Both the position numbers and the translations under genes were made by a program. Shown here one piece after another: positions 1 through 55,793 of a stretch of DNA of 55,793 bases. The stretch covers positions 1 through 55,793 of the IMG/VR virus record IMGVR_UViG_3300036827_000017. One strand, given 5' to 3'. The notes beneath the pieces are model-generated. The model had not been told where the DNA came from and made no database searches. It worked only from the letters and a program-made list of their open reading frames with translations. The DNA is from a virus. Each line of letters starts with the position of its first letter. The first letter of the stretch is position 1.

Positions 1-127
1 ACTTTCGGCTTACGAATGCGTGGGGACCGAAGTTGCTCCCGTGTCCGAATACATCGGAGCCGTGCGCCAGCATGATCTTGTCGGGCACCGCTGCGAAGGC
101 ATCCTCGACCATTACATCCCAACCCTT
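1..127. repeat. terminal direct repeat, copy 1 (identical to 55667..55793)
   Basis: read directly: bases 1-127 are the same string as the last 127 bases; unit length 55,666 bp. Confidence 0.95.
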
Positions 128-397
128 GCTGACCCAAACGGTATCGTCATTGTTTTGGCAAACGATGTCGCCTTTACAGTAGTCGAAGCATATATTCCAG
201 TAACGAGTAATCTGACGCAGGCGTGGACCTATTAAAATAATATCAGCGAACGGCTTGGCAGCCTCGGCACTTGCCTCATCGTCCTCGTCGAATCTTGCCA
301 CAATCTCGATGGGATTGTTCGCAGTCTCACGCACAGAATCGACCATGCGAGCGAAAATTTCCGGACGTTTGCGGGACGGGAGAAGTAGGGAGATCAT
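1..397 (-). CDS. GT-A (family-2-like) glycosyltransferase with C-terminal Zn ribbon, 5' part; continues 55666->55245 (272 aa in total)
   Basis: ATG 397 overlaps stop of 394..1404 (ATGA); N-term ISLLLPSRKRPE beta1-type motif, NNDDT DxD-like; frame is continuous with ORF 55245..55778 through the repeat. Confidence 0.75.
   Translation of the reverse strand, partial: MISLLLPSRKRPEIFARMVDSVRETANNPIEIVARFDEDDEASAEAAKPFADIILIGPRLRQITRYWNICFDYCKGDIVCQNNDDTVWVSKGWDVMVEDAFAAVPDKIMLAHGSDVFGHGSNFGPHAFVSRK
230..242 (+). repeat. 13-bp dyad box TATTAAAATAATA
   Basis: exact; on the coding (-) strand ATT ATT TTA ATA = IILI, aa 53-56 of the junction-spanning GT. Confidence 0.9.
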
Positions 398-1404
398 CGC
401 CAATGCCCCTGGTGAAACACGGCCATCGCGCGCACCGCAGCCTCTTCGTAAGTCGGACGCACCGCCTCAACCGAGAATGACGCCTTGCCAATCTCGCGGC
501 TGCGAACGCTGCATCTTTGTGCAAACTCCATGTCCACAAAGCATTGCTTAATGAATCGACATACAGTTTCAAAGTTATCTGTGCATATGCCATTCAAGTT
601 GATGTAATCCTTATATGAAAGTCCTTCCTCGTCCCGCGCCACCACGGGCATTCCTGCGGCAACCGCTTCGGTAAACGAAGTACACAGCGGGCGCGCTCCG
701 CTGCGGTCAAGGTTCACAAACACACGATACTCGCTGCACATCTCGGCCATTTGCTTCGAGGTCTTGAAGTCTAGTGCGCCGTCGTGGTGGTGCATCTTCC
801 CCGGAAACCGTTCGCAGAGTTTTTCCCATATATCCACTCCGCATACCGTCTTGTCGGCAGGGCGCCAGATGTCCTTGCCCGCCAAAACGAATAGTGCTTC
901 CTCGCGCACTCCCGTCCACGGTCGCTCGAACCACCAGTCACCTACTGGCACAGCAGCAGTGTTCACATCGGGCAACGCAGTACGCCACGCATTCAAGTGC
1001 GAAGGCATCCCGAGCAGGACTGGGAAGTTTTCTATTTTCTTGAGGTAGTGATGGGGAAGGTAGGCCGGAGAGTCGTACCAGCAGACGAACACGATGATGG
1101 GACACTCGATGCGGGTACAGTGCTCGCGCCACGATGCAGCGTAGTTGAATGTTTCGACCGATTCGATCAGCAGATCGAACTTCGAGAAGTCGCATTCGCT
1201 GTAGGGCTTTTCCTCGAAATGAATGTCGAGGCCGAGTTCCTTCCACTCCGCGATGCGTCCGTTAGCCTTGGCGAGCGGCAGGATGCGCTTGTCCCATTTG
1301 TAGAGATCGTCGCAGGGCGGGCCGATGACGGTGAGGCCGGGAAAGATTGCAGCCATCTTTTCTACCAGTGCTCCGACTGTCGGGTACAAAAGAGCTGCCT
1401 TCAT
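394..1404 (-). CDS. GT-B (family-4-like) glycosyltransferase
   Basis: 336-aa ORF; C-terminal TSFTEAVAAGMPVVARDEEGL resembles the EX7E region of GT4 enzymes. Confidence 0.7.
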   Translation of the reverse strand: MKAALLYPTVGALVEKMAAIFPGLTVIGPPCDDLYKWDKRILPLAKANGRIAEWKELGLDIHFEEKPYSECDFSKFDLLIESVETFNYAASWREHCTRIECPIIVFVCWYDSPAYLPHHYLKKIENFPVLLGMPSHLNAWRTALPDVNTAAVPVGDWWFERPWTGVREEALFVLAGKDIWRPADKTVCGVDIWEKLCERFPGKMHHHDGALDFKTSKQMAEMCSEYRVFVNLDRSGARPLCTSFTEAVAAGMPVVARDEEGLSYKDYINLNGICTDNFETVCRFIKQCFVDMEFAQRCSVRSREIGKASFSVEAVRPTYEEAAVRAMAVFHQGHWR

Positions 1405-1550
1405 TGTGCGATTTTCTCAAATGTTCGCTTGACTGCCGGAACAGTTAGTTTGCTGATGCAAACCCCGCACAACTGAACGCCTCGGGCACGGATTACGCCT
1501 GCGTGCTCACGACAGTTGGAACAGGTTCCGATAAATGTCCGCTTGCTCAT
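1401..1550 (-). CDS. small Zn-ribbon protein (49 aa)
   Basis: start moved to ATG 1550 (ATGA overlap with stop of 1547..2287); CSNC...CGVC. Confidence 0.5.
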   Translation of the reverse strand: MSKRTFIGTCSNCREHAGVIRARGVQLCGVCISKLTVPAVKRTFEKIAQ

Positions 1551-2287
1551 GTTGTCACCTCGGGTAGTTGAAACTGGGCGAGTCCCCAATTCTCATCGTT
1601 CTTCATTCCGATAAACTTGGGCATGTCGCTGGAATGGATTCCGGTTCGCACCTTGTGCTCGCTGCGGTCGTGCTCTTGGTGGATGATCGGAATCGGTAGC
1701 TTCACATCATTAAGACCCGCTTTGTCCGCGTTCCAAAATAGCAGCGAATCAATGTGCGTGTAGCTCACCAGATCGAAATATCCTCGAAGTTGATGCCAGC
1801 GATTCGCGTGCATGAGTACAAAGTCTCCGGGTCCATCACAGACTTGTACCAGTCGTTCACCGTCCATGTCGTACCGTAGTGCCCGATAAAAACAGTTGTG
1901 ATCAAGCGGACCATTCATAAGACGTTGCCGCATTTCTTCGCTCAAGATGATGTCCGAGTTCAAGCATAGAATTAAATTCCCTGTCGCCCTGCGAATCCCC
2001 ACGTTCTTTGCGCGATACTCGAATACTGGGAATAATTCGTGGCCGGGTAGCGAGCGGTGAACTTCCGGGTACACGGTAATAACGCGCACGCCGCGATGTC
2101 GAATCTCGGTGTTGATGCGCGGGCGGTCGCCGAGCGGATTCCACTCGACGAAGATCACTTCGGCACCGAGCGGCATGATGCTTTCCAGAGAGCGGTTCAG
2201 GCGACCTACGAAGTCGCCGCCGTAGGTGTCATTGCGGCCTATTAAAATAATAGAGAGTCTCAACGGGCAAACTTTCGTTTGGCCCAC
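1547..2287 (-). CDS. GT-A (family-2-like) glycosyltransferase
   Basis: LSIILIGRNDTYGG, VEWNP, LNSDIIL blocks; start is either ATG 2287 or TTG 2263 (TTGA overlap with upstream stop). Confidence 0.65.
   Translation of the reverse strand: MGQTKVCPLRLSIILIGRNDTYGGDFVGRLNRSLESIMPLGAEVIFVEWNPLGDRPRINTEIRHRGVRVITVYPEVHRSLPGHELFPVFEYRAKNVGIRRATGNLILCLNSDIILSEEMRQRLMNGPLDHNCFYRALRYDMDGERLVQVCDGPGDFVLMHANRWHQLRGYFDLVSYTHIDSLLFWNADKAGLNDVKLPIPIIHQEHDRSEHKVRTGIHSSDMPKFIGMKNDENWGLAQFQLPEVTT
2240..2252 (+). repeat. 13-bp dyad box
   Basis: exact; encodes SIILIG at the N-terminus of GT 1547..2287, 8-20 nt past the upstream stop. Confidence 0.9.
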
Positions 2288-2700
2288 CTACCGCGATAAT
2301 TAGGATTTTGTGGCCAAAGTCTAGCAAGATGCCATCTACGAAGGGATACTTGGCAAACATCGAATTTTTTAGCCCAGTCCTGTAAAATTAGACTTTCATT
2401 CCCGATGGTGATCCAAATATTTTTCCTCATATGACGGTTCTGTTCCACCGGAGTGCTCCATTTACAGTTCTCAAGTTTATAGCCAAGTTCGTTATGAACG
2501 CGATCTAGTGTCTTTCCCTCTGGCTTATTCCCCATGTCCGCAAGAAAATTCTCGAATTTAAGCCATCGAGTACAAACCGTAATTCCTCTTCCTCCGTAGT
2601 TCTTATACTCGGGATTTCTTGGGTTCAAACACCTCTGCTTCATAGATTTCCAGCAATTGTGCGTTGGACTATAGCTGTACCCGTGCCGATAACCGCTCAT
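2260..2700 (-). CDS. homing-endonuclease-like DNA-binding protein (YGGRGI module), paralogue of 10849..11349
   Basis: WKSMKQRCLNPRNPEYKNYGGRGITVC ... LDRVHNELGYKLENCKWSTPVEQN; tail looks like a degenerate HNH_3/AP2-type motif; family name uncertain. Confidence 0.5.
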   Translation of the reverse strand: MSGYRHGYSYSPTHNCWKSMKQRCLNPRNPEYKNYGGRGITVCTRWLKFENFLADMGNKPEGKTLDRVHNELGYKLENCKWSTPVEQNRHMRKNIWITIGNESLILQDWAKKFDVCQVSLRRWHLARLWPQNPNYRGRWAKRKFAR

Positions 2701-4055
2701 CGGTTCACTGGTCGGAGCGAGATATTCTCAGTAACCCAATCGTGAAGCATGTTCCTAGCTTCATGTAATTCCATTTTCGTCATTGTTGGTATTTCGAGAG
2801 TACAGGTGTCGGGATTTTCTGGGTCTAATTCCCACATATCAGAGAAGTTACTAGCAGTAATTGTAACCCCAAACTTTTCAGGAGTGTTCCATACCTCACA
2901 CCCAGGAAATGGCTGGAAAGTGTGCAAACTCGCAGCGTCGGGCATACAATCTTCAAGCCACACCCGCATCTCCTCGATGGACTCCCAAGTTTCTCCGGGG
3001 AAACCGATTAACAGATAGGCGCGCGCGGATATGCCCGCATCTTGGCAGAGCTTCACCCCTTTGGTATTCGCCTCGGGCGTCGTGCCCTTGTTCATGGCCT
3101 TCAGCATTCGACGCGAGCCGTGCTCCACGCCAAATCCCATTTCGGTGCAGCCTAGGGCAGCGAGGTCTTTGAATAACTGAGGGTCCATCAAGTTCACGCG
3201 ACTCCAGCCGCGCCACAACATTCCGTAGTCGTGGAAGAGTGCCGCAAGTTCTCGGCAACGCTTGGCTTTGATCGTGAGCACATCATCCCAAACGCGGAGC
3301 GCCGTCACTCCGATTTCGGCAAGGGCTTTAACTTCCGCTTCGATTTGGTCGAAGGTTTCTTCACGGAGCTTCGTCCTTGCATCTGCGCAGAACGAGCAGC
3401 CGTAAGGACATCCGCGCGCGGTCCAAAGAGAGCCGATAGTACGTTCAGCGGCATCAATAGAATGTCCATGTACTGAGGCAATTTGTAATCCTCCCTTCGA
3501 GTAATTTCCCCATAGATCGTAAGCCGGAGTTTTCATCTTCGTCACATCCGGCAGTGGTGGCGAAGGAAGGTGCTGCATCCCGAGCGGCCCGAACCAAGCC
3601 ACGCCAGCAACCTTGGTAACATCCTCTCCCCGGTCCCACCGATTGCAAAACTCGACGAACGATTCCTCACACTCCCCCGTCATCAGGAAATCGAAGCCCT
3701 CGAAATACTTCTTCTGCTTAAAATGCGCGTGCGGACCTTCGATGATGTAGGTCACATGCGGCCCTCCGGCTACTTTCACTTTTGCCGGCCACGCCGCGGC
3801 GAGCTGCCCGCCAAACTCCGCGTTGGGGGTGACGATCGACACGCCTAGGATGTCGCAGGGTTCCATGTCCTTGGGTCGGACGAAAAGTTTGTTGGTTTCG
3901 GGATCGAACGTGGAAATTTTGTGGCAGTCGATAATTTTGACTTCGTGGCCCGCTTCGCGCAGGGCAGATGCTAAATAAAGTAGACCGAGGCTCGCGTGCA
4001 AACTCGGGTTGAACAAGGCAAAACTTGGCCCGCCAGCGAGGATCACTTTAGCCAT
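2697..4055 (-). CDS. B12-binding-domain radical SAM enzyme
   Basis: start moved to ATG 4055 (AGGAG 8 nt upstream); MAKVILAGG...HEVKIIDCH N-terminal domain; RGCPYGCSFC = CxxxCxxC cluster. Confidence 0.8.
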   Translation of the reverse strand: MAKVILAGGPSFALFNPSLHASLGLLYLASALREAGHEVKIIDCHKISTFDPETNKLFVRPKDMEPCDILGVSIVTPNAEFGGQLAAAWPAKVKVAGGPHVTYIIEGPHAHFKQKKYFEGFDFLMTGECEESFVEFCNRWDRGEDVTKVAGVAWFGPLGMQHLPSPPLPDVTKMKTPAYDLWGNYSKGGLQIASVHGHSIDAAERTIGSLWTARGCPYGCSFCADARTKLREETFDQIEAEVKALAEIGVTALRVWDDVLTIKAKRCRELAALFHDYGMLWRGWSRVNLMDPQLFKDLAALGCTEMGFGVEHGSRRMLKAMNKGTTPEANTKGVKLCQDAGISARAYLLIGFPGETWESIEEMRVWLEDCMPDAASLHTFQPFPGCEVWNTPEKFGVTITASNFSDMWELDPENPDTCTLEIPTMTKMELHEARNMLHDWVTENISLRPVNR

Positions 4056-4206
4056 TGTGGGACTCCTGAATTGATTTAAAAAGTTTTTCCTCGGCTTCTT
4101 CTTCCTCCTTTTCGATTCTACGAAGCTCAAGAACAAATCTTTCTATATCACGTTGTCGCAGCTTGATTGCTTCTCTTAGAGCCTGCTTTATCGTGTCATT
4201 CATCAT
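4048..4206 (-). CDS. small charged coiled-coil protein (52 aa), not in ORF track
   Basis: own translation MMNDTIKQALREAIKLRQRDIERFVLELRRIEKEEEEAEEKLFKSIQESHNG; its TAA overlaps the start region of the radical SAM gene. Confidence 0.4.
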   Translation of the reverse strand: MMNDTIKQALREAIKLRQRDIERFVLELRRIEKEEEEAEEKLFKSIQESHNG

Positions 4207-4233
4207 GGACAAAATCATTTGTCACCACCAAGT

Positions 4234-5265
4234 TTAGCCAATCCTCTTACACGCTTCTGCCCACAGCCGCATCCGGCGCGCCGTGTTCTTGAAAAACTGT
4301 GCGTCCTGCGATTCGATTAAATCCGCGAGCGACAAATACGCTTCGCCGAACGAACTGCCCGTCAGTTTATGCTCAACCAGTTTCGGAAGCAATTCTTCCA
4401 TGAGCCTGATCCCGAAAATTTCCTTCTCCGCGTCGGCCAGATAGTTATGCGAGTTCCGGCGATGCGTCGCCACGGGAGTTCCGAACCGCGCCGTCAATCC
4501 TAAATGCTTCGCGCACTTCAATGCGAAGTACCCTTGAAAAATATCCCCGTAGCGGTCAATCGGCGCTTCCATGCACACAAAATAATACGCGGCCATCGCG
4601 TCCCGCCGCACCGCCGTATTCTGCGAATTAATCGGGCACCAGGTATCGGGAGCCAGCACCGCGCTGCCCGTACACCGCGCCACCTGTCCGGGCCGCTGTA
4701 GCCACGTCAGAGCATCCACATCTGGAGCGCCCGTCCACATCCCCGCATTGATGACCACTTCCCCATCTTCCGAGTATTGCGTATGAACCTTGAACGATCG
4801 GCGCGCGTAGTACGGAAACCCGCGGGCGAAGATCTCCGGCCCCATGATTTTCAGCAGATTGCAGTTGTTGTACCAGCCATCCTCGGTGCTCACCAGTGGG
4901 TTATGCTTCCCGAGCGCCGCGATATGCGCCCCGATGAAGTCCTCGTTTAGTGGGCAGAAATTGTCATCGTCGATCGACACAATCATCTCGGCGCCTTCGG
5001 CCAGCGCCATCAGGTAGCCGATGTTGCGGCGATTGTCGGAGTTGAGGGGAATTTCTTCGAAGGGGAATCCTAGTTTTTCAAGAAACCTGACCTGCTCTCC
5101 AAGGTCGGGAATAGCGACGCATTTAGGCACCTTAAAGTTCGGCGTCTTCACGTCCGATATTAAAATAATACTGACTTCGCGTCCGTACTTGGCAAGATTG
5201 GCGAGGTACCCCTTCAGCAGTTCCGTGCAGTCGTTGATCGAGGTCAAAACAATCGCGGCCTTCAC
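4234..5265 (-). CDS. GT75 / reversibly-glycosylated-polypeptide-like protein (glycosyltransferase or UDP-arabinopyranose-mutase-like)
   Basis: GTG start; SIDDDNF, RGFPYYARR, GMWTGAPDVDALTW, PINSQNTAVRR blocks recalled from the RGP family. Confidence 0.55.
   Translation of the reverse strand: MKAAIVLTSINDCTELLKGYLANLAKYGREVSIILISDVKTPNFKVPKCVAIPDLGEQVRFLEKLGFPFEEIPLNSDNRRNIGYLMALAEGAEMIVSIDDDNFCPLNEDFIGAHIAALGKHNPLVSTEDGWYNNCNLLKIMGPEIFARGFPYYARRSFKVHTQYSEDGEVVINAGMWTGAPDVDALTWLQRPGQVARCTGSAVLAPDTWCPINSQNTAVRRDAMAAYYFVCMEAPIDRYGDIFQGYFALKCAKHLGLTARFGTPVATHRRNSHNYLADAEKEIFGIRLMEELLPKLVEHKLTGSSFGEAYLSLADLIESQDAQFFKNTARRMRLWAEACKRIG
5158..5170 (+). repeat. 13-bp dyad box
   Basis: exact; encodes IILI, aa 33-36 of 4234..5265. 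Confidence 0.9.
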
Positions 5266-5275
5266 TCCTCACCCC

Positions 5276-5617
5276 TCATTCGACGATCTTCGCTTTCCCT
5301 CCACACATCCCGCAGTAATACCCTTTCTCGGCCCCGTGGATGCAGGTCGGTTTATCACCGTTACCGGCTCTTTTGCCAGCAGGCTCCCGCTTTCTAGTTC
5401 TAGCAGGCTTCCGTCCGCTAACCGCTGGTATCGCCGCACCCCGAGGCACGTCCACTGCTCCACGATCTGTACTTTCTCCATCTTTCCCCTCCAGTACCCT
5501 GTCTCGACACCACTGGCTGATATTCCCACCAGCCTGCGACTGTATCCACTCAAAGTCCGCTTGGCTCACGCTGAACGATAACTGCTTCCGCTCATCAAAC
5601 TGTAGTGGTCTTCCCAT
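5276..5617 (-). CDS. ribbon-helix-helix regulator with C-terminal Cys cluster
   Basis: start taken at ATG 5617 (M13 of track ORF); KQLSFSVSQADFEWIQSQAGGNISQWCRDRVLEG fits beta-alpha-alpha; CIHG...CGMCGG tail; palindrome directly upstream. Confidence 0.6.
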   Translation of the reverse strand: MGRPLQFDERKQLSFSVSQADFEWIQSQAGGNISQWCRDRVLEGKDGESTDRGAVDVPRGAAIPAVSGRKPARTRKREPAGKRAGNGDKPTCIHGAEKGYYCGMCGGKAKIVE

Positions 5618-5620
5618 CGC

Positions 5621-5643
5621 ACAGTAAATACATTTTATACTGT
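5621..5643. promoter_or_regulatory. 23-bp imperfect palindrome ACAGTAAATAC-A-TTTTATACTGT (operator candidate)
   Basis: starts 4 nt upstream of the RHH gene start 5617; a third ACAGTA at 5664..5669 and AGTAAATACATT repeated at 5675..5686. Confidence 0.5.
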
Positions 5644-5857
5644 TTAATGTCAAGTGAATTCGTACAGTATATTTAGTAAATACATTCTCAGTCTACTTGG
5701 GCATGTTTTGCCGCTGATTTCTACAAGGGTCTAGTGGAAGCGATCTTCCACGAACCCGCATAAACAGGCCGGGGGCTTGCCAATTCGGTCAAAGGGTACC
5801 CGCGAACGTGGCCGGCAGAGCCGCGGCCAGGTGCTCGCCAATCGCTTGCCGTTCGTG

Positions 5858-5897
5858 CGGCAATCAATCGGCAATTGAACGGCAACGCATCGGCAGG
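5858..5897 (+). repeat. four CGGCA(A/G)(T/C/G) heptads at an exact 11-bp period
   Basis: starts 5858, 5869, 5880, 5891; weaker CGGAC at 5902; inverted CTTGCCG at 5845..5851. Confidence 0.7.
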
Positions 5898-5906
5898 GAA
5901 GCGGAC

Positions 5907-6400
5907 ATGCCCAACAACTAAACCGAATGGTTGTTATCGGACACGAACACGCTAACGTATTGAAGTGTAAAGACTTGCCTGTTTACAGGCCGACTATTAT
6001 GCACTCATGCCCAAGAAACGTAAGTGTATATTGCATAATGGGGAGTATTCGTTACCAGTTCACGTTTACCTTACTCCGCATGGCCTGTTCCGCTTCCGCT
6101 TTAGCCTTGCGCTCAGCTCGCGCTTGCTTCGACAAGGGATGCCATCCGCGCAGCTTGTAGAGCCGCTGTACTGCCTGTCCACCGTGCTTCGCCTGCATCA
6201 TCAATCCCCAGCGTCTACGCTGCGCGAATGACAAACGCGAGAGTATACGCCTGAAGGCACGGTTAGCAGCGATTGGGGGTCTTCCAGTTAGCTTATGCAC
6301 GGGAATGAGGCTATCGCGTGAGGGTATCTGTGTCCAGAAGTCTTTTGGATGCGATTATTTTCAATGATGCCCAACTATTTACTTGACAGGTTATGCCCAA
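5907..6400 (+). repeat. four same-orientation ATGCCCAA(C/G)(A/T)A boxes
   Basis: 5907, 6007 (exactly 100 bp apart), 6367, 6393; the last two flank and enter the TTGACA promoter candidate. Confidence 0.65.
6052..6300 (-). CDS. hypothetical basic protein (82 aa)
   Basis: GTG-start ORF in the control region; competes with + ORF 6007..6231; no motif recognised. Confidence 0.3.
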   Translation of the reverse strand: MHKLTGRPPIAANRAFRRILSRLSFAQRRRWGLMMQAKHGGQAVQRLYKLRGWHPLSKQARAERKAKAEAEQAMRSKVNVNW

Positions 6401-6412
6401 CAAGAGTAAGGT
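6383..6412 (+). promoter_or_regulatory. sigma70-like promoter candidate for the rightward early block
   Basis: TTGACA (6383..6388), 18-bp spacer, TAAGGT (6407..6412); 42 nt before ATG 6454. Confidence 0.35.
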
Positions 6413-6453
6413 GTGATTACTAAAGGATGTAACCAACATCCAAGGGAGAGAGA

Positions 6454-6684
6454 ATGGCACACAAACTACACATCGCATCATTGAATGACGCGCAAGCGGA
6501 ATGTGCTTGTTTGCGTTGGTCGTATGTTCGCACGGGATATGCGACGGTTGAAGAGATACGCGCGGAGTATCAAAAGCATTTGAATGCGGGTCGAAATCGA
6601 GCACGGCGCGAACGGAATCAGGCTATGCGGGATCTCGGTCTAGTGCGTGTTCGTGGCGCGCTAGGCGGGACTTACTGGGAATAG
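6454..6684 (+). CDS. hypothetical protein (76 aa), first gene of rightward early block
   Basis: AGGGAGAGAGA purine tract just before ATG 6454. Confidence 0.6.
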   Translation: MAHKLHIASLNDAQAECACLRWSYVRTGYATVEEIRAEYQKHLNAGRNRARRERNQAMRDLGLVRVRGALGGTYWE

Positions 6685-6695
6685 GTGAATCGACC

Positions 6696-7373
6696 ATGAG
6701 CACACAATCCATGTTCCCGAATCAGCAGCCCGCGAATCAGTCGATGGCGTTCGAGTTCCCGAAACCACTGGCCGAGAAGTATCGACCGTCCACCATTCCC
6801 GAGTTTATCGGGCTCGACAAGGTGAAGAAGATACTCGCGGCATTCGCCACGCGGCCCACTGTTAGCGCATGGGTGTTTGTCGGTCCGCCGGGCACGGGTA
6901 AAACTTCAATGGCGCAAGCATTGTGCGCGGCGATCGCCGGCGAGTTCCACCATATTCCGAGTCAACGATGTACCGCGCAAGCAATAGACGAAGTAACGCG
7001 CATGTGCTGGTACTGTCCGCAAGGTGGCGGTTTCCACGTGGTTTGCGTTGATGAGTTTGACAGAATGACCGATGGAGCGCAGCTCGCGCTATTGTCGAAA
7101 TTGGACAGCACGGCGGCGCCACCGCAAACGATCTGGATCTTCACGGGTAATGGCACCGATGGCATGGAAAAACGATTCCTGTCTAGGTGTCGCGTGCTCG
7201 AATTTTCAAGCTACGGGATGCGCGAAGCACTCGCGGAATTGCTTGCGCGTGTGTGGACGGTCGAAGCGAAGCCAACGTCTGAAGCGCCGGATTTTACCCG
7301 AATCGCCAAAGATGCCACGAACAACGTCAGGACCGCTCTTATGGCCCTAGAATTGGAGCTGCTTGCACAATGA
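6696..7373 (+). CDS. clamp-loader (RFC/DnaX/gp44)-like AAA+ ATPase
   Basis: EKYRP box, GPPGTGKTS Walker A, VVCVDEFD Walker B, SRCRVLEF sensor-1 type motif. Confidence 0.75.
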   Translation: MSTQSMFPNQQPANQSMAFEFPKPLAEKYRPSTIPEFIGLDKVKKILAAFATRPTVSAWVFVGPPGTGKTSMAQALCAAIAGEFHHIPSQRCTAQAIDEVTRMCWYCPQGGGFHVVCVDEFDRMTDGAQLALLSKLDSTAAPPQTIWIFTGNGTDGMEKRFLSRCRVLEFSSYGMREALAELLARVWTVEAKPTSEAPDFTRIAKDATNNVRTALMALELELLAQ

Positions 7374-7657
7374 GCGACATCAAAAAACACGATATTCGGG
7401 ACTCGATTAAGGCTATTGCGCTAGACATCGGAAAAGAAGTAGCCCATCACATTGAAATCATGTATCCCGAGGCGGTTACGGCTACATCTTCGACATTCCT
7501 TTTGTCGGTGAGAAACACAACGTATAACAAGATAATGTTTGCCCTTGATCCAAAAAATGAACACGACGTAGCCGAATCTTTGAAACGTCACGACAAGGAT
7601 CGGCGAGAATTACGCGCTATCTATAAGAGAATCCGCCGAAAGAAGATCGTGCAGTAG
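7370..7657 (+). CDS. hypothetical protein (95 aa)
   Basis: ATGA overlap with upstream stop. Confidence 0.6.
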   Translation: MSDIKKHDIRDSIKAIALDIGKEVAHHIEIMYPEAVTATSSTFLLSVRNTTYNKIMFALDPKNEHDVAESLKRHDKDRRELRAIYKRIRRKKIVQ

Positions 7658-7661
7658 GCAG

Positions 7662-7674
7662 TATTATTTTAATA
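7662..7674 (-). repeat. 13-bp dyad box (plus strand reads TATTATTTTAATA)
   Basis: exact; intergenic, 4 nt after stop 7657, 17 nt before ATG 7692 with GAGGAG between. Confidence 0.9.
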
Positions 7675-7691
7675 ATGAGGAGCGTAAGTCT

Positions 7692-7793
7692 ATGAAACCA
7701 ATAACCAATTTTGAAATCGTTTTCTTCCTTACCGCGACTGCGACATGGACACTGGCTCTCTGCCGCATTTTCGCGCACTTGCTAGGAGCGTAA
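7692..7793 (+). CDS. small hydrophobic protein (33 aa), not in ORF track
   Basis: own translation MKPITNFEIVFFLTATATWTLALCRIFAHLLGA; GAGGAG 9 nt upstream; follows a dyad box. Confidence 0.4.
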   Translation: MKPITNFEIVFFLTATATWTLALCRIFAHLLGA

Positions 7794-7845
7794 CCCGATA
7801 CGCATAAATCGGCCAGTCCGAACCAACGGACATAGGAGAAAGACG

Positions 7846-8181
7846 ATGGCTGACACAAAATACAACGGTTGGACGAATTACGAGACGTGGAACGTCGCGT
7901 TATGGCTCGATAACAACGAAGGCGACCAAAACTATTGGAACGAAACCGCGCAGGAAGTCTACGATGCAGCCGAGGCCGAGAAGTCTTTTACCCGCGATGA
8001 GCAAGCTACGCTCGACCTGATGCACCGATTACAGGAAGAAATCGAGGAAGCGCAGCCCGATCTTGGCGCGTCGATGTGGGCAGACCTGCTAGGCGCGGCC
8101 ATGTCGGAAGTAAACTGGTACGAAATCGCGGAGCACTACATTGCCGAGGTGGACAAAGAAACTGAGGACAAAGAAGCCTGA
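7846..8181 (+). CDS. strongly acidic protein (111 aa)
   Basis: GWTNYETWNVALWLDNNEGDQ..., D/E-rich throughout. Confidence 0.65.
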   Translation: MADTKYNGWTNYETWNVALWLDNNEGDQNYWNETAQEVYDAAEAEKSFTRDEQATLDLMHRLQEEIEEAQPDLGASMWADLLGAAMSEVNWYEIAEHYIAEVDKETEDKEA

Positions 8182-8309
8182 TGCTCGCCGACATCGTGAT
8201 CCTGCTATACCTTTTGTGGTGCATGTTTTGCGTACAACCTTGATCTTCGCGCCGGCTCTTCTCCTTTCTCCAGTCGGCGCGCAGCGTGCCTGGGTGGTAC
8301 CGGGCCTTC

Positions 8310-8331
8310 GGGGAGCGCGTTAAGGCTCCCC
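8310..8331 (+). terminator. GC-rich hairpin after the acidic-protein gene
   Basis: GGGGAGC-8 nt loop-GCTCCCC; no clear U tract, so terminator role is weak. Confidence 0.25.
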
Positions 8332-8355
8332 ATATCCCACTTTGGAGGTCAAATC

Positions 8356-8529
8356 ATGGACATCAAGCAAACGGAAGCGCGACTCGCCGAGGCCGATCGA
8401 CTCCAGCAACTCGCACCGATCTTTACTCGTTGCCAGAAATGCGGCGCCGAGTGCATCCGTACTGGGGATAAACTGTGTGTGCTGTGCGCACTGGACGTTG
8501 CTATCCGGCAGATTGTGGGGATGAAGTAG
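8356..8529 (+). CDS. small Zn-ribbon protein (57 aa), replaces track ORF 8342..8524
   Basis: GGAGG 7 nt before ATG 8356; MDIKQTEARL...CQKCGAEC...CVLC. Confidence 0.6.
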   Translation: MDIKQTEARLAEADRLQQLAPIFTRCQKCGAECIRTGDKLCVLCALDVAIRQIVGMK

Positions 8530-8773
8530 CCCGCTTCTCGAAATATTCCCTCGTCTTGCGCGACTTTACCGTGCGCTCTTGCCTCAGAATTGCTTTACGG
8601 TGTTGTTTGAGCCTCACGATGATCTCAATCGCGTCGTAGAATGCCCGTTCTTCTTTGACCGTATGCGATTTTAGACGCCTATCGGCCTTCAGCACCCTCC
8701 AGATGGCATGTCCGATGCGAACGAGCCTTAAATAGCTTGCGTCATCTTCGTTGTAATCACACGGGCGGTTCAT
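8501..8773 (-). CDS. hypothetical protein (90 aa)
   Basis: start moved to ATG 8773 (AGGAG 7 nt upstream). Confidence 0.5.
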   Translation of the reverse strand: MNRPCDYNEDDASYLRLVRIGHAIWRVLKADRRLKSHTVKEERAFYDAIEIIVRLKQHRKAILRQERTVKSRKTREYFEKRATSSPQSAG

Positions 8774-8918
8774 TTTTATCTCCTGTCTCGTCGGCGAGCG
8801 TCCGAGCCAGCGACCAAAGGACTCCATCGAGGTTTGTAATCTCTTCCGTCGTCAGGCTGTCGCGCAGGTGCGGCATGATCTTCTGAATCAGCAATTCGTA
8901 AATGGCGTCGCGTTCCAT
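8757..8918 (-). CDS. hypothetical protein (53 aa), not in ORF track
   Basis: own translation MERDAIYELLIQKIMPHLRDSLTTEEITNLDG...; ATG directly follows a dyad box. Confidence 0.45.
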   Translation of the reverse strand: MERDAIYELLIQKIMPHLRDSLTTEEITNLDGVLWSLARTLADETGDKNEPPV

Positions 8919-8931
8919 TATTATTTTAATA
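8919..8931 (-). repeat. 13-bp dyad box
   Basis: exact; in the 22-nt spacer; on the gene strand TATTAAAATAATA is directly followed by ATG 8918. Confidence 0.9.
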
Positions 8932-8940
8932 CCTCGGCTT

Positions 8941-9201
8941 TCAGTCGGCTAGAATTTGGTGCTCGCAGCACGTCATTCGGCAACAGGGATGCGGGATAAA
9001 CCTTTCGATGTCCTGGGGATGCCATTCGAATATGCGTCCTTCGCATATCCAGCCGTCATCTTCGGCAGGACGCACCCGCACTATCTTGCCGGCCAGTGAA
9101 TCCCGCAAGACCCCATTTTTCCGCTCAGGCCCAGTCTGGTCAGACCAATAGTGCCGCTTGCCGTCCACTGGCGCGATCCGTACAGGCTGCCATTCGCTCA
9201 T
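8941..9201 (-). CDS. hypothetical protein (86 aa)
   Basis: ORF in operon context. Confidence 0.6.
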   Translation of the reverse strand: MSEWQPVRIAPVDGKRHYWSDQTGPERKNGVLRDSLAGKIVRVRPAEDDGWICEGRIFEWHPQDIERFIPHPCCRMTCCEHQILAD

Positions 9202-9359
9202 GGTTTAACCTCGGCTTTCTTGCGCTTCGCGTAAATCAGCGTGGCGACGTTCAGGCAGGACAGGCACAATTGACACTTTTCCCCAACATATCCGCTCTGT
9301 GAGCACCGCAGACAGCGCGCCTCGGGCACCAGCTTAATCAGCAGCTTGGGCAGCTTCAC
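9198..9359 (-). CDS. small Cys-rich protein (53 aa)
   Basis: GTG 9359 overlaps rusA stop (GTGA); CLRC...CQLCLSC. Confidence 0.5.
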   Translation of the reverse strand: MKLPKLLIKLVPEARCLRCSQSGYVGEKCQLCLSCLNVATLIYAKRKKAEVKP

Positions 9360-9808
9360 GGCGTCCCCGATCGTTCCATCGTCGTGACGCGCACCCACGT
9401 CTTTGCGCTTGAATCCAGAAACTTACTCACCCACAACTGCGATACTTGGGCATCGTCGCAGTACACAGTGCCAGTCATTGAGTCAAGTAGCGCGCGTGCG
9501 AGTTTATCGAGGTCCGGCTTGGTCAACTTGTGCCGATTCTCCCTGTCCTTTTTCGGCGTAGACTTTGGCCGGGTGAAGTAGAAATGCGCCTCGACGCGCA
9601 CCGCCACCGTGACAGGAAAGCATCCCGGCAGTACCAGATCCCGCATGGCGCGCTCTGCGCACGCGGCTACCTCTTGACGCCACGGCTTGAGTTCTTTGTT
9701 GGTCGTGGTCAAGATCGGGCGCTTCCAGCCCTTCGGCGTGAAGGCCCGCATCGACCCCTGATGCTGGGGCTTGCCGAATACCTCGAACGTGATGATTGTC
9801 GACGTCAC
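9356..9808 (-). CDS. rusA: RusA-family Holliday junction resolvase
   Basis: PDLDKLARALLDSMTGTVYCDDAQV matches the RusA DxDxxxKxxxD...DD pattern. Confidence 0.85.
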   Translation of the reverse strand: MTSTIITFEVFGKPQHQGSMRAFTPKGWKRPILTTTNKELKPWRQEVAACAERAMRDLVLPGCFPVTVAVRVEAHFYFTRPKSTPKKDRENRHKLTKPDLDKLARALLDSMTGTVYCDDAQVSQLWVSKFLDSSAKTWVRVTTMERSGTP

Positions 9809-10089
9809 TCGTCGGCTTCCTTTTCCTTGTGGATTCGAACCTTGACCTTCTCGCCCTCGGGCACCAGCTCGATTTCGATGTCCTCGTACTTGTACGTCTT
9901 TTTGCCAAACTTGTGCATCAGGCTAATAAGCGCCGTCTTGAGTTCGACCTCCTGCTTAGTCATCTCCATGCGCTCATCGCGGCCTTGGGCATAGTCCAGT
10001 GCCGCTTGGTCGAGTTCACCGATCCGACGCGCTTCCATCCCTGGCAAATCCTTCTGCTTGGCCCGTTTTGTCGCTGCCGCTTTCGCCAT
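9805..10089 (-). CDS. hypothetical protein (94 aa)
   Basis: 4-nt overlap with upstream gene. Confidence 0.6.
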   Translation of the reverse strand: MAKAAATKRAKQKDLPGMEARRIGELDQAALDYAQGRDERMEMTKQEVELKTALISLMHKFGKKTYKYEDIEIELVPEGEKVKVRIHKEKEADE

Positions 10090-10098
10090 GTCGCTCCT

Positions 10099-10530
10099 TT
10101 ATGCGTTCACCACGCTTTCAAATTTTAAAAGTCTGCGAATCTTACCCAAATCGTCGGTTACAAATCCAGCCATCTTCACCATCAAATCTGGCTCACGCAT
10201 CCCTGCCACATAGACTGCAACGATTTTCCCAGCACCGGCGGCCCAGCCCATCTCCATGCTGGCCGAAGGACCGCAGGGCATGACCATTACGCACGCATCA
10301 CACCACCGCAGCGCATCCATGTCGCGCTTAAATCCGCGTTCGGCGCATTGATGTTTCAAGCCTTGGAGATAGCCCGTAGGCGTCCATGTCTCCCATTTAG
10401 GGTCCACTTCCGACCAATGAAAGCCTTCGGAGTCTTTGAAGTCATAGACCTCGTGACCATCCTGCCGCAACGCGGCCACAACTTCAGGCTGAACGCTATT
10501 TCTCCATGAACTTGCAACGTATACCTTCAT
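10099..10530 (-). CDS. nucleoside 2-deoxyribosyltransferase-like protein
   Basis: start at ATG 10530 (ATGA overlap); MKVYVASSWRN ... SMEMGWAAGAGKIVAVY pattern; assignment tentative. Confidence 0.45.
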   Translation of the reverse strand: MKVYVASSWRNSVQPEVVAALRQDGHEVYDFKDSEGFHWSEVDPKWETWTPTGYLQGLKHQCAERGFKRDMDALRWCDACVMVMPCGPSASMEMGWAAGAGKIVAVYVAGMREPDLMVKMAGFVTDDLGKIRRLLKFESVVNA

Positions 10531-10862
10531 GCGTGCTTCGCCCCCTTTGATCCCCGGTGACACCCGTTTTGCCACGGTCCGCACAACGTCTGTAGATTCT
10601 CGATGTTATCGTGCCGCTTCTGCCCGTAGTTTTTGGCAACGTGGTGCATTTCCATACGCTCGAAGCTCACGTATTCGTGACATCCAAGGCATCGTCGACC
10701 GTCCCGCTCCCATACCTCCCACCGCCGATTACGGATGTCCACCCCCTTCAGGTACTCTCGCCCGTCCTGGTGCACCTGTGATCGACGGTCCAGGTACGTG
10801 CCGTCGCTGCGGCGCTGCGCGGTCAGCTCGCGGTCAACCCTGATGGATTCATGTTTTAGCAT
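10527..10862 (-). CDS. HNH endonuclease
   Basis: CLGCHEY...MEMHHV...HDNIENLQTLCGPWQNGCH; start ATG 10862 or 10910. Confidence 0.7.
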   Translation of the reverse strand: MLKHESIRVDRELTAQRRSDGTYLDRRSQVHQDGREYLKGVDIRNRRWEVWERDGRRCLGCHEYVSFERMEMHHVAKNYGQKRHDNIENLQTLCGPWQNGCHRGSKGAKHA

Positions 10863-11349
10863 TATCGCGCCTATTTCTCTGCTGCTGTGAACCTGTTGCC
10901 CATCGCACATTTCCTATCTCATAGTAACCGTTGTTGTTAATGCGATCAACGCTCAATCCGGGCGGGCGTTTGCCAAGCTCTTGCCAAAATTCTTCGAAGG
11001 ATTTGAAACGAAATTCAATACCTCGGCCTCCATAATTTTTATAACCCTGATTTTTCTTGTTCGTGCAACGATTCTTGGCAGATGTAAAAGCTCGGAATTC
11101 TGAGGTATATGACTGACCGTGTGTTATTGAACGACTGGCAACTGTCTTTGCCCATTCGATCAGAAAACAACCACAACTCTTCACGTGCCCATTTACAAGA
11201 TTTGTACCCCGAACATGCTTCAAGCCTCCGCAATCACAAGAGCAGAGCCAAATAACGCAATGTGGAGATTTTCCGCTAGGCCATCTGGCCGTAAGCCTAC
11301 CAAATCTTTCACCTGTACGATCTTTTATTGGCCCCCAACTGTGATTCAT
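10849..11349 (-). CDS. homing-endonuclease-like DNA-binding protein (YGGRGI module), paralogue of 2260..2700
   Basis: FTSAKNRCTNKKNQGYKNYGGRGIEF ... VDRINNNGYYEIGNVRWATGSQQQRN. Confidence 0.55.
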   Translation of the reverse strand: MNHSWGPIKDRTGERFGRLTARWPSGKSPHCVIWLCSCDCGGLKHVRGTNLVNGHVKSCGCFLIEWAKTVASRSITHGQSYTSEFRAFTSAKNRCTNKKNQGYKNYGGRGIEFRFKSFEEFWQELGKRPPGLSVDRINNNGYYEIGNVRWATGSQQQRNRRDNAKT

Positions 11350-11960
11350 TATTCAGCACCCTCAATCTCAGATTTCAATATTTCTTCGCTGGTATCGTTC
11401 ACGAGCTGCGCTATCGCTTCCCACACGCTAATGGCCCCGCTGGCGCGTTTTGTCTCATCCGACAGGTCTAAGTCCAAAACTCGCGCGATCTTCGTCTCAG
11501 CCTCCCGCAACCGGCTATAGACCCCCTCTGGAACGCGCAGCGCGAATGTTTTCCAGCCCTCTGGCACCTCTTTCGCGGTTCCGTCTATCCGAGCCTTGAA
11601 TTCCGCCGGCTTCTCGCTCACCGCGCGCTCGATCATTTTCGGGTCACGCCGCGTCTTTTCCGGCAACCGCGCTAGGGTGTGGGCGTTACCCTCCGGCATA
11701 GCTTCCAACTGGGCGTCAGTGACATGCTTCAAAGCTCGAATGTTGTGCAGCAGTCGCAGGAAGTGCGATACGCTCGTTTCGATCCCTACATGCTCCAGCC
11801 ACGCGGCCAGATCCTCGAATCCGGCAATCTCGTACTCGCGTGCATCGACTGATTTGGCAATCGTGCGCAGGATGCGAATCCGCATCTTCTTCGCCGTGCC
11901 CACCTCCCGCTTGATCTCGGCGATGTGCGCTAGGGCATCCTTTTTTGTGATGGATAGCAT
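11349..11960 (-). CDS. hypothetical protein (203 aa)
   Basis: start codon is fused to a dyad box (TATTAAAATAATATG). Confidence 0.65.
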   Translation of the reverse strand: MLSITKKDALAHIAEIKREVGTAKKMRIRILRTIAKSVDAREYEIAGFEDLAAWLEHVGIETSVSHFLRLLHNIRALKHVTDAQLEAMPEGNAHTLARLPEKTRRDPKMIERAVSEKPAEFKARIDGTAKEVPEGWKTFALRVPEGVYSRLREAETKIARVLDLDLSDETKRASGAISVWEAIAQLVNDTSEEILKSEIEGAE

Positions 11961-11972
11961 ATTATTTTAATA
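11960..11972 (-). repeat. 13-bp dyad box
   Basis: exact; on the gene strand TATTAAAATAATATG, last A is the A of start codon 11960. Confidence 0.9.
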
Positions 11973-12005
11973 AATCATCGCCTTACACTTGGGACACTGC
12001 GCCGA

Positions 12006-12188
12006 TCACGAGATTTGACCCTTACACTGAGAAACGACAGCCTCCAGCAGCTCCCGCGGCGTCGTCGGCCAGAACGTCGTCTCGCTCTCGATATTCTCTA
12101 CTCCAAAACGGCAGTCGGCGCACTGAGTGGCATTCCTCGTTTTGCGGCGCCCGCAATGGCAGACTAGCTTGGAATCAACGATTGACAT
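12006..12188 (-). CDS. small Zn-ribbon protein (60 aa)
   Basis: CHCG...CADC. Confidence 0.55.
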   Translation of the reverse strand: MSIVDSKLVCHCGRRKTRNATQCADCRFGVENIESETTFWPTTPRELLEAVVSQCKGQIS

Positions 12189-12798
12189 GATGACCGCGTT
12201 TCCTTTTCCTTTGATTTACGTGCTTTACGGTCTTGATAAGTTCGATCTCTTGCGGTGTCCGAGGCAGATCGTCGCTCAAATCTTGGTTTAGTGCCCACTC
12301 GGTCAGTGGTACCCCGTTCACTGTGGGAATAAGCTCCTGACTCGGCGCCTCAAGTTCAACCGCCTTGCGCTCTTGGCGTGCTTTCTGCTTTATCGCATTG
12401 TCCATATATAACTTTCGGCCCAGCTCGGCAAACGCCTCATTTATTGCGGTCAAATCTTCTGGCCGAATTGGATCGTTATCTTCGTACTGAATTGCGGTCC
12501 CAAATGGGGTGCGCTCACGCGACACTCGTAGCCCTTCCAGTATCTCGCTGACCTTCGGAAAATAGGTTGTCAGCTTGATCGCTTCCTTGCACCCGATCTC
12601 CAATTCTTTAGGACTCAAATGCTTCAATCCCTCTCGATACGCAAGCATGGCCGTTTCACTTAGGGGGTCTTGGCGCGAATATTCGGCGAACACTTGGATC
12701 CACTCGGCTAGGGTCGAAGAGAACTTGCGCTCTTTCTCTTGCGATTCTTCCCAATTCCTCTGCCGTTCGTCTCTTTGGCTTGTTTTCGACATGGACAT
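12175..12798 (-). CDS. hypothetical replication-module protein (207 aa)
   Basis: long ORF; first 143 nt overlap 12656..13318 in another frame, start uncertain (alt ATG 12651). Confidence 0.55.
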   Translation of the reverse strand: MSMSKTSQRDERQRNWEESQEKERKFSSTLAEWIQVFAEYSRQDPLSETAMLAYREGLKHLSPKELEIGCKEAIKLTTYFPKVSEILEGLRVSRERTPFGTAIQYEDNDPIRPEDLTAINEAFAELGRKLYMDNAIKQKARQERKAVELEAPSQELIPTVNGVPLTEWALNQDLSDDLPRTPQEIELIKTVKHVNQRKRKRGHHVNR

Positions 12799-13318
12799 AT
12801 TCCTTTTTCTCGTAAGGCTGCCGGGAGGGGAACGCCTTCGCTTTCTTCTTCCGATGTCCGGTGCAGAGGTCTTGCCTTGCTCCGCATTCAGGACAGGCGC
12901 CGGGTAGCGCCGAAGGCGCGGTTTCTACTGACGGTTGCTTTAGGGATGGTTCAAGGACGGTTCGGGTGACAGTATCTGACACCGGGGGGGTGACAGTATC
13001 TGACACCCTTTCGTGCTCAGGTTGTCGCCCCGGTGTCAATTTGACACCCGGTATGGAATACAGGTTGCACCCATGCGGACCGTTACCCGATTCGCTGATT
13101 AGTTCGGCCTTGAAATTGTGTTGAAAACGGCAGAGTCTACGAATTGTCCGCTGAACAGTTCGTTCGCTTACACGAGATTCCGAAGCCAAAGTAGAGATGC
13201 TAGGCCATGCACCCGTGCCATCTGAGCGCGCATGGTTAGCGATCATCAGTAATACTACAAAAGAATTTCCTTTATGTTTGGAGTTTTGAATAACCCACGA
13301 TATCGCTTGAACGCTCAA
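12656..13318 (-). CDS. replication-initiator-like winged-helix protein (lambda O-like role inferred)
   Basis: N-terminal PSISTLASESRVSERTVQRTIRRL HTH; contains iteron-like repeats inside its own coding sequence. Confidence 0.6.
   Translation of the reverse strand: MSVQAISWVIQNSKHKGNSFVVLLMIANHARSDGTGAWPSISTLASESRVSERTVQRTIRRLCRFQHNFKAELISESGNGPHGCNLYSIPGVKLTPGRQPEHERVSDTVTPPVSDTVTRTVLEPSLKQPSVETAPSALPGACPECGARQDLCTGHRKKKAKAFPSRQPYEKKEYVHVENKPKRRTAEELGRIARERAQVLFDPSRVDPSVRRIFAPRPPK
12965..13007. repeat. two identical 19-bp iteron-like repeats GGTGACAGTATCTGACACC
   Basis: 12965..12983 and 12989..13007, 24-bp period, joined by a G run; inside the initiator-like gene. Confidence 0.75.
13032..13048. 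repeat. 17-bp palindrome GGTGTCAA-T-TTGACACC related to the iterons
   Basis: shares GGTGTCA/TGACACC ends with the 19-mers. Confidence 0.7.
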
Positions 13319-13457
13319 CCCGAGTCCCCCTCATCCGGGAAATCGGAAGCCGTGGGATGAGCACGGCCCCCGCATCAACAAAAAACGCCGTTGCGCGGCG
13401 CGGGCGAGATCATAGATTTACCGCGCAATTCGTGTCAAGCGCAATGGCCGGTGAGCC

Positions 13458-13485
13458 TGTGGATAAACTGTGAATTTGTGGACAT
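13458..13485 (-). promoter_or_regulatory. DnaA-box-like sequences
   Basis: TGTGGATAA (13458..13466) is the reverse complement of consensus TTATCCACA; TGTGGACAT (13477..13485) is a weaker copy. Confidence 0.4.
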
Positions 13486-13521
13486 CAGGGCGGGGTTTCA
13501 ATGAATCAGAAATCGGGTCGC

Positions 13522-13737
13522 TCATGGCTTGCTCGCCTTTCCTTTCTCGAACGCATCGTTAAGCATCTCGCAGAGATCGTCTACAAATTCCTTGTCTCCC
13601 CAGGATTGACCCGCGCCAATACCATCAGAATCGACAATTGTCCACATTCGGTCATGGCCGCACTGAGAACAGCCTTCATGGTCGCACTCGACTGTGTAGG
13701 GCAATTTCGCTGCCGTGTCGCTCATGGCTTCGGCCAC
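13522..13737 (-). CDS. hypothetical protein (71 aa)
   Basis: ORF in operon context. Confidence 0.55.
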   Translation of the reverse strand: MAEAMSDTAAKLPYTVECDHEGCSQCGHDRMWTIVDSDGIGAGQSWGDKEFVDDLCEMLNDAFEKGKASKP

Positions 13738-14057
13738 CTTTCTACGTGAGAATTCTTCCAGGCCGTCATTGTCCTTGGATTGCCTTGCAGCGTTTTACAT
13801 GGCTGGTTTGCCTTTGCGCCGCATCGAGGACAACCTATGGACGCAATTTCCCTAGAGATATTGCTAAGGCCGCGACCGCTAACCCGCGGAATTCTACTAC
13901 CTGGTGACCGCGCCACGTGCGAATTGTTCCATCCAGTCTGCTTTCTTCCAGTTTTCAGGCTGATGCACATCTCCCCAGGTGCTTGTCCGCACGTAGGACA
14001 CTTACGCCTTCTAATTGTCTCTCCCAAATCACTGGTTCCGAGATGGAGCGGCCTCAT
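13722..14057 (-). CDS. tandem-duplicated Zn-ribbon protein (111 aa)
   Basis: CPTCGQAPGEMC...WNNSHVAR and CPRCGAKANQPC...WKNSHVER; ATGA overlap with upstream stop. Confidence 0.55.
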   Translation of the reverse strand: MRPLHLGTSDLGETIRRRKCPTCGQAPGEMCISLKTGRKQTGWNNSHVARSPGSRIPRVSGRGLSNISREIASIGCPRCGAKANQPCKTLQGNPRTMTAWKNSHVERWPKP

Positions 14058-14203
14058 GGCTTCGGTCCCATCCTTTCCAAAATCTGATTTAGCTTATCTG
14101 AAACCTGCACGGCGATATATCTCAGCATGAACACTACGAGTACGCCCAAGATAATGAGAATGCTCAATTCAAAGGTGATAGCCTGAGACTGTTCCGGTGT
14201 CAT
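14054..14203 (-). CDS. small single-pass membrane protein (49 aa)
   Basis: start at ATG 14203 (ATGA overlap); ITFELSILIILGVLVVFML. Confidence 0.5.
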   Translation of the reverse strand: MTPEQSQAITFELSILIILGVLVVFMLRYIAVQVSDKLNQILERMGPKP

Positions 14204-14898
14204 CGCGGACCTCGCAGATATTCCCAACTGATGCGTAATAGTGGCTTTCCGTAAACTGTGTACCAATGCCGCTTGTGGCTTCCAATTCGTTCGCAATGCA
14301 CGGTTCCGGTATCGGACTCAAGGGATGCTCGGCATCCTTTGTGACCCGCTGGCAGGATGCATGGTCCGTATATATTCGAGGTAGAATTGCAAAGTTGGCG
14401 TCCCGAGGCGGCTGGTGGGGTGAGAAGGGCTGAGAGCCTGTTAGCCGCGTCATCGTAGGCTAAAGCACCCCTAGGATTATCTGCACGTCCGAGCGGTCCT
14501 GTGTCTCTAAATTCCTTGACCAATCCAGCCAGCCCTTCTCGTAGGGCGGTGAGTTCATGTGTTCCGGCATTGAAGCCTCGCGTGTATTCTCCCTTCCAGT
14601 AATTATCCCGTTCGGCTCGCAGCTTTGCTTCGCTGTCGCAGATGAGGCAGACATACTTTCCGTCGTTTTGTGGATGTTCATTGTCCACGATGAATTCGCA
14701 GCACGCCATCGGGTGCGGCGTTCCGTCAGGGAATGTCTGGCCGCAGGGACTGGGTTTCAACAGGTCAGCGCGGGCGGCTTCGACGGCGGCTTTCCAGACC
14801 TCAGAGGCAACCTGCTTAAGTTCCTCAACTCCTGGTTTGTGGGCAGAAAACCAATTTGAGTTATTCGTGCTGCTCCAAAACTCCTCAAACGTCTGCAT
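14200..14898 (-). CDS. hypothetical protein (232 aa)
   Basis: AAGGAG before ATG 14898. Confidence 0.65.
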   Translation of the reverse strand: MQTFEEFWSSTNNSNWFSAHKPGVEELKQVASEVWKAAVEAARADLLKPSPCGQTFPDGTPHPMACCEFIVDNEHPQNDGKYVCLICDSEAKLRAERDNYWKGEYTRGFNAGTHELTALREGLAGLVKEFRDTGPLGRADNPRGALAYDDAANRLSALLTPPAASGRQLCNSTSNIYGPCILPAGHKGCRASLESDTGTVHCERIGSHKRHWYTVYGKPLLRISWEYLRGPR

Positions 14899-14913
14899 CG
14901 GGCTTCTCCTTCT

Positions 14914-15081
14914 CTATCGCGTCAATGTAAATCCTCGAATAATCCTTTGATATTCTCTACGTTCAAGCAGGTGCCAAAGACGCAATGGAATAATCGGGCC
15001 GAAAAACTCTTGGACGATTAGCCGTGCCTCATGCTCAAAGGGAGAGAACCAATCAATGTCCAGACCCCTCCATTTAACCAT
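14914..15081 (-). CDS. hypothetical protein (55 aa), not in ORF track
   Basis: own translation MVKWRGLDIDWFSPFEHEARLIVQEFFGPIIPLRLWHLLERREYQRIIRGFTLTR; fills the gap between two genes. Confidence 0.4.
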   Translation of the reverse strand: MVKWRGLDIDWFSPFEHEARLIVQEFFGPIIPLRLWHLLERREYQRIIRGFTLTR

Positions 15082-15607
15082 TTGGCGTTTCCTTCTCTAT
15101 CGCTTCGAGCGCGGCGGTGGCTTCGGCAACACGAATAGCTGCCATTTCCTCGGTGTAGTTGCCGTCTTTCCACCAGATGACTTCGTTCACTACCGCTTGC
15201 GCTACCAATCGCTTCTCGGCACGGATGGCCACGGCGGGATTTATTTCTGCGATTTCAGTTTGCAGGGCAGCCAATCTAGCGACTTCTGCCGAGCCTTTAT
15301 TCGGCGTGATGGCGTCCTTTGTCTTCTGGATTCGTTCAGCCGCTTCCCGGTATGCTCCTGCTATGAAGACCTCGATCTTTCGGGCAACGTCACCGATCAT
15401 TATGTCGGAAACCTCGTTATCCATCATTTCGTAAATCTCTTCGGCAACCTCCATCGCATCGGCGCTCGGCTTTACTGCGAGGGCGGCTCGGGCCTGGTCC
15501 CGTTCGCGGGTGAGTCGGGCGAGAGTCAAAAGAATATCCTTCGTACCCCAACCGATTAAACTACCTTCAGTTAGAACTTCTGCCACTTGCATGTCATTCA
15601 ATTCCAC
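15074..15607 (-). CDS. hypothetical protein (177 aa)
   Basis: long ORF. Confidence 0.65.
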   Translation of the reverse strand: MELNDMQVAEVLTEGSLIGWGTKDILLTLARLTRERDQARAALAVKPSADAMEVAEEIYEMMDNEVSDIMIGDVARKIEVFIAGAYREAAERIQKTKDAITPNKGSAEVARLAALQTEIAEINPAVAIRAEKRLVAQAVVNEVIWWKDGNYTEEMAAIRVAEATAALEAIEKETPNG

Positions 15608-15626
15608 TGGCGTTCCCTCCCCTGGC

Positions 15627-15878
15627 CTACGAACTTTTACCGCGCCGATTCAAACGACTCATTCTACCTATAGCTTTGCGGAGTCCTTCATCATCGTGTG
15701 TGTAAAAGCAGGTGAAAAATTCAGAAATTATATGTAGTTGGTCGCTGATTTTCTCCGTAAACGTCGCTAATTCCTCGGCCCCTTTTGTTCTTAGGTACAA
15801 TCCGTCATGTTGTCCTTTCTCAAGACCAGCGGCATATCCTCGCTTGTATTCATCTGAAACGATTAAACTATTGCTCAT
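15627..15878 (-). CDS. hypothetical protein (83 aa)
   Basis: ORF in operon context. Confidence 0.55.
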   Translation of the reverse strand: MSNSLIVSDEYKRGYAAGLEKGQHDGLYLRTKGAEELATFTEKISDQLHIISEFFTCFYTHDDEGLRKAIGRMSRLNRRGKSS

Positions 15879-15956
15879 GCTGCGTTCCCTCCCCCTTCAG
15901 GAATCCCCAAAATTCAGGGCCTTGGCTTAATTCAAACCACCTTTCCCATTACGCTT

Positions 15957-16766
15957 TCACCGATCGCACAAATTGTAGATACTCATGCAAGTCTTGCGTT
16001 CTTCCCAGGGAAGCTCGGCCATTGTTTTCATGTCCAAATAAGTAATCACGTCGGCGTTCATCGGAAACTTCTTGCCACTCTTGGGATCGAATCCGGTTTG
16101 AAATCGCTTCGGAATATAGTTCGGTGGGAAGAATGACCTGCCGCCGCAAGCCGCGCTCAATAGTTCCATTCTCTCGATAAAGACTGGCCGCATGATCGGA
16201 TTGGATAGGAAGGCTTTCGCCTCTCTGTGATTGATGAGCACGCAAGGGAAGCATCCTACTCGGCCAGCGTCCAGCAGATACAGAGGATTTGGCGGAATTG
16301 AGTATTTCGCGGCGAGAGCGAACACTTGCTCGACGGTCCAGAATGCGAGTGGATGATTCACCCAGCAGTCATACCAGTCCGACCATTCCCGCTCCGGGAT
16401 CTGGCTACGCGATTCGCTTTCATCTCGACGCTTTCCGTCGTACATTTCATATTCGTCATTGATCGTTTTTAGAAACTCGATCATGGGCTTGACTTTCAAT
16501 TCTTCGGTGCAAAAGCGTGCCTTCGGCGAAGGCACGCGATGCTTGATCTTGACCAATTTCTCCATGCCCATAGACGGCAGTACGTGGAACTCAAGGCCGA
16601 GCAAGAGTGATTTCTTCATATCTTCCAAGTAAGCAAACATCAAATCGTGATCCCACTTTGCGTCATTGAAAACGACGATAATATCGGCGGCGGCGAATCG
16701 TTCTTTGGCCCACAGGACAAGTGCCGTTGAATCCTTGCCGGTCGAATATCCGATAACTCGTTTCAC
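15957..16766 (-). CDS. PAPS-reductase-family (PP-loop ATP pyrophosphatase) protein
   Basis: GTG start; VIGYSTGKDSTALVLWA = SGGKDS-type PP-loop. Confidence 0.8.
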   Translation of the reverse strand: MKRVIGYSTGKDSTALVLWAKERFAAADIIVVFNDAKWDHDLMFAYLEDMKKSLLLGLEFHVLPSMGMEKLVKIKHRVPSPKARFCTEELKVKPMIEFLKTINDEYEMYDGKRRDESESRSQIPEREWSDWYDCWVNHPLAFWTVEQVFALAAKYSIPPNPLYLLDAGRVGCFPCVLINHREAKAFLSNPIMRPVFIERMELLSAACGGRSFFPPNYIPKRFQTGFDPKSGKKFPMNADVITYLDMKTMAELPWEERKTCMSIYNLCDR

Positions 16767-16871
16767 TGAATCGTTTCCTTTACAGACCGCGGTTTCTCGG
16801 GACTGGTGATTTTCCGCATTTGCCGTTTCACCCTTCCACCTCCATGCGTGTGATGACGTGCCCCGAGCGCG

Positions 16872-16884
16872 TATTAAAATAATA
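16872..16884 (+). repeat. 13-bp dyad box
   Basis: exact; in the 345-nt non-coding gap, 2 nt from hairpin arm 16887. Confidence 0.9.
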
Positions 16885-17111
16885 ATCCTGGGAGCCGGAG
16901 AAGCCTATGGGTTAGTCTCCCGAGTTCTCCCAGGACTTGCGCGCTGCGTGTGCGGGCAAGATCAAGCCGGGCAGGTGAGGTATCAGCCGGAATGCTGAAG
17001 TTTGTCGGTTAAGCATGTCCCGATGCCCTCCATCGAGCCGCAAAGAAGGTGCTGCTTCTCCTATAGGCTCCCGGTTCCCATTCTCCTTTTACTTGCCTTA
17101 CCCGGCAAAAA
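16885..17111 (-). ncRNA. candidate structured non-coding element
   Basis: local hairpin CCTGGGAG...CTCCCAGG (16887..16934) and long-range inverted repeat GGGAGCC-GGAGAAGC (16890..16904) / GCTTCTCC-TATA-GGCTCCC (17054..17072); no convincing ORF. Confidence 0.3.
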
Positions 17112-18221
17112 TCAATTCCACAAATCGACTGGATCATTGAAAAATTCTTCTCCGTCGAGGCTCACGATGCCGACGACATTGGTGTACTGCCCCTTAGTTT
17201 CCAACGTCAGCACCGCAGGTCGCCCTACGTGATGCTCCAAGTGAGGCCACATGCGCTTATTCCAGCAGCTCGCTTTCTTACCGTCCCATTCGACCGATAG
17301 AAACTCTTTGGCACCGGGCTTGTTGCCCTTGACTCGCTTCGCCGAGGTAATGATGGGATCGCTGCCGTTGCTTGGTTCCGGCTCCTCGTCCTCGATCACG
17401 GGCGGTGGCGGGATATTCGCCTTCGGTGGCGCCAGCGGGCCGCGCTGCGGCGCTTCCATCCATGTTGTGCCTACGTTGTACTTCTTGCACAGATCTACGA
17501 ATTTGAATCCATTCTTGGCGGGAATGATGGCCGTACTCCCCTCCCATTTCCACCCCAGTTCACCCATTGCCTTGTTATCCAGGTTCGAGCGCACGATCGG
17601 CAACCCCTTGCCGGACAGGGCTACGAATCCCTCTTTATAGGGAGTTAGGGTTACGTTCTGTTGTAGTTCGTCCAGTCCTTCCTGTGCAACTTGCCTAGTA
17701 CGCGGATTGTCCGATTTCGCGGCTTGTTCAAGTTGCTTCTTAGCCACGGCTTTTGCAGCAGCCTTTCCTTCCTTGGGATCAGCCTTCTCATTTTCTGGAT
17801 CATCGCCAGTCGGCAGCATGAACCCTTTTAGAAACATATATTTCGAGCTTCCTGTGATGGCTTTGTAGATTCCCTTGTCGCCCGTGTCAGTCCCGCATCC
17901 CGGCATCATGCACTCTTGCGCCTCACCCGTATCGCCGTCGAGGAAGGTCCACTTCACCATGATGTCAGTAATGAACATTGTGCTGCCAGTCGATGTTTTG
18001 CTGTGCTCTTTGCGTTCGGCGCTAGTTACACTGGGAAAGACAAAGATATTGCGTGCGGCCAACTTCTCGCGCAGCAGTTCTACAACGTCGGCCTCGGTCG
18101 CATAGTTGTAGTTGAATTTCTCGTTGCGGCCACGCTTCTGAATATATCCGGCCTCAGCCATCACTTCGCAGAGTTTTGCTACTAATCCATGCTGTTTCGG
18201 TGCTTCCGTGTTATCGCTCAT
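17112..18221 (-). CDS. erf: ERF-family single-strand annealing protein
   Basis: KFNYNYATEADVVELLREKL ... GDKGIYKAITGSSKYMFLKGF. Confidence 0.8.
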   Translation of the reverse strand: MSDNTEAPKQHGLVAKLCEVMAEAGYIQKRGRNEKFNYNYATEADVVELLREKLAARNIFVFPSVTSAERKEHSKTSTGSTMFITDIMVKWTFLDGDTGEAQECMMPGCGTDTGDKGIYKAITGSSKYMFLKGFMLPTGDDPENEKADPKEGKAAAKAVAKKQLEQAAKSDNPRTRQVAQEGLDELQQNVTLTPYKEGFVALSGKGLPIVRSNLDNKAMGELGWKWEGSTAIIPAKNGFKFVDLCKKYNVGTTWMEAPQRGPLAPPKANIPPPPVIEDEEPEPSNGSDPIITSAKRVKGNKPGAKEFLSVEWDGKKASCWNKRMWPHLEHHVGRPAVLTLETKGQYTNVVGIVSLDGEEFFNDPVDLWN

Positions 18222-18463
18222 CGTCTGTGCGGCTCCAGTCCCGATCCGTCATCGTCACCGTCTAGGTATAGCGTTGATTCGTTGTCGTTTTCTTCGGTAT
18301 AGGCTTGGCACCCACATGGGCCTCGTGCCATCAGAACAGTTGGCTCACTCGGTTGATTCCCCGTTACCCAGTGGTCACCGAGTTCTACTTCGCAGCCTTC
18401 CTTACCGTGCCGTGAAATCAGGTGGCCGCACTCATCGCATTCTTGATTAGCGTCAAATCCCAT
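18218..18463 (-). CDS. small Cys-rich protein (81 aa)
   Basis: CDECGH...C...CGC. Confidence 0.55.
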   Translation of the reverse strand: MGFDANQECDECGHLISRHGKEGCEVELGDHWVTGNQPSEPTVLMARGPCGCQAYTEENDNESTLYLDGDDDGSGLEPHRR

Positions 18464-18466
18464 TGC

Positions 18467-18589
18467 TCACCTTCCATTCGGCGTGAGCGCGACGACCAGC
18501 AGCCACCCGCACACGATCAGCAGGGCCACGCCGACCAGCGCCATCACTTCGTTAAACACTGCGTAATTATTAAAATAATATCGTTTCAT
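18467..18589 (-). CDS. small membrane protein (40 aa), not in ORF track
   Basis: ATGA overlap with stop of 18586..; MKRYYFNNYAVFNEVMALVGVALLIVCGWLLVVALTPNGR; codons 4-8 are a dyad box. Confidence 0.45.
   Translation of the reverse strand: MKRYYFNNYAVFNEVMALVGVALLIVCGWLLVVALTPNGR
18568..18580 (+). repeat. 13-bp dyad box
   Basis: exact; coding strand reads ATG AAA CGA TAT TAT TTT AAT AAT = MKRYYFNN (second reading frame). Confidence 0.9.
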
Positions 18590-18900
18590 GACGGTTTCCC
18601 CCGTTCGCTTTCAGACGTGCCGCTAGTCAGTCTCAAAACTCGCTCGCCAGTAGGAGAGGGCATTCCATATTTGAATTGCAATTCGACCGCTTTTAGCAGC
18701 TTTCCACCAGCATTGCAGCAAGCGTTCCCCGTCGCCGGCGTAATCCGTCCTTCGATCAGGTCAGAGATGAGGGCGGACATCATGGCTGTAAATTCGTTGC
18801 CTGTCGTGATTCCTACGGCAGCAATCGCCCGGCTTCGAGGTCCGCGACGCAGTGCCTTAGTCTTTTTAGTGACCGCTTTGCTTTCTGTATGTCCTTCCAT
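18586..18900 (-). CDS. hypothetical protein (104 aa)
   Basis: start taken at ATG 18900 (AAAGGA upstream); track start 18942 also possible. Confidence 0.5.
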   Translation of the reverse strand: MEGHTESKAVTKKTKALRRGPRSRAIAAVGITTGNEFTAMMSALISDLIEGRITPATGNACCNAGGKLLKAVELQFKYGMPSPTGERVLRLTSGTSESERGKPS

Positions 18901-19274
18901 GGTTTTATCCTTTCGTCGTCTGAGTATTTTTCCTGCCACCACTTATATTTGGCCGGATCAATATTTTTAACTTTGCGCTGGTAAACTTTACTGAGCATCG
19001 AATAGTGCTGTATACGATGAGCCTTACACATCGTTCCGTAGCTACCGGAACGGCACAATTTATGCTCGATTCTATGAACAGGCTGATTGCAGCCTTTTAT
19101 CTTGCAAGTTTTAGGTTGCGTATGCCTTCTGCGAGGAATTCCATAGCGCATCATTTGAGATAAAACAGAGCGGTAAGGAATTCCGACAATCTTCTCAATT
19201 TTTGTAATTGGCAACCACCGATTCCAATACAGATCATGGAGAACGACAGGATCAATTTTGGAATACTTGGTCAC
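18813..19274 (-). CDS. hypothetical protein with HTH-like N-terminus and Cys/His cluster (153 aa)
   Basis: GTG 19274 overlaps upstream stop (GTGA); ITKIEKIVGIPYRSVLSQMMRYG. Confidence 0.55.
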   Translation of the reverse strand: MTKYSKIDPVVLHDLYWNRWLPITKIEKIVGIPYRSVLSQMMRYGIPRRRHTQPKTCKIKGCNQPVHRIEHKLCRSGSYGTMCKAHRIQHYSMLSKVYQRKVKNIDPAKYKWWQEKYSDDERIKPWKDIQKAKRSLKRLRHCVADLEAGRLLP

Positions 19275-19423
19275 GCCGTCCTCGCTTCCCGCAGTTCGTA
19301 ATGTACTTGGTGCTTCGACCGCCAGTCCTTGTTCGCACAGGCCCCGCTACAAAACCGCTTGCGTCGTCCCCTTTCGTTCCGCTTGACTGGTTTCTTGCAC
19401 CCTTTTCGTTCGCATTGCGCCAT
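19271..19423 (-). CDS. small Zn-binding protein (50 aa), not in ORF track
   Basis: AGGAG 7 nt before ATG 19423; MAQCERKGCKKPVKRNERGRRKRFCSGACANKDWR. Confidence 0.6.
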   Translation of the reverse strand: MAQCERKGCKKPVKRNERGRRKRFCSGACANKDWRSKHQVHYELREARTA

Positions 19424-19496
19424 TTTATTCTCCTTGCCAGCGCACAATATACACTGCGCATTTAATTGTCAAGAGAAATCGGAGGGATAAGTATAC

Positions 19497-19506
19497 GATA
19501 ATTATC
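19497..19506. promoter_or_regulatory. perfect 10-bp palindrome GATAATTATC (operator candidate)
   Basis: between divergent genes 19423(-) and 19539(+), just downstream of TTGTCA (19466..19471)-N17-AAGTAT. Confidence 0.3.
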
Positions 19507-19538
19507 ACAGGCATGTCGTGCTACACTCCCTTTCGGCA

Positions 19539-19691
19539 ATGCGTGAGGATTTACGACGCTCGCCTCCGACCTATGCTGACATTCGGCGAATCCTTCAAAT
19601 GCGCTGCGAGCGGGTTCCCTGGCGAACGATTGCCAAACGACTCGGGTTTTCCGTGCGTACCATTCAGAAAGCGATAAGAGAGATTCAATGA
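19539..19691 (+). CDS. small HTH DNA-binding protein (50 aa), not in ORF track
   Basis: own translation MREDLRRSPPTYADIRRILQMRCERVPWRTIAKRLGFSVRTIQKAIREIQ; TGA overlaps next ATG (ATGA); GTG 19518 alternative start. Confidence 0.6.
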   Translation: MREDLRRSPPTYADIRRILQMRCERVPWRTIAKRLGFSVRTIQKAIREIQ

Positions 19692-20344
19692 AGAAATTGG
19701 CGCTTATCTTTCCGCTCGCATTGCTCACTGGCTGCGCGGCGTCCATCTATCAGCCCAAGCCACCTCTCCCGCCGACCACATTCACGAATCATTATCTGGC
19801 TGATCTTGCCTCTCCCACACTGCTTTCCAGTTACGACAGCCTGCCCGATGGATCGCTTAAAGTTGCACGGCGCAATGCCATCCTCTACGAATACATCTGG
19901 CTCGTGGACGCTAATTACTATACATACGAAGTGGGATTCTTTTCCGGTCAGGCGTATGTGAGCACGGCTGCGGACCTCGCGGTGATGGGCACAGATGCAG
20001 CCGCAGCAGTTACCGGGACGGCCATGACGAAAGCTATCCTTGCGGCGGTTGCTGGCGGGGTGGTGGGAGCGCGTAGTACATATCAAAAGAACTTCTTCGA
20101 TCAGATTACACGGGAAAATATCGTCGCGCAGATGCGAGCATCCCGAGCAAGCACGCTCGTTGAAATCATGCAGGGAATGAATATGAATGGGGTCGGTTAT
20201 ACGCTCGAACAAGGGTTGCTAGATGTAGCAGCCTATTATCGGGATGGAACGGTAATTAGCGCGGTCGAAGCCATCAGCAACTCGACCAGCCAGCAGGCCA
20301 ATACTGCCAGACAAGCCATGAAAACTTTGAGGGGAATACGCTGA
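19688..20344 (+). CDS. lipoprotein
   Basis: MKKLALIFPLALLTGC lipobox. Confidence 0.75.
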   Translation: MKKLALIFPLALLTGCAASIYQPKPPLPPTTFTNHYLADLASPTLLSSYDSLPDGSLKVARRNAILYEYIWLVDANYYTYEVGFFSGQAYVSTAADLAVMGTDAAAAVTGTAMTKAILAAVAGGVVGARSTYQKNFFDQITRENIVAQMRASRASTLVEIMQGMNMNGVGYTLEQGLLDVAAYYRDGTVISAVEAISNSTSQQANTARQAMKTLRGIR

Positions 20345-20347
20345 CTA

Positions 20348-21829
20348 ATGAAACGAATCGCCTTCGTAACCACGTGCAAGAATCGCGCCCAACATCTCAA
20401 GTCAACCCTTCCCCGCAATCTCGCCGACAACGCCTCCTACGCGAATGCCGTATTCATCGTCCTCGACTATTCCAGCCCTGATGATCTGCTCCCTTATCTG
20501 TTTATGAATCACCAGCAGGACATCGAATCCGGTCGTCTAGTCGTCTACTCGTTCCTTGATCCGGTGCCTGGACCGTTTCGTATGGCCCACGCTAAGAATT
20601 TAGCGGCCAGGTGCGGCATCCTCGAAGGCGCGGACATTCTCGTTACCCTCGACGCGGACAATTACACTGGCCCAGGATTCGCTCAATTTATTAGTGACCA
20701 CTTCACCGAACCGGGGATATTCCTATGTCCTGATTTTCCGCTCATCCACAGCCTTCCTCACGGCCCTTCCCGTCCGATGCGTGGCTATGCCGGTCGTCTG
20801 GCAATCCGGGCACAAGACTTCATTAAGGCCGGAGGGTACGACGAGATTTTCGATGTGTGGGGCAGCGAAGATATGGACATGATCTTTCGATTGCAGCGAA
20901 TGGGATACTCCATGCGGCATATCGACAACGGGTACCTGAATACGATCCCTCATCCCGCCGAGGTTCGCTTCAAGGAGTATCCCGAGGCGCAGAAGTATGA
21001 GACGAAACAGCACGTCCTGACCGTAGCCGCTCGGACACAAACCGTTGTGAATTACGGGCGGTTCGGCCTCGGCGCGGTGCGTCGCCATCCCGACTCGCGC
21101 ACCATCACACTCGCGCCCCTGCCGACCCGCATCTTCGGAATCGGAATGCAAAAGACGGCGACCAGCTCACTCCACAAAGCATTCCAGGCTCTTGGCTTCG
21201 ATAGCTTTCATTGGGGTGCCGGAGAAGCTCCCCTGATCTGGTGGGAGTCGCAGCAAGGCAGATCAAAAACTCTTGAACGCTGGTACGCGCTATCCGATAA
21301 CCCGATTCCCTTGCTCTATCGGCAATTAGACAGTTTGTATCCCGGTTCGAAGTTTATCCTCACGGTGCGCGACGAACGGGATTGGATCAAAAGCGTGGAG
21401 AGGCTATGGGACTACCGCTACAATCCGACCAGGTGGGTGTGGGATAAATATCCCTTCACTAATCACATTCACGCTGTCCTGTACGGCCAGAAGGATTTCA
21501 ACGCCGAGATCTTCCTTGCGCGGTATCGGCGTCACAACGCGGAAGTGAAGCGGTATTTCAAGTATCGTCCCGATGACTTGCTGATTCTCGACATCCCCGC
21601 CGGCGATGGATGGAATAAGCTATGTAAATTTCTCGGTAAACCTGTCCCCGATGTTCCCTTTCCGTGGAATAATAATACTCAGCAAAACAAGTTCATCGCC
21701 GCTGCTGCTGAAATCTATACCGAGCCTGCCATGAGAATATCCCGAAGGCACGAACGCCAGCATCACCACCATATGTCTTGGCTCCAGAAATTGTTCTGCC
21801 GGATTTGCCGTTGGTGGCATCGTGAGTAA
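20348..21829 (+). CDS. fusion: N-terminal GT-A glycosyltransferase (beta4GalT/GT7C-like) + C-terminal sulfotransferase
   Basis: VLDYSSPDD, TLDADNY, WGSEDMDMIFR (WGxEDxD motif); then IFGIGMQKTATSSLHKAFQALGF, a PAPS-binding-loop-like start of a sulfotransferase domain. Confidence 0.7.
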   Translation: MKRIAFVTTCKNRAQHLKSTLPRNLADNASYANAVFIVLDYSSPDDLLPYLFMNHQQDIESGRLVVYSFLDPVPGPFRMAHAKNLAARCGILEGADILVTLDADNYTGPGFAQFISDHFTEPGIFLCPDFPLIHSLPHGPSRPMRGYAGRLAIRAQDFIKAGGYDEIFDVWGSEDMDMIFRLQRMGYSMRHIDNGYLNTIPHPAEVRFKEYPEAQKYETKQHVLTVAARTQTVVNYGRFGLGAVRRHPDSRTITLAPLPTRIFGIGMQKTATSSLHKAFQALGFDSFHWGAGEAPLIWWESQQGRSKTLERWYALSDNPIPLLYRQLDSLYPGSKFILTVRDERDWIKSVERLWDYRYNPTRWVWDKYPFTNHIHAVLYGQKDFNAEIFLARYRRHNAEVKRYFKYRPDDLLILDIPAGDGWNKLCKFLGKPVPDVPFPWNNNTQQNKFIAAAAEIYTEPAMRISRRHERQHHHHMSWLQKLFCRICRWWHRE

Positions 21830-22346
21830 AGAGGGCTTGGTCGTCTGGCTGACTGGGCTTAGCGGCTCCGGCAAAACCACAATTTGTCAGGCAGTAGCCA
21901 AAGAACTTATCAGGCGCAAACTGCCAGTCGAGGTTCTCGATGGCGACGATGTGCGCAAGAATCTCACCAGCGACTTGGGCTTCACTAAAACCGACCGTGA
22001 CGACAACGTTCATAGAATTGGCTACGTCGCACATCTACTCGCTCGCAATGGCATCATCGTGATGGTCGCCGTCATCTCTCCCTATTACGACACCAGGCAG
22101 GAAGTCTACAAAACACTTGGTAAAGTCATTGAAGTGCATGTACACGCACCGCTTTCTGTCTGCGAGGCTCGTGATCCTAAAGGACTCTATGCGAAGGTTC
22201 GTGCCGGCGAGCTGTGGAACTTCACCGGAATCGACGACCCCTACGAACCACCGCTTACGCCGGAGATTGAATGCAACACTGCCGCGGAAACAATCGACGA
22301 AAGCCGTGATAAAGTCATTAAAGCTGTGCTGAAGAGTATCCGATGA
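21822..22346 (+). CDS. cysC: adenylylsulfate (APS) kinase
   Basis: VVWLTGLSGSGKTT ... LDGDDVRKNL...LGFTKTDRDDNVHRIGYVAHLLARNG. Confidence 0.9.
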   Translation: MSKEGLVVWLTGLSGSGKTTICQAVAKELIRRKLPVEVLDGDDVRKNLTSDLGFTKTDRDDNVHRIGYVAHLLARNGIIVMVAVISPYYDTRQEVYKTLGKVIEVHVHAPLSVCEARDPKGLYAKVRAGELWNFTGIDDPYEPPLTPEIECNTAAETIDESRDKVIKAVLKSIR

Positions 22347-22891
22347 AAGAATTTGCAACCAAGGCCGCACACTGGGATCATTGCATTCCCCTGCTGACTG
22401 TAGAGGGATTGGTGATGGAGTTTGGAGTATTCAACGGAACCTCCGTCAATCACATTGCCGACCGAGTTCGCCCGCACAAAGTCTACGGATTCGATAGTTT
22501 CAAGGGGTTGCCGCGAGGATGGTACAAGGTACGACAGGGATATTTTGCCCTGCCGGCGCCTCCACCTGTACGGGAGAATGTAGAACTGGTTATCGGACTA
22601 TTCGAGGACACCTTACCAGGGTTCCTGTCCGAGCACCCCGAACCAGCCTCATTCATTCATGTGGACTGCGACTTGTACTCTTCCACGAAAACAGTTCTGG
22701 ATCACTTAGGTCCACGAATCGTCCCTGGCACGATTATCATCTTCGATGAATTCAACGACTACGGGGGATGGGAATTACATGAGTTCAAGGCGTTTAGTGA
22801 GTTCATGGACGCATCTACTTTGAAATATGAATACATCGCTCAACTTGCTTCGAGCGATAATCCAAGACCCGTAAGTGTGAGGATTGTATGA
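22343..22891 (+). CDS. TylF/MycF-like class I SAM-dependent O-methyltransferase
   Basis: MEFGVFNGTS, GFDSFKGLP, HVDCDLYSSTKTVLDHL, IIIFDEFNDYGGW. Confidence 0.7.
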   Translation: MKEFATKAAHWDHCIPLLTVEGLVMEFGVFNGTSVNHIADRVRPHKVYGFDSFKGLPRGWYKVRQGYFALPAPPPVRENVELVIGLFEDTLPGFLSEHPEPASFIHVDCDLYSSTKTVLDHLGPRIVPGTIIIFDEFNDYGGWELHEFKAFSEFMDASTLKYEYIAQLASSDNPRPVSVRIV

Positions 22892-23319
22892 GCGCCCTTC
22901 CACTAAGATTTGAAAACAAGATCAACAAACTAGATTCTGGCTGTTGGGAATGGACAGGTAGGAAGGATAGTGGTGGGTATTGTCAGAGTTCTACAATTGG
23001 TAAAGACAAGCGGCGGTGCATGGCCCATAGAGCGGTTTATGAAATCCTTGTTGGCCCCATTCCGAAAGGTCTGGAGCTTGACCATCTCTGTAGGAATCGG
23101 GCCTGTGTCAATCCCGAACACTTAGAGCCAGTGACGACACGCGAAAATGTTTTAAGAAGCCAAAATTTAGCATCCATAAATGCCAAGAAAACTCACTGTC
23201 CGCAGGGACATCCGTATAATCAAGAAAATACATATATTTACCCAGACGGAAAACGAAGGTGCAAGATTTGTCGGATGGCAGCATCTAGAAAATATCGTGC
23301 CATGAAAGGTAAACAATGA
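22888..23319 (+). CDS. HNH endonuclease
   Basis: LDHLCRNRACVNPEHLEPVTTRENV. Confidence 0.85.
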   Translation: MSALPLRFENKINKLDSGCWEWTGRKDSGGYCQSSTIGKDKRRCMAHRAVYEILVGPIPKGLELDHLCRNRACVNPEHLEPVTTRENVLRSQNLASINAKKTHCPQGHPYNQENTYIYPDGKRRCKICRMAASRKYRAMKGKQ

Positions 23320-24161
23320 GAACGCACAGACGCCGGAGACATCACCACCACAGCAGACACAAACGCCACCATCGGGACATCCCGATCGGCAAGCTCGGCA
23401 AGCGCCCAGCCATCATCGACCCTCGCACGCTCAAGCTCGGGAAATATCTCCTTTCAACGCTTCCTCCGGCACCACTCTCGGTGGATTACACGATGGGCAT
23501 CAAAGATTTCTCGATGATGCTCAATGATGCGCTTGGCGATTGCGTGATTGCAGCCGTCGGCCACGCACAGCAGATATTTTCAGCCGCAGCACGCAGCTTC
23601 GCCGATACTCCTCCCGATTCGGTGATTCTCGCTGGCTACGAGAATTGGTGCGGGTATGTGCCCGGAAAGCCTCGCACCGACCAAGGCTGCTTTGAGATCA
23701 ACGTACTCAATGCGTGGCGCAAGTCGAGTTTTTATTCCTATTCTCTGAGCATGTATGCGGACCCGAATCCACGCAACATTGCCGAGATTAAGCAAGCCAT
23801 CCATCTATTCGGCGGGGTTTTTCTTGGAATCCAGCTACCTGTATCGGTTCAGGGATTAAACGTGTGGGATGTGTCGAGCGGGCCGGATGCTGTCCCTGGC
23901 TCCTGGGGCGGCCACGCCGTGTGGGTTCCGAAATACGTCACCAACGCCGATGGCAGCGTGACCTTCACCTGTATCTCCTGGGGCGGGTTAATCGACATCA
24001 CCGAAGCGTTCTGGCTCTACAACGATCCCTCGAACGGCCCATACATCGACGAAGTTCACGCACTCATTTCGCCGGAGTTCATCAACCGCAAGAGCCATAC
24101 GACGCCAACGGGCCTGAACCTCATGCAGATGGAAGCGGATATGCTGCAAGTCACGAAGTAA
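23316..24161 (+). CDS. papain-fold cysteine-peptidase-like protein with His/Arg-rich N-terminus
   Basis: LGDCVIAAVGH (Cys), SWGGHAVWV (His), CISWGG; order is as in C1-type peptidases; tentative. Confidence 0.5.
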   Translation: MRTHRRRRHHHHSRHKRHHRDIPIGKLGKRPAIIDPRTLKLGKYLLSTLPPAPLSVDYTMGIKDFSMMLNDALGDCVIAAVGHAQQIFSAAARSFADTPPDSVILAGYENWCGYVPGKPRTDQGCFEINVLNAWRKSSFYSYSLSMYADPNPRNIAEIKQAIHLFGGVFLGIQLPVSVQGLNVWDVSSGPDAVPGSWGGHAVWVPKYVTNADGSVTFTCISWGGLIDITEAFWLYNDPSNGPYIDEVHALISPEFINRKSHTTPTGLNLMQMEADMLQVTK

Positions 24162-24162
24162 T

Positions 24163-24175
24163 TATTAAAATAATA
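24163..24175 (+). repeat. 13-bp dyad box
   Basis: exact; TATTAAAATAATATG, last A is the A of the lysozyme start; covers all but the first base of the 13-nt spacer. Confidence 0.9.
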
Positions 24176-24594
24176 TGCCCGTCGATTCAATCTCCTCGCA
24201 ACTCCGACGTGACGAGGGGGTGCGGCAATTCCCTTATGTGGACACCGTGGGCAAGACCACGATCGGCGTGGGTCGCAACCTAACCGATGTGGGACTCTCC
24301 GATGCGGAGATCGACTTCCTTCTCTCCAATGACATCCAGAAAGTGCTCAATCAGCTACAGGCACGCCTGCCCTATTTCGAGGCGCTTGATCCGGCGCGGC
24401 AAGGCGTCCTTATCAACATGGCCTTCAATTTAGGCTTCGCTGGCTTGGAAGGTTTCCCTCGTATGCTCTCCGCGTTCGCGCAAGGCGACTGGGAGCGTGC
24501 AGCGTCGGAAATGCTAGAGTCTCGCTGGGCGACTCAGGTGGGAGCGCGCGCCGAGCGGCTCGCGGAGCAAACGCGCACAGGACAGTGGGTCTAG
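24175..24594 (+). CDS. GH24 (T4-type) lysozyme / endolysin
   Basis: LRRDEGVRQFPYVDTVGKTTIGVGRNL (E...D...T catalytic pattern). Confidence 0.9.
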   Translation: MPVDSISSQLRRDEGVRQFPYVDTVGKTTIGVGRNLTDVGLSDAEIDFLLSNDIQKVLNQLQARLPYFEALDPARQGVLINMAFNLGFAGLEGFPRMLSAFAQGDWERAASEMLESRWATQVGARAERLAEQTRTGQWV

Positions 24595-24791
24595 TAGTGG
24601 TACGGTCCCCGGAACGCTGGGAACGCCGGCGCCATCCCGAACAGCATGGACAACAGATACAGCAGGCAGACGACGAGGATGATGACTAGTGCGATAGTCT
24701 TGAACGGATCAGGAATAGGCAGCACTGAAACCACCCAGTACACAAGTCCCATGATGATGATGAGCACCAAGATTGAGAAGAGAAATGGCAT
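24591..24791 (-). CDS. two-TM small membrane protein (holin candidate)
   Basis: MPFLFSILVLIIIMGLVYWVV...IALVIILVVCLLYLLSMLF; converges on the lysozyme gene. Confidence 0.55.
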   Translation of the reverse strand: MPFLFSILVLIIIMGLVYWVVSVLPIPDPFKTIALVIILVVCLLYLLSMLFGMAPAFPAFRGPYHY

Positions 24792-24800
24792 TGTGTCCTC

Positions 24801-25136
24801 CTATTGATCTCGAAGATTCTCGATTTTCCTGTCGTTCACTTCAAAGTGCTTCTCCATGCGCTCCAGATGCCTCTCTAGGTCTATATTTCGCATGTCGTAC
24901 TCGGTCCTGCCAAGGCAATTCTTTTCCAGTCCAGCAACGCGGTTCTCCATGTTGTGATAGATCATGCCCACCAAAGTTATGAACACACCCAAGGCCACGC
25001 TGATTGCGACGCGCCAAACATCCGTCCAAGGCGTAGTTTGCTGGCTGGCATCTATCAGGGAAGAAATAATCACAACGCCGCCGACGAGGGGAGCCGCTTT
25101 TGCCAGTCCACTGACGAAGTGGAAATTGGTGATCAC
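24801..25136 (-). CDS. membrane protein with C-terminal coiled coil (111 aa)
   Basis: two hydrophobic segments, then charged helical tail. Confidence 0.55.
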   Translation of the reverse strand: MITNFHFVSGLAKAAPLVGGVVIISSLIDASQQTTPWTDVWRVAISVALGVFITLVGMIYHNMENRVAGLEKNCLGRTEYDMRNIDLERHLERMEKHFEVNDRKIENLRDQ

Positions 25137-25327
25137 TTAGGCGGCAGCTCCATTGATCTCCCGAAGGCCCAACCTGCGAACGCGCCTGCGAGGGTCTGGA
25201 AACTCCCGAGGAGTTCCTGCAAGCCGAAACTTGTTTCCTGATGAACCTTGCCAAGCGCGACTGTCTCGGCGAGGATGAACATCATCACTAACAAGGCTGC
25301 ACCGAGTATCATGCGTGGGTCTTTCAT
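25133..25327 (-). CDS. small membrane protein (64 aa)
   Basis: ILGAALLVMMFILAETVAL. Confidence 0.55.
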   Translation of the reverse strand: MKDPRMILGAALLVMMFILAETVALGKVHQETSFGLQELLGSFQTLAGAFAGWAFGRSMELPPK

Positions 25328-25330
25328 GAA

Positions 25331-25744
25331 CTATTCCTCTGGAGTTTTTGGTATCACAAGTTCGCCGCGGGCTGTAACTTGCGCTGGAGCTACGCGGCCT
25401 TCAGGGGTTGAGGTTAAAGTGACTCGGTTGTAGGACACTTGGTAGAACGCTTCCTGTAGCACATACTGACTGAGCCAATGCCACGTCGTGACCGCAATCA
25501 CACCGAGCGCGGGAATGTTGATAATGAGCTGGTAACGATACCCGACTGGCGGCGTTCCTGCGTTCCACACGTAGCCGATGCCCGTGTGAATGCCGATCGC
25601 CGTGGCAATGCTGACGAGACGCTTCCCCCATGCCTGCCCGTTTTGCTTCAGCCAAGGAAACCACGATGCGTTCTTGAGTTGCTGGATCGCCCATACCGCC
25701 ACGCCCGCTGCTGTAAATTGTGTGACGGCTAAATTAGCGTCCAT
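25331..25744 (-). CDS. multi-pass membrane protein (137 aa)
   Basis: several hydrophobic segments. Confidence 0.6.
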   Translation of the reverse strand: MDANLAVTQFTAAGVAVWAIQQLKNASWFPWLKQNGQAWGKRLVSIATAIGIHTGIGYVWNAGTPPVGYRYQLIINIPALGVIAVTTWHWLSQYVLQEAFYQVSYNRVTLTSTPEGRVAPAQVTARGELVIPKTPEE

Positions 25745-25961
25745 ACCGTTCTCCCATAAGAGCTTGATTTAACTGTTCGCGCAGCCCCTTGGCCGTATCG
25801 ACTGGCAATGTGTATTTCACGATCGGCGCTCCCCTTGCGTACAGCGTTAAAATAATCTTCCCTTCGATTCGCTCGATGGCAACCCCGTCCGCGACTTCGA
25901 TCTGATCCCGTGGCACGTCACTAAGGATGTATCCCGTTATTCGTATTGGAAAGTGTACCAC
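25734..25961 (-). CDS. hypothetical protein (75 aa)
   Basis: ORF in operon context. Confidence 0.5.
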   Translation of the reverse strand: MVHFPIRITGYILSDVPRDQIEVADGVAIERIEGKIILTLYARGAPIVKYTLPVDTAKGLREQLNQALMGERYGR

Positions 25962-26949
25962 TGGTTACAATACTTAGAATCCCCGTCCCCGTGGTCATGT
26001 TGGTCGTCGTGGTATCGCATCTCCAGGTCACTCCGTCCGTGAGCCACGCGCACGCCGTTGACATTATCGGCGGTGGTGGCGTTCCCGATTGCACCAATTG
26101 AATTGCATCGTACTTGGCATTATTCGCGGTGCCCTTTACGAACGAAATAATGATGGTGCCTGTCGAGGTGACCGTAATCGTCTTGTCGATGGCCTTGTAT
26201 TGCCCGCCTGCTGCCGCGAAAATGTCGAAATTCGATAAAACATGGACCCCGTTGATCGTCACATTGAAAACTCGCTGGCCCGCCGCCGTAAAGTAGATCT
26301 CCGCAAACTTGATGGTCAGCGAATAAGTTCCTGCGGGCGCCGGGATCGTACAGGTTGTTACGCCGGGATTGTCGTAGCGTTCGCTCTGATACAAAGCTGC
26401 ATCGGCCAGAGAAGGCAACGCGCCGGTAATCGCATGGGTTGTGGTAAAGGTACTTCCCCCAGCGCAATACGTCGTATCCGCCGACCAAGTATTTCCTTGC
26501 GAATCCGTATAGGCCGTACCGGGCTTTATCCGCACGGGCGTAAAACTCGTGTCTGCCGGAATCACGGCCTGAACCTCGTTGCTGAATACCGACGTGATGC
26601 TGGCCGAGTTCATCGTGGTCACGACGTAGTAGTACGTCTGTCCAGCAACCACGCTGGTATCGACGAAACTCGTTCCCGGAATGAGAGCAGGCGACAATGC
26701 TATTTCCGTTCCGGGAGTTTGGCTTCGCAGTACGTTGTAGCCAGAACAGGTCTGTGCAATCTTTCCTGTCAAGTCTGTACCACACGAAGTCGCAGCCGTC
26801 CATGTAAGCGTGGCTGAGTGGGTCGTCGCCGTATTCGTCACCGTAGGCGATGCGAGCGTCGGTACCGTCATCGTCGGGTCAGCATTACGCTGACCGTGCG
26901 CCGGCAGAGCGAATAGGAATGACGCCAGTAGGAACAGTTTCATCCTCAT
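25921..26949 (-). CDS. exported Fn3-like + malectin-domain carbohydrate-binding protein
   Basis: start moved to MRMKLFLLASFLFALPAHG/Q signal peptide; YTDSQGNTWSAD...LYQSERY...YSLTIKFAEIYFTAAGQRVFNVTINGVHVLSNFDIFAAAGG is malectin-like. Confidence 0.8.
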   Translation of the reverse strand: MRMKLFLLASFLFALPAHGQRNADPTMTVPTLASPTVTNTATTHSATLTWTAATSCGTDLTGKIAQTCSGYNVLRSQTPGTEIALSPALIPGTSFVDTSVVAGQTYYYVVTTMNSASITSVFSNEVQAVIPADTSFTPVRIKPGTAYTDSQGNTWSADTTYCAGGSTFTTTHAITGALPSLADAALYQSERYDNPGVTTCTIPAPAGTYSLTIKFAEIYFTAAGQRVFNVTINGVHVLSNFDIFAAAGGQYKAIDKTITVTSTGTIIISFVKGTANNAKYDAIQLVQSGTPPPPIMSTACAWLTDGVTWRCDTTTTNMTTGTGILSIVTSGTLSNTNNGIHP

Positions 26950-27244
26950 TGATAAGCCTCTGAAGCAATTCATAGCGAGTCGAGCAATCTGCTTTGCGAA
27001 GAATTTCTGAGACGTGAAATTTAACTGTGCGGGTCGCACATCCCAACGAACTTGAGATTTCCTTGTTATGCAAGCCGCGACGGATGCCATCTAACACTTG
27101 GCGCTGGCGGTAGGTCAACCGCATCCCTCTAAGCAAATTCATCTCGGTAAGGACAAGTTTCTGCACGCGGCTTAGTTCTTGCTTCGCCATTTCAAATTGC
27201 CGAACGGCGTGGTCGAGTTGCGCTCCTAGAGAGAGTTCTTTCAT
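26885..27244 (-). CDS. LuxR/GerE-type HTH regulator
   Basis: LTYRQRQVLDGIRRGLHNKEISSSLGCATRTVKFHVSEILRK. Confidence 0.8.
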   Translation of the reverse strand: MKELSLGAQLDHAVRQFEMAKQELSRVQKLVLTEMNLLRGMRLTYRQRQVLDGIRRGLHNKEISSSLGCATRTVKFHVSEILRKADCSTRYELLQRLINEDETVPTGVIPIRSAGARSA

Positions 27245-27253
27245 GTTTAGTTC

Positions 27254-28315
27254 TCAATCCGCAAAACAAATCACCTTTAACACGTCATTTGCTACAAATG
27301 AGGTCGGCACTGTCACGTCGCTGAAATTGGTGATCGTTACAGACGTTGTGCTCTCTCCTCCTGTTTGCCTCTGTAGAGATACTGACGTTGTTTGCGTCGT
27401 AATGTCACTTGCGGAACAATTCCAACCTGTCACGGCTCCTGGCATAGTTACAGTGCAAGCTGATCCTGGTGCCGTGCCAACGGCAATCTTAAATGCTGCT
27501 GTCCCGTTCTGTGCCGAGATCGTTGCCGCGCTGCCACCACACCCCGCACCCGCAATTGTTGGGGCAGTAGTGGATATAATGGGCGCCCCGGTCACTGAGT
27601 TCATGATTGCGGTAAGAAACTGAAAATTTAGATTGGACCTTATAAACGTCGGCGATGCTATCAGTCCGTTGGAGCTTCCAGCATTTAGCAGTAGGTTGGT
27701 GCCATCCGTATTTATGCCCACGCTTGGCGCAGACGTGAACGCATAGGTCGGCAACGCGGTAGTCCCGTTCGGTCCTAAAACTGCCTCAGTGGTCGTCACG
27801 TTCGTTGCGTTATCGCTCAGTGCCGAATCTACAAACGTGGTGGCGTTTGACCGTTTAGGCAGTACGTTGTTGGTCGCATTAATAGTGGTGCCCGCGCCTC
27901 CACCGCCCCCACCCGCTCGGGCAGAAGCGATGGATTGGACAATGGACACGGTAGTTGACCCGCCGGCCTGTGTGGACATGCGCATGTACACGTTGGTATA
28001 GCCAGCGGTATTCGCCTGCCATGTCCCCGTTCCAGTCGTCGAAGTTACGGCAGTCGTGCTATTGCTCGGCGTGACGTTCAATGCGACCCGCGTTGTGCCA
28101 CCATCGCCAGAGGCTTCGAATTGGATCGTGTTTCCCGAGGCGTTGGTTGTGATCGTGAATGTTGCCCCGCCTTGGCCGGGATCGACAGAAACGCCGAGGC
28201 AGGATGTGGACGTGCAACTGGCGCTTGCCGCCGTCAGGGGTATTTTCTGCTGCGCCGGAGACGCACGCGCTAGTGCCAGCATTATTAAAATAATAATGAG
28301 CAACCTTTTTTGCAT
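27254..28315 (-). CDS. exported fibre-like protein, paralogue A (353 aa)
   Basis: MQKRLLIIILIMLALARASPA/QQ signal peptide; N-domain aligns with that of 28324..31008; GGGGGGAG linker. Confidence 0.75.
   Translation of the reverse strand: MQKRLLIIILIMLALARASPAQQKIPLTAASASCTSTSCLGVSVDPGQGGATFTITTNASGNTIQFEASGDGGTTRVALNVTPSNSTTAVTSTTGTGTWQANTAGYTNVYMRMSTQAGGSTTVSIVQSIASARAGGGGGGAGTTINATNNVLPKRSNATTFVDSALSDNATNVTTTEAVLGPNGTTALPTYAFTSAPSVGINTDGTNLLLNAGSSNGLIASPTFIRSNLNFQFLTAIMNSVTGAPIISTTAPTIAGAGCGGSAATISAQNGTAAFKIAVGTAPGSACTVTMPGAVTGWNCSASDITTQTTSVSLQRQTGGESTTSVTITNFSDVTVPTSFVANDVLKVICFAD
28283..28295 (+). repeat. 13-bp dyad box
   Basis: exact; inside signal peptide LLIIILIM of 27254..28315. Confidence 0.9.
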
Positions 28316-28323
28316 TTACCCTC

Positions 28324-31008
28324 CTAGTGCGTCCCCACCACGTAATCCACGGTAAAGCCCTGCAAGGTGAAATCGGCGTTCGTTCCCCCGCCTGTCGGCA
28401 ATCCACCAGCCCAATTGCTGATCTGACAGTTAGCGATCGCATCGTTGGCCTGTATTAAAAAGCCAGGAGTTCCGAAGGGAATGTTGGTGGCTAAGATGCT
28501 GTCCGTGAACGTTCGAACAGATGTATTGTTCTGCCATACCGTGAGCAACGCAGACGTAGGTGAGATCTGTTTAACTGATAGACCGATTTTGTCGTTTGCC
28601 GCAACTGTCAGCGTGAAGGTGTCGAGCGTATTGTTGCCGCCGTTGATAAATGCAACTAACCTCTCTGTCGCTACAGGACTTCCTAGTGGTCCATCGATCT
28701 CCAATTTATACGCGCAGCCAGCGCCGCAGGTACTTACTTCCGAGCGGACTAGGGCATTGACAGTATTGCTAGCCGTAAGGGTTTTGATCGTCACTTCTGA
28801 GTACTGATCGTTCGGCCAAGTTCCCGGTCCAGTGAAAAAAGCGGCAGACGGCGTAGCCGTTGCGGTCGGCTCGGCGATATTTCCTGCAATGACTTTAGGA
28901 AGTATGCAGCAGGGTTGAAAGTTGGTGAAGTTCCCGCCATCGCTCAGGGGATTTTCAACGACTGAAAAATTGTACGAATAGAGCGTCAAGGGAAACGGCC
29001 CCGTACCGGCAAAACTCCCCGTCGTTGCCGTTGCCGCGATCACTTCATCAACCGATGTGTCAATCGTCGTTGTCGCGTTCTGGAGTGCTGGCGCCGCTAC
29101 TCCGTCCATCCCGGTTCCAATCGCCTTCTGTGAATTACTGGTGATGCCATCGGTCAGAATCTTGGCCTCTACGCTGAGAGTGCCGCCGCTCACAGTCGAT
29201 GTGACCGTGGAAACCGTAGTCCCGCCCCAGTCGATCGTGAGCGTCTTGGAGTTCCCGTTCGCACGGGTAGCGCCCCATGCTCTGACCAGGAGATAATCGC
29301 CGCCTCCGGGACTTTGCGCCACGGTTTGCAAGGCCAACGGTTGAAACGAATTGTAAAGCAGCGTTTTTGCCGGAACGGTGTAGCTGGAAAGCGTCGTCTT
29401 GGCAGTCGAGAAATCACCGAACGCCGTTGATGACGTGTACTTATTCCCGGTTGTCTTGTTCCAGGAGGGTTGCTCAACTTTGTAATTCTGCCCGCCGCTG
29501 GTGAAGAACACGTTGCCGTTCACGATGCCGTGATCTGAGTACACCCAGGAAACCGTTCCACCTGTAATCCCAGGCGTTTCCTCGGTCGCTCCGGTCTGAT
29601 AGACCCACGGTCCACTGACGGCCTTTTCAACATTGGCTTCTGGAAAGTTGATTAGCATTCCCTGAAATACTTTTGTGCCAATGTCCACCTGATTCACATC
29701 GTTATAGAACAGCGCATGAAAGACAGTTATCGGGTAGGAAGAATTTATGCCTTCGCGGTTGTAGGTCTTGAACATCGCAAGCCCAGTAGTGCACTCGAAC
29801 AGGTAGGGCGTATAGACCGCCGTGTGCTCGCCGTTAATTTCAAGGCAGGTTTCCGAGCCGCGCATGTAGATATTCCGGGCGTACATTCCGTCATCGTAAG
29901 TGGAAGGACTGACGATGCCCTTTTCTCCCGCTGCCGCAAGGGTTGTAGGTTGGCTTAGATAATTCGTGTCCACGCCGATGGTACTGAATTGCGTAGCCTC
30001 CAGCATGTCGATGGCGTATTCATTTCCGCGCTGATTGTCGGGGAATCGGACACCGATGTTTTCCATCGACACAGGGCCGTTCCACTCTCCCGGCGCGAGC
30101 GAAAAGAAGTTGGGCCTTTTCCACCAGCCCACTAGGATATTTGCTCCTGCCGCTGTCCGGGCCGCTGCCGTGATATTGAAAATGACGCCAACATCGGTTT
30201 CCAGTGGAAGACCAAGAGTCCCGTGCTCCATGCCGAAATTCGCTGATTCTCCGACGAAATTGAATTGCGGATAAGTTGCCGCGCCGGCGACTGCCGGGAT
30301 ACCCCAAACAAAACAATAATTTGTATAAGGACTGGTTACTTCGAGTGTGCAGGAGTTCCCGTTATAGATTCCGTTTCGGAAATAGAACGTACCACCTGTT
30401 GCTGTAACGGCAGTCATCGCGCTATTCACAACGACTGCGGCATCAGTACCGGAAAAGTCAGCTAGGCCAGTCAATCCGTTCATCGCGCAGTACGTGGTTC
30501 CTGTAGGGCTATAGTTGGTAAATGAGCACGCTGCGGTGGATGGGAAAAATGTGTAAGTGCTAACGCCACCTCCACCGCCCCCCCCTGCTCCACCACCACC
30601 GCCCCCGGCTCTGGCAGAGGCGGTGGATTCAATAATACTGGCTACTACCGGCCCACTTGAAAAAGTCGATACTCGCTCACGCACATTCGTATAGCCAGCG
30701 ACATTCGCCTGCCAAGTGCCCGTTCCCGTGGCCGACGTAACCGCCGTAGTACTGTTACTCGGGGTCACGTTTAAGGCTACCCAAGTCGTTCCTCCATCTC
30801 CAGATGCTTCAAATTGCACCGTGGCGGAAAATGTTCCAGTTAGAGTGAATGTGGCCCCGCCCTGCGTTGGATCAACAGACACGGATAGGCAGGCTGCGGA
30901 AACCCCCGATGCACAAGTGGTTCCCGAGGCGGTCAGGTTTGCCTTTTGCTGCGCCGGTGCCGCCAGTGCCAGCGCCAACAGTATTAAAATAATAATTAAT
31001 CGCTTCAT
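28324..31008 (-). CDS. exported fibre/depolymerase-like protein, paralogue B (894 aa)
   Basis: start moved to M79 = MKRLIIILILLALALAAPA/QQ; shared N-domain, long poly-Gly linker, large C-terminal region. Confidence 0.75.
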   Translation of the reverse strand: MKRLIIILILLALALAAPAQQKANLTASGTTCASGVSAACLSVSVDPTQGGATFTLTGTFSATVQFEASGDGGTTWVALNVTPSNSTTAVTSATGTGTWQANVAGYTNVRERVSTFSSGPVVASIIESTASARAGGGGGGAGGGGGGGVSTYTFFPSTAACSFTNYSPTGTTYCAMNGLTGLADFSGTDAAVVVNSAMTAVTATGGTFYFRNGIYNGNSCTLEVTSPYTNYCFVWGIPAVAGAATYPQFNFVGESANFGMEHGTLGLPLETDVGVIFNITAAARTAAGANILVGWWKRPNFFSLAPGEWNGPVSMENIGVRFPDNQRGNEYAIDMLEATQFSTIGVDTNYLSQPTTLAAAGEKGIVSPSTYDDGMYARNIYMRGSETCLEINGEHTAVYTPYLFECTTGLAMFKTYNREGINSSYPITVFHALFYNDVNQVDIGTKVFQGMLINFPEANVEKAVSGPWVYQTGATEETPGITGGTVSWVYSDHGIVNGNVFFTSGGQNYKVEQPSWNKTTGNKYTSSTAFGDFSTAKTTLSSYTVPAKTLLYNSFQPLALQTVAQSPGGGDYLLVRAWGATRANGNSKTLTIDWGGTTVSTVTSTVSGGTLSVEAKILTDGITSNSQKAIGTGMDGVAAPALQNATTTIDTSVDEVIAATATTGSFAGTGPFPLTLYSYNFSVVENPLSDGGNFTNFQPCCILPKVIAGNIAEPTATATPSAAFFTGPGTWPNDQYSEVTIKTLTASNTVNALVRSEVSTCGAGCAYKLEIDGPLGSPVATERLVAFINGGNNTLDTFTLTVAANDKIGLSVKQISPTSALLTVWQNNTSVRTFTDSILATNIPFGTPGFLIQANDAIANCQISNWAGGLPTGGGTNADFTLQGFTVDYVVGTH
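30578..30585 (-). repeat. G8 homopolymer (C8 on plus strand) in a poly-Gly linker
   Basis: read directly; inside 28324..31008. Confidence 0.8.
30982..30994 (+). repeat. 13-bp dyad box
   Basis: exact; inside signal peptide RLIIILIL of 28324..31008. Confidence 0.9.
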
Positions 31009-31019
31009 TGCCCTCCTTT

Positions 31020-31778
31020 TTACCAGATTCCTTGATGATGCCGCGGAACGCCTGACGGTGGTGCTGCCGGCGCGATGGCGACCGATGCTCCTGCCCAGTG
31101 CCCAGCAGCCGATAGCGTGGCTGCAACCGTAAATGTTCCGGTTCCAGCCGGAAGTTGATCCTCGGTGCCCAAGGGGTAGAAGTGGACGTTCTGACAGCCA
31201 GTGCACGGCGCCGCCACATTGTTGCCCGTCACCGAGGTCCATCCGCTGCCTGCGGTAGCGATGTAGGCGTTGATCGAGGGAGCGTTGAAGTCGCCAAACC
31301 CGGAAAATATGGCCGTGCCCGCTGTGGACACCGTAAGGCTTGGGGTAGTTCCAGAGGTTGTCGTGCCTTGGGCTTCCTGGTGATCTGCAATTGGAGAAAT
31401 ACTAGATACGCCAGCGAGATCGTAAACCACAATTGAGGTGTCGGTGCCACTGGTGGCTACCGTAATCGTCGTCGCGGAGGCTGCTACATTCAGATGATAC
31501 GTCCAACGGCAGTTGTTAGGAATGGCGCCACCCGAGTTTACGGAATTAGCTACGACCACGTAATTCCCGGCGTTGACGTTATCAGTGGTGTTTCCACTGA
31601 ACCCAGACCCAGTACAGTAAAAGGCTAGCAAGGTGTCGCCTAACGCATTAGGTGTAAGCGTCACAGACACATTGTTAGTCGTTTGCGTGCTGGTCACGAT
31701 CTGGCTAACGGTGACACCAGCCGCCTGCGCAACAGAGGCACAGCACAACAACATCCCGAGGATTAGTAGGCGTCTCAC
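31020..31778 (-). CDS. exported protein (252 aa)
   Basis: GTG 31778 overlaps upstream stop (GTGA); (M)RRLLILGMLLCCASVAQA/AG signal peptide. Confidence 0.6.
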   Translation of the reverse strand: MRRLLILGMLLCCASVAQAAGVTVSQIVTSTQTTNNVSVTLTPNALGDTLLAFYCTGSGFSGNTTDNVNAGNYVVVANSVNSGGAIPNNCRWTYHLNVAASATTITVATSGTDTSIVVYDLAGVSSISPIADHQEAQGTTTSGTTPSLTVSTAGTAIFSGFGDFNAPSINAYIATAGSGWTSVTGNNVAAPCTGCQNVHFYPLGTEDQLPAGTGTFTVAATLSAAGHWAGASVAIAPAAPPSGVPRHHQGIW

Positions 31779-33322
31779 TGGGATAGAGATACAAACCACG
31801 AAGTCTGCTTGCTGGTGCCGTCCGCTACCCACGTAAATTTGATTACGTCGCCGCTGGCGATCGTCGTTGTCGCGCTCTGCGTGCCTGCCGCACCGCCCGC
31901 CGCCGCCGTACACGTCACCGCGCCGGTCAAAAGCCCCGTCGCCGCGCCATTTGTCGCATTCAGCGTCGATGATCCCGCATTGTCGGTGAAGCACCCGATG
32001 CGCGTGATCGTCCATGTCACTCCCGAATCGTTGTAGCAGTTGGTTTGCAGATACGTGCCCGCAGCTACGGCATTAAGACCATCGCCAAGTCCCGTGTCGC
32101 AACGCAGTTTTGCGTATTGCGATGGACATCCCGCAGTGCTGACCAGATGTTTGTTAGAGTCGGTGCAGACAAGGTTGCTGGCTGTCAGATCGTTCACCGT
32201 AGCCGTAGCAAACGTATTCTTCGTGCTCGATCCGGCCTGGAAGATGCCGTAGTTATTAGCGCCAGAGCCTTCGTCATCAAAATAATCTACATAGTTCGCC
32301 GTACCACCTGCTGTTTGCGCACGATGACGTACTCCATATATAGTGCCGAACGAACCTCCTGCTGCCGCATGATTTGTTGGTACGTTAAAGTTTGTAGCGT
32401 TGGTGATCGTCCCTGCTGCTTCTGTATCTATCTCGTAGTTCATGCCTATCGCGTCTGTTAGTGTTCCCTGCGCGGCAATCGCTACTCCCCCGTTTTGTCC
32501 TACACATGAGGCTACAGTGTTCCCTAAACCGGGACTCGCATAGCAGTCAGTCTCGGCTCCAACGCCGGAAGTTGCGTTGCCGGAAACAGCCCCAGCGATC
32601 TGTACCGCCAGTGCTGTTGCGTCTGTAGCTCCTTTATTTATAAAGGACGCTGCTATTCCGGGATTACCAGCAGTGCCAGGGAAGGGAGTATTACTACCTA
32701 CGAATAAGCCTATTGTCTCAGATAGGATAGGTACAAGGTCAGTTGGTAAACCTGAAAGTGTCGGACCTATAGTTGCTTTTTTATTTACATTGTCCCAAGT
32801 AAATTGAGCGTCACCACCTATAGATGTCGCGCCAGTCCAGAACGTAACTTCCCCGGCAGCGCCACTCCCTGTAATTGACCCCCCGCCACCCACTACACAT
32901 CCCACTGAAAGCGGCACTGTAAACGCATTGATCTGCGAGGTGAGGTCTACTGGCCCTGCGCCCGTGATCCCCGTGAGTGGGCCTGTGCTGAAATTGGAGA
33001 TCCCGCATCTCTCAGTTATACGGAACACATAATGGCAAGTGGTCAGCGCATTGCCGTTTACATCCTTCAATTGCGAGGTGTCGAAAAGCACCTGGCTGAA
33101 GTGACCATTGCTATCTAGTCCGACCGTTGGCGTGTCGCGCGCAATTGGAGTTGGACCGCTATAAGCCTGTTCATTGCCAGGACACACCAGCGAAGCATGA
33201 GCGGTCCCGTTAGCCCACGGGCCGTTCGAGCCGATAACTGTGGCACTCACGGTAAGCTGCTGCGCGTGCAAAAAAGCAGGACACGCCATCAGTATTAAAA
33301 TAATAATGAGACGTTTGACCAT
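31775..33322 (-). CDS. exported fibre-like protein (515 aa)
   Basis: MVKRLIIILILMACPAFLHA/QQ signal peptide; Gly/Thr/Ala-rich repeats. Confidence 0.75.
   Translation of the reverse strand: MVKRLIIILILMACPAFLHAQQLTVSATVIGSNGPWANGTAHASLVCPGNEQAYSGPTPIARDTPTVGLDSNGHFSQVLFDTSQLKDVNGNALTTCHYVFRITERCGISNFSTGPLTGITGAGPVDLTSQINAFTVPLSVGCVVGGGGSITGSGAAGEVTFWTGATSIGGDAQFTWDNVNKKATIGPTLSGLPTDLVPILSETIGLFVGSNTPFPGTAGNPGIAASFINKGATDATALAVQIAGAVSGNATSGVGAETDCYASPGLGNTVASCVGQNGGVAIAAQGTLTDAIGMNYEIDTEAAGTITNATNFNVPTNHAAAGGSFGTIYGVRHRAQTAGGTANYVDYFDDEGSGANNYGIFQAGSSTKNTFATATVNDLTASNLVCTDSNKHLVSTAGCPSQYAKLRCDTGLGDGLNAVAAGTYLQTNCYNDSGVTWTITRIGCFTDNAGSSTLNATNGAATGLLTGAVTCTAAAGGAAGTQSATTTIASGDVIKFTWVADGTSKQTSWFVSLSQ
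33293..33305 (+). repeat. 13-bp dyad box
   Basis: exact; inside signal peptide RLIIILILM of 31775..33322. Confidence 0.9.
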
Positions 33323-33453
33323 TACGCCCTCTTCGACATGCGCCGACCATGTTTCTTGCTCTTACGGCCCTTGCCACGTTCGAAGGGCTTGAACTCTTTC
33401 TTGGCATCGGCTTCGGACTCCATCTGCGAGCCTGCTATCTTTTTTGCGAACAT
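33322..33453 (-). CDS. small basic protein (43 aa), not in ORF track
   Basis: GGAGG 8 nt before ATG 33453; MFAKKIAGSQMESEADAKKEFKPFERGKGRKSKKHGRRMSKRA; TAATG junction with the next gene. Confidence 0.4.
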   Translation of the reverse strand: MFAKKIAGSQMESEADAKKEFKPFERGKGRKSKKHGRRMSKRA

Positions 33454-33455
33454 TG

Positions 33456-33608
33456 TCATTTCCTCCGTGAACTGCGCTTCGAATGGCGCACTTTGTGGCG
33501 CTTGCCACCGACTACCACCGACTCGGCGTGCGTGGGGATGTTATGAATATGCGTATAAGCGTTGTATTTTCGGTACGCTTCTTTGTCCTTGAATCTTTCG
33601 GTTGGCAC
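33456..33608 (-). CDS. small basic protein (50 aa), not in ORF track
   Basis: GTG 33608 shares one base with the upstream TAG; ...GGKRHKVRHSKRSSRRK. Confidence 0.35.
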   Translation of the reverse strand: MPTERFKDKEAYRKYNAYTHIHNIPTHAESVVVGGKRHKVRHSKRSSRRK

Positions 33609-35299
33609 TATTTTGCTCCTGGTACCCCTGGCGTGATATTTGACAGTCCGCGCACATTTTCAATGTCCACCCCGCGCGTAGCTAAATACCGTCTCAATGC
33701 GGGACCAAGAATACGGTACAGACCATAAGCCGAAAGACCAGCGCCTAAACCCGACTGCCCGACCACTGGACCAAGTAGACCACCAGCCGCCATTGCGTAT
33801 TCATACTTCGTGGGAGAACTCATCTTTCGGATTTGTTCCAAGTACTTGTGTCTACCTACGAGTTTAGAAATAGTATCCATGTCCACTCCGAGTGATCTGT
33901 ACCTGCCGAGAAAATCCCTGGCTTGTTGCGCGGAGTCAGAAACGAGCGGGTGCATAATCTGTTGTGCCGTATCGCCTTCAATGGCTTCGGCTAGCGGGGA
34001 GTCATGGAATTTACCTTCACGAAAACTACCTTCCCATCTTTCTAAATAGGCGCGCCATTTTGAATTGCCAGCTTCCCATGCGGATCTAGCTGATGCGTTG
34101 CTCGCAGCATCGTTGAGAACTTCCGTTATCCGCGCGTAACCCTTTACCGCTGCCGTTCGAGCCGCGCCGGTTAGAGAAGCACCCTTTTTCCCAAAAGCGT
34201 AGCGTCCCAAAGCACTGCGCTTTTGCTGCAATTCATCGACATCCCACATTTGCGTTTCTGTCGATGACGATAGAATGGCCTGAGCCTGTGCCTTTGTATA
34301 TCCAAGATCATTTATTAGGGAGTTTTCAATATCCGGCTTGCTGAAACCAGCCTTTCTCAGTTCTGCCGCGTGCAGCGATGCCGATTGTTTATTCAGATTC
34401 AAACTTGCAATTTTCTCGGGTGGCTTATTCGTGAGTTCGTCCAGAACCCCTGGCTTCGCTTCGTCTGTCTTTACAATGTCATTCCAAATTCCACCTAAAT
34501 CCTTAGCCAAGTCAGCCTTTGAGACAACGCCAGCGGGATAGCGTTCTTGCATTTGTTTAACCGCTGTCTGAATCGTTGCCTGCGCGTCATTGTGCGCAGC
34601 CTGTTTAGCGGGAATGAGATACTTGTTCTTAACTTCCAGGGCGTTTAGGTCTTGTGCGGCATCCAGCCGATCCATTGATGGGCCGCGGCCTTCTATTTCC
34701 TTGCCCGCCGTCGCTATCCCCCTGCCAACCGATTTTGCAGTTTCCAAAGGATTTGCCGAGGTTGCCGCTTCCGCTCCCTCTTTCATGCCAAATGCCTGCA
34801 ACGCGGACGAAAGTGCGGTCATTGCGCCGTGCGCTGTCGTGTATGGATCACGAGTCTTGGCTCCACGTACCGCTTCTGGAACTCCGCGTTCAATGCCGCG
34901 GGCCGAACTTTCTATTCCCTGCCCGAGCAAACTAGCGGGTGCCAGTGGTCCCCAAGTCTTGAGATGTTCCAACACATTCCGACCGACTCCACTGCCAAAT
35001 TGGGAGAATGCTGTTTTCTCTGCATCCAAAGTTGACGGTGCTGACTCAACATCGGCAGGATTTACGCCGAGTGATTCGATACCAGCGCGAATTGCTCCCT
35101 GTGCTGCCGAGGGAGCCTGCACCAAAGGCCCACCCGGTCGCTGCTGCATAGTTCCTGGAGACATGGGACTAATCGACTGAGGCTGTGCGAGCGGCTGAGA
35201 AGGAATCGGCATCCACCGACCATTCTTCAGCCCAATCATCTGTCCGGTTTGAGGGTTGCGTCGGACCTTTTCGTATTCCGCGAATTGATCTTCAGCCAT
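33608..35299 (-). CDS. virion-module protein, possible internal/ejection protein (563 aa)
   Basis: size and position between tail genes and fibre-like genes; no motif recognised. Confidence 0.6.
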   Translation of the reverse strand: MAEDQFAEYEKVRRNPQTGQMIGLKNGRWMPIPSQPLAQPQSISPMSPGTMQQRPGGPLVQAPSAAQGAIRAGIESLGVNPADVESAPSTLDAEKTAFSQFGSGVGRNVLEHLKTWGPLAPASLLGQGIESSARGIERGVPEAVRGAKTRDPYTTAHGAMTALSSALQAFGMKEGAEAATSANPLETAKSVGRGIATAGKEIEGRGPSMDRLDAAQDLNALEVKNKYLIPAKQAAHNDAQATIQTAVKQMQERYPAGVVSKADLAKDLGGIWNDIVKTDEAKPGVLDELTNKPPEKIASLNLNKQSASLHAAELRKAGFSKPDIENSLINDLGYTKAQAQAILSSSTETQMWDVDELQQKRSALGRYAFGKKGASLTGAARTAAVKGYARITEVLNDAASNASARSAWEAGNSKWRAYLERWEGSFREGKFHDSPLAEAIEGDTAQQIMHPLVSDSAQQARDFLGRYRSLGVDMDTISKLVGRHKYLEQIRKMSSPTKYEYAMAAGGLLGPVVGQSGLGAGLSAYGLYRILGPALRRYLATRGVDIENVRGLSNITPGVPGAK

Positions 35300-36192
35300 T
35301 ACTTGAGTTCCTCAGTGAATCCATCAGGAGTAGCCATTTGCATTTGCAAGAGTTGTGACTTTTTGTCATCCAGTGTCATCTTGATTTGATCCACGATGGC
35401 CTGTGCGTCGTCCTGACTATACGAAACCCCTCGATACCAATGTTTCATCCTGTCAGCAAGTGCTTGCCTGTAAGCTGTCCCGCCAAATACCTTGTCAGCA
35501 GCGTCCGCAAGCCTCTTACTCGCAATTCCGTTGCTATCGAGATGCGTCGGTATCGTGCTCACGGAGTTGTAGAGAGGTTCAAGGGAAGTTATGTCTTGTT
35601 GAATCTTAGCGGTCGGGTCTTTCCTCAATGGCGGCTGGATACCAAGCTGTTTCATCCTCGTGGCAACTTGCGCCCCAAATTTCCCCGTGGGCATAGCGGC
35701 TTTCCCGCCCGCTACGTCATAAGCGTAGGCATCCACGTTGTCAGTGCCACCCGCACCGCCCTCATGTGGAATTGGAAACTTTGAGAAACTCGGAATTTTC
35801 TCGAATGTCCCGGTTGCCTTGTTCACGCCCCACATATTTCCCTGCGTGTCGGGCCGCATTTCCGTGTAACCAGACTGCGCGAGTTTCTGAGTCCTCGTCT
35901 TTTCAATCTCGTCATTCACAGCCTTCAGCTTTTCCAAATCCCCTTTTTGCAGGTAGTACGCTGCCGCCTGCTGCAAGGAAGAAAATTTCGGCTCGGGTGG
36001 CGCGCCCGGAGCAAGGTTCTGGATGCTGTACACGCCATCCTTGAACGTCACCCCGCCGATTCCACCGCCAGGTAGTTTTTCGATGCCCGCCGCTTGCGGT
36101 TGCTGCATCGTCTTGATGCGTTGCTGAAGTTCCTGAAGCTGGAGCGGACCCATCAAATCGGCGAGCTTCTGCCGCGCCTGCTCCATCGCCAT
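35299..36192 (-). CDS. virion-module protein (297 aa)
   Basis: position only. Confidence 0.6.
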   Translation of the reverse strand: MAMEQARQKLADLMGPLQLQELQQRIKTMQQPQAAGIEKLPGGGIGGVTFKDGVYSIQNLAPGAPPEPKFSSLQQAAAYYLQKGDLEKLKAVNDEIEKTRTQKLAQSGYTEMRPDTQGNMWGVNKATGTFEKIPSFSKFPIPHEGGAGGTDNVDAYAYDVAGGKAAMPTGKFGAQVATRMKQLGIQPPLRKDPTAKIQQDITSLEPLYNSVSTIPTHLDSNGIASKRLADAADKVFGGTAYRQALADRMKHWYRGVSYSQDDAQAIVDQIKMTLDDKKSQLLQMQMATPDGFTEELK

Positions 36193-36272
36193 TGACTGTT
36201 GGCGCGCGCGATAGTCCTGTGCGATGTCTCGGCCTTGCCCTACTTGTGACCCAAAGTCTCCTATGCCACGAC

Positions 36273-36875
36273 CTAGCCAGCCGATGACCCACCTCCTGTG
36301 CCAAATAAATTACTGGGATCACCAAAAACGCCAGTGTTGTCAGGTATCTGATAATCGGACGGTTGCGGCCCGATCGGTGGCCTGTCTGTCCACGATGGAG
36401 TAGCTGATGGACTCCCGCCTTTGAACAGCATGGCGAGCAACGGCGCAAGATTGGAGTTTGGCGGTATCGTGCGCGCAAACTCTGCCGGCAGACCGAGCTT
36501 CTGTAGCACCAGTTGAAGTGCCGCTTGCTGATTATTTTGCTGGAAGGGTGCAAGTGCCTGCGATTCCGCAGTGGCGATCAAGCCCGGTGCCTGCGAAAGC
36601 CCTTGTTCGGCGAGGTTTGCGTTTACGTTGCCAGTTACAGCCTGTACCAAAGCCGCGTTTAACGGCTGCTGGGCACCTGAAACCATCTGTGCAAGCTGCT
36701 GCGGGGTCAAATTGGCGTTCTTCTGCGCCAGGGCTGCCGCTTCGGAGCGTTGCCGATCGGCAGAGAGATTGCCTGCCAATCCCGCGCCAGTTGCCCCGAG
36801 TTCGGCGAGCGTGCTAATGCCCTTGCCAGTGGGACCACTGAAAAATGATCCGATGTTTCCAATCAGTTCGCTCAT
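36273..36875 (-). CDS. virion-module protein, Gly/Ala/Gln-rich (200 aa)
   Basis: position only. Confidence 0.55.
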   Translation of the reverse strand: MSELIGNIGSFFSGPTGKGISTLAELGATGAGLAGNLSADRQRSEAAALAQKNANLTPQQLAQMVSGAQQPLNAALVQAVTGNVNANLAEQGLSQAPGLIATAESQALAPFQQNNQQAALQLVLQKLGLPAEFARTIPPNSNLAPLLAMLFKGGSPSATPSWTDRPPIGPQPSDYQIPDNTGVFGDPSNLFGTGGGSSAG

Positions 36876-36879
36876 TCAT

Positions 36880-37272
36880 TCACCCTGAAAAGCTGTTCAG
36901 AAAATCCGAAAGATTAGGAACTTGGCCCGCTACCGCGGCATTAGTCGGTTGACTATTCGCTGGCGTAAATACCGTTTGGTTTGCGGCCCCCTGCGATCCT
37001 GCCTGACCAAGCGTGCCAGAATTAAGTTGATCCGTAATCAGACGATAAAAGTCTCCCGCTGTTCCGCTAGTTTGTGCCTGCGTATTGGAGTCGGCTGATC
37101 CAATTAATTGCCGTCTCTGCAAAAGTGCATTCGCATCGGGTGGCGTAGGTGTTGGTGCTGTCGGGGTCTTTGGGGATGGCGCACCGCCGCCAGAGTTGGC
37201 GATGCTTTCCCCGATTGACACGCCCGTTCCCGCGAGTCCTGCAATCGCCGCCAATGCTGGTAGCCACGGCAT
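36880..37272 (-). CDS. virion-module protein (130 aa)
   Basis: position only. Confidence 0.55.
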   Translation of the reverse strand: MPWLPALAAIAGLAGTGVSIGESIANSGGGAPSPKTPTAPTPTPPDANALLQRRQLIGSADSNTQAQTSGTAGDFYRLITDQLNSGTLGQAGSQGAANQTVFTPANSQPTNAAVAGQVPNLSDFLNSFSG

Positions 37273-37667
37273 CAGAATCTCCCCGCAAGTTCGGTCGAAC
37301 CTACCAGTGGAACCTGCATATCGTTAATCTGAAACCCGCCCGCGCGCGTGCAAATTGGGATCATGGCCGCTTCCGCATCTCGTTTCGGGTCAATGTACGA
37401 AAAATAGCCTATGAAGCCCATCGCCTTCGCATCCCTCATGCAGTGCCGGAACAGCAGCGCCGTGGTCGTCACCGGGGCACCCTCGGCCACCCGCAGGCGC
37501 ACCAGAAAGATCAATCCGTGACACGGCGCGGCCATCAACATCCCGATAATGCGCTCGTCCTGCTCGGCCACCCAGCAAAACGACTTCATCACAGGCATGG
37601 ATTCGAAGCCTGTCCCAAGGTGCTGAGGCATCGGTTCTTCTTCACGGAGTGTGCGCACGCTGACCAT
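37272..37667 (-). CDS. GNAT-like acetyltransferase candidate (131 aa)
   Basis: IIGMLMAAP...LVRLRVAEGAPVTTTALLFRHCMRDAKAMGF loosely fits GNAT motif A; ATG directly follows a dyad box. Confidence 0.4.
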   Translation of the reverse strand: MVSVRTLREEEPMPQHLGTGFESMPVMKSFCWVAEQDERIIGMLMAAPCHGLIFLVRLRVAEGAPVTTTALLFRHCMRDAKAMGFIGYFSYIDPKRDAEAAMIPICTRAGGFQINDMQVPLVGSTELAGRF

Positions 37668-37680
37668 TATTATTTTAATA
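37668..37680 (-). repeat. 13-bp dyad box
   Basis: exact; in the 17-nt spacer; on the gene strand GGAGA-TATTAAAATAATA-ATG(37667). Confidence 0.9.
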
Positions 37681-37684
37681 TCTC

Positions 37685-40495
37685 CTAAACCGCTGAAACC
37701 GGAACGCCAAACGGACGCGGCTCTACCGCCCAGTCGATCCCATCCAACTCAAGGTGGTCATCCCCGCTGATAATCGCATCGAATCGCAATCCCGTCAGGC
37801 CAATGTCTGCGAACAGGTCGAAATCGCCCTGATTCGATATTTTGTAGTTTACTGAGCTTTTCACGACGCCGCTCTGCCGTATCTGCACGTTGATGACGCT
37901 GTACGGGTCGGTATCCGAGTTCGATCCCGTGCCGCGGACAATCATCTTGCGTGCCCACAATCGCTGACTAGAGTTCTGCGAGGCTACCGTCACCGTCCGC
38001 AGCGACCATGCCACTTCCTGATTCGCTATGATGTCACCCGTGTACCACTGAATATCGCCCGCCTGCCAGCGTTGCAGGCATCCATCGCTGAACCCGCCGA
38101 GAATAGTCAACGGATTCGAAGTAACCGGCTGAACCTGGGCCATGCAGCCAATCGCAAATGGCAGGTCCACGGGCGCGGCCCACGCCTTGAGCACCAAATC
38201 GTAGGCCATCATGCGCGTCAATTGTCCGTTGCTGTTTCCGATCGGCATGGCGAAGGCGTACATCGGTGGATTCGCCGTCTGCGCGGCCCAGCTTAGAGGC
38301 AGATAATTCGCATCAGCAACCACAATATCGCGTGCGTCAAAATCATTAACCGGGAATAGATAAGGTCGAATCTGCTCACTAATCACCTCGTCGCGGAAGC
38401 CGTTGAACACGGCGATTCCTAAATGTGAATAGCGCATCAGTCCGTAGCCGGGTACGAACGTGATTGAGCGCGGCGCGAGGCATCCCATGTCCGATGAAAC
38501 CGGCTGGATAGCGAAATTGTTGGCTCCGAATACTCCGATGATCTGGTAGGGCACACGGTACTTGAAGGCAATGAGCGAGCCTTCGGGGGGAATGCCCTGC
38601 GCGGTGATGGTGAACTTGCCCAGTCCCATGCCTTCTGCGCCATCGTCTTTGTCGAGAAATGCCTGATTGACGGGATTCCAAGCATTCGGGTTATTCGTGT
38701 TCGACATGCGGAGGGCGCAGGGTCCATCAAGGCCGTTCGCTGTGTTGGTGGGAGAGGTATTGAGCACCCACAGGGAACCCGCATACACCTCGATGTGCCC
38801 TGCGCCGGGGGGTGGGGGAGCCGCGGAGTTGAGAAGCGCAGTCACGGTCCAGATGACGGTGCCATCGGAAAACTGGTCGCCAATCGTCGAATCCCATGTC
38901 GGCTCGACTGTTCCAGATACGCCCTGCTGCGTGGCTGTGAGGTAGACATTCGGAGTTGGCTGCGTGAGCGGCACGATGATGTCGCCAACCGAGTAGGCCG
39001 TCGATGCTGTCCAGACCGGGTAGGCTGGCGTGAACGTGCTGATAATCGGCGTCGTGGACACTGTGAATGTGCCCGTAGAAGCCCCGCCGCTCGCGTTGAC
39101 ATTACGAATCACGAAACTTCCCCCTGCTCCGGGAGTTACCGCAACCACGGGGAATACGCCGTTGTAGGTCGAATCGGTCATCCCCGAAAGAATCACATTT
39201 GAACCTACGGGAAGATTCGCAGTCGTGATCGTTACGCTGCCAGCGACCGTCACAGTGACTTGATCCCCGGAAACTGCTACCGAGGCAATCGCTCCCGCGA
39301 AAGCCGGATTGACCGGACTTCCAGACGCATCGGAATACATCTGCGGAGCGAACCCATTCCCGAGCGCGATGATCACTCGATTGGTGAACTGCTTCATCTG
39401 CGGCAGTGGGCCGACCAGACCTTGAACGCCTCCTGCTGGTGTCGAATTTCCCTGTCCACTGATTCCCGGTCCAGTCGTGCCGGTGCCACCGCTGCCACCT
39501 GTAGGCACTTGCCCGAGCATAGACAGCGATGCTGGAAAATTCGCCACGATGTTCGCATTGGAGTAGCTTACTGGAATTGAACCGAGCGGCATCTTGAACA
39601 GCACAGTCTGCTGTGTGGTATCGGCGCCAGGTGGCAATGCACCGCTGGTTAATGAGCCTCCGGTTCCCACCGTTCCCATTGCATACGGTCCAAACGCGGG
39701 AGAATCAATCCTGTAACTTGTGGGAGAAAAAATAACGCTCACCGTCACAGGCACATTCCATGCGGAGATAGAATTTCCGGCAACATTCAGAATTTGCCCC
39801 AAATAAAGACTCGCCGGAGACGCCAGCGTAACGTATGCAAAATTGTCGAAATCTGCCGGTGTCGTGATGTCTGTGATCGGATAGCCGCCACCTGGGAACA
39901 GGGTTGCACTGCCGTTATCTATGAAAGTGACTGTTCCGGTAAAAGGATTCGGCTGAATTACTGGCAGTCCGGTTGCGATCAAAAGAACTTCGGTCCCTGT
40001 GGTTGTCGAGCGATAGACGTTGTAGCCAAACGCATTGGGCACAGTGTTCCAGACGAGCGTGTTGGAAAGATTCCCTCCCGATGGCGTTCCAGTAATTTCA
40101 TTTGATGGCATCGTTTCCCCGCCCACGCCATCAATCGCTGTAATCTTGTAAAAATACTGTGTTCCTGAAACGAGACTGCCGCCCGTCGATGGAGTTGCCG
40201 AAACAGCAAATGGTGAACCAAGGCCATTCGTTTTAGAGCCTGCAACCACAAGGTAGTAGGGATTCACTCCAGTAGGCTCATATAAAAACAAGGACATAAA
40301 GCGGCGTTCCGTAGTTTGTACCGCACCGCCAAACCAGTTGATGATCCCCGAGCCATCGCACGGCGTCAGCGCACCGCGCTCCATGAGCACAAGATTCGAC
40401 CCGCGCGGAAACGATCCCTTCGGCTGCGAGAGCGGCTGATTCGAGGCGACTAGGCCTTTCAGAAAAGGCCCTTGGCTGATCGGCTGGTACGTCAT
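37685..40495 (-). CDS. large tail/virion structural protein (936 aa)
   Basis: size and position; Fn3-like segment NTLVWNTVPNAFGYNVYRS. Confidence 0.7.
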   Translation of the reverse strand: MTYQPISQGPFLKGLVASNQPLSQPKGSFPRGSNLVLMERGALTPCDGSGIINWFGGAVQTTERRFMSLFLYEPTGVNPYYLVVAGSKTNGLGSPFAVSATPSTGGSLVSGTQYFYKITAIDGVGGETMPSNEITGTPSGGNLSNTLVWNTVPNAFGYNVYRSTTTGTEVLLIATGLPVIQPNPFTGTVTFIDNGSATLFPGGGYPITDITTPADFDNFAYVTLASPASLYLGQILNVAGNSISAWNVPVTVSVIFSPTSYRIDSPAFGPYAMGTVGTGGSLTSGALPPGADTTQQTVLFKMPLGSIPVSYSNANIVANFPASLSMLGQVPTGGSGGTGTTGPGISGQGNSTPAGGVQGLVGPLPQMKQFTNRVIIALGNGFAPQMYSDASGSPVNPAFAGAIASVAVSGDQVTVTVAGSVTITTANLPVGSNVILSGMTDSTYNGVFPVVAVTPGAGGSFVIRNVNASGGASTGTFTVSTTPIISTFTPAYPVWTASTAYSVGDIIVPLTQPTPNVYLTATQQGVSGTVEPTWDSTIGDQFSDGTVIWTVTALLNSAAPPPPGAGHIEVYAGSLWVLNTSPTNTANGLDGPCALRMSNTNNPNAWNPVNQAFLDKDDGAEGMGLGKFTITAQGIPPEGSLIAFKYRVPYQIIGVFGANNFAIQPVSSDMGCLAPRSITFVPGYGLMRYSHLGIAVFNGFRDEVISEQIRPYLFPVNDFDARDIVVADANYLPLSWAAQTANPPMYAFAMPIGNSNGQLTRMMAYDLVLKAWAAPVDLPFAIGCMAQVQPVTSNPLTILGGFSDGCLQRWQAGDIQWYTGDIIANQEVAWSLRTVTVASQNSSQRLWARKMIVRGTGSNSDTDPYSVINVQIRQSGVVKSSVNYKISNQGDFDLFADIGLTGLRFDAIISGDDHLELDGIDWAVEPRPFGVPVSAV

Positions 40496-41754
40496 GGCAC
40501 TATGATCCCGCCAGCGATATCTCCGTAATAGACAAGTGGACTACCGCCCGGTCCTCCCACTTGACGCCTTCGCATAACCCCTTTGTTCACGTTCGACCAT
40601 GCCTTGATCTGCTTCTCCATGTCCTGCTGGAACGCGCTCATCGACTGCATATCGTGCTCGACAATCTTCGCGCGCCCTGCGATGTACTGGACAAGAAGCT
40701 GGTCCCATCCCGAACTGATCGGCAACACCGAAAGCGATTGCCCCGGTGAAAACGTCTGCGAGGACTGCCGTTTCCCCATCCAAGCGATATTGCACTCGAT
40801 GGCGGTTTCTCCGTCCGTGTGCGCGATGGCCGATGTCCCGCCAAGCCCGCGGATCAGGCCCGTCAGCGTGCTTCCGCTGATAGTGGCGTAAGCCATGATT
40901 TCCGAGCCGATGGACACGAACCCGAATGGCAGTGTGAAAGCGGCGTTTGCGAGCGTCAGCGTGGTCGCTGTGGCGCTTAGTGACCCTACCAGCGTTGTGC
41001 TGATCGAAGTTCGCGCTGGCTGAGGGTACACTTCCAGAATTGCGCGTCCTGAGTTCACGGAAATGTGTGCTTTTGACAACACTTGACTGGTAATTGAGTT
41101 CCGGCGCCAGAAGTATCCCGGATCGCCACCTTCCATCCAATAACCGTCGTACCAAATGGCCGTAATCGCGTTCCACGTTCCCGGTATCTGATAGAGCGGC
41201 TGGTTTATGACGCTGCCGATCGCCGAATAGTCCTGAAACCCACCTGTGTTCCGGGCGATGAGTTCCATGCCAGCGTTGAGCCAGCGATAAATCGCTCCTG
41301 CGGATATGAAACCGCCATCAGAATCGGGGAGCCATGCGGTCGGGCGCGTTGGTGGGGATCCCGCGAGCGTGGGTGGCGCGAGAATCGTGAACGGCGATGT
41401 CGCCGATTCCACGTACTGCGCTTCGCTGCCGGAAACGCCGTTCGCCTGTGTCAGATACGCTCTTATTTTAATAGCACTGACCTGCAAGGCCGAAGTGATC
41501 TGAATGCCATTGGTCGGCGCAACTGTAAGTTGTATAGATTCCGTCGATGGCAGCGTCTCGCCCCACTGGTTAAGCTGTGTCACTTCGACGAAATAGGTGC
41601 CTGCCGCGAGCGTGCCCGTACCGGGAGCAACGACAGTCGGTGCCGCCACAGGCGCAGGCAGCGAACTGGGCATGTCAGGTACGGTTTCGCGTGCCTGAAT
41701 CAGTACGTCGCCGACCAGCGACCCGCTAAACAGCGCAATGGGAGTGGTTGCCAT
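40492..41754 (-). CDS. virion structural protein (420 aa)
   Basis: position; 4-nt overlap with downstream gene. Confidence 0.65.
   Translation of the reverse strand: MATTPIALFSGSLVGDVLIQARETVPDMPSSLPAPVAAPTVVAPGTGTLAAGTYFVEVTQLNQWGETLPSTESIQLTVAPTNGIQITSALQVSAIKIRAYLTQANGVSGSEAQYVESATSPFTILAPPTLAGSPPTRPTAWLPDSDGGFISAGAIYRWLNAGMELIARNTGGFQDYSAIGSVINQPLYQIPGTWNAITAIWYDGYWMEGGDPGYFWRRNSITSQVLSKAHISVNSGRAILEVYPQPARTSISTTLVGSLSATATTLTLANAAFTLPFGFVSIGSEIMAYATISGSTLTGLIRGLGGTSAIAHTDGETAIECNIAWMGKRQSSQTFSPGQSLSVLPISSGWDQLLVQYIAGRAKIVEHDMQSMSAFQQDMEKQIKAWSNVNKGVMRRRQVGGPGGSPLVYYGDIAGGIIVP
41461..41473 (-). repeat. near-copy of dyad box (12/13, TCTTATTTTAATA)
   Basis: inside 40492..41754 (AIKIR); lies in the longest box-free stretch. 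Confidence 0.4.
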
Positions 41755-41755
41755 G

Positions 41756-42373
41756 TTAGACGGCTATCTCTGCCCAAGTAAACCCAGCAAGTACGCTACA
41801 CGCTCCGACAAGGGAGTCGAGCGTTAACATCTGCCCAGGCGGGATGATGATTGCCCCGCCAACGTCGTCTTTCGTGTAAATCATCGCTACTGGTGTTCCG
41901 CCAGTGACCCAATCGACGCCCATGATCGGGCGTATGCTGACCGGAGCCGCACCGAGAGTTCCGCTCGCCCCGACTTTGGCTACCCCGCCAGCGTTTCCGA
42001 CAATCGCCGCTGTTGGGCCTACCGAATTGCCTGCCGTGAGTGCCACGATCGCGGCATAGCCGAGCCGGGGAGTTGTGACGGCAGCTACGGCAGCGGCAAT
42101 CGCAATTGAGACATCTAAGATCACTAGATTTTTCCCTGAGTTGGCTGGATTGGAAACCGCAAGGCCGGTGAACGTGGTCGAGTTGACTGAAAGCGCCTGC
42201 GCCGCCGAGTGCGAAGCGGAGAATACAAGGCCGTTGTAGGCAAGCTGGTAGTAACGTGCCATCACTTCCGAAACGAGCGATTCCCCGAGGTTCCCCTGTG
42301 AAAATTGAGCATTGACACCAGTCGCCAGCTTGGGAAGCTGTAATCCTACCTGTCCTTGTATGTTAAGAGCCAT
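41756..42373 (-). CDS. virion structural protein (205 aa)
   Basis: position. Confidence 0.6.
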   Translation of the reverse strand: MALNIQGQVGLQLPKLATGVNAQFSQGNLGESLVSEVMARYYQLAYNGLVFSASHSAAQALSVNSTTFTGLAVSNPANSGKNLVILDVSIAIAAAVAAVTTPRLGYAAIVALTAGNSVGPTAAIVGNAGGVAKVGASGTLGAAPVSIRPIMGVDWVTGGTPVAMIYTKDDVGGAIIIPPGQMLTLDSLVGACSVLAGFTWAEIAV

Positions 42374-42719
42374 TTACGTGTTCTCCTATGTCCTCAGCTT
42401 CATACTCTTCCACGTTTATTCCCAGGTCCGCGAGCGCCAATTCGAGTGCTTGTACTCTGACTCGCAGGAAGATAATCTCATCGTCAATCACCGCAGGTAA
42501 CTGAGATTCGGATAGCATCCCGCTAATTAGGCTGAAACTATAATCACCCGAAGTTGCCACGATCGCGCCTGTGCGCCCGAATACGCTTGTAACCGTTACA
42601 TCGGCAGAGATGGTAACCTTGCCTCCCGCACTTCCACTCAGTGTCACGTTCGAACCAGCATCCAGGTCCAGCACTGTCTGGTTCGGATTGTTGACCCCGT
42701 TGGTTCGTAGTACGGTCAT
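42363..42719 (-). CDS. hypothetical head/tail-joining-region protein (118 aa)
   Basis: position. Confidence 0.55.
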   Translation of the reverse strand: MTVLRTNGVNNPNQTVLDLDAGSNVTLSGSAGGKVTISADVTVTSVFGRTGAIVATSGDYSFSLISGMLSESQLPAVIDDEIIFLRVRVQALELALADLGINVEEYEAEDIGEHVNGS

Positions 42720-42908
42720 CTAGCGCCTCGCGCTCTTTCTCGATGTCTTGCGGTACGCGCCAGCCGCGCGCGCCACCTGCCGCGCCCGCTCCGCATCCCG
42801 GTCGTCCGTTATTCCTAAGGTTCGCTTTGGGTCCGGGTCCATAGGGGTAGAGATATTCCGAAAGGGAGTCGAATCGTCTGCCTTCTTGTAGAAATCGTTA
42901 TCGGACAT
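42720..42908 (-). CDS. hypothetical protein (62 aa)
   Basis: ORF after a 241-nt gap. Confidence 0.5.
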   Translation of the reverse strand: MSDNDFYKKADDSTPFRNISTPMDPDPKRTLGITDDRDAERARQVARAAGAYRKTSRKSARR

Positions 42909-43149
42909 TTCTACCCCTAAAACTCTCGTAAGTGATGCTACTTATAGGCCAAATCTCATATAATCCAAATCTGAAAATGACATTCATCCAAAGCCACATA
43001 GGGACAAAACTTCTCTTCCTTCCCAAGCGGACAAGATCATCAACCGGAAATGATTGCCTCATTTTCATGTCCTAAACTGGTACGAGCCGAACCCGGCATT
43101 AACTGCCAAGCCCGGCTCGCTGCCGACCAGTGGAGAATTGTTTCCCGCC

Positions 43150-43656
43150 TCAGATGAGGCCGAAGATCTCAACGTCCATCGTGCAGGCTGGCCCTGTGCC
43201 GCCCAGCGTTGGAATGACCTTGATGCACTGCATCCCGCCGTTTCCAGTGACCGCGCTGGCGCTGCCAATCAAATACCCGACTGCCCCGCCGCTGGTGGTC
43301 GATGGCGCCGTATCGCAGATGAAGTCGGCAATCAAGTCAGCCCAACTCGTCGAGGACAGCGTAACCGCCGTGCCAAAGTTCCAGTCGGCAATCACGACGC
43401 TGTTCGTGCCGTCGTAGCCCATGATCTGCACCTTCGTCAGCGTCGGAGATGTGCCGCTGCCGTTGTAGACCTTCACGCGCACTCGGCCTACCGTGACGGT
43501 GGGCACCAGCAGCCCGGCCACGCTGTTCGAAGATGTGCCGGGAACGTAGTAGGTCGTCCCCGAACTGACGGCAATCCCGGTGGCGCGTTGGATGGATTGC
43601 AGTGAGGAGACACCAAATCCGGGGAATGTGCGCTCTAAACTGACATTGATTGCCAT
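43150..43656 (-). CDS. hypothetical capsid-associated protein (168 aa)
   Basis: immediately downstream of the capsid candidate. Confidence 0.55.
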   Translation of the reverse strand: MAINVSLERTFPGFGVSSLQSIQRATGIAVSSGTTYYVPGTSSNSVAGLLVPTVTVGRVRVKVYNGSGTSPTLTKVQIMGYDGTNSVVIADWNFGTAVTLSSTSWADLIADFICDTAPSTTSGGAVGYLIGSASAVTGNGGMQCIKVIPTLGGTGPACTMDVEIFGLI

Positions 43657-43687
43657 GAAACTCTCCTTGTCCTGCTACTGAATCTCG

Positions 43688-44692
43688 TTAGCTCAAATTC
43701 GTGAGGGCTACGTTTGCGATCGGGCGATTACATCCGAGTTGGCAAATCAGGTGAATCCTCGCCGTGATGACATCCTGGTTCGAAGGCATGATCCACGGAG
43801 TCATGCGGAAGTAGGAACCCGTGTTATAAATCATCCATATGTACTTTGTATTCAGCAGATACCCCGTCCCTGCCGGGAAATGCTGGTCGGCAAGTACCAC
43901 GGCGTTCTTGAATCGCATGTGATACCGGAACGAGGTCTGAATCGGCGCCGTGTCCGCGTAATTGTCTGTCGCCCGGATGATGGTTGTCGAAGCCGCCGAA
44001 CTGGAGTTCTGCGTAAACTGCGCTTCGAACTTGGCGAAGTCCGTATTATTTAATATCAGCAGGTTGGGTTCATCGTACCCATAAGTCGCCAGGAAATATG
44101 CAGTCAGCAGTTTCGCCGGGGTCAGCGAGCTAGCAATCGACTGGTTCGCTTGCGGTTGCCAGAACGTGTTCGTCGAGCGGTTGATGCCCGCAATCGTGTT
44201 CGTGGTGGACAGCACCCATGCGCTGATCGAGTCAAGGTCGGTCGCCGAATTGAAGGGCGAGTTCCCCGCGACCGCTTCGGCCAGCATGTCCAGCATCGAG
44301 CCTGCCGCCGCCTGCATGTAGGTCTTTACCAGATCGAGGCCCACCGGCCCGCCGCGGCCAATCACAATGTCCATCACGGGCAGCGTCACGGCTTGGAAGT
44401 AGCCGCGCCACACCTGGTCAGCGGGCTGGATGGCGTCAATCGCCGAAGTCGGCAATAGCTGGTCGCCCCAGTAGGAACCGCGCGTGGTGATCTTGGTAGT
44501 CAGCAAGGGGTAGACGATTTCGGACCCCGCGTTATAGCGTTTTGCATACTGATTCAAATAAGAAAACGTCGGAGAAGGCTGGAAAACCAGATCAGCCACT
44601 TTTGGAAATATCATTTTTTGTGCAATGGAGTTAAGTGTATTAACAAGTAATGCTGATGGCTGATTAACTCCAAGTCCGACTGTCATTGCCAT
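43688..44692 (-). CDS. major capsid protein candidate (334 aa)
   Basis: gene order terminase-portal-scaffold-this gene, and size; no signature verified. Confidence 0.55.
   Translation of the reverse strand: MAMTVGLGVNQPSALLVNTLNSIAQKMIFPKVADLVFQPSPTFSYLNQYAKRYNAGSEIVYPLLTTKITTRGSYWGDQLLPTSAIDAIQPADQVWRGYFQAVTLPVMDIVIGRGGPVGLDLVKTYMQAAAGSMLDMLAEAVAGNSPFNSATDLDSISAWVLSTTNTIAGINRSTNTFWQPQANQSIASSLTPAKLLTAYFLATYGYDEPNLLILNNTDFAKFEAQFTQNSSSAASTTIIRATDNYADTAPIQTSFRYHMRFKNAVVLADQHFPAGTGYLLNTKYIWMIYNTGSYFRMTPWIMPSNQDVITARIHLICQLGCNRPIANVALTNLS
44044..44055 (-). repeat. box-like element, arms TATTA/TAATA with 2-bp spacer
   Basis: TATTATTTAATA inside the capsid candidate (LILNN); could be chance. Confidence 0.3.
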
Positions 44693-44710
44693 TTTCTTAT
44701 CTCCTCAAAA

Positions 44711-45211
44711 TTAGCAGGCGATGCCACGTAAAATTCTTTTGACATCTACCCTCTGATGCGGGCATTCCTTGTTCGTGCCCTTCGCACAATTGCAATTGAA
44801 ACACAAGAGTTGGAAGCGATCTTTCGGATACCCATTCTTTTTGAGCCATCGGTGCATACTAGAGCCGCCTCTTCCAATTGTTCGGCGGTGAGCACTACCG
44901 TCTCCGTGAATATGGTCAATGGTCAAAAACTCTGGTGTATCTTCTCCGCAACACTCACACCTATTTCCATACGCAGCAAACGCCTGCGCTCGAAGTTTGT
45001 CGTTATGAATTTTGGTGTGCTTCCGTCGATAAGCCAAGACGACTACCTTTCCAAGTTTGGCTTCGTACTTTTTAACTCGCGCCCTACAAATTTCCTTGTT
45101 CTCTTGAAAGTATTTCTTTGCCTTCGCGCGAACCACTTCACGATTCTTAAGGTAGTAAGCCTTGTGGTATTTCGAGTTCGCTTCTTTATCTATCAGTGAC
45201 ATTGTGAGCAT
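44711..45211 (-). CDS. HNH endonuclease (free-standing, between scaffold and capsid genes)
   Basis: CECCGED...TIDHIHGDGS...LLCFNCNCAKG; ATG 45202 (GGAGG 9 nt upstream) may be the real start. Confidence 0.85.
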   Translation of the reverse strand: MLTMSLIDKEANSKYHKAYYLKNREVVRAKAKKYFQENKEICRARVKKYEAKLGKVVVLAYRRKHTKIHNDKLRAQAFAAYGNRCECCGEDTPEFLTIDHIHGDGSAHRRTIGRGGSSMHRWLKKNGYPKDRFQLLCFNCNCAKGTNKECPHQRVDVKRILRGIAC

Positions 45212-45220
45212 CCTCCTCGG

Positions 45221-45228
45221 ATGCCCAA
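45221..45228 (+). repeat. fifth ATGCCCAACAAG box
   Basis: 12-nt identity with the 6393 copy; sits in the 22-nt gap just upstream of the HNH gene 44711..45211. Confidence 0.5.
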
Positions 45229-45233
45229 CAAGT

Positions 45234-46076
45234 TTACATCAAGCCCGGACCCATTTGCTCGATCATTGCTCGCAATTCAGGGTCTTTAATCGCGTCGCCG
45301 TACAAATCGCCCAGCACGTCCGTCTCAGGCCCGACCTTGCGCGGTTGCGCTGCCGGCCCTTGCCCGATCCCCGACACTCCTGGAGGCGTGACGCGCGCGG
45401 CCATCGCTTCCATGCGGCCTTCTTCGCGGCCCTTTTCGATGGCTTCCTTGCGTGCCTCTTCCATGCGGTCGGCTTCCGACATCTTGTTCCATGCCTCGCG
45501 GATCGACGGCATCCCGTGACGGTCCACCAGCTTGTTTTCCTGAGCAAATTTCAGGATTTCATCGCGGGTCGGCTTCTTATCGCGCTTGCCGAAGTTTAGG
45601 CCATCGTATTCGCGGTCCCAGCGGTCTTGTGCCCACACGGTTGCGGCCTGGGTTACGGTGCCCAGCACGGTCTTGAGTTGGTTCGTCAGATCGTCGATTT
45701 TCTTGTCGCGGGCATCGAACTGTGTTTTTACCGGAGCAAGCCACGGATCGGCGAACGGGTCGGCGCCGGGTTCGGGTTGGCGTGTCGTCGCTGTTTTGCG
45801 GGCTTCTTCGGCGGCTGCATACGCCTGCTGCGCTTTCTGCGCCAAGTCCACGATGTTCTGCTGCCGGGTGTTGAGTTCGGTTTCCTTGGCTTCGACGCCC
45901 TTGATGCGCTCCGATAAGGTGCTACGCTCTGCGGCATTTAACTGACGGAGTGAGCCAAGAGGAATCTGCTGGTCGCCAATCGCGATCGGCGTATTGTCCG
46001 GGTACTCGGTCGCTGACTCCAAGAATTTCTTGATCGCGTCGACACTCACCGGACACCTCCCCAGGCATTTCCGCAC
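45234..46076 (-). CDS. scaffolding protein candidate (280 aa)
   Basis: charged, helical, E/K/A/R-rich; sits between portal and capsid. Confidence 0.55.
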   Translation of the reverse strand: MRKCLGRCPVSVDAIKKFLESATEYPDNTPIAIGDQQIPLGSLRQLNAAERSTLSERIKGVEAKETELNTRQQNIVDLAQKAQQAYAAAEEARKTATTRQPEPGADPFADPWLAPVKTQFDARDKKIDDLTNQLKTVLGTVTQAATVWAQDRWDREYDGLNFGKRDKKPTRDEILKFAQENKLVDRHGMPSIREAWNKMSEADRMEEARKEAIEKGREEGRMEAMAARVTPPGVSGIGQGPAAQPRKVGPETDVLGDLYGDAIKDPELRAMIEQMGPGLM

Positions 46077-46210
46077 GCATTACACGCATATCCGTTCTTC
46101 ACCGCTACAGTGGACGTGCTCTTGCACTTCGGGCATGGCCCAGCACTCGCTGGGGAAGGCACATGCGGCGTTCCCGTGCCACTTGGTCGCCATTTTCCTT
46201 GTTTTCCCAT
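46046..46210 (-). CDS. stand-alone Zn-ribbon protein (54 aa)
   Basis: start at M30 of track ORF; CPKCKSTSTVAVKNGYACNACG, same module as the C-termini of two GT genes. Confidence 0.5.
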   Translation of the reverse strand: MGKQGKWRPSGTGTPHVPSPASAGPCPKCKSTSTVAVKNGYACNACGNAWGGVR

Positions 46211-46226
46211 AAAATCAATTCTCCTT

Positions 46227-46682
46227 TTAGGCGTGTCGGTGACGCCTTGGAAGTCCGTTCCTGTACCTTCCAATTCCCTGCTCGCGCTCTTTTGCAAATC
46301 TTGTATATTGCCCCTCAGACATCAACATCCGGTTGTAGCGGAGTGGAGGGAATATCTTATGGAATCTGAGATGATCTTGAGCCTCTACCTTCTTCACATG
46401 AAGGTACGGGTACATAGAAGAAAGGAATTTGAGAGCGTCAACTCGCCTATCTATCAGAAGTTCGTAACATTCTTGCCACGTCCCTCCCTTGCGCCTCGTT
46501 AGCTTCACTATCGAATAGATTCCTTCTAGGGAAAGAAATTCTCTTATTTCGTTTAGAACTTTCTCTCCGCGCTTTCCTGCTTGGGTAATCTTCGCGTTGA
46601 TACCAACAGAACGGTCAAATCTGTTCTTGCGAATGTTGCCTTCGCCGTCAAAGAAACCCGCTATGTAGGCCCAGTTAATCAT
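46227..46682 (-). CDS. LAGLIDADG homing endonuclease
   Basis: WAYIAGFFDGEGNI motif. Confidence 0.8.
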   Translation of the reverse strand: MINWAYIAGFFDGEGNIRKNRFDRSVGINAKITQAGKRGEKVLNEIREFLSLEGIYSIVKLTRRKGGTWQECYELLIDRRVDALKFLSSMYPYLHVKKVEAQDHLRFHKIFPPLRYNRMLMSEGQYTRFAKEREQGIGRYRNGLPRRHRHA

Positions 46683-47095
46683 GTCGTTGGCTGACCTGGA
46701 TCTCCGCTTGGCGGCTGCCCTTGCTGAACCGCCGAAAACGAAATTGGCTGTGAACTGCTATCGCTATTCTTTACTACCTCTCCGACATTCGAAGCCTGTT
46801 GAGCTTCCTTTATCGAGCGCGAAAGCGCCTTCATCGTTGCGCTGATCTGGTTTGCCACGTTCGGAAGGGTCTGAAACGTCTTGACGAACAGCACCCCGAG
46901 CATCTGGTTCACCGATTCCAGTTGCCGGAGCACCATTGAAGGGTCGGCACCTTGTAACGCTGCCGATTGCTCCGAAAAATCCTGTCCGGGATTCGTCGAG
47001 GCTCGATTCGTCAAAGCGCCGAGAATGGTCCCGAGCATCCCGCCACCTTGCGGCGGGGCACCGCCACCCCCGAGCGGATTGGGAGGTGTCGCCAC
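46679..47095 (-). CDS. hypothetical head-module protein (138 aa)
   Basis: GTG start; Gly/Pro-rich ends. Confidence 0.55.
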   Translation of the reverse strand: MATPPNPLGGGGAPPQGGGMLGTILGALTNRASTNPGQDFSEQSAALQGADPSMVLRQLESVNQMLGVLFVKTFQTLPNVANQISATMKALSRSIKEAQQASNVGEVVKNSDSSSQPISFSAVQQGQPPSGDPGQPTT

Positions 47096-47100
47096 TCAAG

Positions 47101-47283
47101 TTATTCCTTAGACGCTGGGCCGATATTGCGCGGCTTCGCGTCCTTCGGCATAACACCCATCGGATCGTTCGCTTCCGTGATGTCTGTAACCCCACCGTAG
47201 TCAATCGAACCTTCGGCGGAACCCTTGGGAGGCTGTGTCTGGATTGGTGAATCGAAATTTGATAGCAAATCTTTCTTACTCAT
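47101..47283 (-). CDS. hypothetical protein (60 aa)
   Basis: AGGAG 8 nt before ATG 47283; ATGA overlap with upstream stop. Confidence 0.5.
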   Translation of the reverse strand: MSKKDLLSNFDSPIQTQPPKGSAEGSIDYGGVTDITEANDPMGVMPKDAKPRNIGPASKE

Positions 47284-47474
47284 GGTTTTCTCCTGTTGCT
47301 GGGCAGAAACCCGACGCGATCCTCGGGCATGGTGGTGTAAAGAACTTCGCCCCAGTCCGCATCGCCCGCGATGATGTCCTCGTTTTGCGGGGAGCATCGT
47401 GTCGAGTTCAGAGCAACCTCGATGTTTCGGTTGTTCTGAGCTACGTCGATTTCGTCGTTGCGACCATTTTTCAT
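47280..47474 (-). CDS. hypothetical protein (64 aa)
   Basis: GGAG before ATG 47474; GTG 47510 alternative. Confidence 0.45.
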   Translation of the reverse strand: MKNGRNDEIDVAQNNRNIEVALNSTRCSPQNEDIIAGDADWGEVLYTTMPEDRVGFLPSNRRKP

Positions 47475-47526
47475 GTCCGTTCTCCAGAGAAGCAGGGCAA
47501 GATGTTTCACGCATCTCGCCCCGCAT

Positions 47527-47539
47527 TATTAAAATAATA
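47527..47539 (+). repeat. 13-bp dyad box
   Basis: exact; non-coding, about 50 nt upstream (gene strand) of ATG 47474. Confidence 0.9.
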
Positions 47540-47610
47540 CTCAGCGTCCCCTCAGAACGCTTACTTCCGTTTCGAGTGACGGCCCCTGCGTCGTGCCATA
47601 GTCGGTGTCT

Positions 47611-47696
47611 CCTTTCTACTTCCGGGCACCCGCTTATCGGGGAGACTCCCGGACAGTTGTACGAAGCTAGTACCGTCCAGCCTTCCTACTTCCAGG
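47611..47696 (-). repeat. direct repeat CCTT(T/C)CTACTTCC(G/A)GG x2, 70 nt apart
   Basis: 47611..47626 and 47681..47696; partial third copy CTTACTTCC at 47560..47568; non-coding region. Confidence 0.55.
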
Positions 47697-47763
47697 ATGG
47701 CGTCCGGCCTGCTTCGTATTCATGGAGCCTCGTCCCTTTTTTCTCGCCATGAACTTTTCTCCC

Positions 47764-48018
47764 CTAATTCGTGAGAGCTGCGCTCGGCCCGTTTTCGAGC
47801 AAGGCAGCTTCGGCTTCCAGCTTCAAACTTTCAAACCACACATCCTCGCCCAACTCGACGCGCATTTGCTTTGTGGACCAGGTTGGAGGCGCAGGCTTAC
47901 CTGAAACTGCGAACTGTACGAGGTAAACCGGAGTTTGATACCCAGGGTGTGTGTGTTCGGAAAGATGAATCAATTCGTATTTCGCCACGCACGCACACTG
48001 AGACACGCAGCGTGCCAC
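47764..48018 (-). CDS. hypothetical protein (84 aa)
   Basis: GTG-start ORF. Confidence 0.5.
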   Translation of the reverse strand: MARCVSQCACVAKYELIHLSEHTHPGYQTPVYLVQFAVSGKPAPPTWSTKQMRVELGEDVWFESLKLEAEAALLENGPSAALTN

Positions 48019-48050
48019 GTCAATGACACCATTTGCTTATTTTGCGATTT

Positions 48051-48230
48051 TCAGTTTATGCGTTCAGGAAGTAAAATGCGCCAGCGGCGGTTCGGATCGC
48101 GCATTACGCGGCATCCCACGCGCACCAGAGTCCCGCTTTTACACCAGTTTCTAATAGTTTGCGTCGTGGTCTGATAATACCGCGCTGCATCTCCCACTCG
48201 CACCCATTGGCCTTGTGTGGTTGCGGTCAT
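48051..48230 (-). CDS. MerR/excisionase-type HTH protein (59 aa), not in ORF track
   Basis: ATGA overlap with portal stop; WVRVGDAARYYQTTTQTIRNWCKSGTL. Confidence 0.55.
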   Translation of the reverse strand: MTATTQGQWVRVGDAARYYQTTTQTIRNWCKSGTLVRVGCRVMRDPNRRWRILLPERIN

Positions 48231-49966
48231 CGGGGCTTTTTCAGTTTCGAGAGTGCGGCAAGGGCTTGCGCCTGCTCCGCGTCCTTCGCCAGTTGCTCGG
48301 CGTTCGGGATTCCCATCGTCTCGAAGATAAACTTCGGCGGCAGGGCACCCGTCTTGGAAAGAGCCATAACGAGGTTCTTCATCATCGAACTAGACACAGC
48401 TTGTAAACTCACATCGTCGAGTTCAATGTCGCACTCCGCGCCATCGGGAATCGGTAGCCACGAACACGCTTTCTGCTGACCGCGGGACGGCTTGAGCAAA
48501 TCCTCTGTCCGCTTGAACCTTGCCATCGTGTAGAAAACCATGCGCGCGAGGCGCTGATACTGTTCGGCCAGCATCCTCGCCTTCATGCGCACGAACGTCT
48601 GTCCCTGAAAGACAGCCGCATCGAATAACTCCGGTGAAATGTTACCCCCGCCCGACTGTCCTTGTCGCTCCGGCGTGGTCCCTGAATACCGTGCCACTTT
48701 TTGCAGCAGCAACTCGGGAATCTGCGTCATGTGCTGCGGAATCTGCGGCGGCGATGACATCGTAGGCGGCTTGTCGCCATCGTACACCTGCACTTCTCCG
48801 GGTAGCCCGCCGTAGGCGTCGACGTCGATGCCGGAATCCTTCGGTATCCAGCACTGCACGTTGTTCGTGCGAATCATGTTTTCAATCAGTTGCGTGTACA
48901 TGCGCTCCGCAATATCCTGCGGAGATTTGACATATCGGATCGGAGGCGGTCCATACAGACTATCCAGATGAGGCATAGACCAAATCCCAATAAACGGAAA
49001 AGTTCCAAAATCATCTTCGGGCAGACGTGGAATAAAGTTCGGGCCGTCCGCCAGAATGATGCCGTTGCACTCGACGATGAACCTGCCATTCGGGAATCTC
49101 CACTTGTGTTTTGGCGCAACGACTAACTCGAAGCCTGTGGCCGTCTTTTCGCCGGCAATCTCTTTGATCGTTTCTCGCGCATAATCCTTGATCCATGCAT
49201 AACGAACACGAACGCGGGGACCGTTACGGCGGTGTTCAAAACCTTCCGGAGCGTCAAGTCTAAGTGGTCCTGGAGGGAGTTCCATGCTGAGATCGAATCT
49301 TGATCCTTCTGCCTCGTTTTCTTCGTAGTCGTCATAGCCACCGCCAATCTTCACGTACTTCCCGCGCTCGGGGAACATCCTTCGCACTTCGTCCACGTAG
49401 AAATACCGCTCGCTGACTACGAAAGACCAATCACGGTCATTTTTTGCATGGGGATCAGGAAAGACGGTCGATGGATCGACGGCATTGAGCCAGACCATGC
49501 CTTTACCGTTTCGGGCATCGGGTGCGTAACCCATTTGCAGCCAAGAGGGATTGACGAACTGCGCCCACAGTACCGCATCGAAAATTCGATTATTAAACAT
49601 CCCAAGTCGCCACGCGGCGTTGAACGCTTTCTCTCTTTGCTCATCAGATTTCCCATCCACGGAAATGTAAGTTTTTGGCGTGTCGTTGGTCAGGTCCGTC
49701 GCTTCGCAGCACATCAGGAATTGCGCTTCGGGGAGAATCACCCGCGGTCGGAAGGAAGGCGTTGCGGTCGAGGGATAATAGTTGAGGTTGTAGTACCCAA
49801 TCATTTCCTCGACGTGGTTAGTTCCCTGTTTCTGTTCGCGCTCCGTGCGGGACATCCGTTGCAACTCGTCAAGCTGGCGGGCAATCCGCTTCATGTTGGG
49901 ATCAACGAGTTCGCTCTTGCGCTCGGTGTTCACCATGAAGGGCGCGGGTACGAAAGTTATGCTCAT
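48227..49966 (-). CDS. portal protein candidate (579 aa)
   Basis: size and position downstream of the large terminase; no signature verified. Confidence 0.65.
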   Translation of the reverse strand: MSITFVPAPFMVNTERKSELVDPNMKRIARQLDELQRMSRTEREQKQGTNHVEEMIGYYNLNYYPSTATPSFRPRVILPEAQFLMCCEATDLTNDTPKTYISVDGKSDEQREKAFNAAWRLGMFNNRIFDAVLWAQFVNPSWLQMGYAPDARNGKGMVWLNAVDPSTVFPDPHAKNDRDWSFVVSERYFYVDEVRRMFPERGKYVKIGGGYDDYEENEAEGSRFDLSMELPPGPLRLDAPEGFEHRRNGPRVRVRYAWIKDYARETIKEIAGEKTATGFELVVAPKHKWRFPNGRFIVECNGIILADGPNFIPRLPEDDFGTFPFIGIWSMPHLDSLYGPPPIRYVKSPQDIAERMYTQLIENMIRTNNVQCWIPKDSGIDVDAYGGLPGEVQVYDGDKPPTMSSPPQIPQHMTQIPELLLQKVARYSGTTPERQGQSGGGNISPELFDAAVFQGQTFVRMKARMLAEQYQRLARMVFYTMARFKRTEDLLKPSRGQQKACSWLPIPDGAECDIELDDVSLQAVSSSMMKNLVMALSKTGALPPKFIFETMGIPNAEQLAKDAEQAQALAALSKLKKPR

Positions 49967-50328
49967 TGTTTGCGAATCGCCTCAAGTGGAGTTCGGGACA
50001 GTTCGCTTTCTCCACGGAGCCATTTTGCCATCAACTCGCTCGGATCGCCCGTATCCGATTCCTTCTCGGCCTTCGTCCAATCTTCAATGTCCGCAATCAT
50101 GCTCATGTGTTCTTTTGCTGTGAGGTACGAGGGTACGAGAGTAGCTGCGTTCATAGACAATCTGCGCTGTAAATTCCGATACGCCAGTGATCGACTCTTC
50201 TTGCGGTCAACCGAGAACTTCTCCCAAATATCTTCATAGACGCTGCGAGCCACCTCTGCGCGCTTGCGATCCTCCTGCGCTTCGGCCTGTTGCTCTTGCG
50301 CCAGCTCGTCAATGGGTTCATCGGCCAT
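49963..50328 (-). CDS. hypothetical protein (121 aa)
   Basis: 4-nt overlap with the portal start. Confidence 0.6.
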   Translation of the reverse strand: MADEPIDELAQEQQAEAQEDRKRAEVARSVYEDIWEKFSVDRKKSRSLAYRNLQRRLSMNAATLVPSYLTAKEHMSMIADIEDWTKAEKESDTGDPSELMAKWLRGESELSRTPLEAIRKQ

Positions 50329-50562
50329 CTACATTTTCAGGTTGGACAAGACGCTGCGCGTGCGCTGGGCATCGTTCACGCCTTGGCGTACTGCCTGCGA
50401 TACCTGCTGCGCGACTAAAACTTTCTCGGAGTTCTCGCACTGGCGAAGCGCACGTTGAATGAAAGAGATCACCACGTCGAGCGTGAGTTCCGGGGCGTCG
50501 ATGTTCATTTCGAGCGTGTCGCTGTTAAAACTGATGATGATGTCTTTTGTTTTCGGTTCCAC
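50329..50562 (-). CDS. hypothetical protein (77 aa)
   Basis: abuts neighbouring genes. Confidence 0.55.
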   Translation of the reverse strand: MEPKTKDIIISFNSDTLEMNIDAPELTLDVVISFIQRALRQCENSEKVLVAQQVSQAVRQGVNDAQRTRSVLSNLKM

Positions 50563-50976
50563 TTACGCCTCCGGTTGGCGTCGCTTCAATTCGTCGGAAA
50601 GCATGGCAGCAATCCTGCGTTTTTGCAATTTCTTTTCCATGTCAGCGAGTTTGTCGTTGTCCAGTGTCGAACCCGAGGGCCGCACAGTCGCCTCTGGCTC
50701 AGCCTGTTTGCGGATCGGGTCGGCGGTAATCACTTCCTTGGTCGGCTGCGCTTCTGGAATCGCTTTGAAAACTTCGCCAAACGATCCGAGGTGTGTGCGC
50801 AAAACCAATTCTTGCGATCGGCTATCCCAGTCTTTAAGCAATGTCACTGGCTGGTCGATCACATCGATGAGATCACCGCGAATGCGGATTTCACCGCCAG
50901 CTTGACGGCAGAGCGCGGCAATGATCTTTACCAGGTACGATTCGAGGCTTGCGTTTCCGCGTGAATACGCAGGCAT
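50563..50976 (-). CDS. hypothetical protein (137 aa)
   Basis: GGAGG 7 nt before ATG; dyad box fills the spacer upstream. Confidence 0.6.
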   Translation of the reverse strand: MPAYSRGNASLESYLVKIIAALCRQAGGEIRIRGDLIDVIDQPVTLLKDWDSRSQELVLRTHLGSFGEVFKAIPEAQPTKEVITADPIRKQAEPEATVRPSGSTLDNDKLADMEKKLQKRRIAAMLSDELKRRQPEA

Positions 50977-50989
50977 TTTGTGCCTCCAT

Positions 50990-51002
50990 TATTATTTTAA
51001 TA
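50990..51002 (-). repeat. 13-bp dyad box
   Basis: exact; abuts the terL stop (51003); on the gene strand followed by ATGGAGGCACAAA-ATG(50976). Confidence 0.9.
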
Positions 51003-52802
51003 CTAGATTCCAGCGAGACGGTCTATCTTCCGACGCCCTGAACCTTTCATAAAACCGAGAGAATCCCGCCGCAGTCCCGAGCGCGTCATGGTCTGAAACA
51101 TTTCTTGCCGTAGGAATCCCGAAATTTCTTCCTTGATCGGCAAACCATCCAGCATCGCACGGGGATTCTCCGGGTCCATCGTGTTCTTCGGTGCGAACTT
51201 CATACGCGCAGGAGGATACTGCTCTCGCGTCAAACACGCAATCATCCACGCTACGGCGATGTCGTCGTGGTCCCGCAGAACTTCCCATCGCCATTCCTTG
51301 ATCGTCATCAGCGACAATTGGCTCATCAGCGCACGATCGTGAATACGCAGTGCTCCCGGCTCTTGCTTGATGCCCATGCGAATCCCGTGGCGCGCGGCGT
51401 CCACAATCAGTCGGCGTGTTGCTTGGTTCATCTCGAATCCCAAGGCAATACTTCGGCTCTTACCGCGCTTCCGATCGTCCCGGCCCTTCCATGCGTAAAT
51501 CTTCGGGTAGCGGTATTTATCTCGCAAAATAATAAGCGCCCAGCGCCCGAGGTTCCCGGTTAGCTCAATGTTCAGCATTGCGGTGCTAAAGAATCTTCCG
51601 CACATATCCAGTTGGTCGGCCAGAACTTCCGGTGCGATGCGCTCGGCAAACCGTGCTGCCAACTCTCCAGTTTCCCCGCAGATGCAGACATAGGCCGCGA
51701 AGTCGCCTTCCTCGGTTCCGAGTGCCGCGTCCGCGCCCACATAGTAGTGCAGTCCGTCAGGCTTCTTTCGTTCATCGTAGGGAAACTTCCATAGGAACAC
51801 TGGACCCATGTCATCGCGCACGAATTTGTACCCCGGTGCTACAGGCGTGCGCTCGAACTTCCCTCGACATAGCGGGTCTTTGATCGTCGATTCGGCGTAG
51901 GCCAGCTCCTCACGGGGGAACGCAGGGAAGCCCGACACCTGAAAAGCAACCTCGGGACAGTGCGGAAAATCTTGCAGCCACTTCACTTCCTGTCCGCGGC
52001 AGTCGTCTGACTTGGTTCTCCGCATCCACGCAATTTGCTCGCGCGTAGCGTTGAATGGCGGGAGCATCAGTTCTTTTTCGAGGTCGTCTTTCGGGGCATC
52101 TCCGGCTTCTTCTTCAGGACGACGACACTGCGGGTCATTGAGCCATCCAAGGAAAATCGGGATGTACCCGTTTCTGCCGGCGACGGCGTTCTCCCAATAC
52201 TCTGCGAATGCTTCCCCCGGCCCTTCGCGGCCATTCGCCGTGGACTCGATCACGATGATGCTGCCTTCGCCCTTGCTGACCGAGGAGATCATCGAGGTAA
52301 ACGATTCGTCCGAAGGATAGAACGCAGCTTCGGAAAGGTGCAGGGCAGACAGAGTGCCGCCACGTCCAGCAGACGGTGTGCCCGCCGTCGCCATCGTCAT
52401 CTGACTGTCCCCATCAGGATGCCGGAACAGCAAGCGTTTCTGCTGAATATCTTCGAGAGGAAAGCCGGGAAATGCCCGCGCGAGGTCCGAAGGCACACGA
52501 AACAGTTCTTCCGCCGACCCTGCGAGGTGCGCCACGATCTTTGTGTTCATGTGCGGGAAGGCCAGAGCGAATGCCCACATCATCGCATCGGTCTGCGCGG
52601 AGACTCCTACACGGCGGGATTTGAGGTCGATGATTCGGATGATCTTCTGCGTGCGCCATTGCTCACAGATCATGCGCCAGCGAAGTTCCTGATTGGGATT
52701 GAAAATAAACGGGGCCATGCGCTGCGTTGAAATATGTCTGACAGGTAGGCGAGTGAAGAGTTGGCGGGAGCGGTCGAGCCAGGTTTGTTCTGGCGCTTTC
52801 AC
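51003..52802 (-). CDS. terL: terminase large subunit
   Basis: DLKSRRVGVSAQ Walker-A-like, ALHLSEAAF Walker B, VIESTANG coupling motif; 599 aa. Confidence 0.9.
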   Translation of the reverse strand: MKAPEQTWLDRSRQLFTRLPVRHISTQRMAPFIFNPNQELRWRMICEQWRTQKIIRIIDLKSRRVGVSAQTDAMMWAFALAFPHMNTKIVAHLAGSAEELFRVPSDLARAFPGFPLEDIQQKRLLFRHPDGDSQMTMATAGTPSAGRGGTLSALHLSEAAFYPSDESFTSMISSVSKGEGSIIVIESTANGREGPGEAFAEYWENAVAGRNGYIPIFLGWLNDPQCRRPEEEAGDAPKDDLEKELMLPPFNATREQIAWMRRTKSDDCRGQEVKWLQDFPHCPEVAFQVSGFPAFPREELAYAESTIKDPLCRGKFERTPVAPGYKFVRDDMGPVFLWKFPYDERKKPDGLHYYVGADAALGTEEGDFAAYVCICGETGELAARFAERIAPEVLADQLDMCGRFFSTAMLNIELTGNLGRWALIILRDKYRYPKIYAWKGRDDRKRGKSRSIALGFEMNQATRRLIVDAARHGIRMGIKQEPGALRIHDRALMSQLSLMTIKEWRWEVLRDHDDIAVAWMIACLTREQYPPARMKFAPKNTMDPENPRAMLDGLPIKEEISGFLRQEMFQTMTRSGLRRDSLGFMKGSGRRKIDRLAGI

Positions 52803-53369
52803 CTACTCTCCCCGCTGCTCGGCAGCACGTCTTAAATTCTCCTTCGTTCGCTCACGTATTCTCATCTCATTATATTCACGACTGCAAAGTTCATTTCTAC
52901 AACAAGTGACTAAAATGTTTAGGCCGGTGATGGGATCAATGTAACTAAAATCCACATAATGAGGCAATCCCTCGAAGTATTTCTTGCAAGTAAAGCACGT
53001 ATATCCAGCATTGCGTTTGTTCTCGCGGTCGTTAAGGATCTTCCCTGCCTTCTCGAACTCGGCTTTCAGGTGCGCGTAAAATTGCTGCGCCGATGGCATG
53101 TCAATGTGTTCCCAATCAACTTTGATGTCGATGCTCGACATTGGAATATTTCTAGGGATTTTGCCAGCAGGATATACCGTCACTTCTCCGGGAAGGCCAC
53201 CATAGGCTTCGGTGTCAATGCCTTTTTCGTTTGCCGCTGACCGTATCGGCTGCTTCGCCATCGCTTCTTGCAGGGCGGGATCGACAGCAGACTTCTTCTC
53301 GCGTTTCTTGGCGAGCATCGCTTTCATGCGCTCGGATGCGGCAGCGCGAGCCTCAGCGGACATTCCCAT
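52803..53369 (-). CDS. hypothetical protein in small-terminase position (188 aa)
   Basis: position only; basic N-terminus; shares a 17-aa peptide with the portal candidate. Confidence 0.55.
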   Translation of the reverse strand: MGMSAEARAAASERMKAMLAKKREKKSAVDPALQEAMAKQPIRSAANEKGIDTEAYGGLPGEVTVYPAGKIPRNIPMSSIDIKVDWEHIDMPSAQQFYAHLKAEFEKAGKILNDRENKRNAGYTCFTCKKYFEGLPHYVDFSYIDPITGLNILVTCCRNELCSREYNEMRIRERTKENLRRAAEQRGE

Positions 53370-53372
53370 AGC

Positions 53373-53630
53373 TTATTTTCTCCTATCGCTCGGCAGCGAG
53401 TATTCCGGTCTACTTGATTCGTAACGGACTTGCGCGGTGCGGGCGGCTTGGTGCTTGAGCCAACTTTGATAGCGGCCAGCCGATTCCTCTTTTTCTTTCG
53501 GAAACACGTTCGACGAACAGCAAGTACGGCATCGAAACGTGAAAAACGTGTCGCCCTCTTTCTCGACGTACACGTCGGAGCGCGGACAGGTTCCTTCGGT
53601 ATGATTCGGGCACGGCGGAAGTTCGGGCAT
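53373..53630 (-). CDS. Cys-rich small protein (85 aa)
   Basis: CPNHTEGTC...CRTCC. Confidence 0.55.
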   Translation of the reverse strand: MPELPPCPNHTEGTCPRSDVYVEKEGDTFFTFRCRTCCSSNVFPKEKEESAGRYQSWLKHQAARTAQVRYESSRPEYSLPSDRRK

Positions 53631-53652
53631 CGCGGGAAGTGTACTTACATTC

Positions 53653-53883
53653 TTGCATCATTGCAAATCAAAGGACACCTATGTTAGCTTGGGCATCACT
53701 ATGAGAGGAACGCAAACCATCGGCATCTGTGCGATTCACTCGCGGCCCTTCCCGTGTTTAAGTTGTAGGGGCGCTAAAGGTGGCCGGGTATCGAGTCCTG
53801 CGAAGTCGCGGGCTAATAAAGCTAAGAGCCGCCACGCCGCGATGATGCGCTGGCATCGCAAAGAGACGAAGGTATTAAAATAA
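53653..53883 (+). CDS. basic Cys-containing small protein (76 aa; ATG 53701 alternative)
   Basis: its last codons and stop (GTA TTA AAA TAA) lie inside a dyad box. Confidence 0.45.
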   Translation: MHHCKSKDTYVSLGITMRGTQTIGICAIHSRPFPCLSCRGAKGGRVSSPAKSRANKAKSRHAAMMRWHRKETKVLK

Positions 53884-53885
53884 TA
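53873..53885 (+). repeat. 13-bp dyad box
   Basis: exact; TATTAAAATAATATG; contains the upstream stop TAA and the A of start 53885. Confidence 0.9.
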
Positions 53886-54289
53886 TGCCCGGTTTTTGTG
53901 AATCTTGTGTTAGCGGACAGCACGCAGCGTGCAACGATCCTCAGTGTAGGTGCTTGTGCAGACCTGCCGTGCAAGAGTTAATGAAGAAACAACCTCCGCT
54001 ATTTCCTACTACTGGGACAGGAACTCTCGTATGTCCAGAATGCACTCATAAGCCCCGCATCGGAGATACTTTCTGTCGCTTCGATGGCAACAAGCTAATT
54101 CCCGGTAAAATATGCTGTTGCGGGAAGGCAGGCGAACCAGACGACGTGTTCTGCGGCGGCTGCGGCCAGAAGTTTGGAGAACCCGTTGTTCCGATACCGG
54201 AACTGAGTGAGGAAGAGATCACGGCACTGGAAGCCAAAGCTCGTCAGCGACCGTCAGACGTGGAAGCGCCTATCAACGAGGTTCACTAG
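53885..54289 (+). CDS. multi-Zn-ribbon protein (134 aa)
   Basis: CESC...CNDPQCRC, CPEC...C, CCCG...CGGCG; start codon is fused to a dyad box. Confidence 0.6.
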   Translation: MPGFCESCVSGQHAACNDPQCRCLCRPAVQELMKKQPPLFPTTGTGTLVCPECTHKPRIGDTFCRFDGNKLIPGKICCCGKAGEPDDVFCGGCGQKFGEPVVPIPELSEEEITALEAKARQRPSDVEAPINEVH

Positions 54290-54589
54290 ATGGCAACCGT
54301 CAGCAAAAACTTGTACGATCGGCTTATCGCTAACAGGCCATTCAAGCTATCTGCCGAGGAAGTGAGTTACGAGGAAGCTAAAAAGCGTTCCAAGTATTCC
54401 TTTCTACAAAAAGACGATCCTCGCTGTGAGACTTGCATTCACTTCTTCACGCGCAAAGTTGATGGACACAATACCTGTGAAATTTTCAGGCCAGAGGATG
54501 ATGAGTCTGTCGAGCCAGAATACGTTTGTGATTTCCATAGCATTGATGGGAAAGAGTTCCCGCTATATTGCTATGACCTAGAGGACTAA
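54290..54589 (+). CDS. hypothetical protein (99 aa)
   Basis: abuts the previous stop. Confidence 0.6.
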   Translation: MATVSKNLYDRLIANRPFKLSAEEVSYEEAKKRSKYSFLQKDDPRCETCIHFFTRKVDGHNTCEIFRPEDDESVEPEYVCDFHSIDGKEFPLYCYDLED

Positions 54590-55248
54590 ACCCAAAGGCA
54601 AGACTTCTGAATAGGATGTTCCGCGAACAGAACGCCGCAGCCGTTGCAGTGTGTCCCAATTTCGACCAGCACCGTTGATTCACTTCCACACTTAGGACAG
54701 GGCGCACCCTGATTCTTCTTCGTATTAAAATAATAATGGTACATGACTCGCGGGATGTAGTGCTCCGTCTTGACCTTGCCGCGCATTCGGTCGGACCATC
54801 GCTTGTCCTCGCCGTGCCCGCCTTCCATCGGTTCGAGTAGCGCGAGTTCGCGGCGCATGGAATTTAGATGCGAAATATCCCGGTAGTAGCCGTTTACATC
54901 CTGATACCAGCCATTGAATTGCAGAGAGTGAAAGGTTTTTTCAGATAGCGGGCGTCCGTCGATATAGCATTGAAGCTGGAATCCGATCTGATCCACACCG
55001 TCTAGTAGCGGCAGAATTGTGGACACGTAATCGTCTGGCACCATGTCATCGTCATCGACGAAGTTGATATATTGCGCCCGCGAGGAACGCCTGAGCATAT
55101 CCCTATTTTCTCCGAGGGTATACTGCGGATCGCAGGTGCGAATCAGGATGTTTACTTGATCGTTTCTCTGAGGCTCAAGCACTTTGAGGAGTTCGTGAAT
55201 AAACTTCTGGCGCGTGGACATCGTGAGAATGAGGATGTCCCACGTCAT
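54586..55248 (-). CDS. GT-A (family-2-like) glycosyltransferase with C-terminal Zn ribbon
   Basis: start at ATG 55248 (ATGA overlap); WDILILTMSTR, NFVDDDDMV DxD; C-term CPKCGSESTVLVEIGTHCNGCG. Confidence 0.7.
   Translation of the reverse strand: MTWDILILTMSTRQKFIHELLKVLEPQRNDQVNILIRTCDPQYTLGENRDMLRRSSRAQYINFVDDDDMVPDDYVSTILPLLDGVDQIGFQLQCYIDGRPLSEKTFHSLQFNGWYQDVNGYYRDISHLNSMRRELALLEPMEGGHGEDKRWSDRMRGKVKTEHYIPRVMYHYYFNTKKNQGAPCPKCGSESTVLVEIGTHCNGCGVLFAEHPIQKSCLWV
54723..54735 (+). repeat. 13-bp dyad box
   Basis: exact; coding strand ATG TAC CAT TAT TAT TTT AAT ACG = MYHYYFNT, between the GT domain and Zn ribbon of 54586..55248. Confidence 0.9.
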
Positions 55249-55793
55249 CGAGAAAATTCCCGGCCACACGCATTACAGAAAAACTTGCCCACACCCACTG
55301 CCACTGTCGATAGGCTCTCGCAATGCGGGCACATCCCCGCGCTTCGTATGTTCGAGTGCGGCGGGCACCAGCCCTTTGTGCTTAAGTTTTTGTCCATGAG
55401 TTTCGCCAGTTTCTCGGCGTCGCGCTGTCGCTCTGCTTGCATCGCTGGACTGTAGTACAGCGTTTCGGGATCGTCCTCGCGGTGCCGCTGGAGTCGGTCT
55501 GCGGTGTTCTCGTCCAGCTCCATCATGCCATGCGAAAAATGCCGATGCTCTATATTGAAATTCAGGAAGCGGCGGCGACCTAGCATGTTCGCTATTTCAC
55601 AAATCCAAGCGTCGCCGAAATCTGACGAGAAATACGGAGGGATAAAATAGCCTAGTGCTTCTACCCACTTTCGGCTTACGAATGCGTGGGGACCGAAGTT
55701 GCTCCCGTGTCCGAATACATCGGAGCCGTGCGCCAGCATGATCTTGTCGGGCACCGCTGCGAAGGCATCCTCGACCATTACATCCCAACCCTT
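55245..55793 (-). CDS. 3' part of the junction-spanning GT-A glycosyltransferase (see 1..397)
   Basis: ORF open to the window end; 55667..55793 duplicates 1..127; C-term CPHCESLSTVAVGVGKFFCNACG. Confidence 0.75.
   Translation of the reverse strand, partial: KGWDVMVEDAFAAVPDKIMLAHGSDVFGHGSNFGPHAFVSRKWVEALGYFIPPYFSSDFGDAWICEIANMLGRRRFLNFNIEHRHFSHGMMELDENTADRLQRHREDDPETLYYSPAMQAERQRDAEKLAKLMDKNLSTKGWCPPHSNIRSAGMCPHCESLSTVAVGVGKFFCNACGREFSR
55667..55793. repeat. terminal direct repeat, copy 2 (identical to 1..127)
   Basis: read directly; most simply an assembly overlap of a circular or circularly permuted genome. Confidence 0.95.

Follow-up and report, generated by a model that had tools for sequence, protein, structure and literature searches.

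Seventeen exact copies of an AT-only dyad box around an uncultured phage genome: co-inheritance with a small gene module and a candidate role as a protein site

The complete genome of an uncultured phage carries a 13-bp box, TATTAAAATAATA, in 17 exact copies, 12 on the + strand and 5 on the − strand when both strands are searched, and our leading but tentative reading is that a dimeric protein, encoded by the phage and acting genome-wide, uses this box as a duplex site. The window, by which we mean the whole 55,793-nt stretch of DNA that was analysed, has its first 127 nt repeated at 55667-55793 and is therefore a complete circular genome; the circle measures 55,666 bp (55.7 kb). Each of the 17 copies claimed in a preliminary description was recovered at its position, and 100 dinucleotide-preserving shuffles of the window contain none. 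An i.i.d. estimate gives ~6e-4 expected copies, in agreement with the earlier figure of ~10^-3 or fewer, and the computed GC content is 0.537 in place of the ~55% judged by eye.

The box is an AT-only dyad with perfect inverted 5-bp arms and an invariant A3/T3 centre. A scan for TATTA-N(0-8)-TAATA finds the 3-bp spacer 17 times, with the centre always AAA or TTT, and the 2-bp spacer once, at 44044; the arm pair occurs with no other N0-8 spacer or centre in the whole window. Allowing up to two mismatches adds the site at 41461 alone (one mismatch), there being no 2-mismatch copies, and at three mismatches the six independent matches equal chance (5.95 expected). The motif is shown to be real and all-or-none. 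The two degenerate copies that had been noted in the 9.9-kb gap are both real, because one is the 1-mismatch hit and the other the sole N2 spacer hit. The sites are as follows.

230..242, + strand: box inside ORF 2-346(-), I-I-L-I frame, antisense to the gene
2240..2252, + strand: box at codons ~12-16 of ORF 1547-2287(-), IILI frame
5158..5170, + strand: box within the RGP-like glycosyltransferase gene 4234-5265(-), IILI frame
7662..7674, − strand: intergenic box following gene 7370-7657(+), with small ORF 7692-7793 lying 18 nt downstream
8919..8931, − strand: intergenic box, sense, abutting the ATG of the 53-aa gene 8757-8918(-)
11960..11972, − strand: box overlapping the ATG of the 203-aa gene X (TATTAAAATAATATG)
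16872..16884, + strand: intergenic box adjoining the GC-rich hairpin 16886-16935(-), 105 nt upstream of a PAPS-reductase-like gene
18568..18580, + strand: box at codons 4-7, YYFN frame, of small membrane-protein ORF 18467-18589(-)
24163..24175, + strand: box filling the 13-nt gap from gene 23316-24161(+) to the lysozyme gene 24175-24594(+), overlapping the lysozyme ATG
28283..28295, + strand: box in signal-peptide codons (LIIILIM) of gene 27254-28315(-)
30982..30994, + strand: box in signal-peptide codons of gene 28324-31008(-)
33293..33305, + strand: box in signal-peptide codons of gene 31775-33322(-)
37668..37680, − strand: intergenic box, sense, with the 936-aa virion-protein gene on one side and the ATG of 37272-37667(-) on the other
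41461..41473, − strand: degenerate box, 12/13 (TATTAAAATAAGA), from the mismatch scan
44044..44055, − strand: 12-bp variant TATTA-TT-TAATA in the major head protein gene
47527..47539, + strand: intergenic box flanked by tiny ORF 47561-47599(-) and a conserved stem-loop, the next gene lying 52 nt downstream
50990..51002, − strand: intergenic box right after the TerL stop, upstream of the Shine-Dalgarno (SD) sequence and ATG of 50563-50976(-)
53873..53885, + strand: box overlapping the ATG of the first gene of the + block (53885-54289)
54723..54735, + strand: box inside gene 54586-55248(-), YYFN frame

According to gene calls from our own codon-bias ORF caller, used with no standard gene finder, 9 of the 17 copies are intergenic or touch just a start codon in a genome that is ~92% coding (binomial P ~2e-6), and a start codon is no more than 35 nt away from 12 of the 17. 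Six copies run sense and 11 antisense to the local gene. The earlier statement that the box occupies non-coding DNA and two reading frames, in either orientation to the local gene, is borne out. The gene-start association can be explained by tolerance alone, because the genome is compact and hydrophobic N-terminal segments are able to encode IILI. The 17 exact sites and two variants amount to ~1 site per 3.3 kb. Around the circle, the coefficient of variation of the gaps between boxes is 0.64, compared with 0.92 for random placement (P ~0.04), which gives mild support to the view that the boxes are fairly evenly spaced; the smallest box-to-box gap is 850 bp (P ~0.007 under random placement).

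Every IILI (6/6) and YYFN (2/2) peptide in the proteome is box-encoded. In a codon test, the probability of ATT ATT TTA ATA given IILI is 0.0012 per instance, with TTA making up 6.9% of Leu codons. At positions shared with four other phages the box is unchanged and the flanks are 16% different: across 34 comparisons with box-bearing relatives the flanks differ at 773 of 4812 positions, and the box has 0/13 changes in 30 comparisons. The mismatch score in the remaining four arises from gap placement or a displaced copy, and exact boxes are present at those loci (L014 5383, L024 3467, L006 8737 and L013 17824). The box at 2240 is identical and in the same place in three other box-bearing genomes, and that at 5158 is kept in four; the box at 30982 is missing from the same place in the box-bearing contig 36801_89. 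These comparisons show that the box is conserved at the level of nucleotides, held intact by selection even within genes, and that it is written into coding sequence at the price of rare codons and amino-acid changes. The proposal that it is a nucleic-acid-level signal and no peptide motif is supported by the codon test, by the ordinary sequence in box-free relatives and by synteny, the check suggested at the time, in which boxes stand unchanged at the same positions in related box-bearing phages.

No box, and no repeat in its place, occurs in relatives at 57-86% protein identity; where the boxes would be, their sequence has an ordinary SD or ordinary codons, or shows a clean 16-nt gap. The box-free relative L004 has the normal SD GGTGGAG at 53873, a clean 16-nt indel at 50990, YYSR from TATTATTCGAGAC with no indel at 54723 and VAIV at 230, where L003 has a different sequence. 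Box-free relatives encode I-F-L-I from GATTAAGAAGATT at 5158, and L009, L011 and L007 use other hydrophobic codons at 28283. A copy of the 12-mer lies at 20436 in L003, roughly at the matching place in the head-protein gene; further 12-mer copies were counted, with positions not mapped, in L006, L007, L008 and L010, and none in L004. A TerL scan across 185,579 species genomes turned up no relative. In the distantly linked phages L039 and L040, a different palindrome, containing an SD, lies just upstream of ATGs.

The distribution shows that the box is, as far as these genomes indicate, lineage-specific and inherited together with a module of four genes.

11349..11960, − strand: gene X, encoding a 203-aa all-helical orphan; all box-bearing contigs have it, and the box-free relatives yielded none
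10527..10910, − strand: HNH endonuclease (PHROGs HNH families), co-inherited with X and tracking the box
9805..10089, − strand: protein Y, 94 aa, the third module member
8757..8918, − strand: 53-aa protein, present among close relatives only in box-bearing genomes

Every contig with X at ≥59% identity contains the 13-mer or the 12-mer variant, including L023 (X 64% identical, seven boxes in 20.6 kb) and L024, which bears boxes despite a replication module different from that of the window. Contigs with X at 43-44% have no box, although Y is 80% identical there. The box or its variant stands at the X ATG in six of seven lineages, with the same layout in L014, L023 and L024, the 12-bp variant in L026 and L027, and neither in L013. 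HNH, Y and the 53-aa gene follow the box almost as closely as X does, and the gene order is X-HNH-Y in L023 and L024. Y is unlikely to be the specificity factor because its 80% homolog sits in the box-free L038. The co-inheritance of box and X is confounded by shared ancestry, and the box-free genomes are incompletely covered.

We suggest that a sequence-specific, probably homodimeric protein of this phage lineage recognizes the box as double-stranded DNA. The top candidate reader would be the helical protein X, possibly with the neighbouring HNH nuclease. Such a reader would occupy 17 exact sites and two variants, never less than 850 bp apart, and might silence or road-block transcription, or organize DNA, genome-wide; the site layout suggests whole-genome action rather than a one-promoter switch. 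The box on the X start codon would fit autoregulation by X. Protein X has only 11 close homologs and 143 distant clusters, with no Pfam, PHROG or PDB sequence match and no detectable DNA-binding domain. Its structure model (pLDDT 94.9) matches nothing in the PDB at E≤0.001 and resembles Spo0J/ParB DNA-binding domains weakly (prob 0.3-0.5, TM 0.32-0.46). A rigid dimer would not easily accommodate the tolerated 2-bp-centre variant. The scanned proteins include no integrase or repressor, which leaves lysogenic silencing unsupported as a role. A dimeric-regulator site is the best supported of the three roles initially proposed, and is unproven.

All-or-none exactness is more typical of enzymes, both nucleases and modification enzymes, than of transcription factors, and a phage enzyme could act on its own DNA at the box: the co-inherited HNH protein, maybe targeted by X, would nick site-specifically, as in T5, phiKMV-like phages and phage tf, or bases would be modified. 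HNH adjoins X in every box-bearing contig, the genome encodes ERF and RusA recombination functions, and the copy number and spacing resemble those of the phage tf nick sites (14 in 46 kb at 53% GC; PMC3517423). However, known nick motifs are asymmetric and on one strand only, whereas the box is a dyad with its A-tract 12 times on + and five times on −, and HNH homologs at 49-57% identity occur in boxless L025, L037 and L038; we judge this reading unlikely, if the foremost of the alternatives. A host protein or process, such as an AT-preferring nucleoid-associated protein or an uptake- or Chi-like signal, ranks next and is improbable. Presence and absence by phage lineage could equally reflect clades that differ in host, X lacks a visible DNA-binding domain, and the box, AT-only and rich in TpA within a 54% GC genome, would suit the preferences of xenogeneic silencers. 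Yet the box is exact, unlike the degenerate sites of nucleoid proteins; it shows no polarity along the genome, unlike Chi-like and polar signals, which have an asymmetric sequence and a set orientation; and tight co-inheritance with one small module across replication modules is not predicted.

More doubtful again is the role of promoter core, raised in the preliminary description, in which the box would serve a phage-specific or phage-modified RNA polymerase and be bidirectional or, like T4 late promoters, -10-only. The AT-rich box contains TAAAAT on one of its strands and TATTAT on the opposite one, the divergent region 53631-53884 has a copy, and ~17 copies is close to the number of T7 phage promoters. 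Six sense intergenic copies lie 0-13 nt from a start codon, where leaderless or short-leader transcripts are possible; TAAAAT as a -10, however, would put the expected start past the abutting ATG. The mixed orientation, the five copies 9-35 nt inside the coding sequence to be served, and flanks with no -35 element or other conservation also count against a promoter. The two best sigma70-type promoters (13438->13409 and 19472->19444) are boxless, and only one of three divergent promoter regions has a box. No phage RNA polymerase was found, and the only sigma-like matches are weak ones of the GerE/LuxR protein 26885-27244 (Pfam Sigma70_r4_2, E 0.0016, below cut-off; PHROG 'sigma factor' families), which is not in all box-bearing genomes. 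Least probable of all is that the box works at the mRNA level where translation begins, whether as an unstructured AU-rich leader, as a hairpin or as the target of a RegA-like translational repressor, by analogy with Cluster K start-associated sequences. The proximity to start codons, five genes with the box in the SD place abutting the ATG, and the L039 and L040 palindrome would fit this role. Against it, the RNA would have an A4 centre in one orientation and a U4 centre in the other, and both orientations are conserved; three copies (230, 5158 and 54723) lie 95-513 nt inside genes and those at 16872 and 47527 lie 52-105 nt upstream of the next start; and at 37668 relatives keep the box and lose the adjacent ATG. 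On its own the 13-mer folds with an energy of 0 kcal/mol, and ten tested contexts fold inconsistently, only 53853-53905 being stabler than shuffles (z = -2.46; 2/200 shuffles as stable). Neither an RNA hairpin nor a sigma70 promoter is a supported reading.

As for a protein reader, four other binders had been put forward, and none tracks the box. The LuxR/GerE protein (26885-27244, Pfam GerE) was not found in box-bearing 36801_89 and has a 32% homolog in a box-free contig; the MerR/Xis-like ORF 48051-48230 is 85% identical in a box-free relative. The 'RHH' ORF 5276-5653 has no family match and has 30% homologs in box-free contigs, and the 'HTH' 19539-19691, covered by ORF 19462-19746, has no Pfam match and occurs among relatives only in L023.

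The box had at first not been matched to any known element. A dispersed dyad array of this kind is, however, already known from one group of mycobacteriophages: Cluster O phages carry more than 30 copies of a very similar 17-bp dyad repeat, with 7-bp arms (5 bp here) and a 3-bp centre that is mostly AAA/TTT (PMC4351075). That repeat is unexplained, and its authors likewise interpret it as the target of a dimeric protein (PMC4351075).

The 13-bp AT-only dyad TATTA-W3-TAATA (TATTAAAATAATA), hereafter the box, occurs in the window as 17 exact copies, 12 on the plus strand and 5 on the minus strand, and our recount placed each one at the coordinate given in the preliminary description. Not a single copy appeared in 100 dinucleotide-preserving shuffles of the genome, whose GC content, estimated there at about 55%, is computed as 0.537. 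The arms are identical in all 17 copies; read on the plus strand, 12 copies have AAA as their centre and 5 have TTT. The motif is all-or-none: up to two mismatches add a single site, 41461, three add six independent matches against 5.95 expected by chance, and a scan for TATTA-N(0-8)-TAATA returns N3 17 times, N2 once (44044) and no other spacer; both degenerate copies previously noticed in the 9.9-kb gap are thereby recovered. The flanks outside the 13 bp hold almost no information. The copies had also been called fairly evenly spaced, which stands in a limited form: the gaps are more regular than random (gap CV 0.64 versus 0.92), at P ~0.04. The closest two boxes are at least 850 bp apart on the circle (P ~0.007). 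Nucleotides 1-127 are repeated at 55667-55793, which makes the window a complete genome of 55,666 bp, either circular or terminally redundant.

The window is a phage genome that contains recombination and replication genes (ERF, RusA and an O-like replication initiator), a lysozyme as lysis gene, and strong GGAGG-type ribosome-binding sites at most genes. It has no cultured relative: the best match to its large terminase (TerL) among 50,697 phage records is only 25% identical, Megablast of the window against 50,697 phage records gave no informative match, and a TerL alignment against 185,579 species genomes was equally uninformative and named no host. Neither of the two best sigma70-type promoter matches in the window has a box; one precedes the replication genes, the other opens the leftward early block, and their sequences suggest a host with canonical promoters. 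The genome also carries a conspicuous sulfation and glycan accessory set, whose members are a glycosyltransferase-sulfotransferase fusion, an APS kinase, a TylF-like methyltransferase, a PAPS-reductase-like protein, a B12 radical SAM enzyme, an RGP-like glycosyltransferase and a malectin-domain protein, and whose targets could be the host surface, the virion or DNA.

Features of the window
2697-5265, 15957-16766, 20348-22891 and 25921-27090: sulfation/glycan accessory regions
8757-8918 (-): 53-aa protein
9805-10089 (-): protein Y, 94 aa
10527-10910 (-): small HNH protein
11349-11960 (-): protein X, 203 aa
13409-13438 (-): sigma70-type promoter match, TTGACA-18-TATGAT
19444-19472 (-): sigma70-type promoter match, TTGACA-17-TATTGT
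43688-44692: major head protein
48227-49966: portal, P22/SU10-type
51003-52802: large terminase (TerL)

We located the boxes relative to genes predicted with our own codon-bias ORF caller. Although the genome is ~92% coding, 9 of the 17 copies are intergenic or touch just a start codon; five more fall in the opening 35 nt of an ORF, and three are deeper inside. Relative to the local gene, 6 copies are sense and 11 antisense, the split among intergenic copies being 6 to 3. All six sense copies, which would be read in mRNA as UAUUAAAAUAAUA, are intergenic, and five of them are followed by an ATG at offset 0 or -1, which puts the box where a Shine-Dalgarno sequence would normally be. The eight coding copies are all antisense, as expected because the sense orientation has stops in two of the three frames. 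Six of these copies read I-I-L-I, three of them in paralogous signal peptides, each within the hydrophobic core, and two read Y-Y-F-N. The three signal peptides, of the form M-x-K-R-L...A-Q-Q and each with a box in its core, belong to neighbouring secreted-protein genes at 27254-28315, 28324-31008 and 31775-33322 (-); a 331-aa ORF (31020-32015) lies between the second and the third.

The preliminary description had read the box as a signal in the nucleic acid and not as a peptide motif, and both a codon test and syntenic comparisons bear this out. In the predicted proteome, IILI occurs six times and YYFN twice, and each occurrence is box-encoded. Under the window's codon usage, where TTA accounts for 6.9% of the Leu codons and ATA for 12% of the Ile codons, the chance that IILI would be spelled ATT ATT TTA ATA is 0.0012; on this test a peptide motif is rejected. 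We compared syntenic loci in four to five other box-bearing phages (34 comparisons) and found that the box flanks differ at 16% of positions (773/4812), while the box itself has 0/13 changes in 30 of the 34. In the remaining four, a displaced copy or the placement of gaps makes the box score as mismatched, and exact boxes are present at these loci (L014 5383, L024 3467, L006 8737 and L013 17824 of the respective contigs). On this evidence, selection on the box acts on nucleotides, not on peptides.

IMG/VR relatives of the phage fall into two groups. In the contig parts examined, the box-bearing group includes 36801_89 with at least 12 boxes, 46662_14 with at least 14 and several fragments, alongside the 17 of the window. 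The box-free group is syntenic at 57-86% protein identity (49440_66, 21171_1, 5602_4, 46724_534 and others) and has, in the contig parts covered, 0 boxes and no alternative repeated k-mer. Ordinary sequence is found at the corresponding positions: a clean 16-nt gap past the TerL stop codon at site 50990, a normal Shine-Dalgarno sequence (GGTGGAG) at 53873, YYSR for YYFN at 54723, VAIV for IILI at 230, and a signal peptide with different hydrophobic codons at 28283. It follows that substitutions that altered amino acids created the coding copies and, judging from these alignments, did so where such changes could be tolerated. A mobile mini-insertion was considered for the array; 50990 resembles a clean 16-nt insertion, but the coding copies are substitutions without indels. 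Sites also turn over among box-bearing genomes, since 46662_14 is without 230 and 36801_89 without 30982. The array is a lineage-specific, strongly selected set of dyad DNA sites.

A small gene module is inherited together with the array. Protein X, protein Y and the 53-aa protein are present in all box-bearing genomes and were not found at any box-free locus examined. The small HNH, which adjoins X, is nearly exclusive to box-bearing genomes, with one weak 32% match in a box-free contig. Close homologs of X number only 11 among 5.8 billion proteins, and its start codon is overlapped by a box or its 12-bp variant in 6 of 7 lineages.

Contigs with X homologs and their boxes
L023: X 64%, 7 exact boxes in 20.6 kb
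L024, different replication module: X 88%, 4 boxes in 14.1 kb
L026: X 59%, 2 exact boxes and the 12-bp variant at the ATG of X
L027: X 60%, 2 copies of the 12-bp variant

The box is absent from contigs L025 and L038, where X is at 43-44%, though Y of L038 is 80% identical, and from the 11.6 kb of L037, with Y at 75% and HNH at 49%. Across these short contigs and partly covered box-free genomes, and with shared ancestry confounding every correlation of box and module, box presence therefore tracks the divergence of X more closely than that of Y. We also considered whether a diverged X co-varies with another motif; L025, L038 and L041 have no dispersed dyad, only clustered iterons. In L038, the iteron TGCACAAAATGCA occurs twice (1876 and 1939), and in L041 the iteron TCCCAAAAAACG occurs four times (2253-2337), each inside the replication-initiator gene; these are probably origins and have no relation to the box. 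Homing-type HNH endonuclease genes (phrog_374; Pfam HNH_3) lie at 10849-11349 (-) and 22888-23319 (+) of the window. They are patchy among relatives, and one separates X from the small HNH in the window genome only.

X resembles no characterized family in our searches. It has no match in Pfam, PHROGs or PDB sequences, none by tblastn in 50,697 phage records, no informative match in an alignment against metagenome contigs, and in NCBIfam a single PTPDL-family match far below the cut-off (E 0.0027, 16.9 bits versus 200). An exhaustive profile search extended the X family to 143 cluster representatives, all about 200-250 aa, none with an informative Pfam or PDB match. The AlphaFold model built on the deeper alignment is all-helical (pLDDT 94.9); Foldseek of the X model retrieves nothing from PDB at E<=0.001, and its comparison with BFVD nothing usable. 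The DNA-binding domains of Spo0J/ParB align weakly with the X models (prob 0.30-0.54, TM 0.32-0.46, E>1), the first model matching Spo0J at E 2.4-6 and the pLDDT-94.9 model at prob 0.30. A helix-turn-helix-like stretch seen by eye had raised the idea that X is ParB-like. The searches of Pfam, PHROGs and PDB sequences do not support it, and no ParB Pfam match was found in 40 window proteins scanned or in 102 X-family members; because sequence matches are absent and fold matches weak, this reading of X is not established. What makes X a candidate reader of the box is its distribution, and not a recognized DNA-binding domain.

Our leading reading, to which we give a little under even weight, is that the boxes are sites for a phage-encoded dimeric protein that acts genome-wide, with X as the leading candidate for that protein. 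We consider it unlikely that the box is instead the site of an enzyme, either the HNH nicking DNA or an activity modifying a base there; co-inheritance of the HNH with the box and the all-or-none exactness of the motif favour this model, but the nick motifs that are known lack symmetry and occur on a single strand only (PMC3517423). Slightly less probable still is that the box is the site of a host factor. The role of a promoter core, -10-only or bidirectional, that had been proposed for the box is disfavoured: the orientation is mixed (6 sense, 11 antisense), some boxes sit inside the 5′ ends of the coding sequences that they would serve, the boxes have no -35 element, and two of three divergent regions contain no box. 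A sigma70 promoter is rejected, as promoter-like matches do not exceed the number expected from shuffles and boxes pair only with weak 9-of-12 matches, the best promoters having no box.

Readings at the RNA level were rejected as well. The folding energy of the 13-mer is 0, and the structures predicted across its contexts are inconsistent, which argues against an RNA hairpin; among ten box contexts folded, only 53853-53905 beats its shuffles (z = -2.46). An intrinsic terminator, with a GC-rich hairpin and a U-tract, fits only 16872 and, weakly, 47527, the 13-mer itself being unfolded. At 16872, a GC-rich hairpin with a 9-bp stem (16886-16935, -) is followed directly by the box, whose U-rich strand could, by its sequence, serve as a terminator tail after the ERF operon.

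The preliminary description could match the box to no operator, promoter or other site known to it. A literature search for the sequence itself found nothing, but the array of the Cluster O mycobacteriophages has the same design. A search on phiC31 CIR was uninformative, as was one of viral contigs with ERF as the anchor, and the matches listed in a scan of viral contigs for the box plus AT occurred singly and by chance, in contigs rich in AT (median GC 0.31). Cluster O phages (Corndog, Ryadel) carry the 17-bp dyad TGTTCGG-NNN-CCGAACA, TGTTCGGNNNCCGAACA (PMC4351075, PMC6439249), with 31 copies in Ryadel and 34 in Corndog, where fourteen are intergenic, ten at ORF 5′ ends and eleven within ORFs (PMC4351075). 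Their orientation is unrelated to transcription and most lie away from promoters, and the authors inferred a dimeric binding protein with a role other than transcription initiation (PMC4351075). In our recount of Corndog (AY129335), the centre is AAA or TTT in 29 of 34 sites. By analogy, we regard this repeat as the closest precedent for the box. Both arrays have invariant inverted arms, a 3-bp and mostly AAA/TTT centre, almost no degenerate copies, tens of copies genome-wide in intergenic, ORF 5′-end and clearly coding sites, a centre orientation independent of transcription and mostly off promoters, and a phage that is not obviously temperate. In contrast, the Cluster O arms are 7 bp long and contain GC, versus 5 bp and AT-only in the box; the Cluster O centre varies and that of the box does not; Cluster O has over 30 copies in 70 kb, denser at one end, versus 17 evenly placed in 55.7 kb; and the carrier is a Mycobacterium siphovirus unrelated to the uncultured window phage with its P22/SU10-like portal. 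Only the window phage comes with a sister clade free of the box and a gene module co-inherited with it, which together give a concrete candidate. The likeness is one of design, not of ancestry: the sequence differs, TerL identity to any cultured phage is at most 25% and X has no tblastn match. The best match of the X-family profile among Corndog ORFs is gp122 (E 7e-4, 14.7 bits), the 240-aa product of gene 122 (68942-69664), and Cluster O repeats at 68651 and 68780 lie just upstream of that gene; by hhalign the probability is 2.9%, and we treat the possible link between X and gp122 as a weak lead.

Other dispersed sites are further removed. The stoperators of Cluster A phages (L5 gp71 sites) are 13 bp long, exceed 20 copies and silence transcription genome-wide (PMC9283540). 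Like the box, they occur throughout the genome, at the borders of genes and in the short spaces between them, but they are asymmetric, monomer-bound and strictly oriented with transcription, in temperate phages with an immunity repressor, whereas half of the box copies are inside genes. No repressor or integrase was found among the window proteins scanned, and a stoperator is rejected on the dyad symmetry of the box and its 6 sense and 11 antisense copies. The SAS of Cluster K is a 13-bp repeat with 11-19 copies per genome that is absent from the host genome (PMC3203893). It too is well conserved and tied to start codons (mostly ATG), but it is asymmetric, has an SD core and lies 3-7 bp upstream of starts in one orientation and in the non-structural half only; the box is AT-only without an SD and occurs in both orientations, within genes as well and in all genome regions. 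With no G, offsets of -1, 0 or 13 or a place inside the gene, and both orientations, the box is not an SAS.

The box shares with KorB/ParB sites a palindrome of 13-16 bp repeated around a replicon. RK2 has 12 KorB operator sites. The operator (OB) of this IncP-1 plasmid is the 13-bp palindrome TTTAGC-S-GCTAAA, repeated round a ~60-kb replicon, and KorB regulates globally and need not sit close to a promoter to act (PMC2680271, PMC11790492). However, RK2 is a plasmid and the window a phage, and KorB is a ParB-family CTPase, whereas no ParB/Srx domain or ParA partner was detected in the window. A ParB/KorB system is rejected since it needs a ParB-family protein, of which none was found, the fold similarity of X to Spo0J being weak. 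Phage tf has about 14 near-identical short nick sites in a genome of ~46 kb and 53% GC (PMC3517423). As in T5, phiKMV-like phages and tf, short sites are dispersed, here with a co-inherited HNH nuclease, but the nick motifs have no symmetry and all share one strand, whereas the box is a dyad with its centre 12 times on the plus and 5 times on the minus strand. Promoters of the T4-late type with a -10 element only have one orientation and lie upstream of genes, in contrast to the mixed orientation of the box and its presence in coding 5′ ends.

Exact dyad arrays with in-gene copies have thus been described before (Cluster O, 2015) and never explained. What is new here is a natural control, sister phages that share the genes and are without the box; proof, by the codon and syntenic comparisons, of selection on nucleotides, with the box forcing rare codons and amino-acid changes; and a shortlist of four co-inherited genes, led by the orphan X with a box on its start codon. 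Because of the box-free sister clade and this shortlist, the old puzzle is directly testable. Were the reader protein confirmed, it would define a new family of proteins that bind DNA sequence-specifically, along with a mechanism by which phages of uncultured soil-type bacteria control or mark the whole genome. Should the HNH act at the boxes instead, the localized nicks of phage DNA, a puzzle of long standing, would gain a genetically defined system. A broader reading, which we regard as a long shot, is that the X family and its partner HNH read arm-A3/T3-arm dyads to mark or control the genome, and that Cluster O would be the same system in another dialect, with gp122 as candidate reader. 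Just as improbably, the X family would then be a previously unrecognized one of at least 143 clusters with a novel all-helical fold, confidently modelled. Binding of TGTTCGGTTTCCGAACA by Corndog gp122 would unify the window and Cluster O systems; the broader reading, if true, would provide a general testable mechanism behind a decade-old curiosity.

Two contigs, L039 and L040, share only Y (64% identity) with the window and carry a different palindrome, CTCCAAATTTGGAGG, at 1827, 2120, 3893 and 7625 of L039 and at 78 and 3810 of L040. Three of the L039 copies are exact and precede an ATG by 5-9 nt, the right arm containing the SD; the fourth, at 3893, has one mismatch and no adjacent ATG. Of the two L040 copies, one is exact and the other mismatched, and their contexts are the same as in L039. 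Because the SD is inside the right arm, the palindrome could sequester it in a hairpin. In the window itself, a tiny ORF at 47561-47599 (-) with its own SD encodes MARRRGRHSKRK. It is kept in L003 and in the box-free L004, a conserved stem-loop comes after it, and its product, as translated, may be a small basic peptide.

Follow-up and report, generated by a model that had tools for sequence, protein, structure and literature searches.

The window, the whole 55,793-nucleotide stretch of DNA that was analysed, holds the complete circular genome of a soil phage (55,666 bp), in which the AT-only 13-mer TATTATTTTAATA, here called the box, occurs in 17 exact copies, with 0.03 expected for its 11-mer core. 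All exact copies were confirmed at the positions given by the first-pass annotation and, together with two imperfect ("best-effort") copies, they amount to a density of about 1 per 3 kb. Upon counting mismatches over the whole genome, we obtained one 1-mismatch copy (41461), no 2-mismatch copy and a 3-mismatch class at chance level (6 independent sites versus 5.9 expected), so that these counts reveal no degenerate tail of box copies in the window. No conservation was found around the copies beyond the 13 positions, which carry ~27 bits of information. A host genome of 10 Mb with like composition is calculated to contain the box ~0.1 times, so that the box would be able to mark phage DNA uniquely. 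Its arms, TATTA and TAATA, flank a TTT centre and form an imperfect inverted repeat.

Eight exact copies lie within ORFs, all on the minus strand. Six are read as ATT ATT TTA ATA (IILI), namely at 230-242 (codons 55-58, ADIILIG, of a GT2-like and Zn-ribbon gene that spans the contig junction and starts at 403), at 2240-2252 (in the GT2-like gene 1547-2263, as codons 5-8 of M R L S I I L I G R N D), at 5158-5170 (in 4234-5265, a glycosyltransferase gene of the RGP family, at about codons 27-30), and in the signal-peptide cores at 28283-28295 (MQKRLLIIILIM..., gene 27254-28315), 30982-30994 (MKRLIIILILL..., gene 28324-31008) and 33293-33305 (MVKRLIIILILM..., gene 31775-33322). The other two are read as TAT TAT TTT AAT (YYFN), at 18568-18580 (in gene 18467-18589 for a 40-aa membrane protein, as codons 4-7, MKRYYFNN) and at 54723-54735 (codons 179-182, YHYYFNT, of the GT2-like and Zn-ribbon gene 54586-55269); an ATG precedes both of these boxes by exactly 6 nt. 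While these readings agree with the first-pass annotation, some of its details hold only in part: a GT beta1-type strand fits the copy at 2240 but not those at codon 55 (230) and about codon 27 (5158), and among the glycosyltransferase assignments the RGP-family protein stands, the rest having only sub-threshold Pfam GT2 matches. The statement that genes always carry the orientation lacking stop codons is approximate only, because one of the frames in the T-rich orientation contains a stop as well, and the opposite orientation offers an open frame, IKII, of which one relative (MSDIKIIT) and both imperfect copies in the window make use. The three signal peptides look genuine (SD, K/R n-region, hydrophobic core, AQQ end), and outside its signal peptide the 31775-33322 protein is unrelated to those of 27254-28315 and 28324-31008. 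Their flanks are only ~50-65% identical while the box is identical at 13/13 positions, as had been noticed for 27254-28315 and 28324-31008 from the diverged sequence around it.

Codon usage and box-less homologues together support a constraint at the DNA level. In a table of 15,597 codons of this genome (GC3 0.596), TTA is the rarest Leu codon (7.0% of Leu codons) and ATA the rarest Ile codon (13.2% of Ile codons), bearing out the expectation that both are disfavoured, and ATT, TAT, TTT and AAT are not rare. The probability of IILI being written with the box codons is 0.0014, and the box encodes all six IILI and both YYFN peptides of the genome. With TTA and ATA rare here and no homologues found that write the same peptides in freely chosen codons, the proposal that coding sequence had to accommodate the box as a piece of DNA stands, and box-less homologues show the ancestral states. 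At 230, the homologue in L041 reads GCA GTG GTA ATT ATT (AVVII; VVII to IILI in the box lineage), and the c662 allele also has no box; at 2240, L036 reads ACC GTG GTG CTC TCC (TVVLS to SIILI); at 5158, box-less homologues read ATA TTC CTT ATC, ATC TAC CTG ATT and similar (I[F/Y]LI to IILI). Box-less homologues of 28324-31008 (L028, L029 and L031) carry ordinary signal peptides, and at 18568 the c801 and L051 orthologues retain the box while adjacent codons vary at third positions. At 54723, box-less homologues read CTA/CTT/TTT followed by TAC CAC TAC TAT/TAC TTC CGA (YHYYFR), and these six codons have become TAC CAT TAT TAT TTT AAT.

The last site had been suggested to contain an internal start or promoter, with the ATG at 54741 yielding a separate Zn-ribbon product. 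Suggestively, this ATG was derived together with the box, since Leu or Phe occupies this position in box-less homologues; the same ATG-N6-box arrangement serves gene 18467-18589 as its true start, and one relative has ATG-N5-box at a true start. We nevertheless consider an internal start or promoter improbable: the 54741 ATG has no SD before it, the glycosyltransferase and Zn-ribbon ORF is continuous in all homologues, the fused paralogue across the contig junction has no internal box at that point, and Leu to Met is a conservative change.

The two imperfect copies show the same rewriting in the middle of genes. The one-mismatch copy at 41461-41473 (plus strand; TATTAAAATAAGA on the gene strand) occupies codons 94-98 (AIKIR) of the late gene 40492-41754, where box-less relatives have GCG ACT AAG ATT CGA (ATKIR); five substitutions lead toward the box, an exact match is blocked by the Arg codon alone, and the copy is conserved in L001. 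In the major capsid gene 43688-44692, a 12-mer variant at 44044-44055 (plus strand; TATTAAATAATA on the gene strand) occupies codons 213-217 (LILNN), and CTG ATT CTG AAC AAC in all box-less relatives has become CTG ATA TTA AAT AAT in the box lineage, by five changes that are all synonymous and lead to the rarest codons; in this frame the full 13-mer would introduce a stop codon. Judging from these alignments, the box lineage reached the 13-mer in genes by synonymous and conservative changes.

Nine exact copies lie at gene junctions; these, and the even spacing along the genome, were missed by the earlier emphasis on gene interiors. The intergenic box at 7662-7674 (plus strand) is followed by ATGAGGAGCGTAAGTCT (SD) and an ATG at 7692, an architecture also present in c662, c801, L051 and L052. 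The copy at 50990-51002 (plus) directly follows the large-terminase stop (51003) and precedes ATGGAGGCACAAA (SD), after which 50563-50976 begins at a conserved ATG (50976); box-less relatives have no spacer after the large terminase, in c662 an insertion of 1 kb lies upstream of the box, and in L003/c801 an HNH gene has been inserted behind box and SD. At 8919-8931 (plus), the box abuts the ATG (8918) of the minus-strand gene 8757-8918, its A-rich strand reading into the ATG, and it is retained in 5 genomes, though c801 and L052 have a different downstream gene. The copy at 11960-11972 (plus) overlaps the ATG of gene 11349-11960 by 1 nt, and the box or its 12-mer variant abuts the start of this gene in every box-bearing genome. 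The copy at 24163-24175 (minus) takes up all the space from the stop of 23316-24161 to the lysozyme start codon (ATG at 24175), and, in a divergent intergenic region, that at 53873-53885 (minus) overlaps the ATG (53885) from which 53885-54289 is read on the plus strand. The box at 37668-37680 (plus) separates the stop of 37685-40495 from the start codon (ATG, 37667) of 37272-37667 and is a ~16-nt insertion, because box-less L017 has TAGGATGGTG there and L029 an ATGA overlap. The copy at 16872-16884 (minus) lies in a 345-nt spacer between the ERF gene and a PAPS-reductase-family gene, directly after a long GC hairpin (CCTGGGAG...CTCCCAGG), and the same hairpin and box are found in L051 and L054; at the 5' end of gene 47101-47526, the copy at 47527-47539 (minus) is preceded by an 8-bp hairpin. 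The non-coding copies use both orientations (3 versus 6), and orientation does not track gene direction.

Comparison with relatives indicates that these copies are derived and maintained. The box is confined to a small clade of uncultivated relatives, in which it is always exact, and it co-occurs with a distinct early-gene module that is missing from box-less relatives; relatives with ~80% identical proteins and no box have other codons or residues at the same positions. Between box-bearing relatives, the box is invariant while its flanks diverge by about 16-25%, and the 13-mer is accompanied by a 12-mer variant whose centre is shorter. Intergenic copies arose as insertions of 13-16 nt that now separate once-coupled genes, and the box was created independently many times, by junction insertion and by codon rewriting. 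Given these short insertions, one could regard the box as functionless, i.e., as the scar of a small mobile element, an assembly artefact, or a by-product of mutation or gene conversion. The comparative data come close to refuting this: coding copies arose by in-frame point substitutions, several purely synonymous, exact copies recur in independently assembled genomes from different samples, the flanks of the box have no common sequence, and 13 nt are too short for gene conversion between diverged flanks. Since copies were made both by small junction insertions and by protein re-coding, we regard the box as a strongly selected DNA recognition site, presumably a cis-acting one in double-stranded DNA.

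The box is a genome-wide, evenly spaced and orientation-free site. The 19 sites (17 exact and two imperfect) are far more even than chance (CV 0.42, P=6e-5), with a largest gap of 5.6 kb (P=0.002), both imperfect copies fall within the sole long stretch free of exact boxes, and every transcription unit contains the box. At the same time, a start codon lies within 30 nt of 13 of the 17 exact copies, compared with 8.6% of the genome (P=2e-11), so that the ribosome footprint of a start codon covers these copies. This placement could point to a role in mRNA, with the box as an unstructured AU-rich tract that surrounds the start codon and promotes initiation via S1 binding, or as a site where an RNase E-like enzyme or a phage endoribonuclease processes the transcript; six genes have no properly spaced SD and carry the box instead, and orientation tracks context, the A-rich strand facing the ATG where the box abuts it and the T-rich (U-rich) strand being used where an SD leader comes after. 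We think such a role very unlikely, as the RNAs of the two orientations differ (UUU versus AAA centre) and yet all 13 positions are invariant, AU-richness by itself requires no exact sequence, the copies at codons 55, 94, 179 and 213 are distant from any start, the box has no Rfam match and folding next to it is not unusual.

A second possibility is that the box is a factor-dependent promoter and as such the entire recognition element for host RNA polymerase with a phage sigma-like or activator protein, or for an unrecognised phage polymerase, with transcripts that start at the box edge as leaderless or minimal-leader mRNAs, in the manner of T4 late TATAAATA or phiEco32 gp36. The non-coding copies lead either straight into an ATG or, across 2-5 nt, into an SD and a start, as expected of a minimal leader if transcription begins at the box edge. 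The AT-only box contains -10-like hexamers (TATTAT, TAAAAT), several of which were flagged in a promoter scan; its high information content resembles that of phage-polymerase promoters, its even spacing along the 29-kb late operon resembles phage promoter arrays, and the hairpins before the boxes at 16872 and 47527 resemble a terminator-then-promoter arrangement. Arrays of the T7 class and T4 late type indeed place exact AT-rich or long motifs every few kilobases, sometimes inside upstream coding sequence. They are, however, strictly co-oriented, lie upstream of the start and come with an encoded cognate polymerase or sigma factor, none of which holds for the box: its orientation relative to the downstream gene is mixed among the non-coding copies, and no RNA polymerase or sigma gene was found in the phage genome. 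Furthermore, -35-like conservation upstream of the box is absent, the varying box-to-start distance (-1, 0 or +2 nt) is awkward for leaderless mRNAs, and at least 7 copies lie 9-21 nt downstream of well-supported starts (signal peptides, N-terminal strands), which a transcript beginning at the box would miss. We therefore hold a promoter to be unlikely.

Equally doubtful is a landmark for DNA metabolism unconnected with gene expression, such as a nick or cleavage site of a homing-type nuclease (T5-type nicked genomes), a hotspot of recombination or replication priming, a site at which a DNA-coating clamp is loaded, or a "self" tag that, like Chi, protects against a nuclease, with junction and N-terminal positions merely reflecting where 13 AT bases are tolerated. 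Even spacing and independence of orientation would fit, the best-effort mid-gene copies (capsid and 40492-41754) lie exactly where the largest gap would otherwise be, and, as junction copies were inserted into previously overlapping gene pairs, an abutting start codon would follow automatically. The genome also has four HNH genes, one LAGLIDADG gene, ERF and RusA; an HNH gene comes after 11349-11960 in the window, L051 and L052, and homology between relatives often breaks at boxes. Yet such mosaic breakpoints are equally common at gene borders without a box, neither a nuclease nor a clamp has been tied to the box, and the LAGLIDADG gene is missing from other box-bearing genomes. By our count, coding copies are still strongly biased to the first 10 codons (four of ~eight independent events versus ~5% expected by position). 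Known Chi and nick sites are strand-specific, and the box is not.

We suggest, with a probability of roughly 40%, that the 13-mer is the recognition sequence, or multi-copy operator, of a sequence-specific, probably dimeric, phage-encoded DNA-binding protein. Such a protein would bind at many places along the genome and control transcription locally, as a roadblock, by silencing or by acting over a few kilobases, while box orientation would be set by secondary effects on translation (A-rich strand to the ATG, T-rich strand with an SD leader). The imperfect inverted repeat and the use of both orientations fit symmetric recognition of duplex DNA and argue against an RNA signal, the even spacing of the 19 sites would suit a factor that reaches only a limited distance from each site, and we count for the same reading the exactness of 17/17 window copies and of all copies in relatives, the information content, the placement near start codons, the presence in every transcription unit, and the derived box state at coding and junction sites, taken as selection. 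The early region has two near-consensus sigma-70-type promoter matches and no phage polymerase or sigma factor was found, which points to a regulator acting on host RNA polymerase more than to a new polymerase. Against the operator stand the short inverted repeat (5-bp arms) with its invariant asymmetric TTT centre, unusual for a dimer site, and the 12-mer variant alongside the 13-mer. The mid-gene copies in capsid and 40492-41754, far from starts, are not explained by a purely gene-start regulatory role, and, since neither integrase nor immunity repressor was detected in the phage genome, a lysogeny-type silencing role is unsupported.

No box-binding protein was identified. A weak candidate is the all-helical 203-aa product of 11349-11960 (minus strand), which belongs to a family of only 11 sequences. 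The best PDB fold matches of its AF2 model (pLDDT 83) are Spo0J/ParB at non-significant E values of 2-4, and it has no Pfam support; a 44%-identical homologue on a box-less 3.7-kb contig counts against it.

Among known systems, the stoperators of Cluster A mycobacteriophages (L5, Bxb1) are 13-bp sites present in 20-30 copies per roughly 50-kb genome, in all modules and mostly away from promoters, and are specific to the phage lineage and its repressor (PMC6550527, PMC9283540); they block elongation (PMC6550527). The box resembles them in length, multiple copies, genome-wide distribution and lineage specificity. Stoperators are, however, asymmetric, transcription-oriented and variable around a consensus, whereas the box has mixed orientation, is exact and AT-only, and lies about half in coding sequence; they also serve a monomeric immunity repressor in temperate phages with an integrase or parABS, of which repressor and integrase were not found here. 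The conserved inverted repeats of phiC31 are a comparable multi-copy operator. The OB operator of IncP plasmid RK2 occurs in about a dozen copies on a replicon of roughly 60 kb. Like the box, OB is a 13-bp inverted repeat, and it lies at varied distances from promoters. Its ligand KorB, a ParB-family dimer, loads at OB sites, slides and silences over kilobase distances (PMC11790492), and such sliding silencing would explain a need for even coverage. In contrast to the AT-only box, OB is a perfect GC-containing palindrome (core TTTAGCGGCTAAA), and the replicon here is a phage whose ParB/KorB resemblance is limited to the non-significant fold matches.

In Cluster K mycobacteriophages, the start-associated sequence (SAS) is an exact-ish 13-bp motif of unknown function with 11-19 copies a few nt from start codons, missing from the host genome and conserved before unrelated genes (PMC3203893). 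The SAS contains the SD, always precedes the start in a single orientation and is confined to the non-structural half of the genome, whereas the box has no SD, occurs in both orientations and within coding sequence, and covers the whole genome. The uptake sequences of Pasteurellaceae and Neisseria (USS/DUS) are evenly spaced and occur in both orientations. These short exact motifs lie in coding regions, in particular frames and at poorly conserved residues, and inflate the frequency of the encoded peptides (PMC2817400). They differ in belonging to bacterial chromosomes, with thousands of copies and biased DNA uptake, a step that a phage does not have. While USS tend toward preferred codons, the box forces the rarest ones, pointing to selection and not to drift or drive.

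The box, an AT-only 13-mer (TATTATTTTAATA) that is T-rich or A-rich according to the strand read, occurs in 17 exact copies in a genome of 54% G+C, against 0.03 expected (11-mer core), and two further imperfect copies lie in the same 55.7 kb. A single site departs from it at one base and no site at two, the three-mismatch class stands at chance level, and no conservation was found outside the 13 bases, within which the arms TATTA and TAATA form inverted repeats flanking an invariant TTT center. A literature search for the 13-mer returned only chance eukaryotic matches. Eight copies lie within ORFs, in the frames reported by the first-pass annotation, and its guess that the codons involved would be disfavored was borne out by the codon table (GC3 0.60), in which TTA makes up 7.0% of Leu codons and ATA 13.2% of Ile codons, each the smallest share for its amino acid. 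The probability that an IILI peptide is encoded as ATT ATT TTA ATA is 0.0014, yet the box encodes every IILI (six) and every YYFN (two) peptide of the proteome. The proposal that the copies at 230, 2240 and 5158 encode beta1-type strands held for 2240, which is N-terminal, but not for 230, at codon 55, or 5158, at about codon 27. Likewise, the statement that coding copies take the orientation lacking stop codons had to be amended, as the T-rich orientation too has one frame with a stop, and a single frame (IKII) is open in the A-rich orientation, a frame used by one relative (MSDIKIIT) and by both imperfect copies.

For comparison, about 50 related loci were fetched from IMG/VR and metagenome assemblies; no relatives were found among GenBank phages or GTDB genomes, and an ERF-based search gave no result. 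The box-bearing clade is small and comprises the window phage, IMG/VR contigs 3300046662_000014 and 3300036801_000089, the short IMG/VR contigs L001, L003, L004 and L143, and the further assemblies L051, L052 and L054, all with the 13-mer, while the short assembly L055 has a 12-mer variant only. Throughout the clade the box is exact, and the tallies are 11 copies over 41 kb, 10 over 27.6 kb, 7 over 20.7 kb and 4 over 14 kb; box-less relatives, with portal, terminase and capsid ~75-91% identical, contain zero copies and no other over-represented word. In an IMG/VR scan for the box plus CS, this clade alone had more than one copy per locus at this G+C among the matches listed, where the one other two-copy locus was AT-rich and chance AT-rich matches predominate.

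These comparisons indicate that the box is derived and selected, with the ancestral state seen at each site in box-less relatives. At 54723, TAC CAC TAC TAT/TAC TTC CGA of the box-less relatives became TAC CAT TAT TAT TTT AAT in the box lineage, where an upstream Leu/Phe has changed to Met as well. The first-pass annotation had raised the possibility of an internal start at 54741, which is compatible with the other models and which we regard as quite improbable. VVII became IILI at 230, TVVLS became SIILI at 2240, and an I-F/Y-L-I stretch became IILI at 5158, and three ordinary signal peptides acquired RL(L)IIILI cores; of the secreted proteins bearing these, two are paralogues and the third has only the signal peptide in common with them. 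Because the coding copies arose through substitution, a mobile-element scar was rejected. Junction copies, by the same comparison, arose by insertion: TAG-GAGA-box-ATG stands at 37668 in place of TAGGATGGTG or an ATGA overlap, and at 50990 a terminase stop that formerly overlapped the Shine-Dalgarno (SD) sequence of the next gene is now followed by box, SD and ATG. A test of divergence in flanks versus box was biased by copy selection and therefore not relied on. The terminase/next-gene junction also shows an insertion polymorphism among orthologues of 50990, where the box, the SD and codons 1-4 (MPAY) have been taken over by an HNH gene in L003 (1186-1856) and in the related locus c801 (around 50019), and where ~1 kb was inserted between terminase stop and box in another related locus, c662 (27500-28576). 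Just 3' of the window box, a small hairpin (AGGCA-loop-TGCCT, 50971-50985) overlaps both the SD of gene 50563-50976 and its start codon and could occlude the ribosome-binding site. The box as a marker of recombination junctions was kept as a minor rival only: homology between relatives often ends at boxes, but equally often at box-free gene borders.

The sole long stretch without an exact box, from 37668 to 47527 (9.9 kb, late genes), contains both imperfect copies. In gene 40492-41754, GCG ACT AAG ATT CGA (ATKIR) became GCT ATT AAA ATA AGA (AIKIR) through five changes toward the box, and the Arg codon alone blocks an exact match. In the major capsid gene, CTG ATT CTG AAC AAC, present in all box-less relatives, became CTG ATA TTA AAT AAT, with all five changes synonymous and directed toward one motif. 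The result is TATTAAATAATA, the nearest sequence that the capsid peptide permits, because the 13-mer would make a stop codon there. This 12-mer, with a center one base shorter, is also found at box positions in two distant clade members, L054 (3786-3797) and L055 (595-606 and 1694-1705), the former carrying both forms. As judged from sequence comparison, the selection signal on the box is exceptionally clean, with DNA-level selection prevailing unusually clearly over codon choice and sometimes over amino-acid choice, in a setting where close relatives display the ancestral states. For annotation this carries a warning, as islands of rare codons in phage genes, or unusual surroundings of their start codons, can reflect embedded cis-elements.

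Box centers lie at most 30 nt from a start codon in 13 of 17 cases, compared with 8.6% of the genome (P = 2e-11), and by our own count the first ten codons hold 4 of ~8 independent coding events. Boxes are present in 6/6 transcription units. The 19 sites (17 exact, 2 imperfect) are spaced much more evenly than under random placement (CV 0.42 versus 0.93, P = 6e-5), with a largest gap of 5.6 kb (P = 0.002); the gene-start control covers the 17 exact copies alone, for which the CV is 0.63 versus a mean of 0.91 for 17 random gene starts (P = 0.05). Non-coding copies have the T-rich strand as sense in three cases and the A-rich strand in six, independent of gene direction, and coding copies occur in both orientations across the clade. 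Where the box abuts an ATG, the A-rich strand is sense (6/6), and where a box is followed by an SD leader the sense strand is usually the T-rich one (7662 with its orthologues, and L054), with 50990 as the exception. We infer that the primary function is indifferent to orientation and that orientation is chosen for translation. The use of both strands and the fixation of all 13 positions also make a role at the RNA level highly improbable.

An exact site of ~27 bits, used in both orientations and with partial dyad symmetry, suggests that a specific protein recognizes it as duplex DNA. By our calculation, a host genome of 10 Mb with the same composition would contain it ~0.1 times by chance, so that the box would uniquely mark phage DNA. 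We suggest, with a probability of roughly 0.4, that a phage regulator uses the box as a multi-copy operator. Such a putative regulator would act from each box, locally or across a few kb, which would explain both the gene-start bias and a requirement that coverage be even. Stoperators (PMC6550527, PMC9283540) and KorB-OB (PMC11790492) provide precedents. The alternative of a factor-dependent promoter would accord with the layouts in which the box precedes an SD or an ATG, but we consider it unlikely given the mixed orientation and the copies 9-21 nt 3' of supported start codons. Promoters of a phage polymerase or phage sigma factor are co-oriented and 5' of the gene, whereas the box is mixed with some copies 3' of starts, and no cognate RNA polymerase or sigma gene was recognized (Pfam/PHROGs, ~75 of 82 ORFs). 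A role as a landmark for DNA metabolism (in nicking, recombination, priming or protection) would be consistent with the spacing and with the large number of nuclease genes, but we hold it to be doubtful. Also rather unlikely is that a lytic phage needs the box every few kb as a "self" tag, which a phage protein of limited range (such as a sliding clamp or DNA coat) would load onto or recognize, or which would involve a nuclease attenuator, in the service of the whole chromosome and not of particular genes; if so, the need for full coverage would be strong enough to impose rare codons even on the major capsid protein. A need for even spacing, if real, would imply a mechanism acting over kb distances on phage DNA, a kind of which bacteria and phages offer few known examples.

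Multi-copy phage motifs of 13 bp are already known as stoperators (PMC6550527, PMC9283540) and the Cluster K SAS (PMC3203893), as are motifs accommodated within coding sequence, namely uptake sequences (PMC2817400). Cluster A stoperators resemble the box in forming many dispersed 13-bp sites genome-wide, but mostly keep one orientation relative to transcription, whereas the box is mixed, and they go with an immunity repressor, whose binding blocks transcription elongation, plus an integrase or parABS; integrase, ParA, repressor, sigma factor and RNA polymerase were not recognized here by Pfam/PHROGs in ~75 of the 82 called ORFs, a scan that divergent proteins could escape. Operators of ParB/KorB (parS, OB) are perfect or near-perfect palindromes of 13-16 bp on replicons that encode a ParB-family CTPase/HTH protein, while the box is symmetric only in its 5-bp arms and asymmetric in its TTT center. 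The Cluster K SAS lies 3-7 bp 5' of starts in one orientation and includes the SD, whereas the box lacks an SD, has eight copies within ORFs and is mixed in orientation. DNA uptake sequences are high-copy in the chromosome of a competent bacterium, whereas the replicon here is a phage with portal, terminase and capsid genes. As the box departs from each of these families in a defining feature (orientation, symmetry, start position or replicon type), it belongs to none of them. The 13-mer offers a clean handle on a putative new system by which phages of an uncultivated soil clade recognize DNA.

The all-or-none presence of the box among relatives permits phylogenetic profiling for the cognate protein. 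The start codon of gene 11349-11960 bears a box or 12-mer in every genome that has both gene and motif. Its product belongs to a family of 11 members among 5.8 billion proteins and is predicted with good confidence to be all-helical; it has no Pfam match (ParB/KorB included) and no PDB sequence match, and its top PDB fold matches, to Spo0J/ParB, are non-significant (E 2.4-6, TM 0.32-0.46). A 44%-identical homologue is encoded on a box-less 3.7-kb contig, and we treat this protein as a box-binding factor only as a lead. A second candidate is the 94-aa protein of 9805-10089 (-), present in six genomes with the 13-mer or 12-mer (window, c662, c801, L051, L052 and L055) and in no box-less locus fetched, nor on L054, a contig of just 5.7 kb. 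Other possible DNA binders are 5276-5653 (a ribbon-helix-helix-like fold plus Zn ribbon, read from sequence), 12656-13318 (HTH_36) and 13722-14057 (two phage zinc-finger repeats), and several early proteins of 170-230 aa have no annotation in Pfam/PHROGs. The LAGLIDADG gene 46227-46682, found in this genome alone among the relatives fetched, was rejected as the factor because other box-bearing genomes lack it.

The first and last 127 bases of the window (1-127 and 55667-55793) are an exact direct repeat, typical of assembly overlap, which indicates that the genome is complete, circular or circularly permuted, and 55,666 bp long, and the ORFs at the window ends (2-403 and 55245-55793) form one gene for a GT2-like protein with a Zn ribbon. 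The phage is tailed, with a P22/SU10-type portal, large terminase and major capsid protein, and encodes ERF, RusA, an HTH_36 replication-type protein and lysozyme, as well as five homing-endonuclease-type genes (four HNH, one LAGLIDADG), including 10527-11349, 18813-19274, 22888-23319 and 46227-46682. A large auxiliary set of unusual sugar and sulfur genes (19688-24161, +; 15957-16766, -; 54586-5653, -, across the junction) encodes a glycosyltransferase-sulfotransferase fusion, APS kinase, a PAPS-reductase-family protein, a radical-SAM/B12 enzyme, an RGP-type glycosyltransferase and GT2-like proteins, two of them with Zn ribbons, which suggests that the phage specifies a sulfated glycan or a pathway for modifying DNA or protein; a lipoprotein-like protein and a TylF-type methyltransferase also belong to it. 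A malectin-domain protein followed by three secreted proteins occupies 25921-33322 (-). The secreted proteins of 353 and 894 aa share an N-terminal module of ~115 aa (68% identical) and differ in their C-termini, box-less relatives have only this module in common with them, and they are probably host-recognition proteins. Two near-consensus sigma-70-type promoters, at 19472-19444 (-) (TTGACA-17-TATTGT), where the leftward early operon begins, and at 13438-13409 (-) (TTGACA-18-TATGAT), suggest that canonical promoters and SD sequences operate in the host.

Several readings of the box were rejected. As a host sigma-70 promoter, it shows no -35 conservation, and promoter-like matches are not enriched; no known RNA family or tRNA was found near the boxes. 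As the U-tract of a terminator, it has a GC-rich hairpin before it at three sites only (16872, 47527 and, in antisense, 50990), and the folding energy of the upstream sequence does not differ from background. The 345-nt non-coding spacer 16767-17111, unusually long, follows the ERF gene and contains a long GC-rich hairpin (CCTGGGAG...CTCCCAGG) with a box immediately after it, and this hairpin-plus-box unit recurs in L051 and, with another stem interior, in L054.

Follow-up and report, generated by a model that had tools for sequence, protein, structure and literature searches.

A letter-perfect 13-bp inverted repeat at even intervals around a phage genome, most likely a binding site for a phage DNA-binding protein

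What is the role of an identical AT-only word that stands directly in front of several start codons of a compact phage genome? The window analysed here, a stretch of 55,793 nt that constitutes IMG/VR record IMGVR_UViG_3300036827_000017, carries the 13-bp box TATTAAAATAATA in sense orientation in six short spacers, at 8919(-), 11960(-), 24163(+), 37668(-), 50990(-) and 53873(+). A preliminary description proposed that the box might be a -10 hexamer for which the first A of the ATG would be +1, giving a leaderless mRNA, or an AU-rich RNA element for ribosome standby or re-initiation, or an operator occluding the start. The underlying geometry was confirmed: at 11960, 24175 and 53885 the ATG starts with the final A of the box, at 8918 and 37667 an ATG directly adjoins it, ATGGAGGCACAAA-ATG follows box 50990, the six spacers measure 1-45 nt, the TAA that stops g097 is part of box 53873, and the commonest gene junction by ORF tiling is a 4-nt overlap. 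The six sites are real, but the set was incomplete, and since only the sense intergenic copies had been seen, the start-codon model was built on those six.

The window contains 17 exact copies of the box on both strands, against an expectation of 0.00 in 100 dinucleotide-preserving shuffles (Table 1). The box is an imperfect inverted repeat, TATTA-AAA-TAATA, with arms of 5 bp. Every TATTA-N3-TAATA site in the window (17 of 17) has AAA or TTT at its centre, which is asymmetric and invariant. This invariant asymmetric centre goes beyond what a simple symmetric dimer requires. Within two mismatches of the box the whole window holds one variant only, and two near-copies in all, at 41461-41473 and 44044-44055, bring the total to about 19 sites. 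Information content falls from 2.0 bits within the 13 bp to about 0.2-0.5 bits immediately outside, and alignment of the sites revealed no conserved sequence beyond the 13 bp in either frame of reference, nor were a companion -35 element, a fixed downstream -10 or a general hairpin found at the boxes. An intrinsic terminator was considered and rejected, as a 5' GC hairpin was found in the tests only at 47527 (at 16872 by eye) and the other upstream folding energies are ordinary. The hairpin at 47527 varies among the related contigs L001, L002 and L003 while the box is unchanged. The box is kept as a word at the DNA level, as seen in its copy number, symmetry, orientation independence, spacing, restriction to one clade and selection at the nucleotide level.

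Table 1. Copies of the box and the genes of the candidate binder and its HNH neighbours (positions in the window)
Feature	Position	Strand	Context
Exact box	230..242	+	antisense, in GT2 glycosyltransferase CDS g001, codons ~53-56, ATT ATT TTA ATA (IILI)
Exact box	2240..2252	+	antisense, g004 codons 5-8 (IILI)
Exact box	5158..5170	+	antisense, RGP-like glycosyltransferase g008 codons 33-36 (IILI)
Exact box	7662..7674	-	intergenic, antisense to + strand genes, 4 nt past g015 stop
Exact box	8919..8931	-	sense, intergenic, adjoined by ATG at 8918
Exact box	11960..11972	-	sense, final A is A of g027 ATG
Exact box	16872..16884	+	intergenic, antisense, preceded by long terminator-like hairpin
Exact box	18568..18580	+	antisense, codons 4-8 (YYFN) of small membrane protein g043
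Exact box	24163..24175	+	sense, 1 nt past g053 stop, final A is A of lysozyme g054 ATG
Exact box	28283..28295	+	antisense, g062 signal-peptide core (LIIILI)
Exact box	30982..30994	+	antisense, g063 signal-peptide core
Exact box	33293..33305	+	antisense, g065 signal-peptide core
Exact box	37668..37680	-	sense, intergenic, adjoined by g072 ATG at 37667
Near-box TATTAAAATAAGA	41461..41473	-	inside g074, sense frame ATT AAA ATA AGA
Near-box TATTAAATAATA, one central A missing	44044..44055	-	inside major capsid gene g080
Exact box	47527..47539	+	intergenic, antisense, adjoins ATG at 47526, preceded by GC hairpin
Exact box	50990..51002	-	sense, directly past TerL stop, SD and ATG of g093 13 nt downstream
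Exact box	53873..53885	+	sense, gives g097 TAA stop and A of g098 ATG
Exact box	54723..54735	+	antisense, glycosyltransferase g100 codons ~172-176 (YYFN)
g025, small HNH endonuclease	10527..10910	-	conserved downstream partner of g027-family genes
g026, extra HNH gene	10849-11349		separates g025 from g027 in the window
g027, candidate box-binding protein	11349..11960	-	203 aa, all-helical, uncharacterised family

Relative to the local genes, whose orientation is supported by homology, 6 of the 17 exact copies are sense and 11 antisense. Nine are intergenic and eight lie inside coding sequences, as do both near-copies, and the coding copies make up 8 of the 11 antisense boxes. Three of them (230, 5158 and 54723) and both near-copies lie more than 90 nt from a start codon. 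The boxes extend over the whole genome, including the structural region, and are spaced far more evenly than random, at intervals of roughly 3 kb. On the 55,666-bp circle that the genome forms, the 17 exact sites have a spacing CV of 0.64 (P=0.04) and a minimum gap of 850 (P=0.008); with the near-copies added the 19 sites have a CV of 0.42 (P=6e-5) and a maximum gap of 5.6 kb (P=0.002). The largest gap between exact boxes holds both near-copies, the only two in the genome.

This distribution bears directly on the start-codon model. Its geometry is correct at all six sense sites, and sense intergenic boxes with a readable downstream start also abut the ATG in the relatives L145, L146 and L148 and in C3 at least at L045:6577. 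Furthermore, at several sense sites the box pushes an SD-like GAGG, GGAG or AAGG about 14-17 nt away from the ATG, so that the downstream genes may depend on an AU-rich leader. However, the model covers only 6 of the 19 sites. Taken as a sigma-70 -10 hexamer, TATTAA has an A where the T at -7 is expected and no TG before it, -35 matches at the boxes are at chance level (3 observed vs 1.8 expected, P=0.27), and the copies in opposite orientation and inside genes do not fit. Taken as an RNA element, the antisense copies present a different RNA sequence which is conserved just as strictly and which was created by codon recoding. Box-free relatives operate the same junctions without such an element, reading TAG-GAGG or TAGGATG; in L017 junction 37668 reads TAGGATGG and junction 50990 reads TAG-GAGG, the window being longer by 16 nt in each case. 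The contact with the ATG is better explained by the box filling the entire spacer of a compact genome, the coding share of which is about 97% in a deliberately tight ORF tiling. A leaderless promoter or a standby or re-initiation element is therefore very unlikely, although the six sense boxes may also influence translation as a secondary effect. The suggestion that the box is an operator covering the start is in line with the explanation favoured below for some of the copies, above all for the box over the g027 ATG.

Inside genes the word was built at the expense of the usual codons. Compared with box-free relatives, codons are shifted toward the box at 230, 2240, 5158, 41461, 54723 and 44044, the last of these in the capsid gene, and the in-gene boxes arise via synonymous or conservative changes. 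At 54723 the box-free sequence CAC TAC TAC TTC CGA ACC stands against CAT TAT TAT TTT AAT ACG in box-bearing genomes. Box-free relatives have GTA GTT TTA GCG, ATT GTC ACT TCG or GTG GTG CTC TCC at 2240, ATC TAC CTG ATT or ATA TTC CTT ATC at 5158, and other codons such as GTA GTA TTG GTC at 230, where the box-bearing genome C2 itself reads CCG ATG ATC TTC. The near-box at 41461 is identical in L001 and corresponds to ACN AAG ATT CGN in box-free relatives; it has moved toward the box by three synonymous changes and one T to I replacement, and stays one base short because an Arg codon blocks the last base. At 44044 the capsid peptide LLILNN is invariant across all relatives, yet the window, L001 and L002 encode it with CTG ATA TTA AAT AAT as against CTG ATT/ATC CTG AAC AAC in the box-free relatives, a difference of four synonymous changes that yields the closest mimic of the box which the protein permits. 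The recoding inside genes therefore indicates selection on the DNA word, whatever its orientation or gene context, and the cost of the word in rare codons and amino-acid changes in essential genes makes this an unusually clean signature of such selection.

The exact word occurs in seven related genomes and contigs, C2, C3, L145, L146, L148 and contigs L001 and L004 (L003 being for the most part a duplicate of C3). The flanks of exact sites matched in 16 pairs diverge by 24%; this figure alone is informative, as the pairs were picked for carrying exact boxes. Among the sites aligned one by one, homologous sites in box-bearing genomes are either intact or wholly different, with the exception of a 12-nt variant in L148. 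Box 2240 is also found in C2, C3 and L146, box 5158 in C3, L145 and L146, box 18568 in L146, and box 16872 recurs in L146 together with its right-hand flank. Box 8919 is present in L146 and absent from C3, whose box sits one gene upstream. Box 7662 is followed by a 6-codon mini-ORF that bears the SD of g016 and lies within about 150 nt of 96.7% identity to C3. More than 20 more distant relatives contain zero exact boxes and have no over-represented 11-mer either; eight distant-relative loci, four of them merged into two genome sets, showed no over-represented palindrome. The box is also absent from close relatives with 75-85% identical portal proteins, at least two of which share their metagenome sample with box-bearing contigs. 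When IMG/VR was scanned for the 17-mer, multi-copy contigs came from this clade only and the remaining matches were single-copy. The box-bearing phages form a clade of uncultured soil phages, the hosts of which are possibly Acidobacteriota.

Among the phage products g027 is the best candidate for the box-binding protein, judging from its gene context and conservation. Of five box-bearing genomes, three (the window, L145 and L146) have an exact box overlapping the ATG of this gene, and in a fourth, L148, the 12-nt variant does so. Every contig checked that encodes a homologue at least 59% identical has exact boxes (C3, L145, L146 and L148), and g027 is missing in all three box-free relatives for which the early region was fetched. 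This association is confounded by shared ancestry, and g018, g021, g023 and g025 have the same pattern of presence and absence. Diverged homologues of about 34-45% identity have other A/T-centred palindromes upstream, namely AGGTATTA-AA-TAATACCT, AGTCTTA-AA-TAAGACT, GTCCGA-AA-TCGGAC and TTGTCCAAA-TTTGGACAA. Palindromes with arms of at least 6 bp occur in 4 of 9 diverged-homologue contexts compared to 2 of 95 control gene starts, an upstream palindrome is absent in three homologue contexts (L147, L150 and L153), and AGTCTTAAATAAGACT lies close to g027-family genes in three independent contigs. Collection scans, in which the contigs are short, found no multi-copy relative with the palindromes of the other lineages dispersed genome-wide. 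The putative HTH recognition helix is invariant in 8 of the 10 closest homologues (59-100% identical; the exceptions are P0005 and P0006) and is changed in several of the homologues with other palindromes. The family comprises at least 143 cluster representatives. Searches of g027 against Pfam, PHROG and PDB sequences gave no match even with 60 family members, and as regards ParB there was no Pfam family match even at E<=10, Foldseek against Spo0J/ParB (1vz0, 4umk) was not significant (E 2-7, TM 0.2-0.46) and hhalign against the Spo0J (ParB) sequence was negative (probability 0.2%).

The box is reminiscent of several dispersed words of phages and plasmids. Stoperators of the Cluster A mycobacteriophages, bound by immunity repressors of the L5 gp71 type, are clade-specific 13-bp sites present in about 20-30 copies in genomes of roughly 50 kb, many of them in very short spacers beside stop or start codons; they are asymmetric, bound by a monomer and oriented with transcription, and inversion abolishes their function (PMC9283540). 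The box shares their length, dispersal and clade specificity. A stoperator array has more than 20 copies, mostly in short intergenic spaces; the box has 17 exact copies and 2 near-copies, and 9 of the 17 exact ones are intergenic. It is quasi-palindromic, largely antisense, in good part inside coding sequences and without degeneracy. The products scanned included neither an integrase nor an L5-type repressor with HTH and stoperator domains, and g027 has no family assignment. The operators of KorB exist in about 12 copies. These OB sites are palindromes spread across the genome of about 60 kb of plasmid RK2 and are bound by a single dimeric protein, which thereby controls many operons and acts on some of them at a distance (PMC11790492). 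Like KorB/ParB/SopB-type sites the box is palindromic with many dispersed copies, but KorB belongs to the ParB family of CTPase clamps and works with partner proteins, while g027 lacks a detectable ParB N-terminal domain, no ParA/IncC partner was found and the sole AAA+ gene detected, g014, matches clamp-loader and RuvB-like families. The Start-Associated Sequence (SAS) of Cluster K mycobacteriophages, also a conserved and clade-specific 13-bp repeat (11-19 copies per genome) beside the ATG, has no assigned function; it is asymmetric with an SD-like GGAG, lies 3-7 bp upstream of starts and is confined to the non-structural half of the genome, where nearly all copies point the same way (PMC3203893). 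In isolation the six sense boxes resemble SAS, yet the box consists of A and T only and is found in both orientations, across the whole genome and also inside genes.

Overall, the boxes are most likely binding sites for a phage DNA-binding protein and not start-codon or leaderless-promoter signals. It is proposed that a phage-encoded dimer, with g027 as leading candidate, would bind the inverted repeat, and that about 19 sites would be kept around the whole genome wherever the word can be tolerated: in minimal intergenic spacers, signal-peptide cores, hydrophobic strands and, as the best possible mimic, silent positions of constrained genes. The six sense boxes would then be the subset that landed in spacers. 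The bound protein may exert genome-wide control of transcription through a roadblock or silencing, and the box over the g027 start codon may serve autoregulation of the g027-HNH operon. The binding, the assignment to g027 and the transcriptional outcome are inferred, and taken as a whole this reading is tentative, falling just short of probable. Roughly 45 products, most of them from early-region genes, were scanned without an integrase, a classical repressor or a ParA being recognised, and lysogeny-type silencing consequently has no supporting context. It is unlikely, though by no means far-fetched, that the array and the g027-HNH pair instead constitute an undescribed phage cis/trans system which marks or processes the whole chromosome rather than regulating individual promoters. 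In that case g027 would represent a new family of proteins that recognise specific DNA sequences and read evenly spaced genomic marks, which the phage keeps up even at the price of recoding its capsid gene, for instance for programmed nicks or breaks in recombination-dependent replication or for self-marking against a nuclease.

A more specific proposal, that g027 recognises the boxes as programmed cleavage, nicking or loading sites and the HNH protein g025 cuts there, is also unlikely, if not strongly so. The evenly spaced nicks or breaks would resemble those of phage T5 or would provide entry points for Erf/RusA-driven recombination-dependent replication, and the early region that holds g025 and g027 also encodes Erf (g041) and RusA (g022). 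A g025-like HNH gene follows the g027-family gene in eight contigs or genomes (C3, L145, L146, L147, L148, L149, L150 and L154), its start is adjoined by an exact box in L148 and by the lineage's own palindrome in L150, and even spacing independent of orientation would suit DNA processing. Homology breakpoints between box-bearing genomes lie near boxes in 8 of 107 cases as against 1.9% expected, but the eight collapse to about five sites and are confounded with gene boundaries. A palindrome-bound dimer that brings a nuclease would be expected to cleave the two strands alike, and 19 positively selected double-strand cut sites in the phage's own genome are hard to rationalise; HNH genes are moreover very common in phage early regions, where the small proteins usually serve terminases or homing. 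Some mosaic junctions do fall at the edge of a box: in C3 the left flank of box 11960 is retained and then followed by about 1.1 kb of other DNA, and g020 has been replaced beside box 8919. That the boxes are for this reason mere scars of cassette exchange with no function of their own is barely credible, as scars would decay whereas the box has zero substitutions amid the flank divergence given above; copies have moreover arisen by point substitution in conserved genes, and this in-gene recoding, down to the four silent capsid changes, largely refutes the idea.

Late promoters of phage T4 (TATAAATA) and other -10-only phage promoters likewise consist of many near-identical, AT-only copies without a -35 in a compact genome, but they are strictly directional and stand upstream of the genes they serve. 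The box is short, AT-only, devoid of a -35 and multi-copy in the same manner, and could be a minimal promoter for host RNA polymerase and a phage factor. TATTA begins both strands, giving -10-like words on each (TATTAA and TATTAT), so it could fire either way and break up the long operons every 3 kb or so. The density of boxes matches that of promoters in T7 or T4, their spacing is even, and an ATG stands at 0/-1 in five of six sense copies and at 47527. The best canonical TTGACA-type matches (10-11 of 12) lie away from boxes at 13438-13409 and 19472-19444, so the boxes could be a separate middle or late class. Against this, some copies lie a few codons inside genes with a good SD and intact signal peptides, which transcripts from the boxes would truncate, others lie deep in glycosyltransferase and capsid genes, and 6 or 11 copies are antisense whichever direction is assumed. 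The products scanned included no gp55-like factor and no sigma-like or RNA polymerase gene, and promoter families are normally somewhat degenerate while the box shows zero degeneracy; a promoter function is quite improbable. Even, orientation-blind words embedded in coding sequences are typical of uptake sequences, matS or Noc organiser sites, and since the phage binder is so far a candidate only, a host factor might instead read the word, be it as an uptake-type signal, as a nucleation site for a nucleoid protein or for protection in the manner of Chi. The Chi sites known are short and rich in G. The box-free close relatives, some from the same sample, and the confinement of multi-copy contigs to this clade make a host reader highly improbable.

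Dispersed operator-like words have been described in plasmids and in a few groups of cultured phages, where they have a direction, lie between genes and vary somewhat in sequence. The present case differs in being a letter-perfect, orientation-free word at even intervals in a clade of uncultured soil phages. For annotation, it follows that AT-rich words abutting starts in compact phages should be checked at every copy on both strands before they are called promoter or translation signals. If confirmed, binding of g027 to the box would assign a function, recognition of one 13-mer, to a protein family usually paired with an HNH nuclease, and would exemplify the step from a single autoregulatory operator to a genome-wide array of cis-elements.

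The box is a 13-bp near-palindrome in which a TATTA/TAATA inverted repeat flanks an invariant AAA, and every TATTA-N3-TAATA of the genome has this same centre. The window contains 17 exact copies of TATTAAAATAATA compared with none in shuffled sequences. The six copies that the preliminary description placed at ATG codons are all present as it reported and are precisely the coding-strand copies, while the eleven others read TATTATTTTAATA in the local gene direction, either between genes or inside them (see table). Homologues, the limits of Pfam or PHROG domains and separate gene calls in related contigs back the gene models at these eleven places. The information content of the flanks shows, in alignments by box orientation and by gene orientation alike, that conservation stops sharply at the 13-bp edge. 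On the circle the 17 sites are over-dispersed, with a CV of 0.64 (P=0.04) and a minimum gap of 850 nt (P=0.008). Two near-copies both fall within the single largest gap, and the resulting 19 sites have a CV of 0.42 (P=6e-5) and a maximum gap of 5.6 kb (P=0.002); the near-copies were added to this test post hoc and are the only ones in the genome. A literature search for the word itself returned only irrelevant eukaryotic matches.

Boxes and associated features in the window, by coordinate
Feature	Position	Details
Boxes at gene starts	8919; 11960	g027 ATG overlaps box 11960
Antisense intergenic boxes (n=3)	7662; 16872; 47527	
Antisense in-CDS boxes (n=6)	230; 2240; 5158; 28283; 30982; 33293	frame ATT ATT TTA ATA (IILI)
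Antisense in-CDS boxes (n=2)	18568; 54723	frame TAT TAT TTT AAT (YYFN)
Codons at box	54723	box-free HYYF(R)T, CAC TAC TAC TTC CGA ACC; box-bearing CAT TAT TAT TTT AAT ACG
Codons at box	5158	box-free ATC TAC CTG ATT; box-bearing ATT ATT TTA ATA
Codons at box	2240	box-free GTA GTT TTA GCG; box-bearing ATT ATT TTA ATA
Codons at box	230	box-free GTA GTA TTG GTC; box-bearing ATT ATT TTA ATA
Near-copy	41461	only additional site at up to two mismatches
Near-copy	44044	only additional site with one indel permitted
Terminal direct repeat	1-127; 55667-55793	127 bp, exact
GT2 gene, - strand	397 (start); resumes at 55666; 55245 (end)	
Auxiliary genes	1-5265; 15957-16766; 19688-23319; 54586-55778	
Candidate binder g027, - strand	11349-11960	203 aa
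Small HNH gene g025, - strand	10527-10910	
Extra HNH gene g026	10849-11349	between g027 and g025
Extra HNH gene g052	22888-23319	HNH_3 type
Malectin-domain protein	25921-27090	near the signal-peptide genes
Signal-peptide genes, - strand	27254-28315; 28324-31008; 31775-33322	one box in each signal peptide
Best TTGACA-type matches	13438-13409; 19472-19444	10-11/12; away from boxes
Sigma-70-like promoter, - strand	13385-13438	TTGACA-18-TATGAT, then hairpin and T-run
Sigma-70-like promoter, - strand	19444-19472	TTGACA-17-TATTGT
Hairpins 5' of T-rich box reading	47543-47561; about 16885-16930	boxes 47527 and 16872
Mini-ORF	7675-7695	six codons, ATGAGGAGCGTAAGTCTATGA; begins directly after box 7662

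Comparison of the window with box-free relatives indicates how the copies arose. The box-free relative L017 lacks the word at junctions that carry it here, having TAG followed directly by GAGG after TerL and TAGGATGG before g072, whereas the boxes inside genes were made by substitution. At the near-copy 41461, TATTAAAATAAGA results from three synonymous changes plus one T to I replacement, and the last base is blocked by a conserved Arg codon. The invariant peptide LLILNN of the capsid gene is encoded by CTG ATT/ATC CTG AAC AAC in box-free relatives and by CTG ATA TTA AAT AAT in the window and in the related L001 and L002, a difference of four silent changes to rarer codons, and this near-box is the closest mimic of the word that the protein permits. 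Judged from such comparisons, selection demonstrably acts on the DNA word itself, whatever its orientation or gene context.

A search with the portal protein retrieved 27 related IMG/VR contigs, among which the word is confined to the closest relatives (92-96% portal identity). Portal relatives at 85% identity or less contain no copies of the word and no over-represented 11-mer, and a palindrome scan of eight of the box-free loci was likewise negative. Further box-bearing genomes were obtained by a 17-mer scan of IMG/VR and by look-ups of g027 homologues, and exact copies number nine in the roughly 22 kb of C3 first fetched, four in 14 kb of L145, seven in 20.6 kb of L146 and two in 5.7 kb of L148. 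The remaining 17-mer matches are one or two copies on contigs unrelated to the window, those with two copies having about 20% G+C. Box positions are mostly common to the box-bearing genomes despite about 24% divergence of the flanks, and in the site-by-site alignments inspected the box at homologous positions is either intact or wholly different, the exception being a 12-nt variant in L148. Turnover is also evident. C3 has no box at the starts served by 8919 and 11960; for the first, a box lies one gene further upstream, and at the second the left flank of the box is retained, with about 1.1 kb of other DNA separating box and g027. Both genomes accordingly have nine copies in the shared 18 kb. 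In the related genome C2, box 230 is missing and the g098/g099 junction holds an additional one.

The exact terminal repeat marks the window as a complete genome, circular or circularly permuted, of 55,666 bp. It has a G+C content of 53-54%, a coding share of about 97% in an ORF tiling made deliberately tight, and no tRNA genes. Its genes include a P22/SU10-like portal, large terminase, phage lysozyme, Erf, RusA, an O-like initiator and several HNH nucleases, together with an extensive set of glycan and sulfation genes. This auxiliary set is unusually large and comprises an APS kinase, a fused glycosyltransferase-sulfotransferase, a PAPS-reductase-like protein, a TylF-like methyltransferase, a B12-binding radical SAM enzyme and at least four glycosyltransferases, which suggests sulfated-glycan modification by the phage. 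Megablast against INPHARED found no near-identical cultured phage. A 5-kb contig (L157, JAYVXT010000500.1) from a Bryobacterales (Acidobacteriota) MAG bin encodes a major capsid protein with 85% identity to g080. It is the one g080 match in the GTDB species genomes and hints weakly at the host. Three adjacent large genes encode near-identical signal peptides (M-K/Q-K/R-L-L-I-I-I-L-I ... A-Q-Q) and may specify proteins that are secreted or surface-located and not parts of the virion. Of the extra HNH genes, g026 is not found at its position in related genomes, and both look like mobile homing-type insertions; related-locus searches with g041 or g026 yielded no useful family members.

The candidate reader of the box is g027, whose close family has 11 members. 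Every checked contig encoding a g027 homologue at 59% identity or more (C3, L145, L146 and L148) contains exact boxes, and g027 is absent from all three of the box-free relatives for which the early region was retrieved, a link that is confounded by common descent. A profile search returned 143 cluster representatives, none annotated, and tblastn found no g027-family proteins in INPHARED. An AlphaFold model from 60 sequences is confident (pLDDT 94) and all-helical, with a helix-turn-helix-like pair at residues 51-76. Fold searches gave no significant match; Spo0J/ParB entries recurred near the top with E of 2-7, and a ParB/KorB identity is unsupported by Pfam, hhalign, PDB sequence search and Foldseek. 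Most informatively, diverged homologues (about 34-45% identical) have other A/T-centred palindromes at the same place upstream, namely AGGTATTA-AA-TAATACCT, AGTCTTA-AA-TAAGACT, GTCCGA-AA-TCGGAC and TTGTCCAAA-TTTGGACAA. Palindromes with arms of at least 6 bp occur in 4/9 of these contexts as against 2/95 control gene starts. The 16-bp palindrome AGTCTTAAATAAGACT, a likely operator of a sister lineage, lies beside a g027-family gene or its HNH partner in each of three short contigs that are unrelated (L149:245, L150:6104 and L284:1507), and 16-mer scans found mainly unrelated AT-rich contigs plus one more g027-family contig. Among the ten closest homologues the putative recognition helix is unchanged in eight, and it differs in several homologues that have other palindromes. 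Such a pattern is what an autoregulated, dimeric DNA-binding protein with a co-evolving operator typically leaves.

Several other readings of the box were weighed. In eight lineages the g027-family gene is followed by one for a small HNH nuclease. The main rival to an operator, nicking or cleavage of the boxes by the g027-HNH pair, is judged unlikely. A minimal promoter class independent of a -35 element, and possibly bidirectional, is a rather poorer prospect. Around the boxes, -35 partners are no commoner than chance and a downstream -10 at a fixed position is lacking, and scans for canonical promoters and terminators gave counts at or below shuffle expectation. The two sigma-70-like promoters are the best in the genome, are without a box and are probably early promoters. 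A GC hairpin lies 5' of the T-rich reading at 47527 only, plus 16872 by eye, and these two are the only boxes that coincide with a terminator-like structure; the 47527 hairpin is altered in L001/L003 and L002 such that pairing is still possible, next to an identical box. The box-bearing genomes differ in their replication genes, with a primase-helicase in L145 and O-like initiators in the window, C3 and L146, and a link of the box to the replication module was rejected on that ground. It is very improbable that the boxes are host-factor sites. Homology breakpoints within 25 nt of boxes are enriched (8/107, about five independent sites) and mosaic junctions fall exactly at box edges (L045:3080 of C3 versus window 11960; L045:6577 versus window 8919-9208). 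Boxes may also be short-homology crossover points; that they are passive recombination scars is hardly credible beside copies made by substitution within genes.

The preliminary description had raised a leaderless -10 or a standby element acting on the RNA, which leaves the antisense and in-CDS copies unaccounted for and is now considered quite improbable. A 13-bp site squeezed into a minimal spacer would be expected to abut the ATG. That boxes within genes tend to lie near the N-terminus was rejected as a sign of start-linked function, because IILI is tolerated in signal peptides and first strands; aliphatic runs of at least four residues number only 29 in the proteome, roughly a third of them N-terminal, and six carry the word. 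The placement of the boxes therefore gives no evidence for start codons as such as the target. A secondary translation effect may exist at the six sense junctions. The mini-ORF after box 7662 holds the SD of g016 (a 33-aa membrane ORF) and its stop overlaps the g016 ATG; about 150 nt there are 96.7% identical to C3 versus about 80-88% in adjoining sequence.

The box array works most like the stoperators (PMC9283540) and the KorB OB sites (PMC11790492), and its sense subset resembles the SAS of Cluster K (PMC3203893). Unlike stoperators and SAS the box is symmetric and free in orientation, and unlike SAS it is present in coding sequences and genome-wide, while the candidate binder g027, unlike KorB, is no detectable ParB. 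Since a defining feature of each family is thus missing, the boxes constitute a dispersed operator-like array outside all three.

The sequence data themselves and the way in which selection acts are established. It is tentatively proposed, at slightly less than an even chance, that a dimeric DNA-binding protein encoded by the phage, probably g027, has the box as its operator. This protein would be specific for TATTAAAATAATA, bind more weakly to TATTAAATAATA and TATTAAAATAAGA and leave arm mutants unbound, and co-variation would pair P0012/P0013-type family members with AGTCTTAAATAAGACT and P0022, which has no IMG/VR relatives, with TTGTCCAAATTTGGACAA. Within the clade an autoregulatory site would have multiplied to about 19 evenly spaced sites, the occupation of which may, by analogy with L5 stoperators or KorB operators, exert genome-wide transcriptional control through roadblock or silencing.
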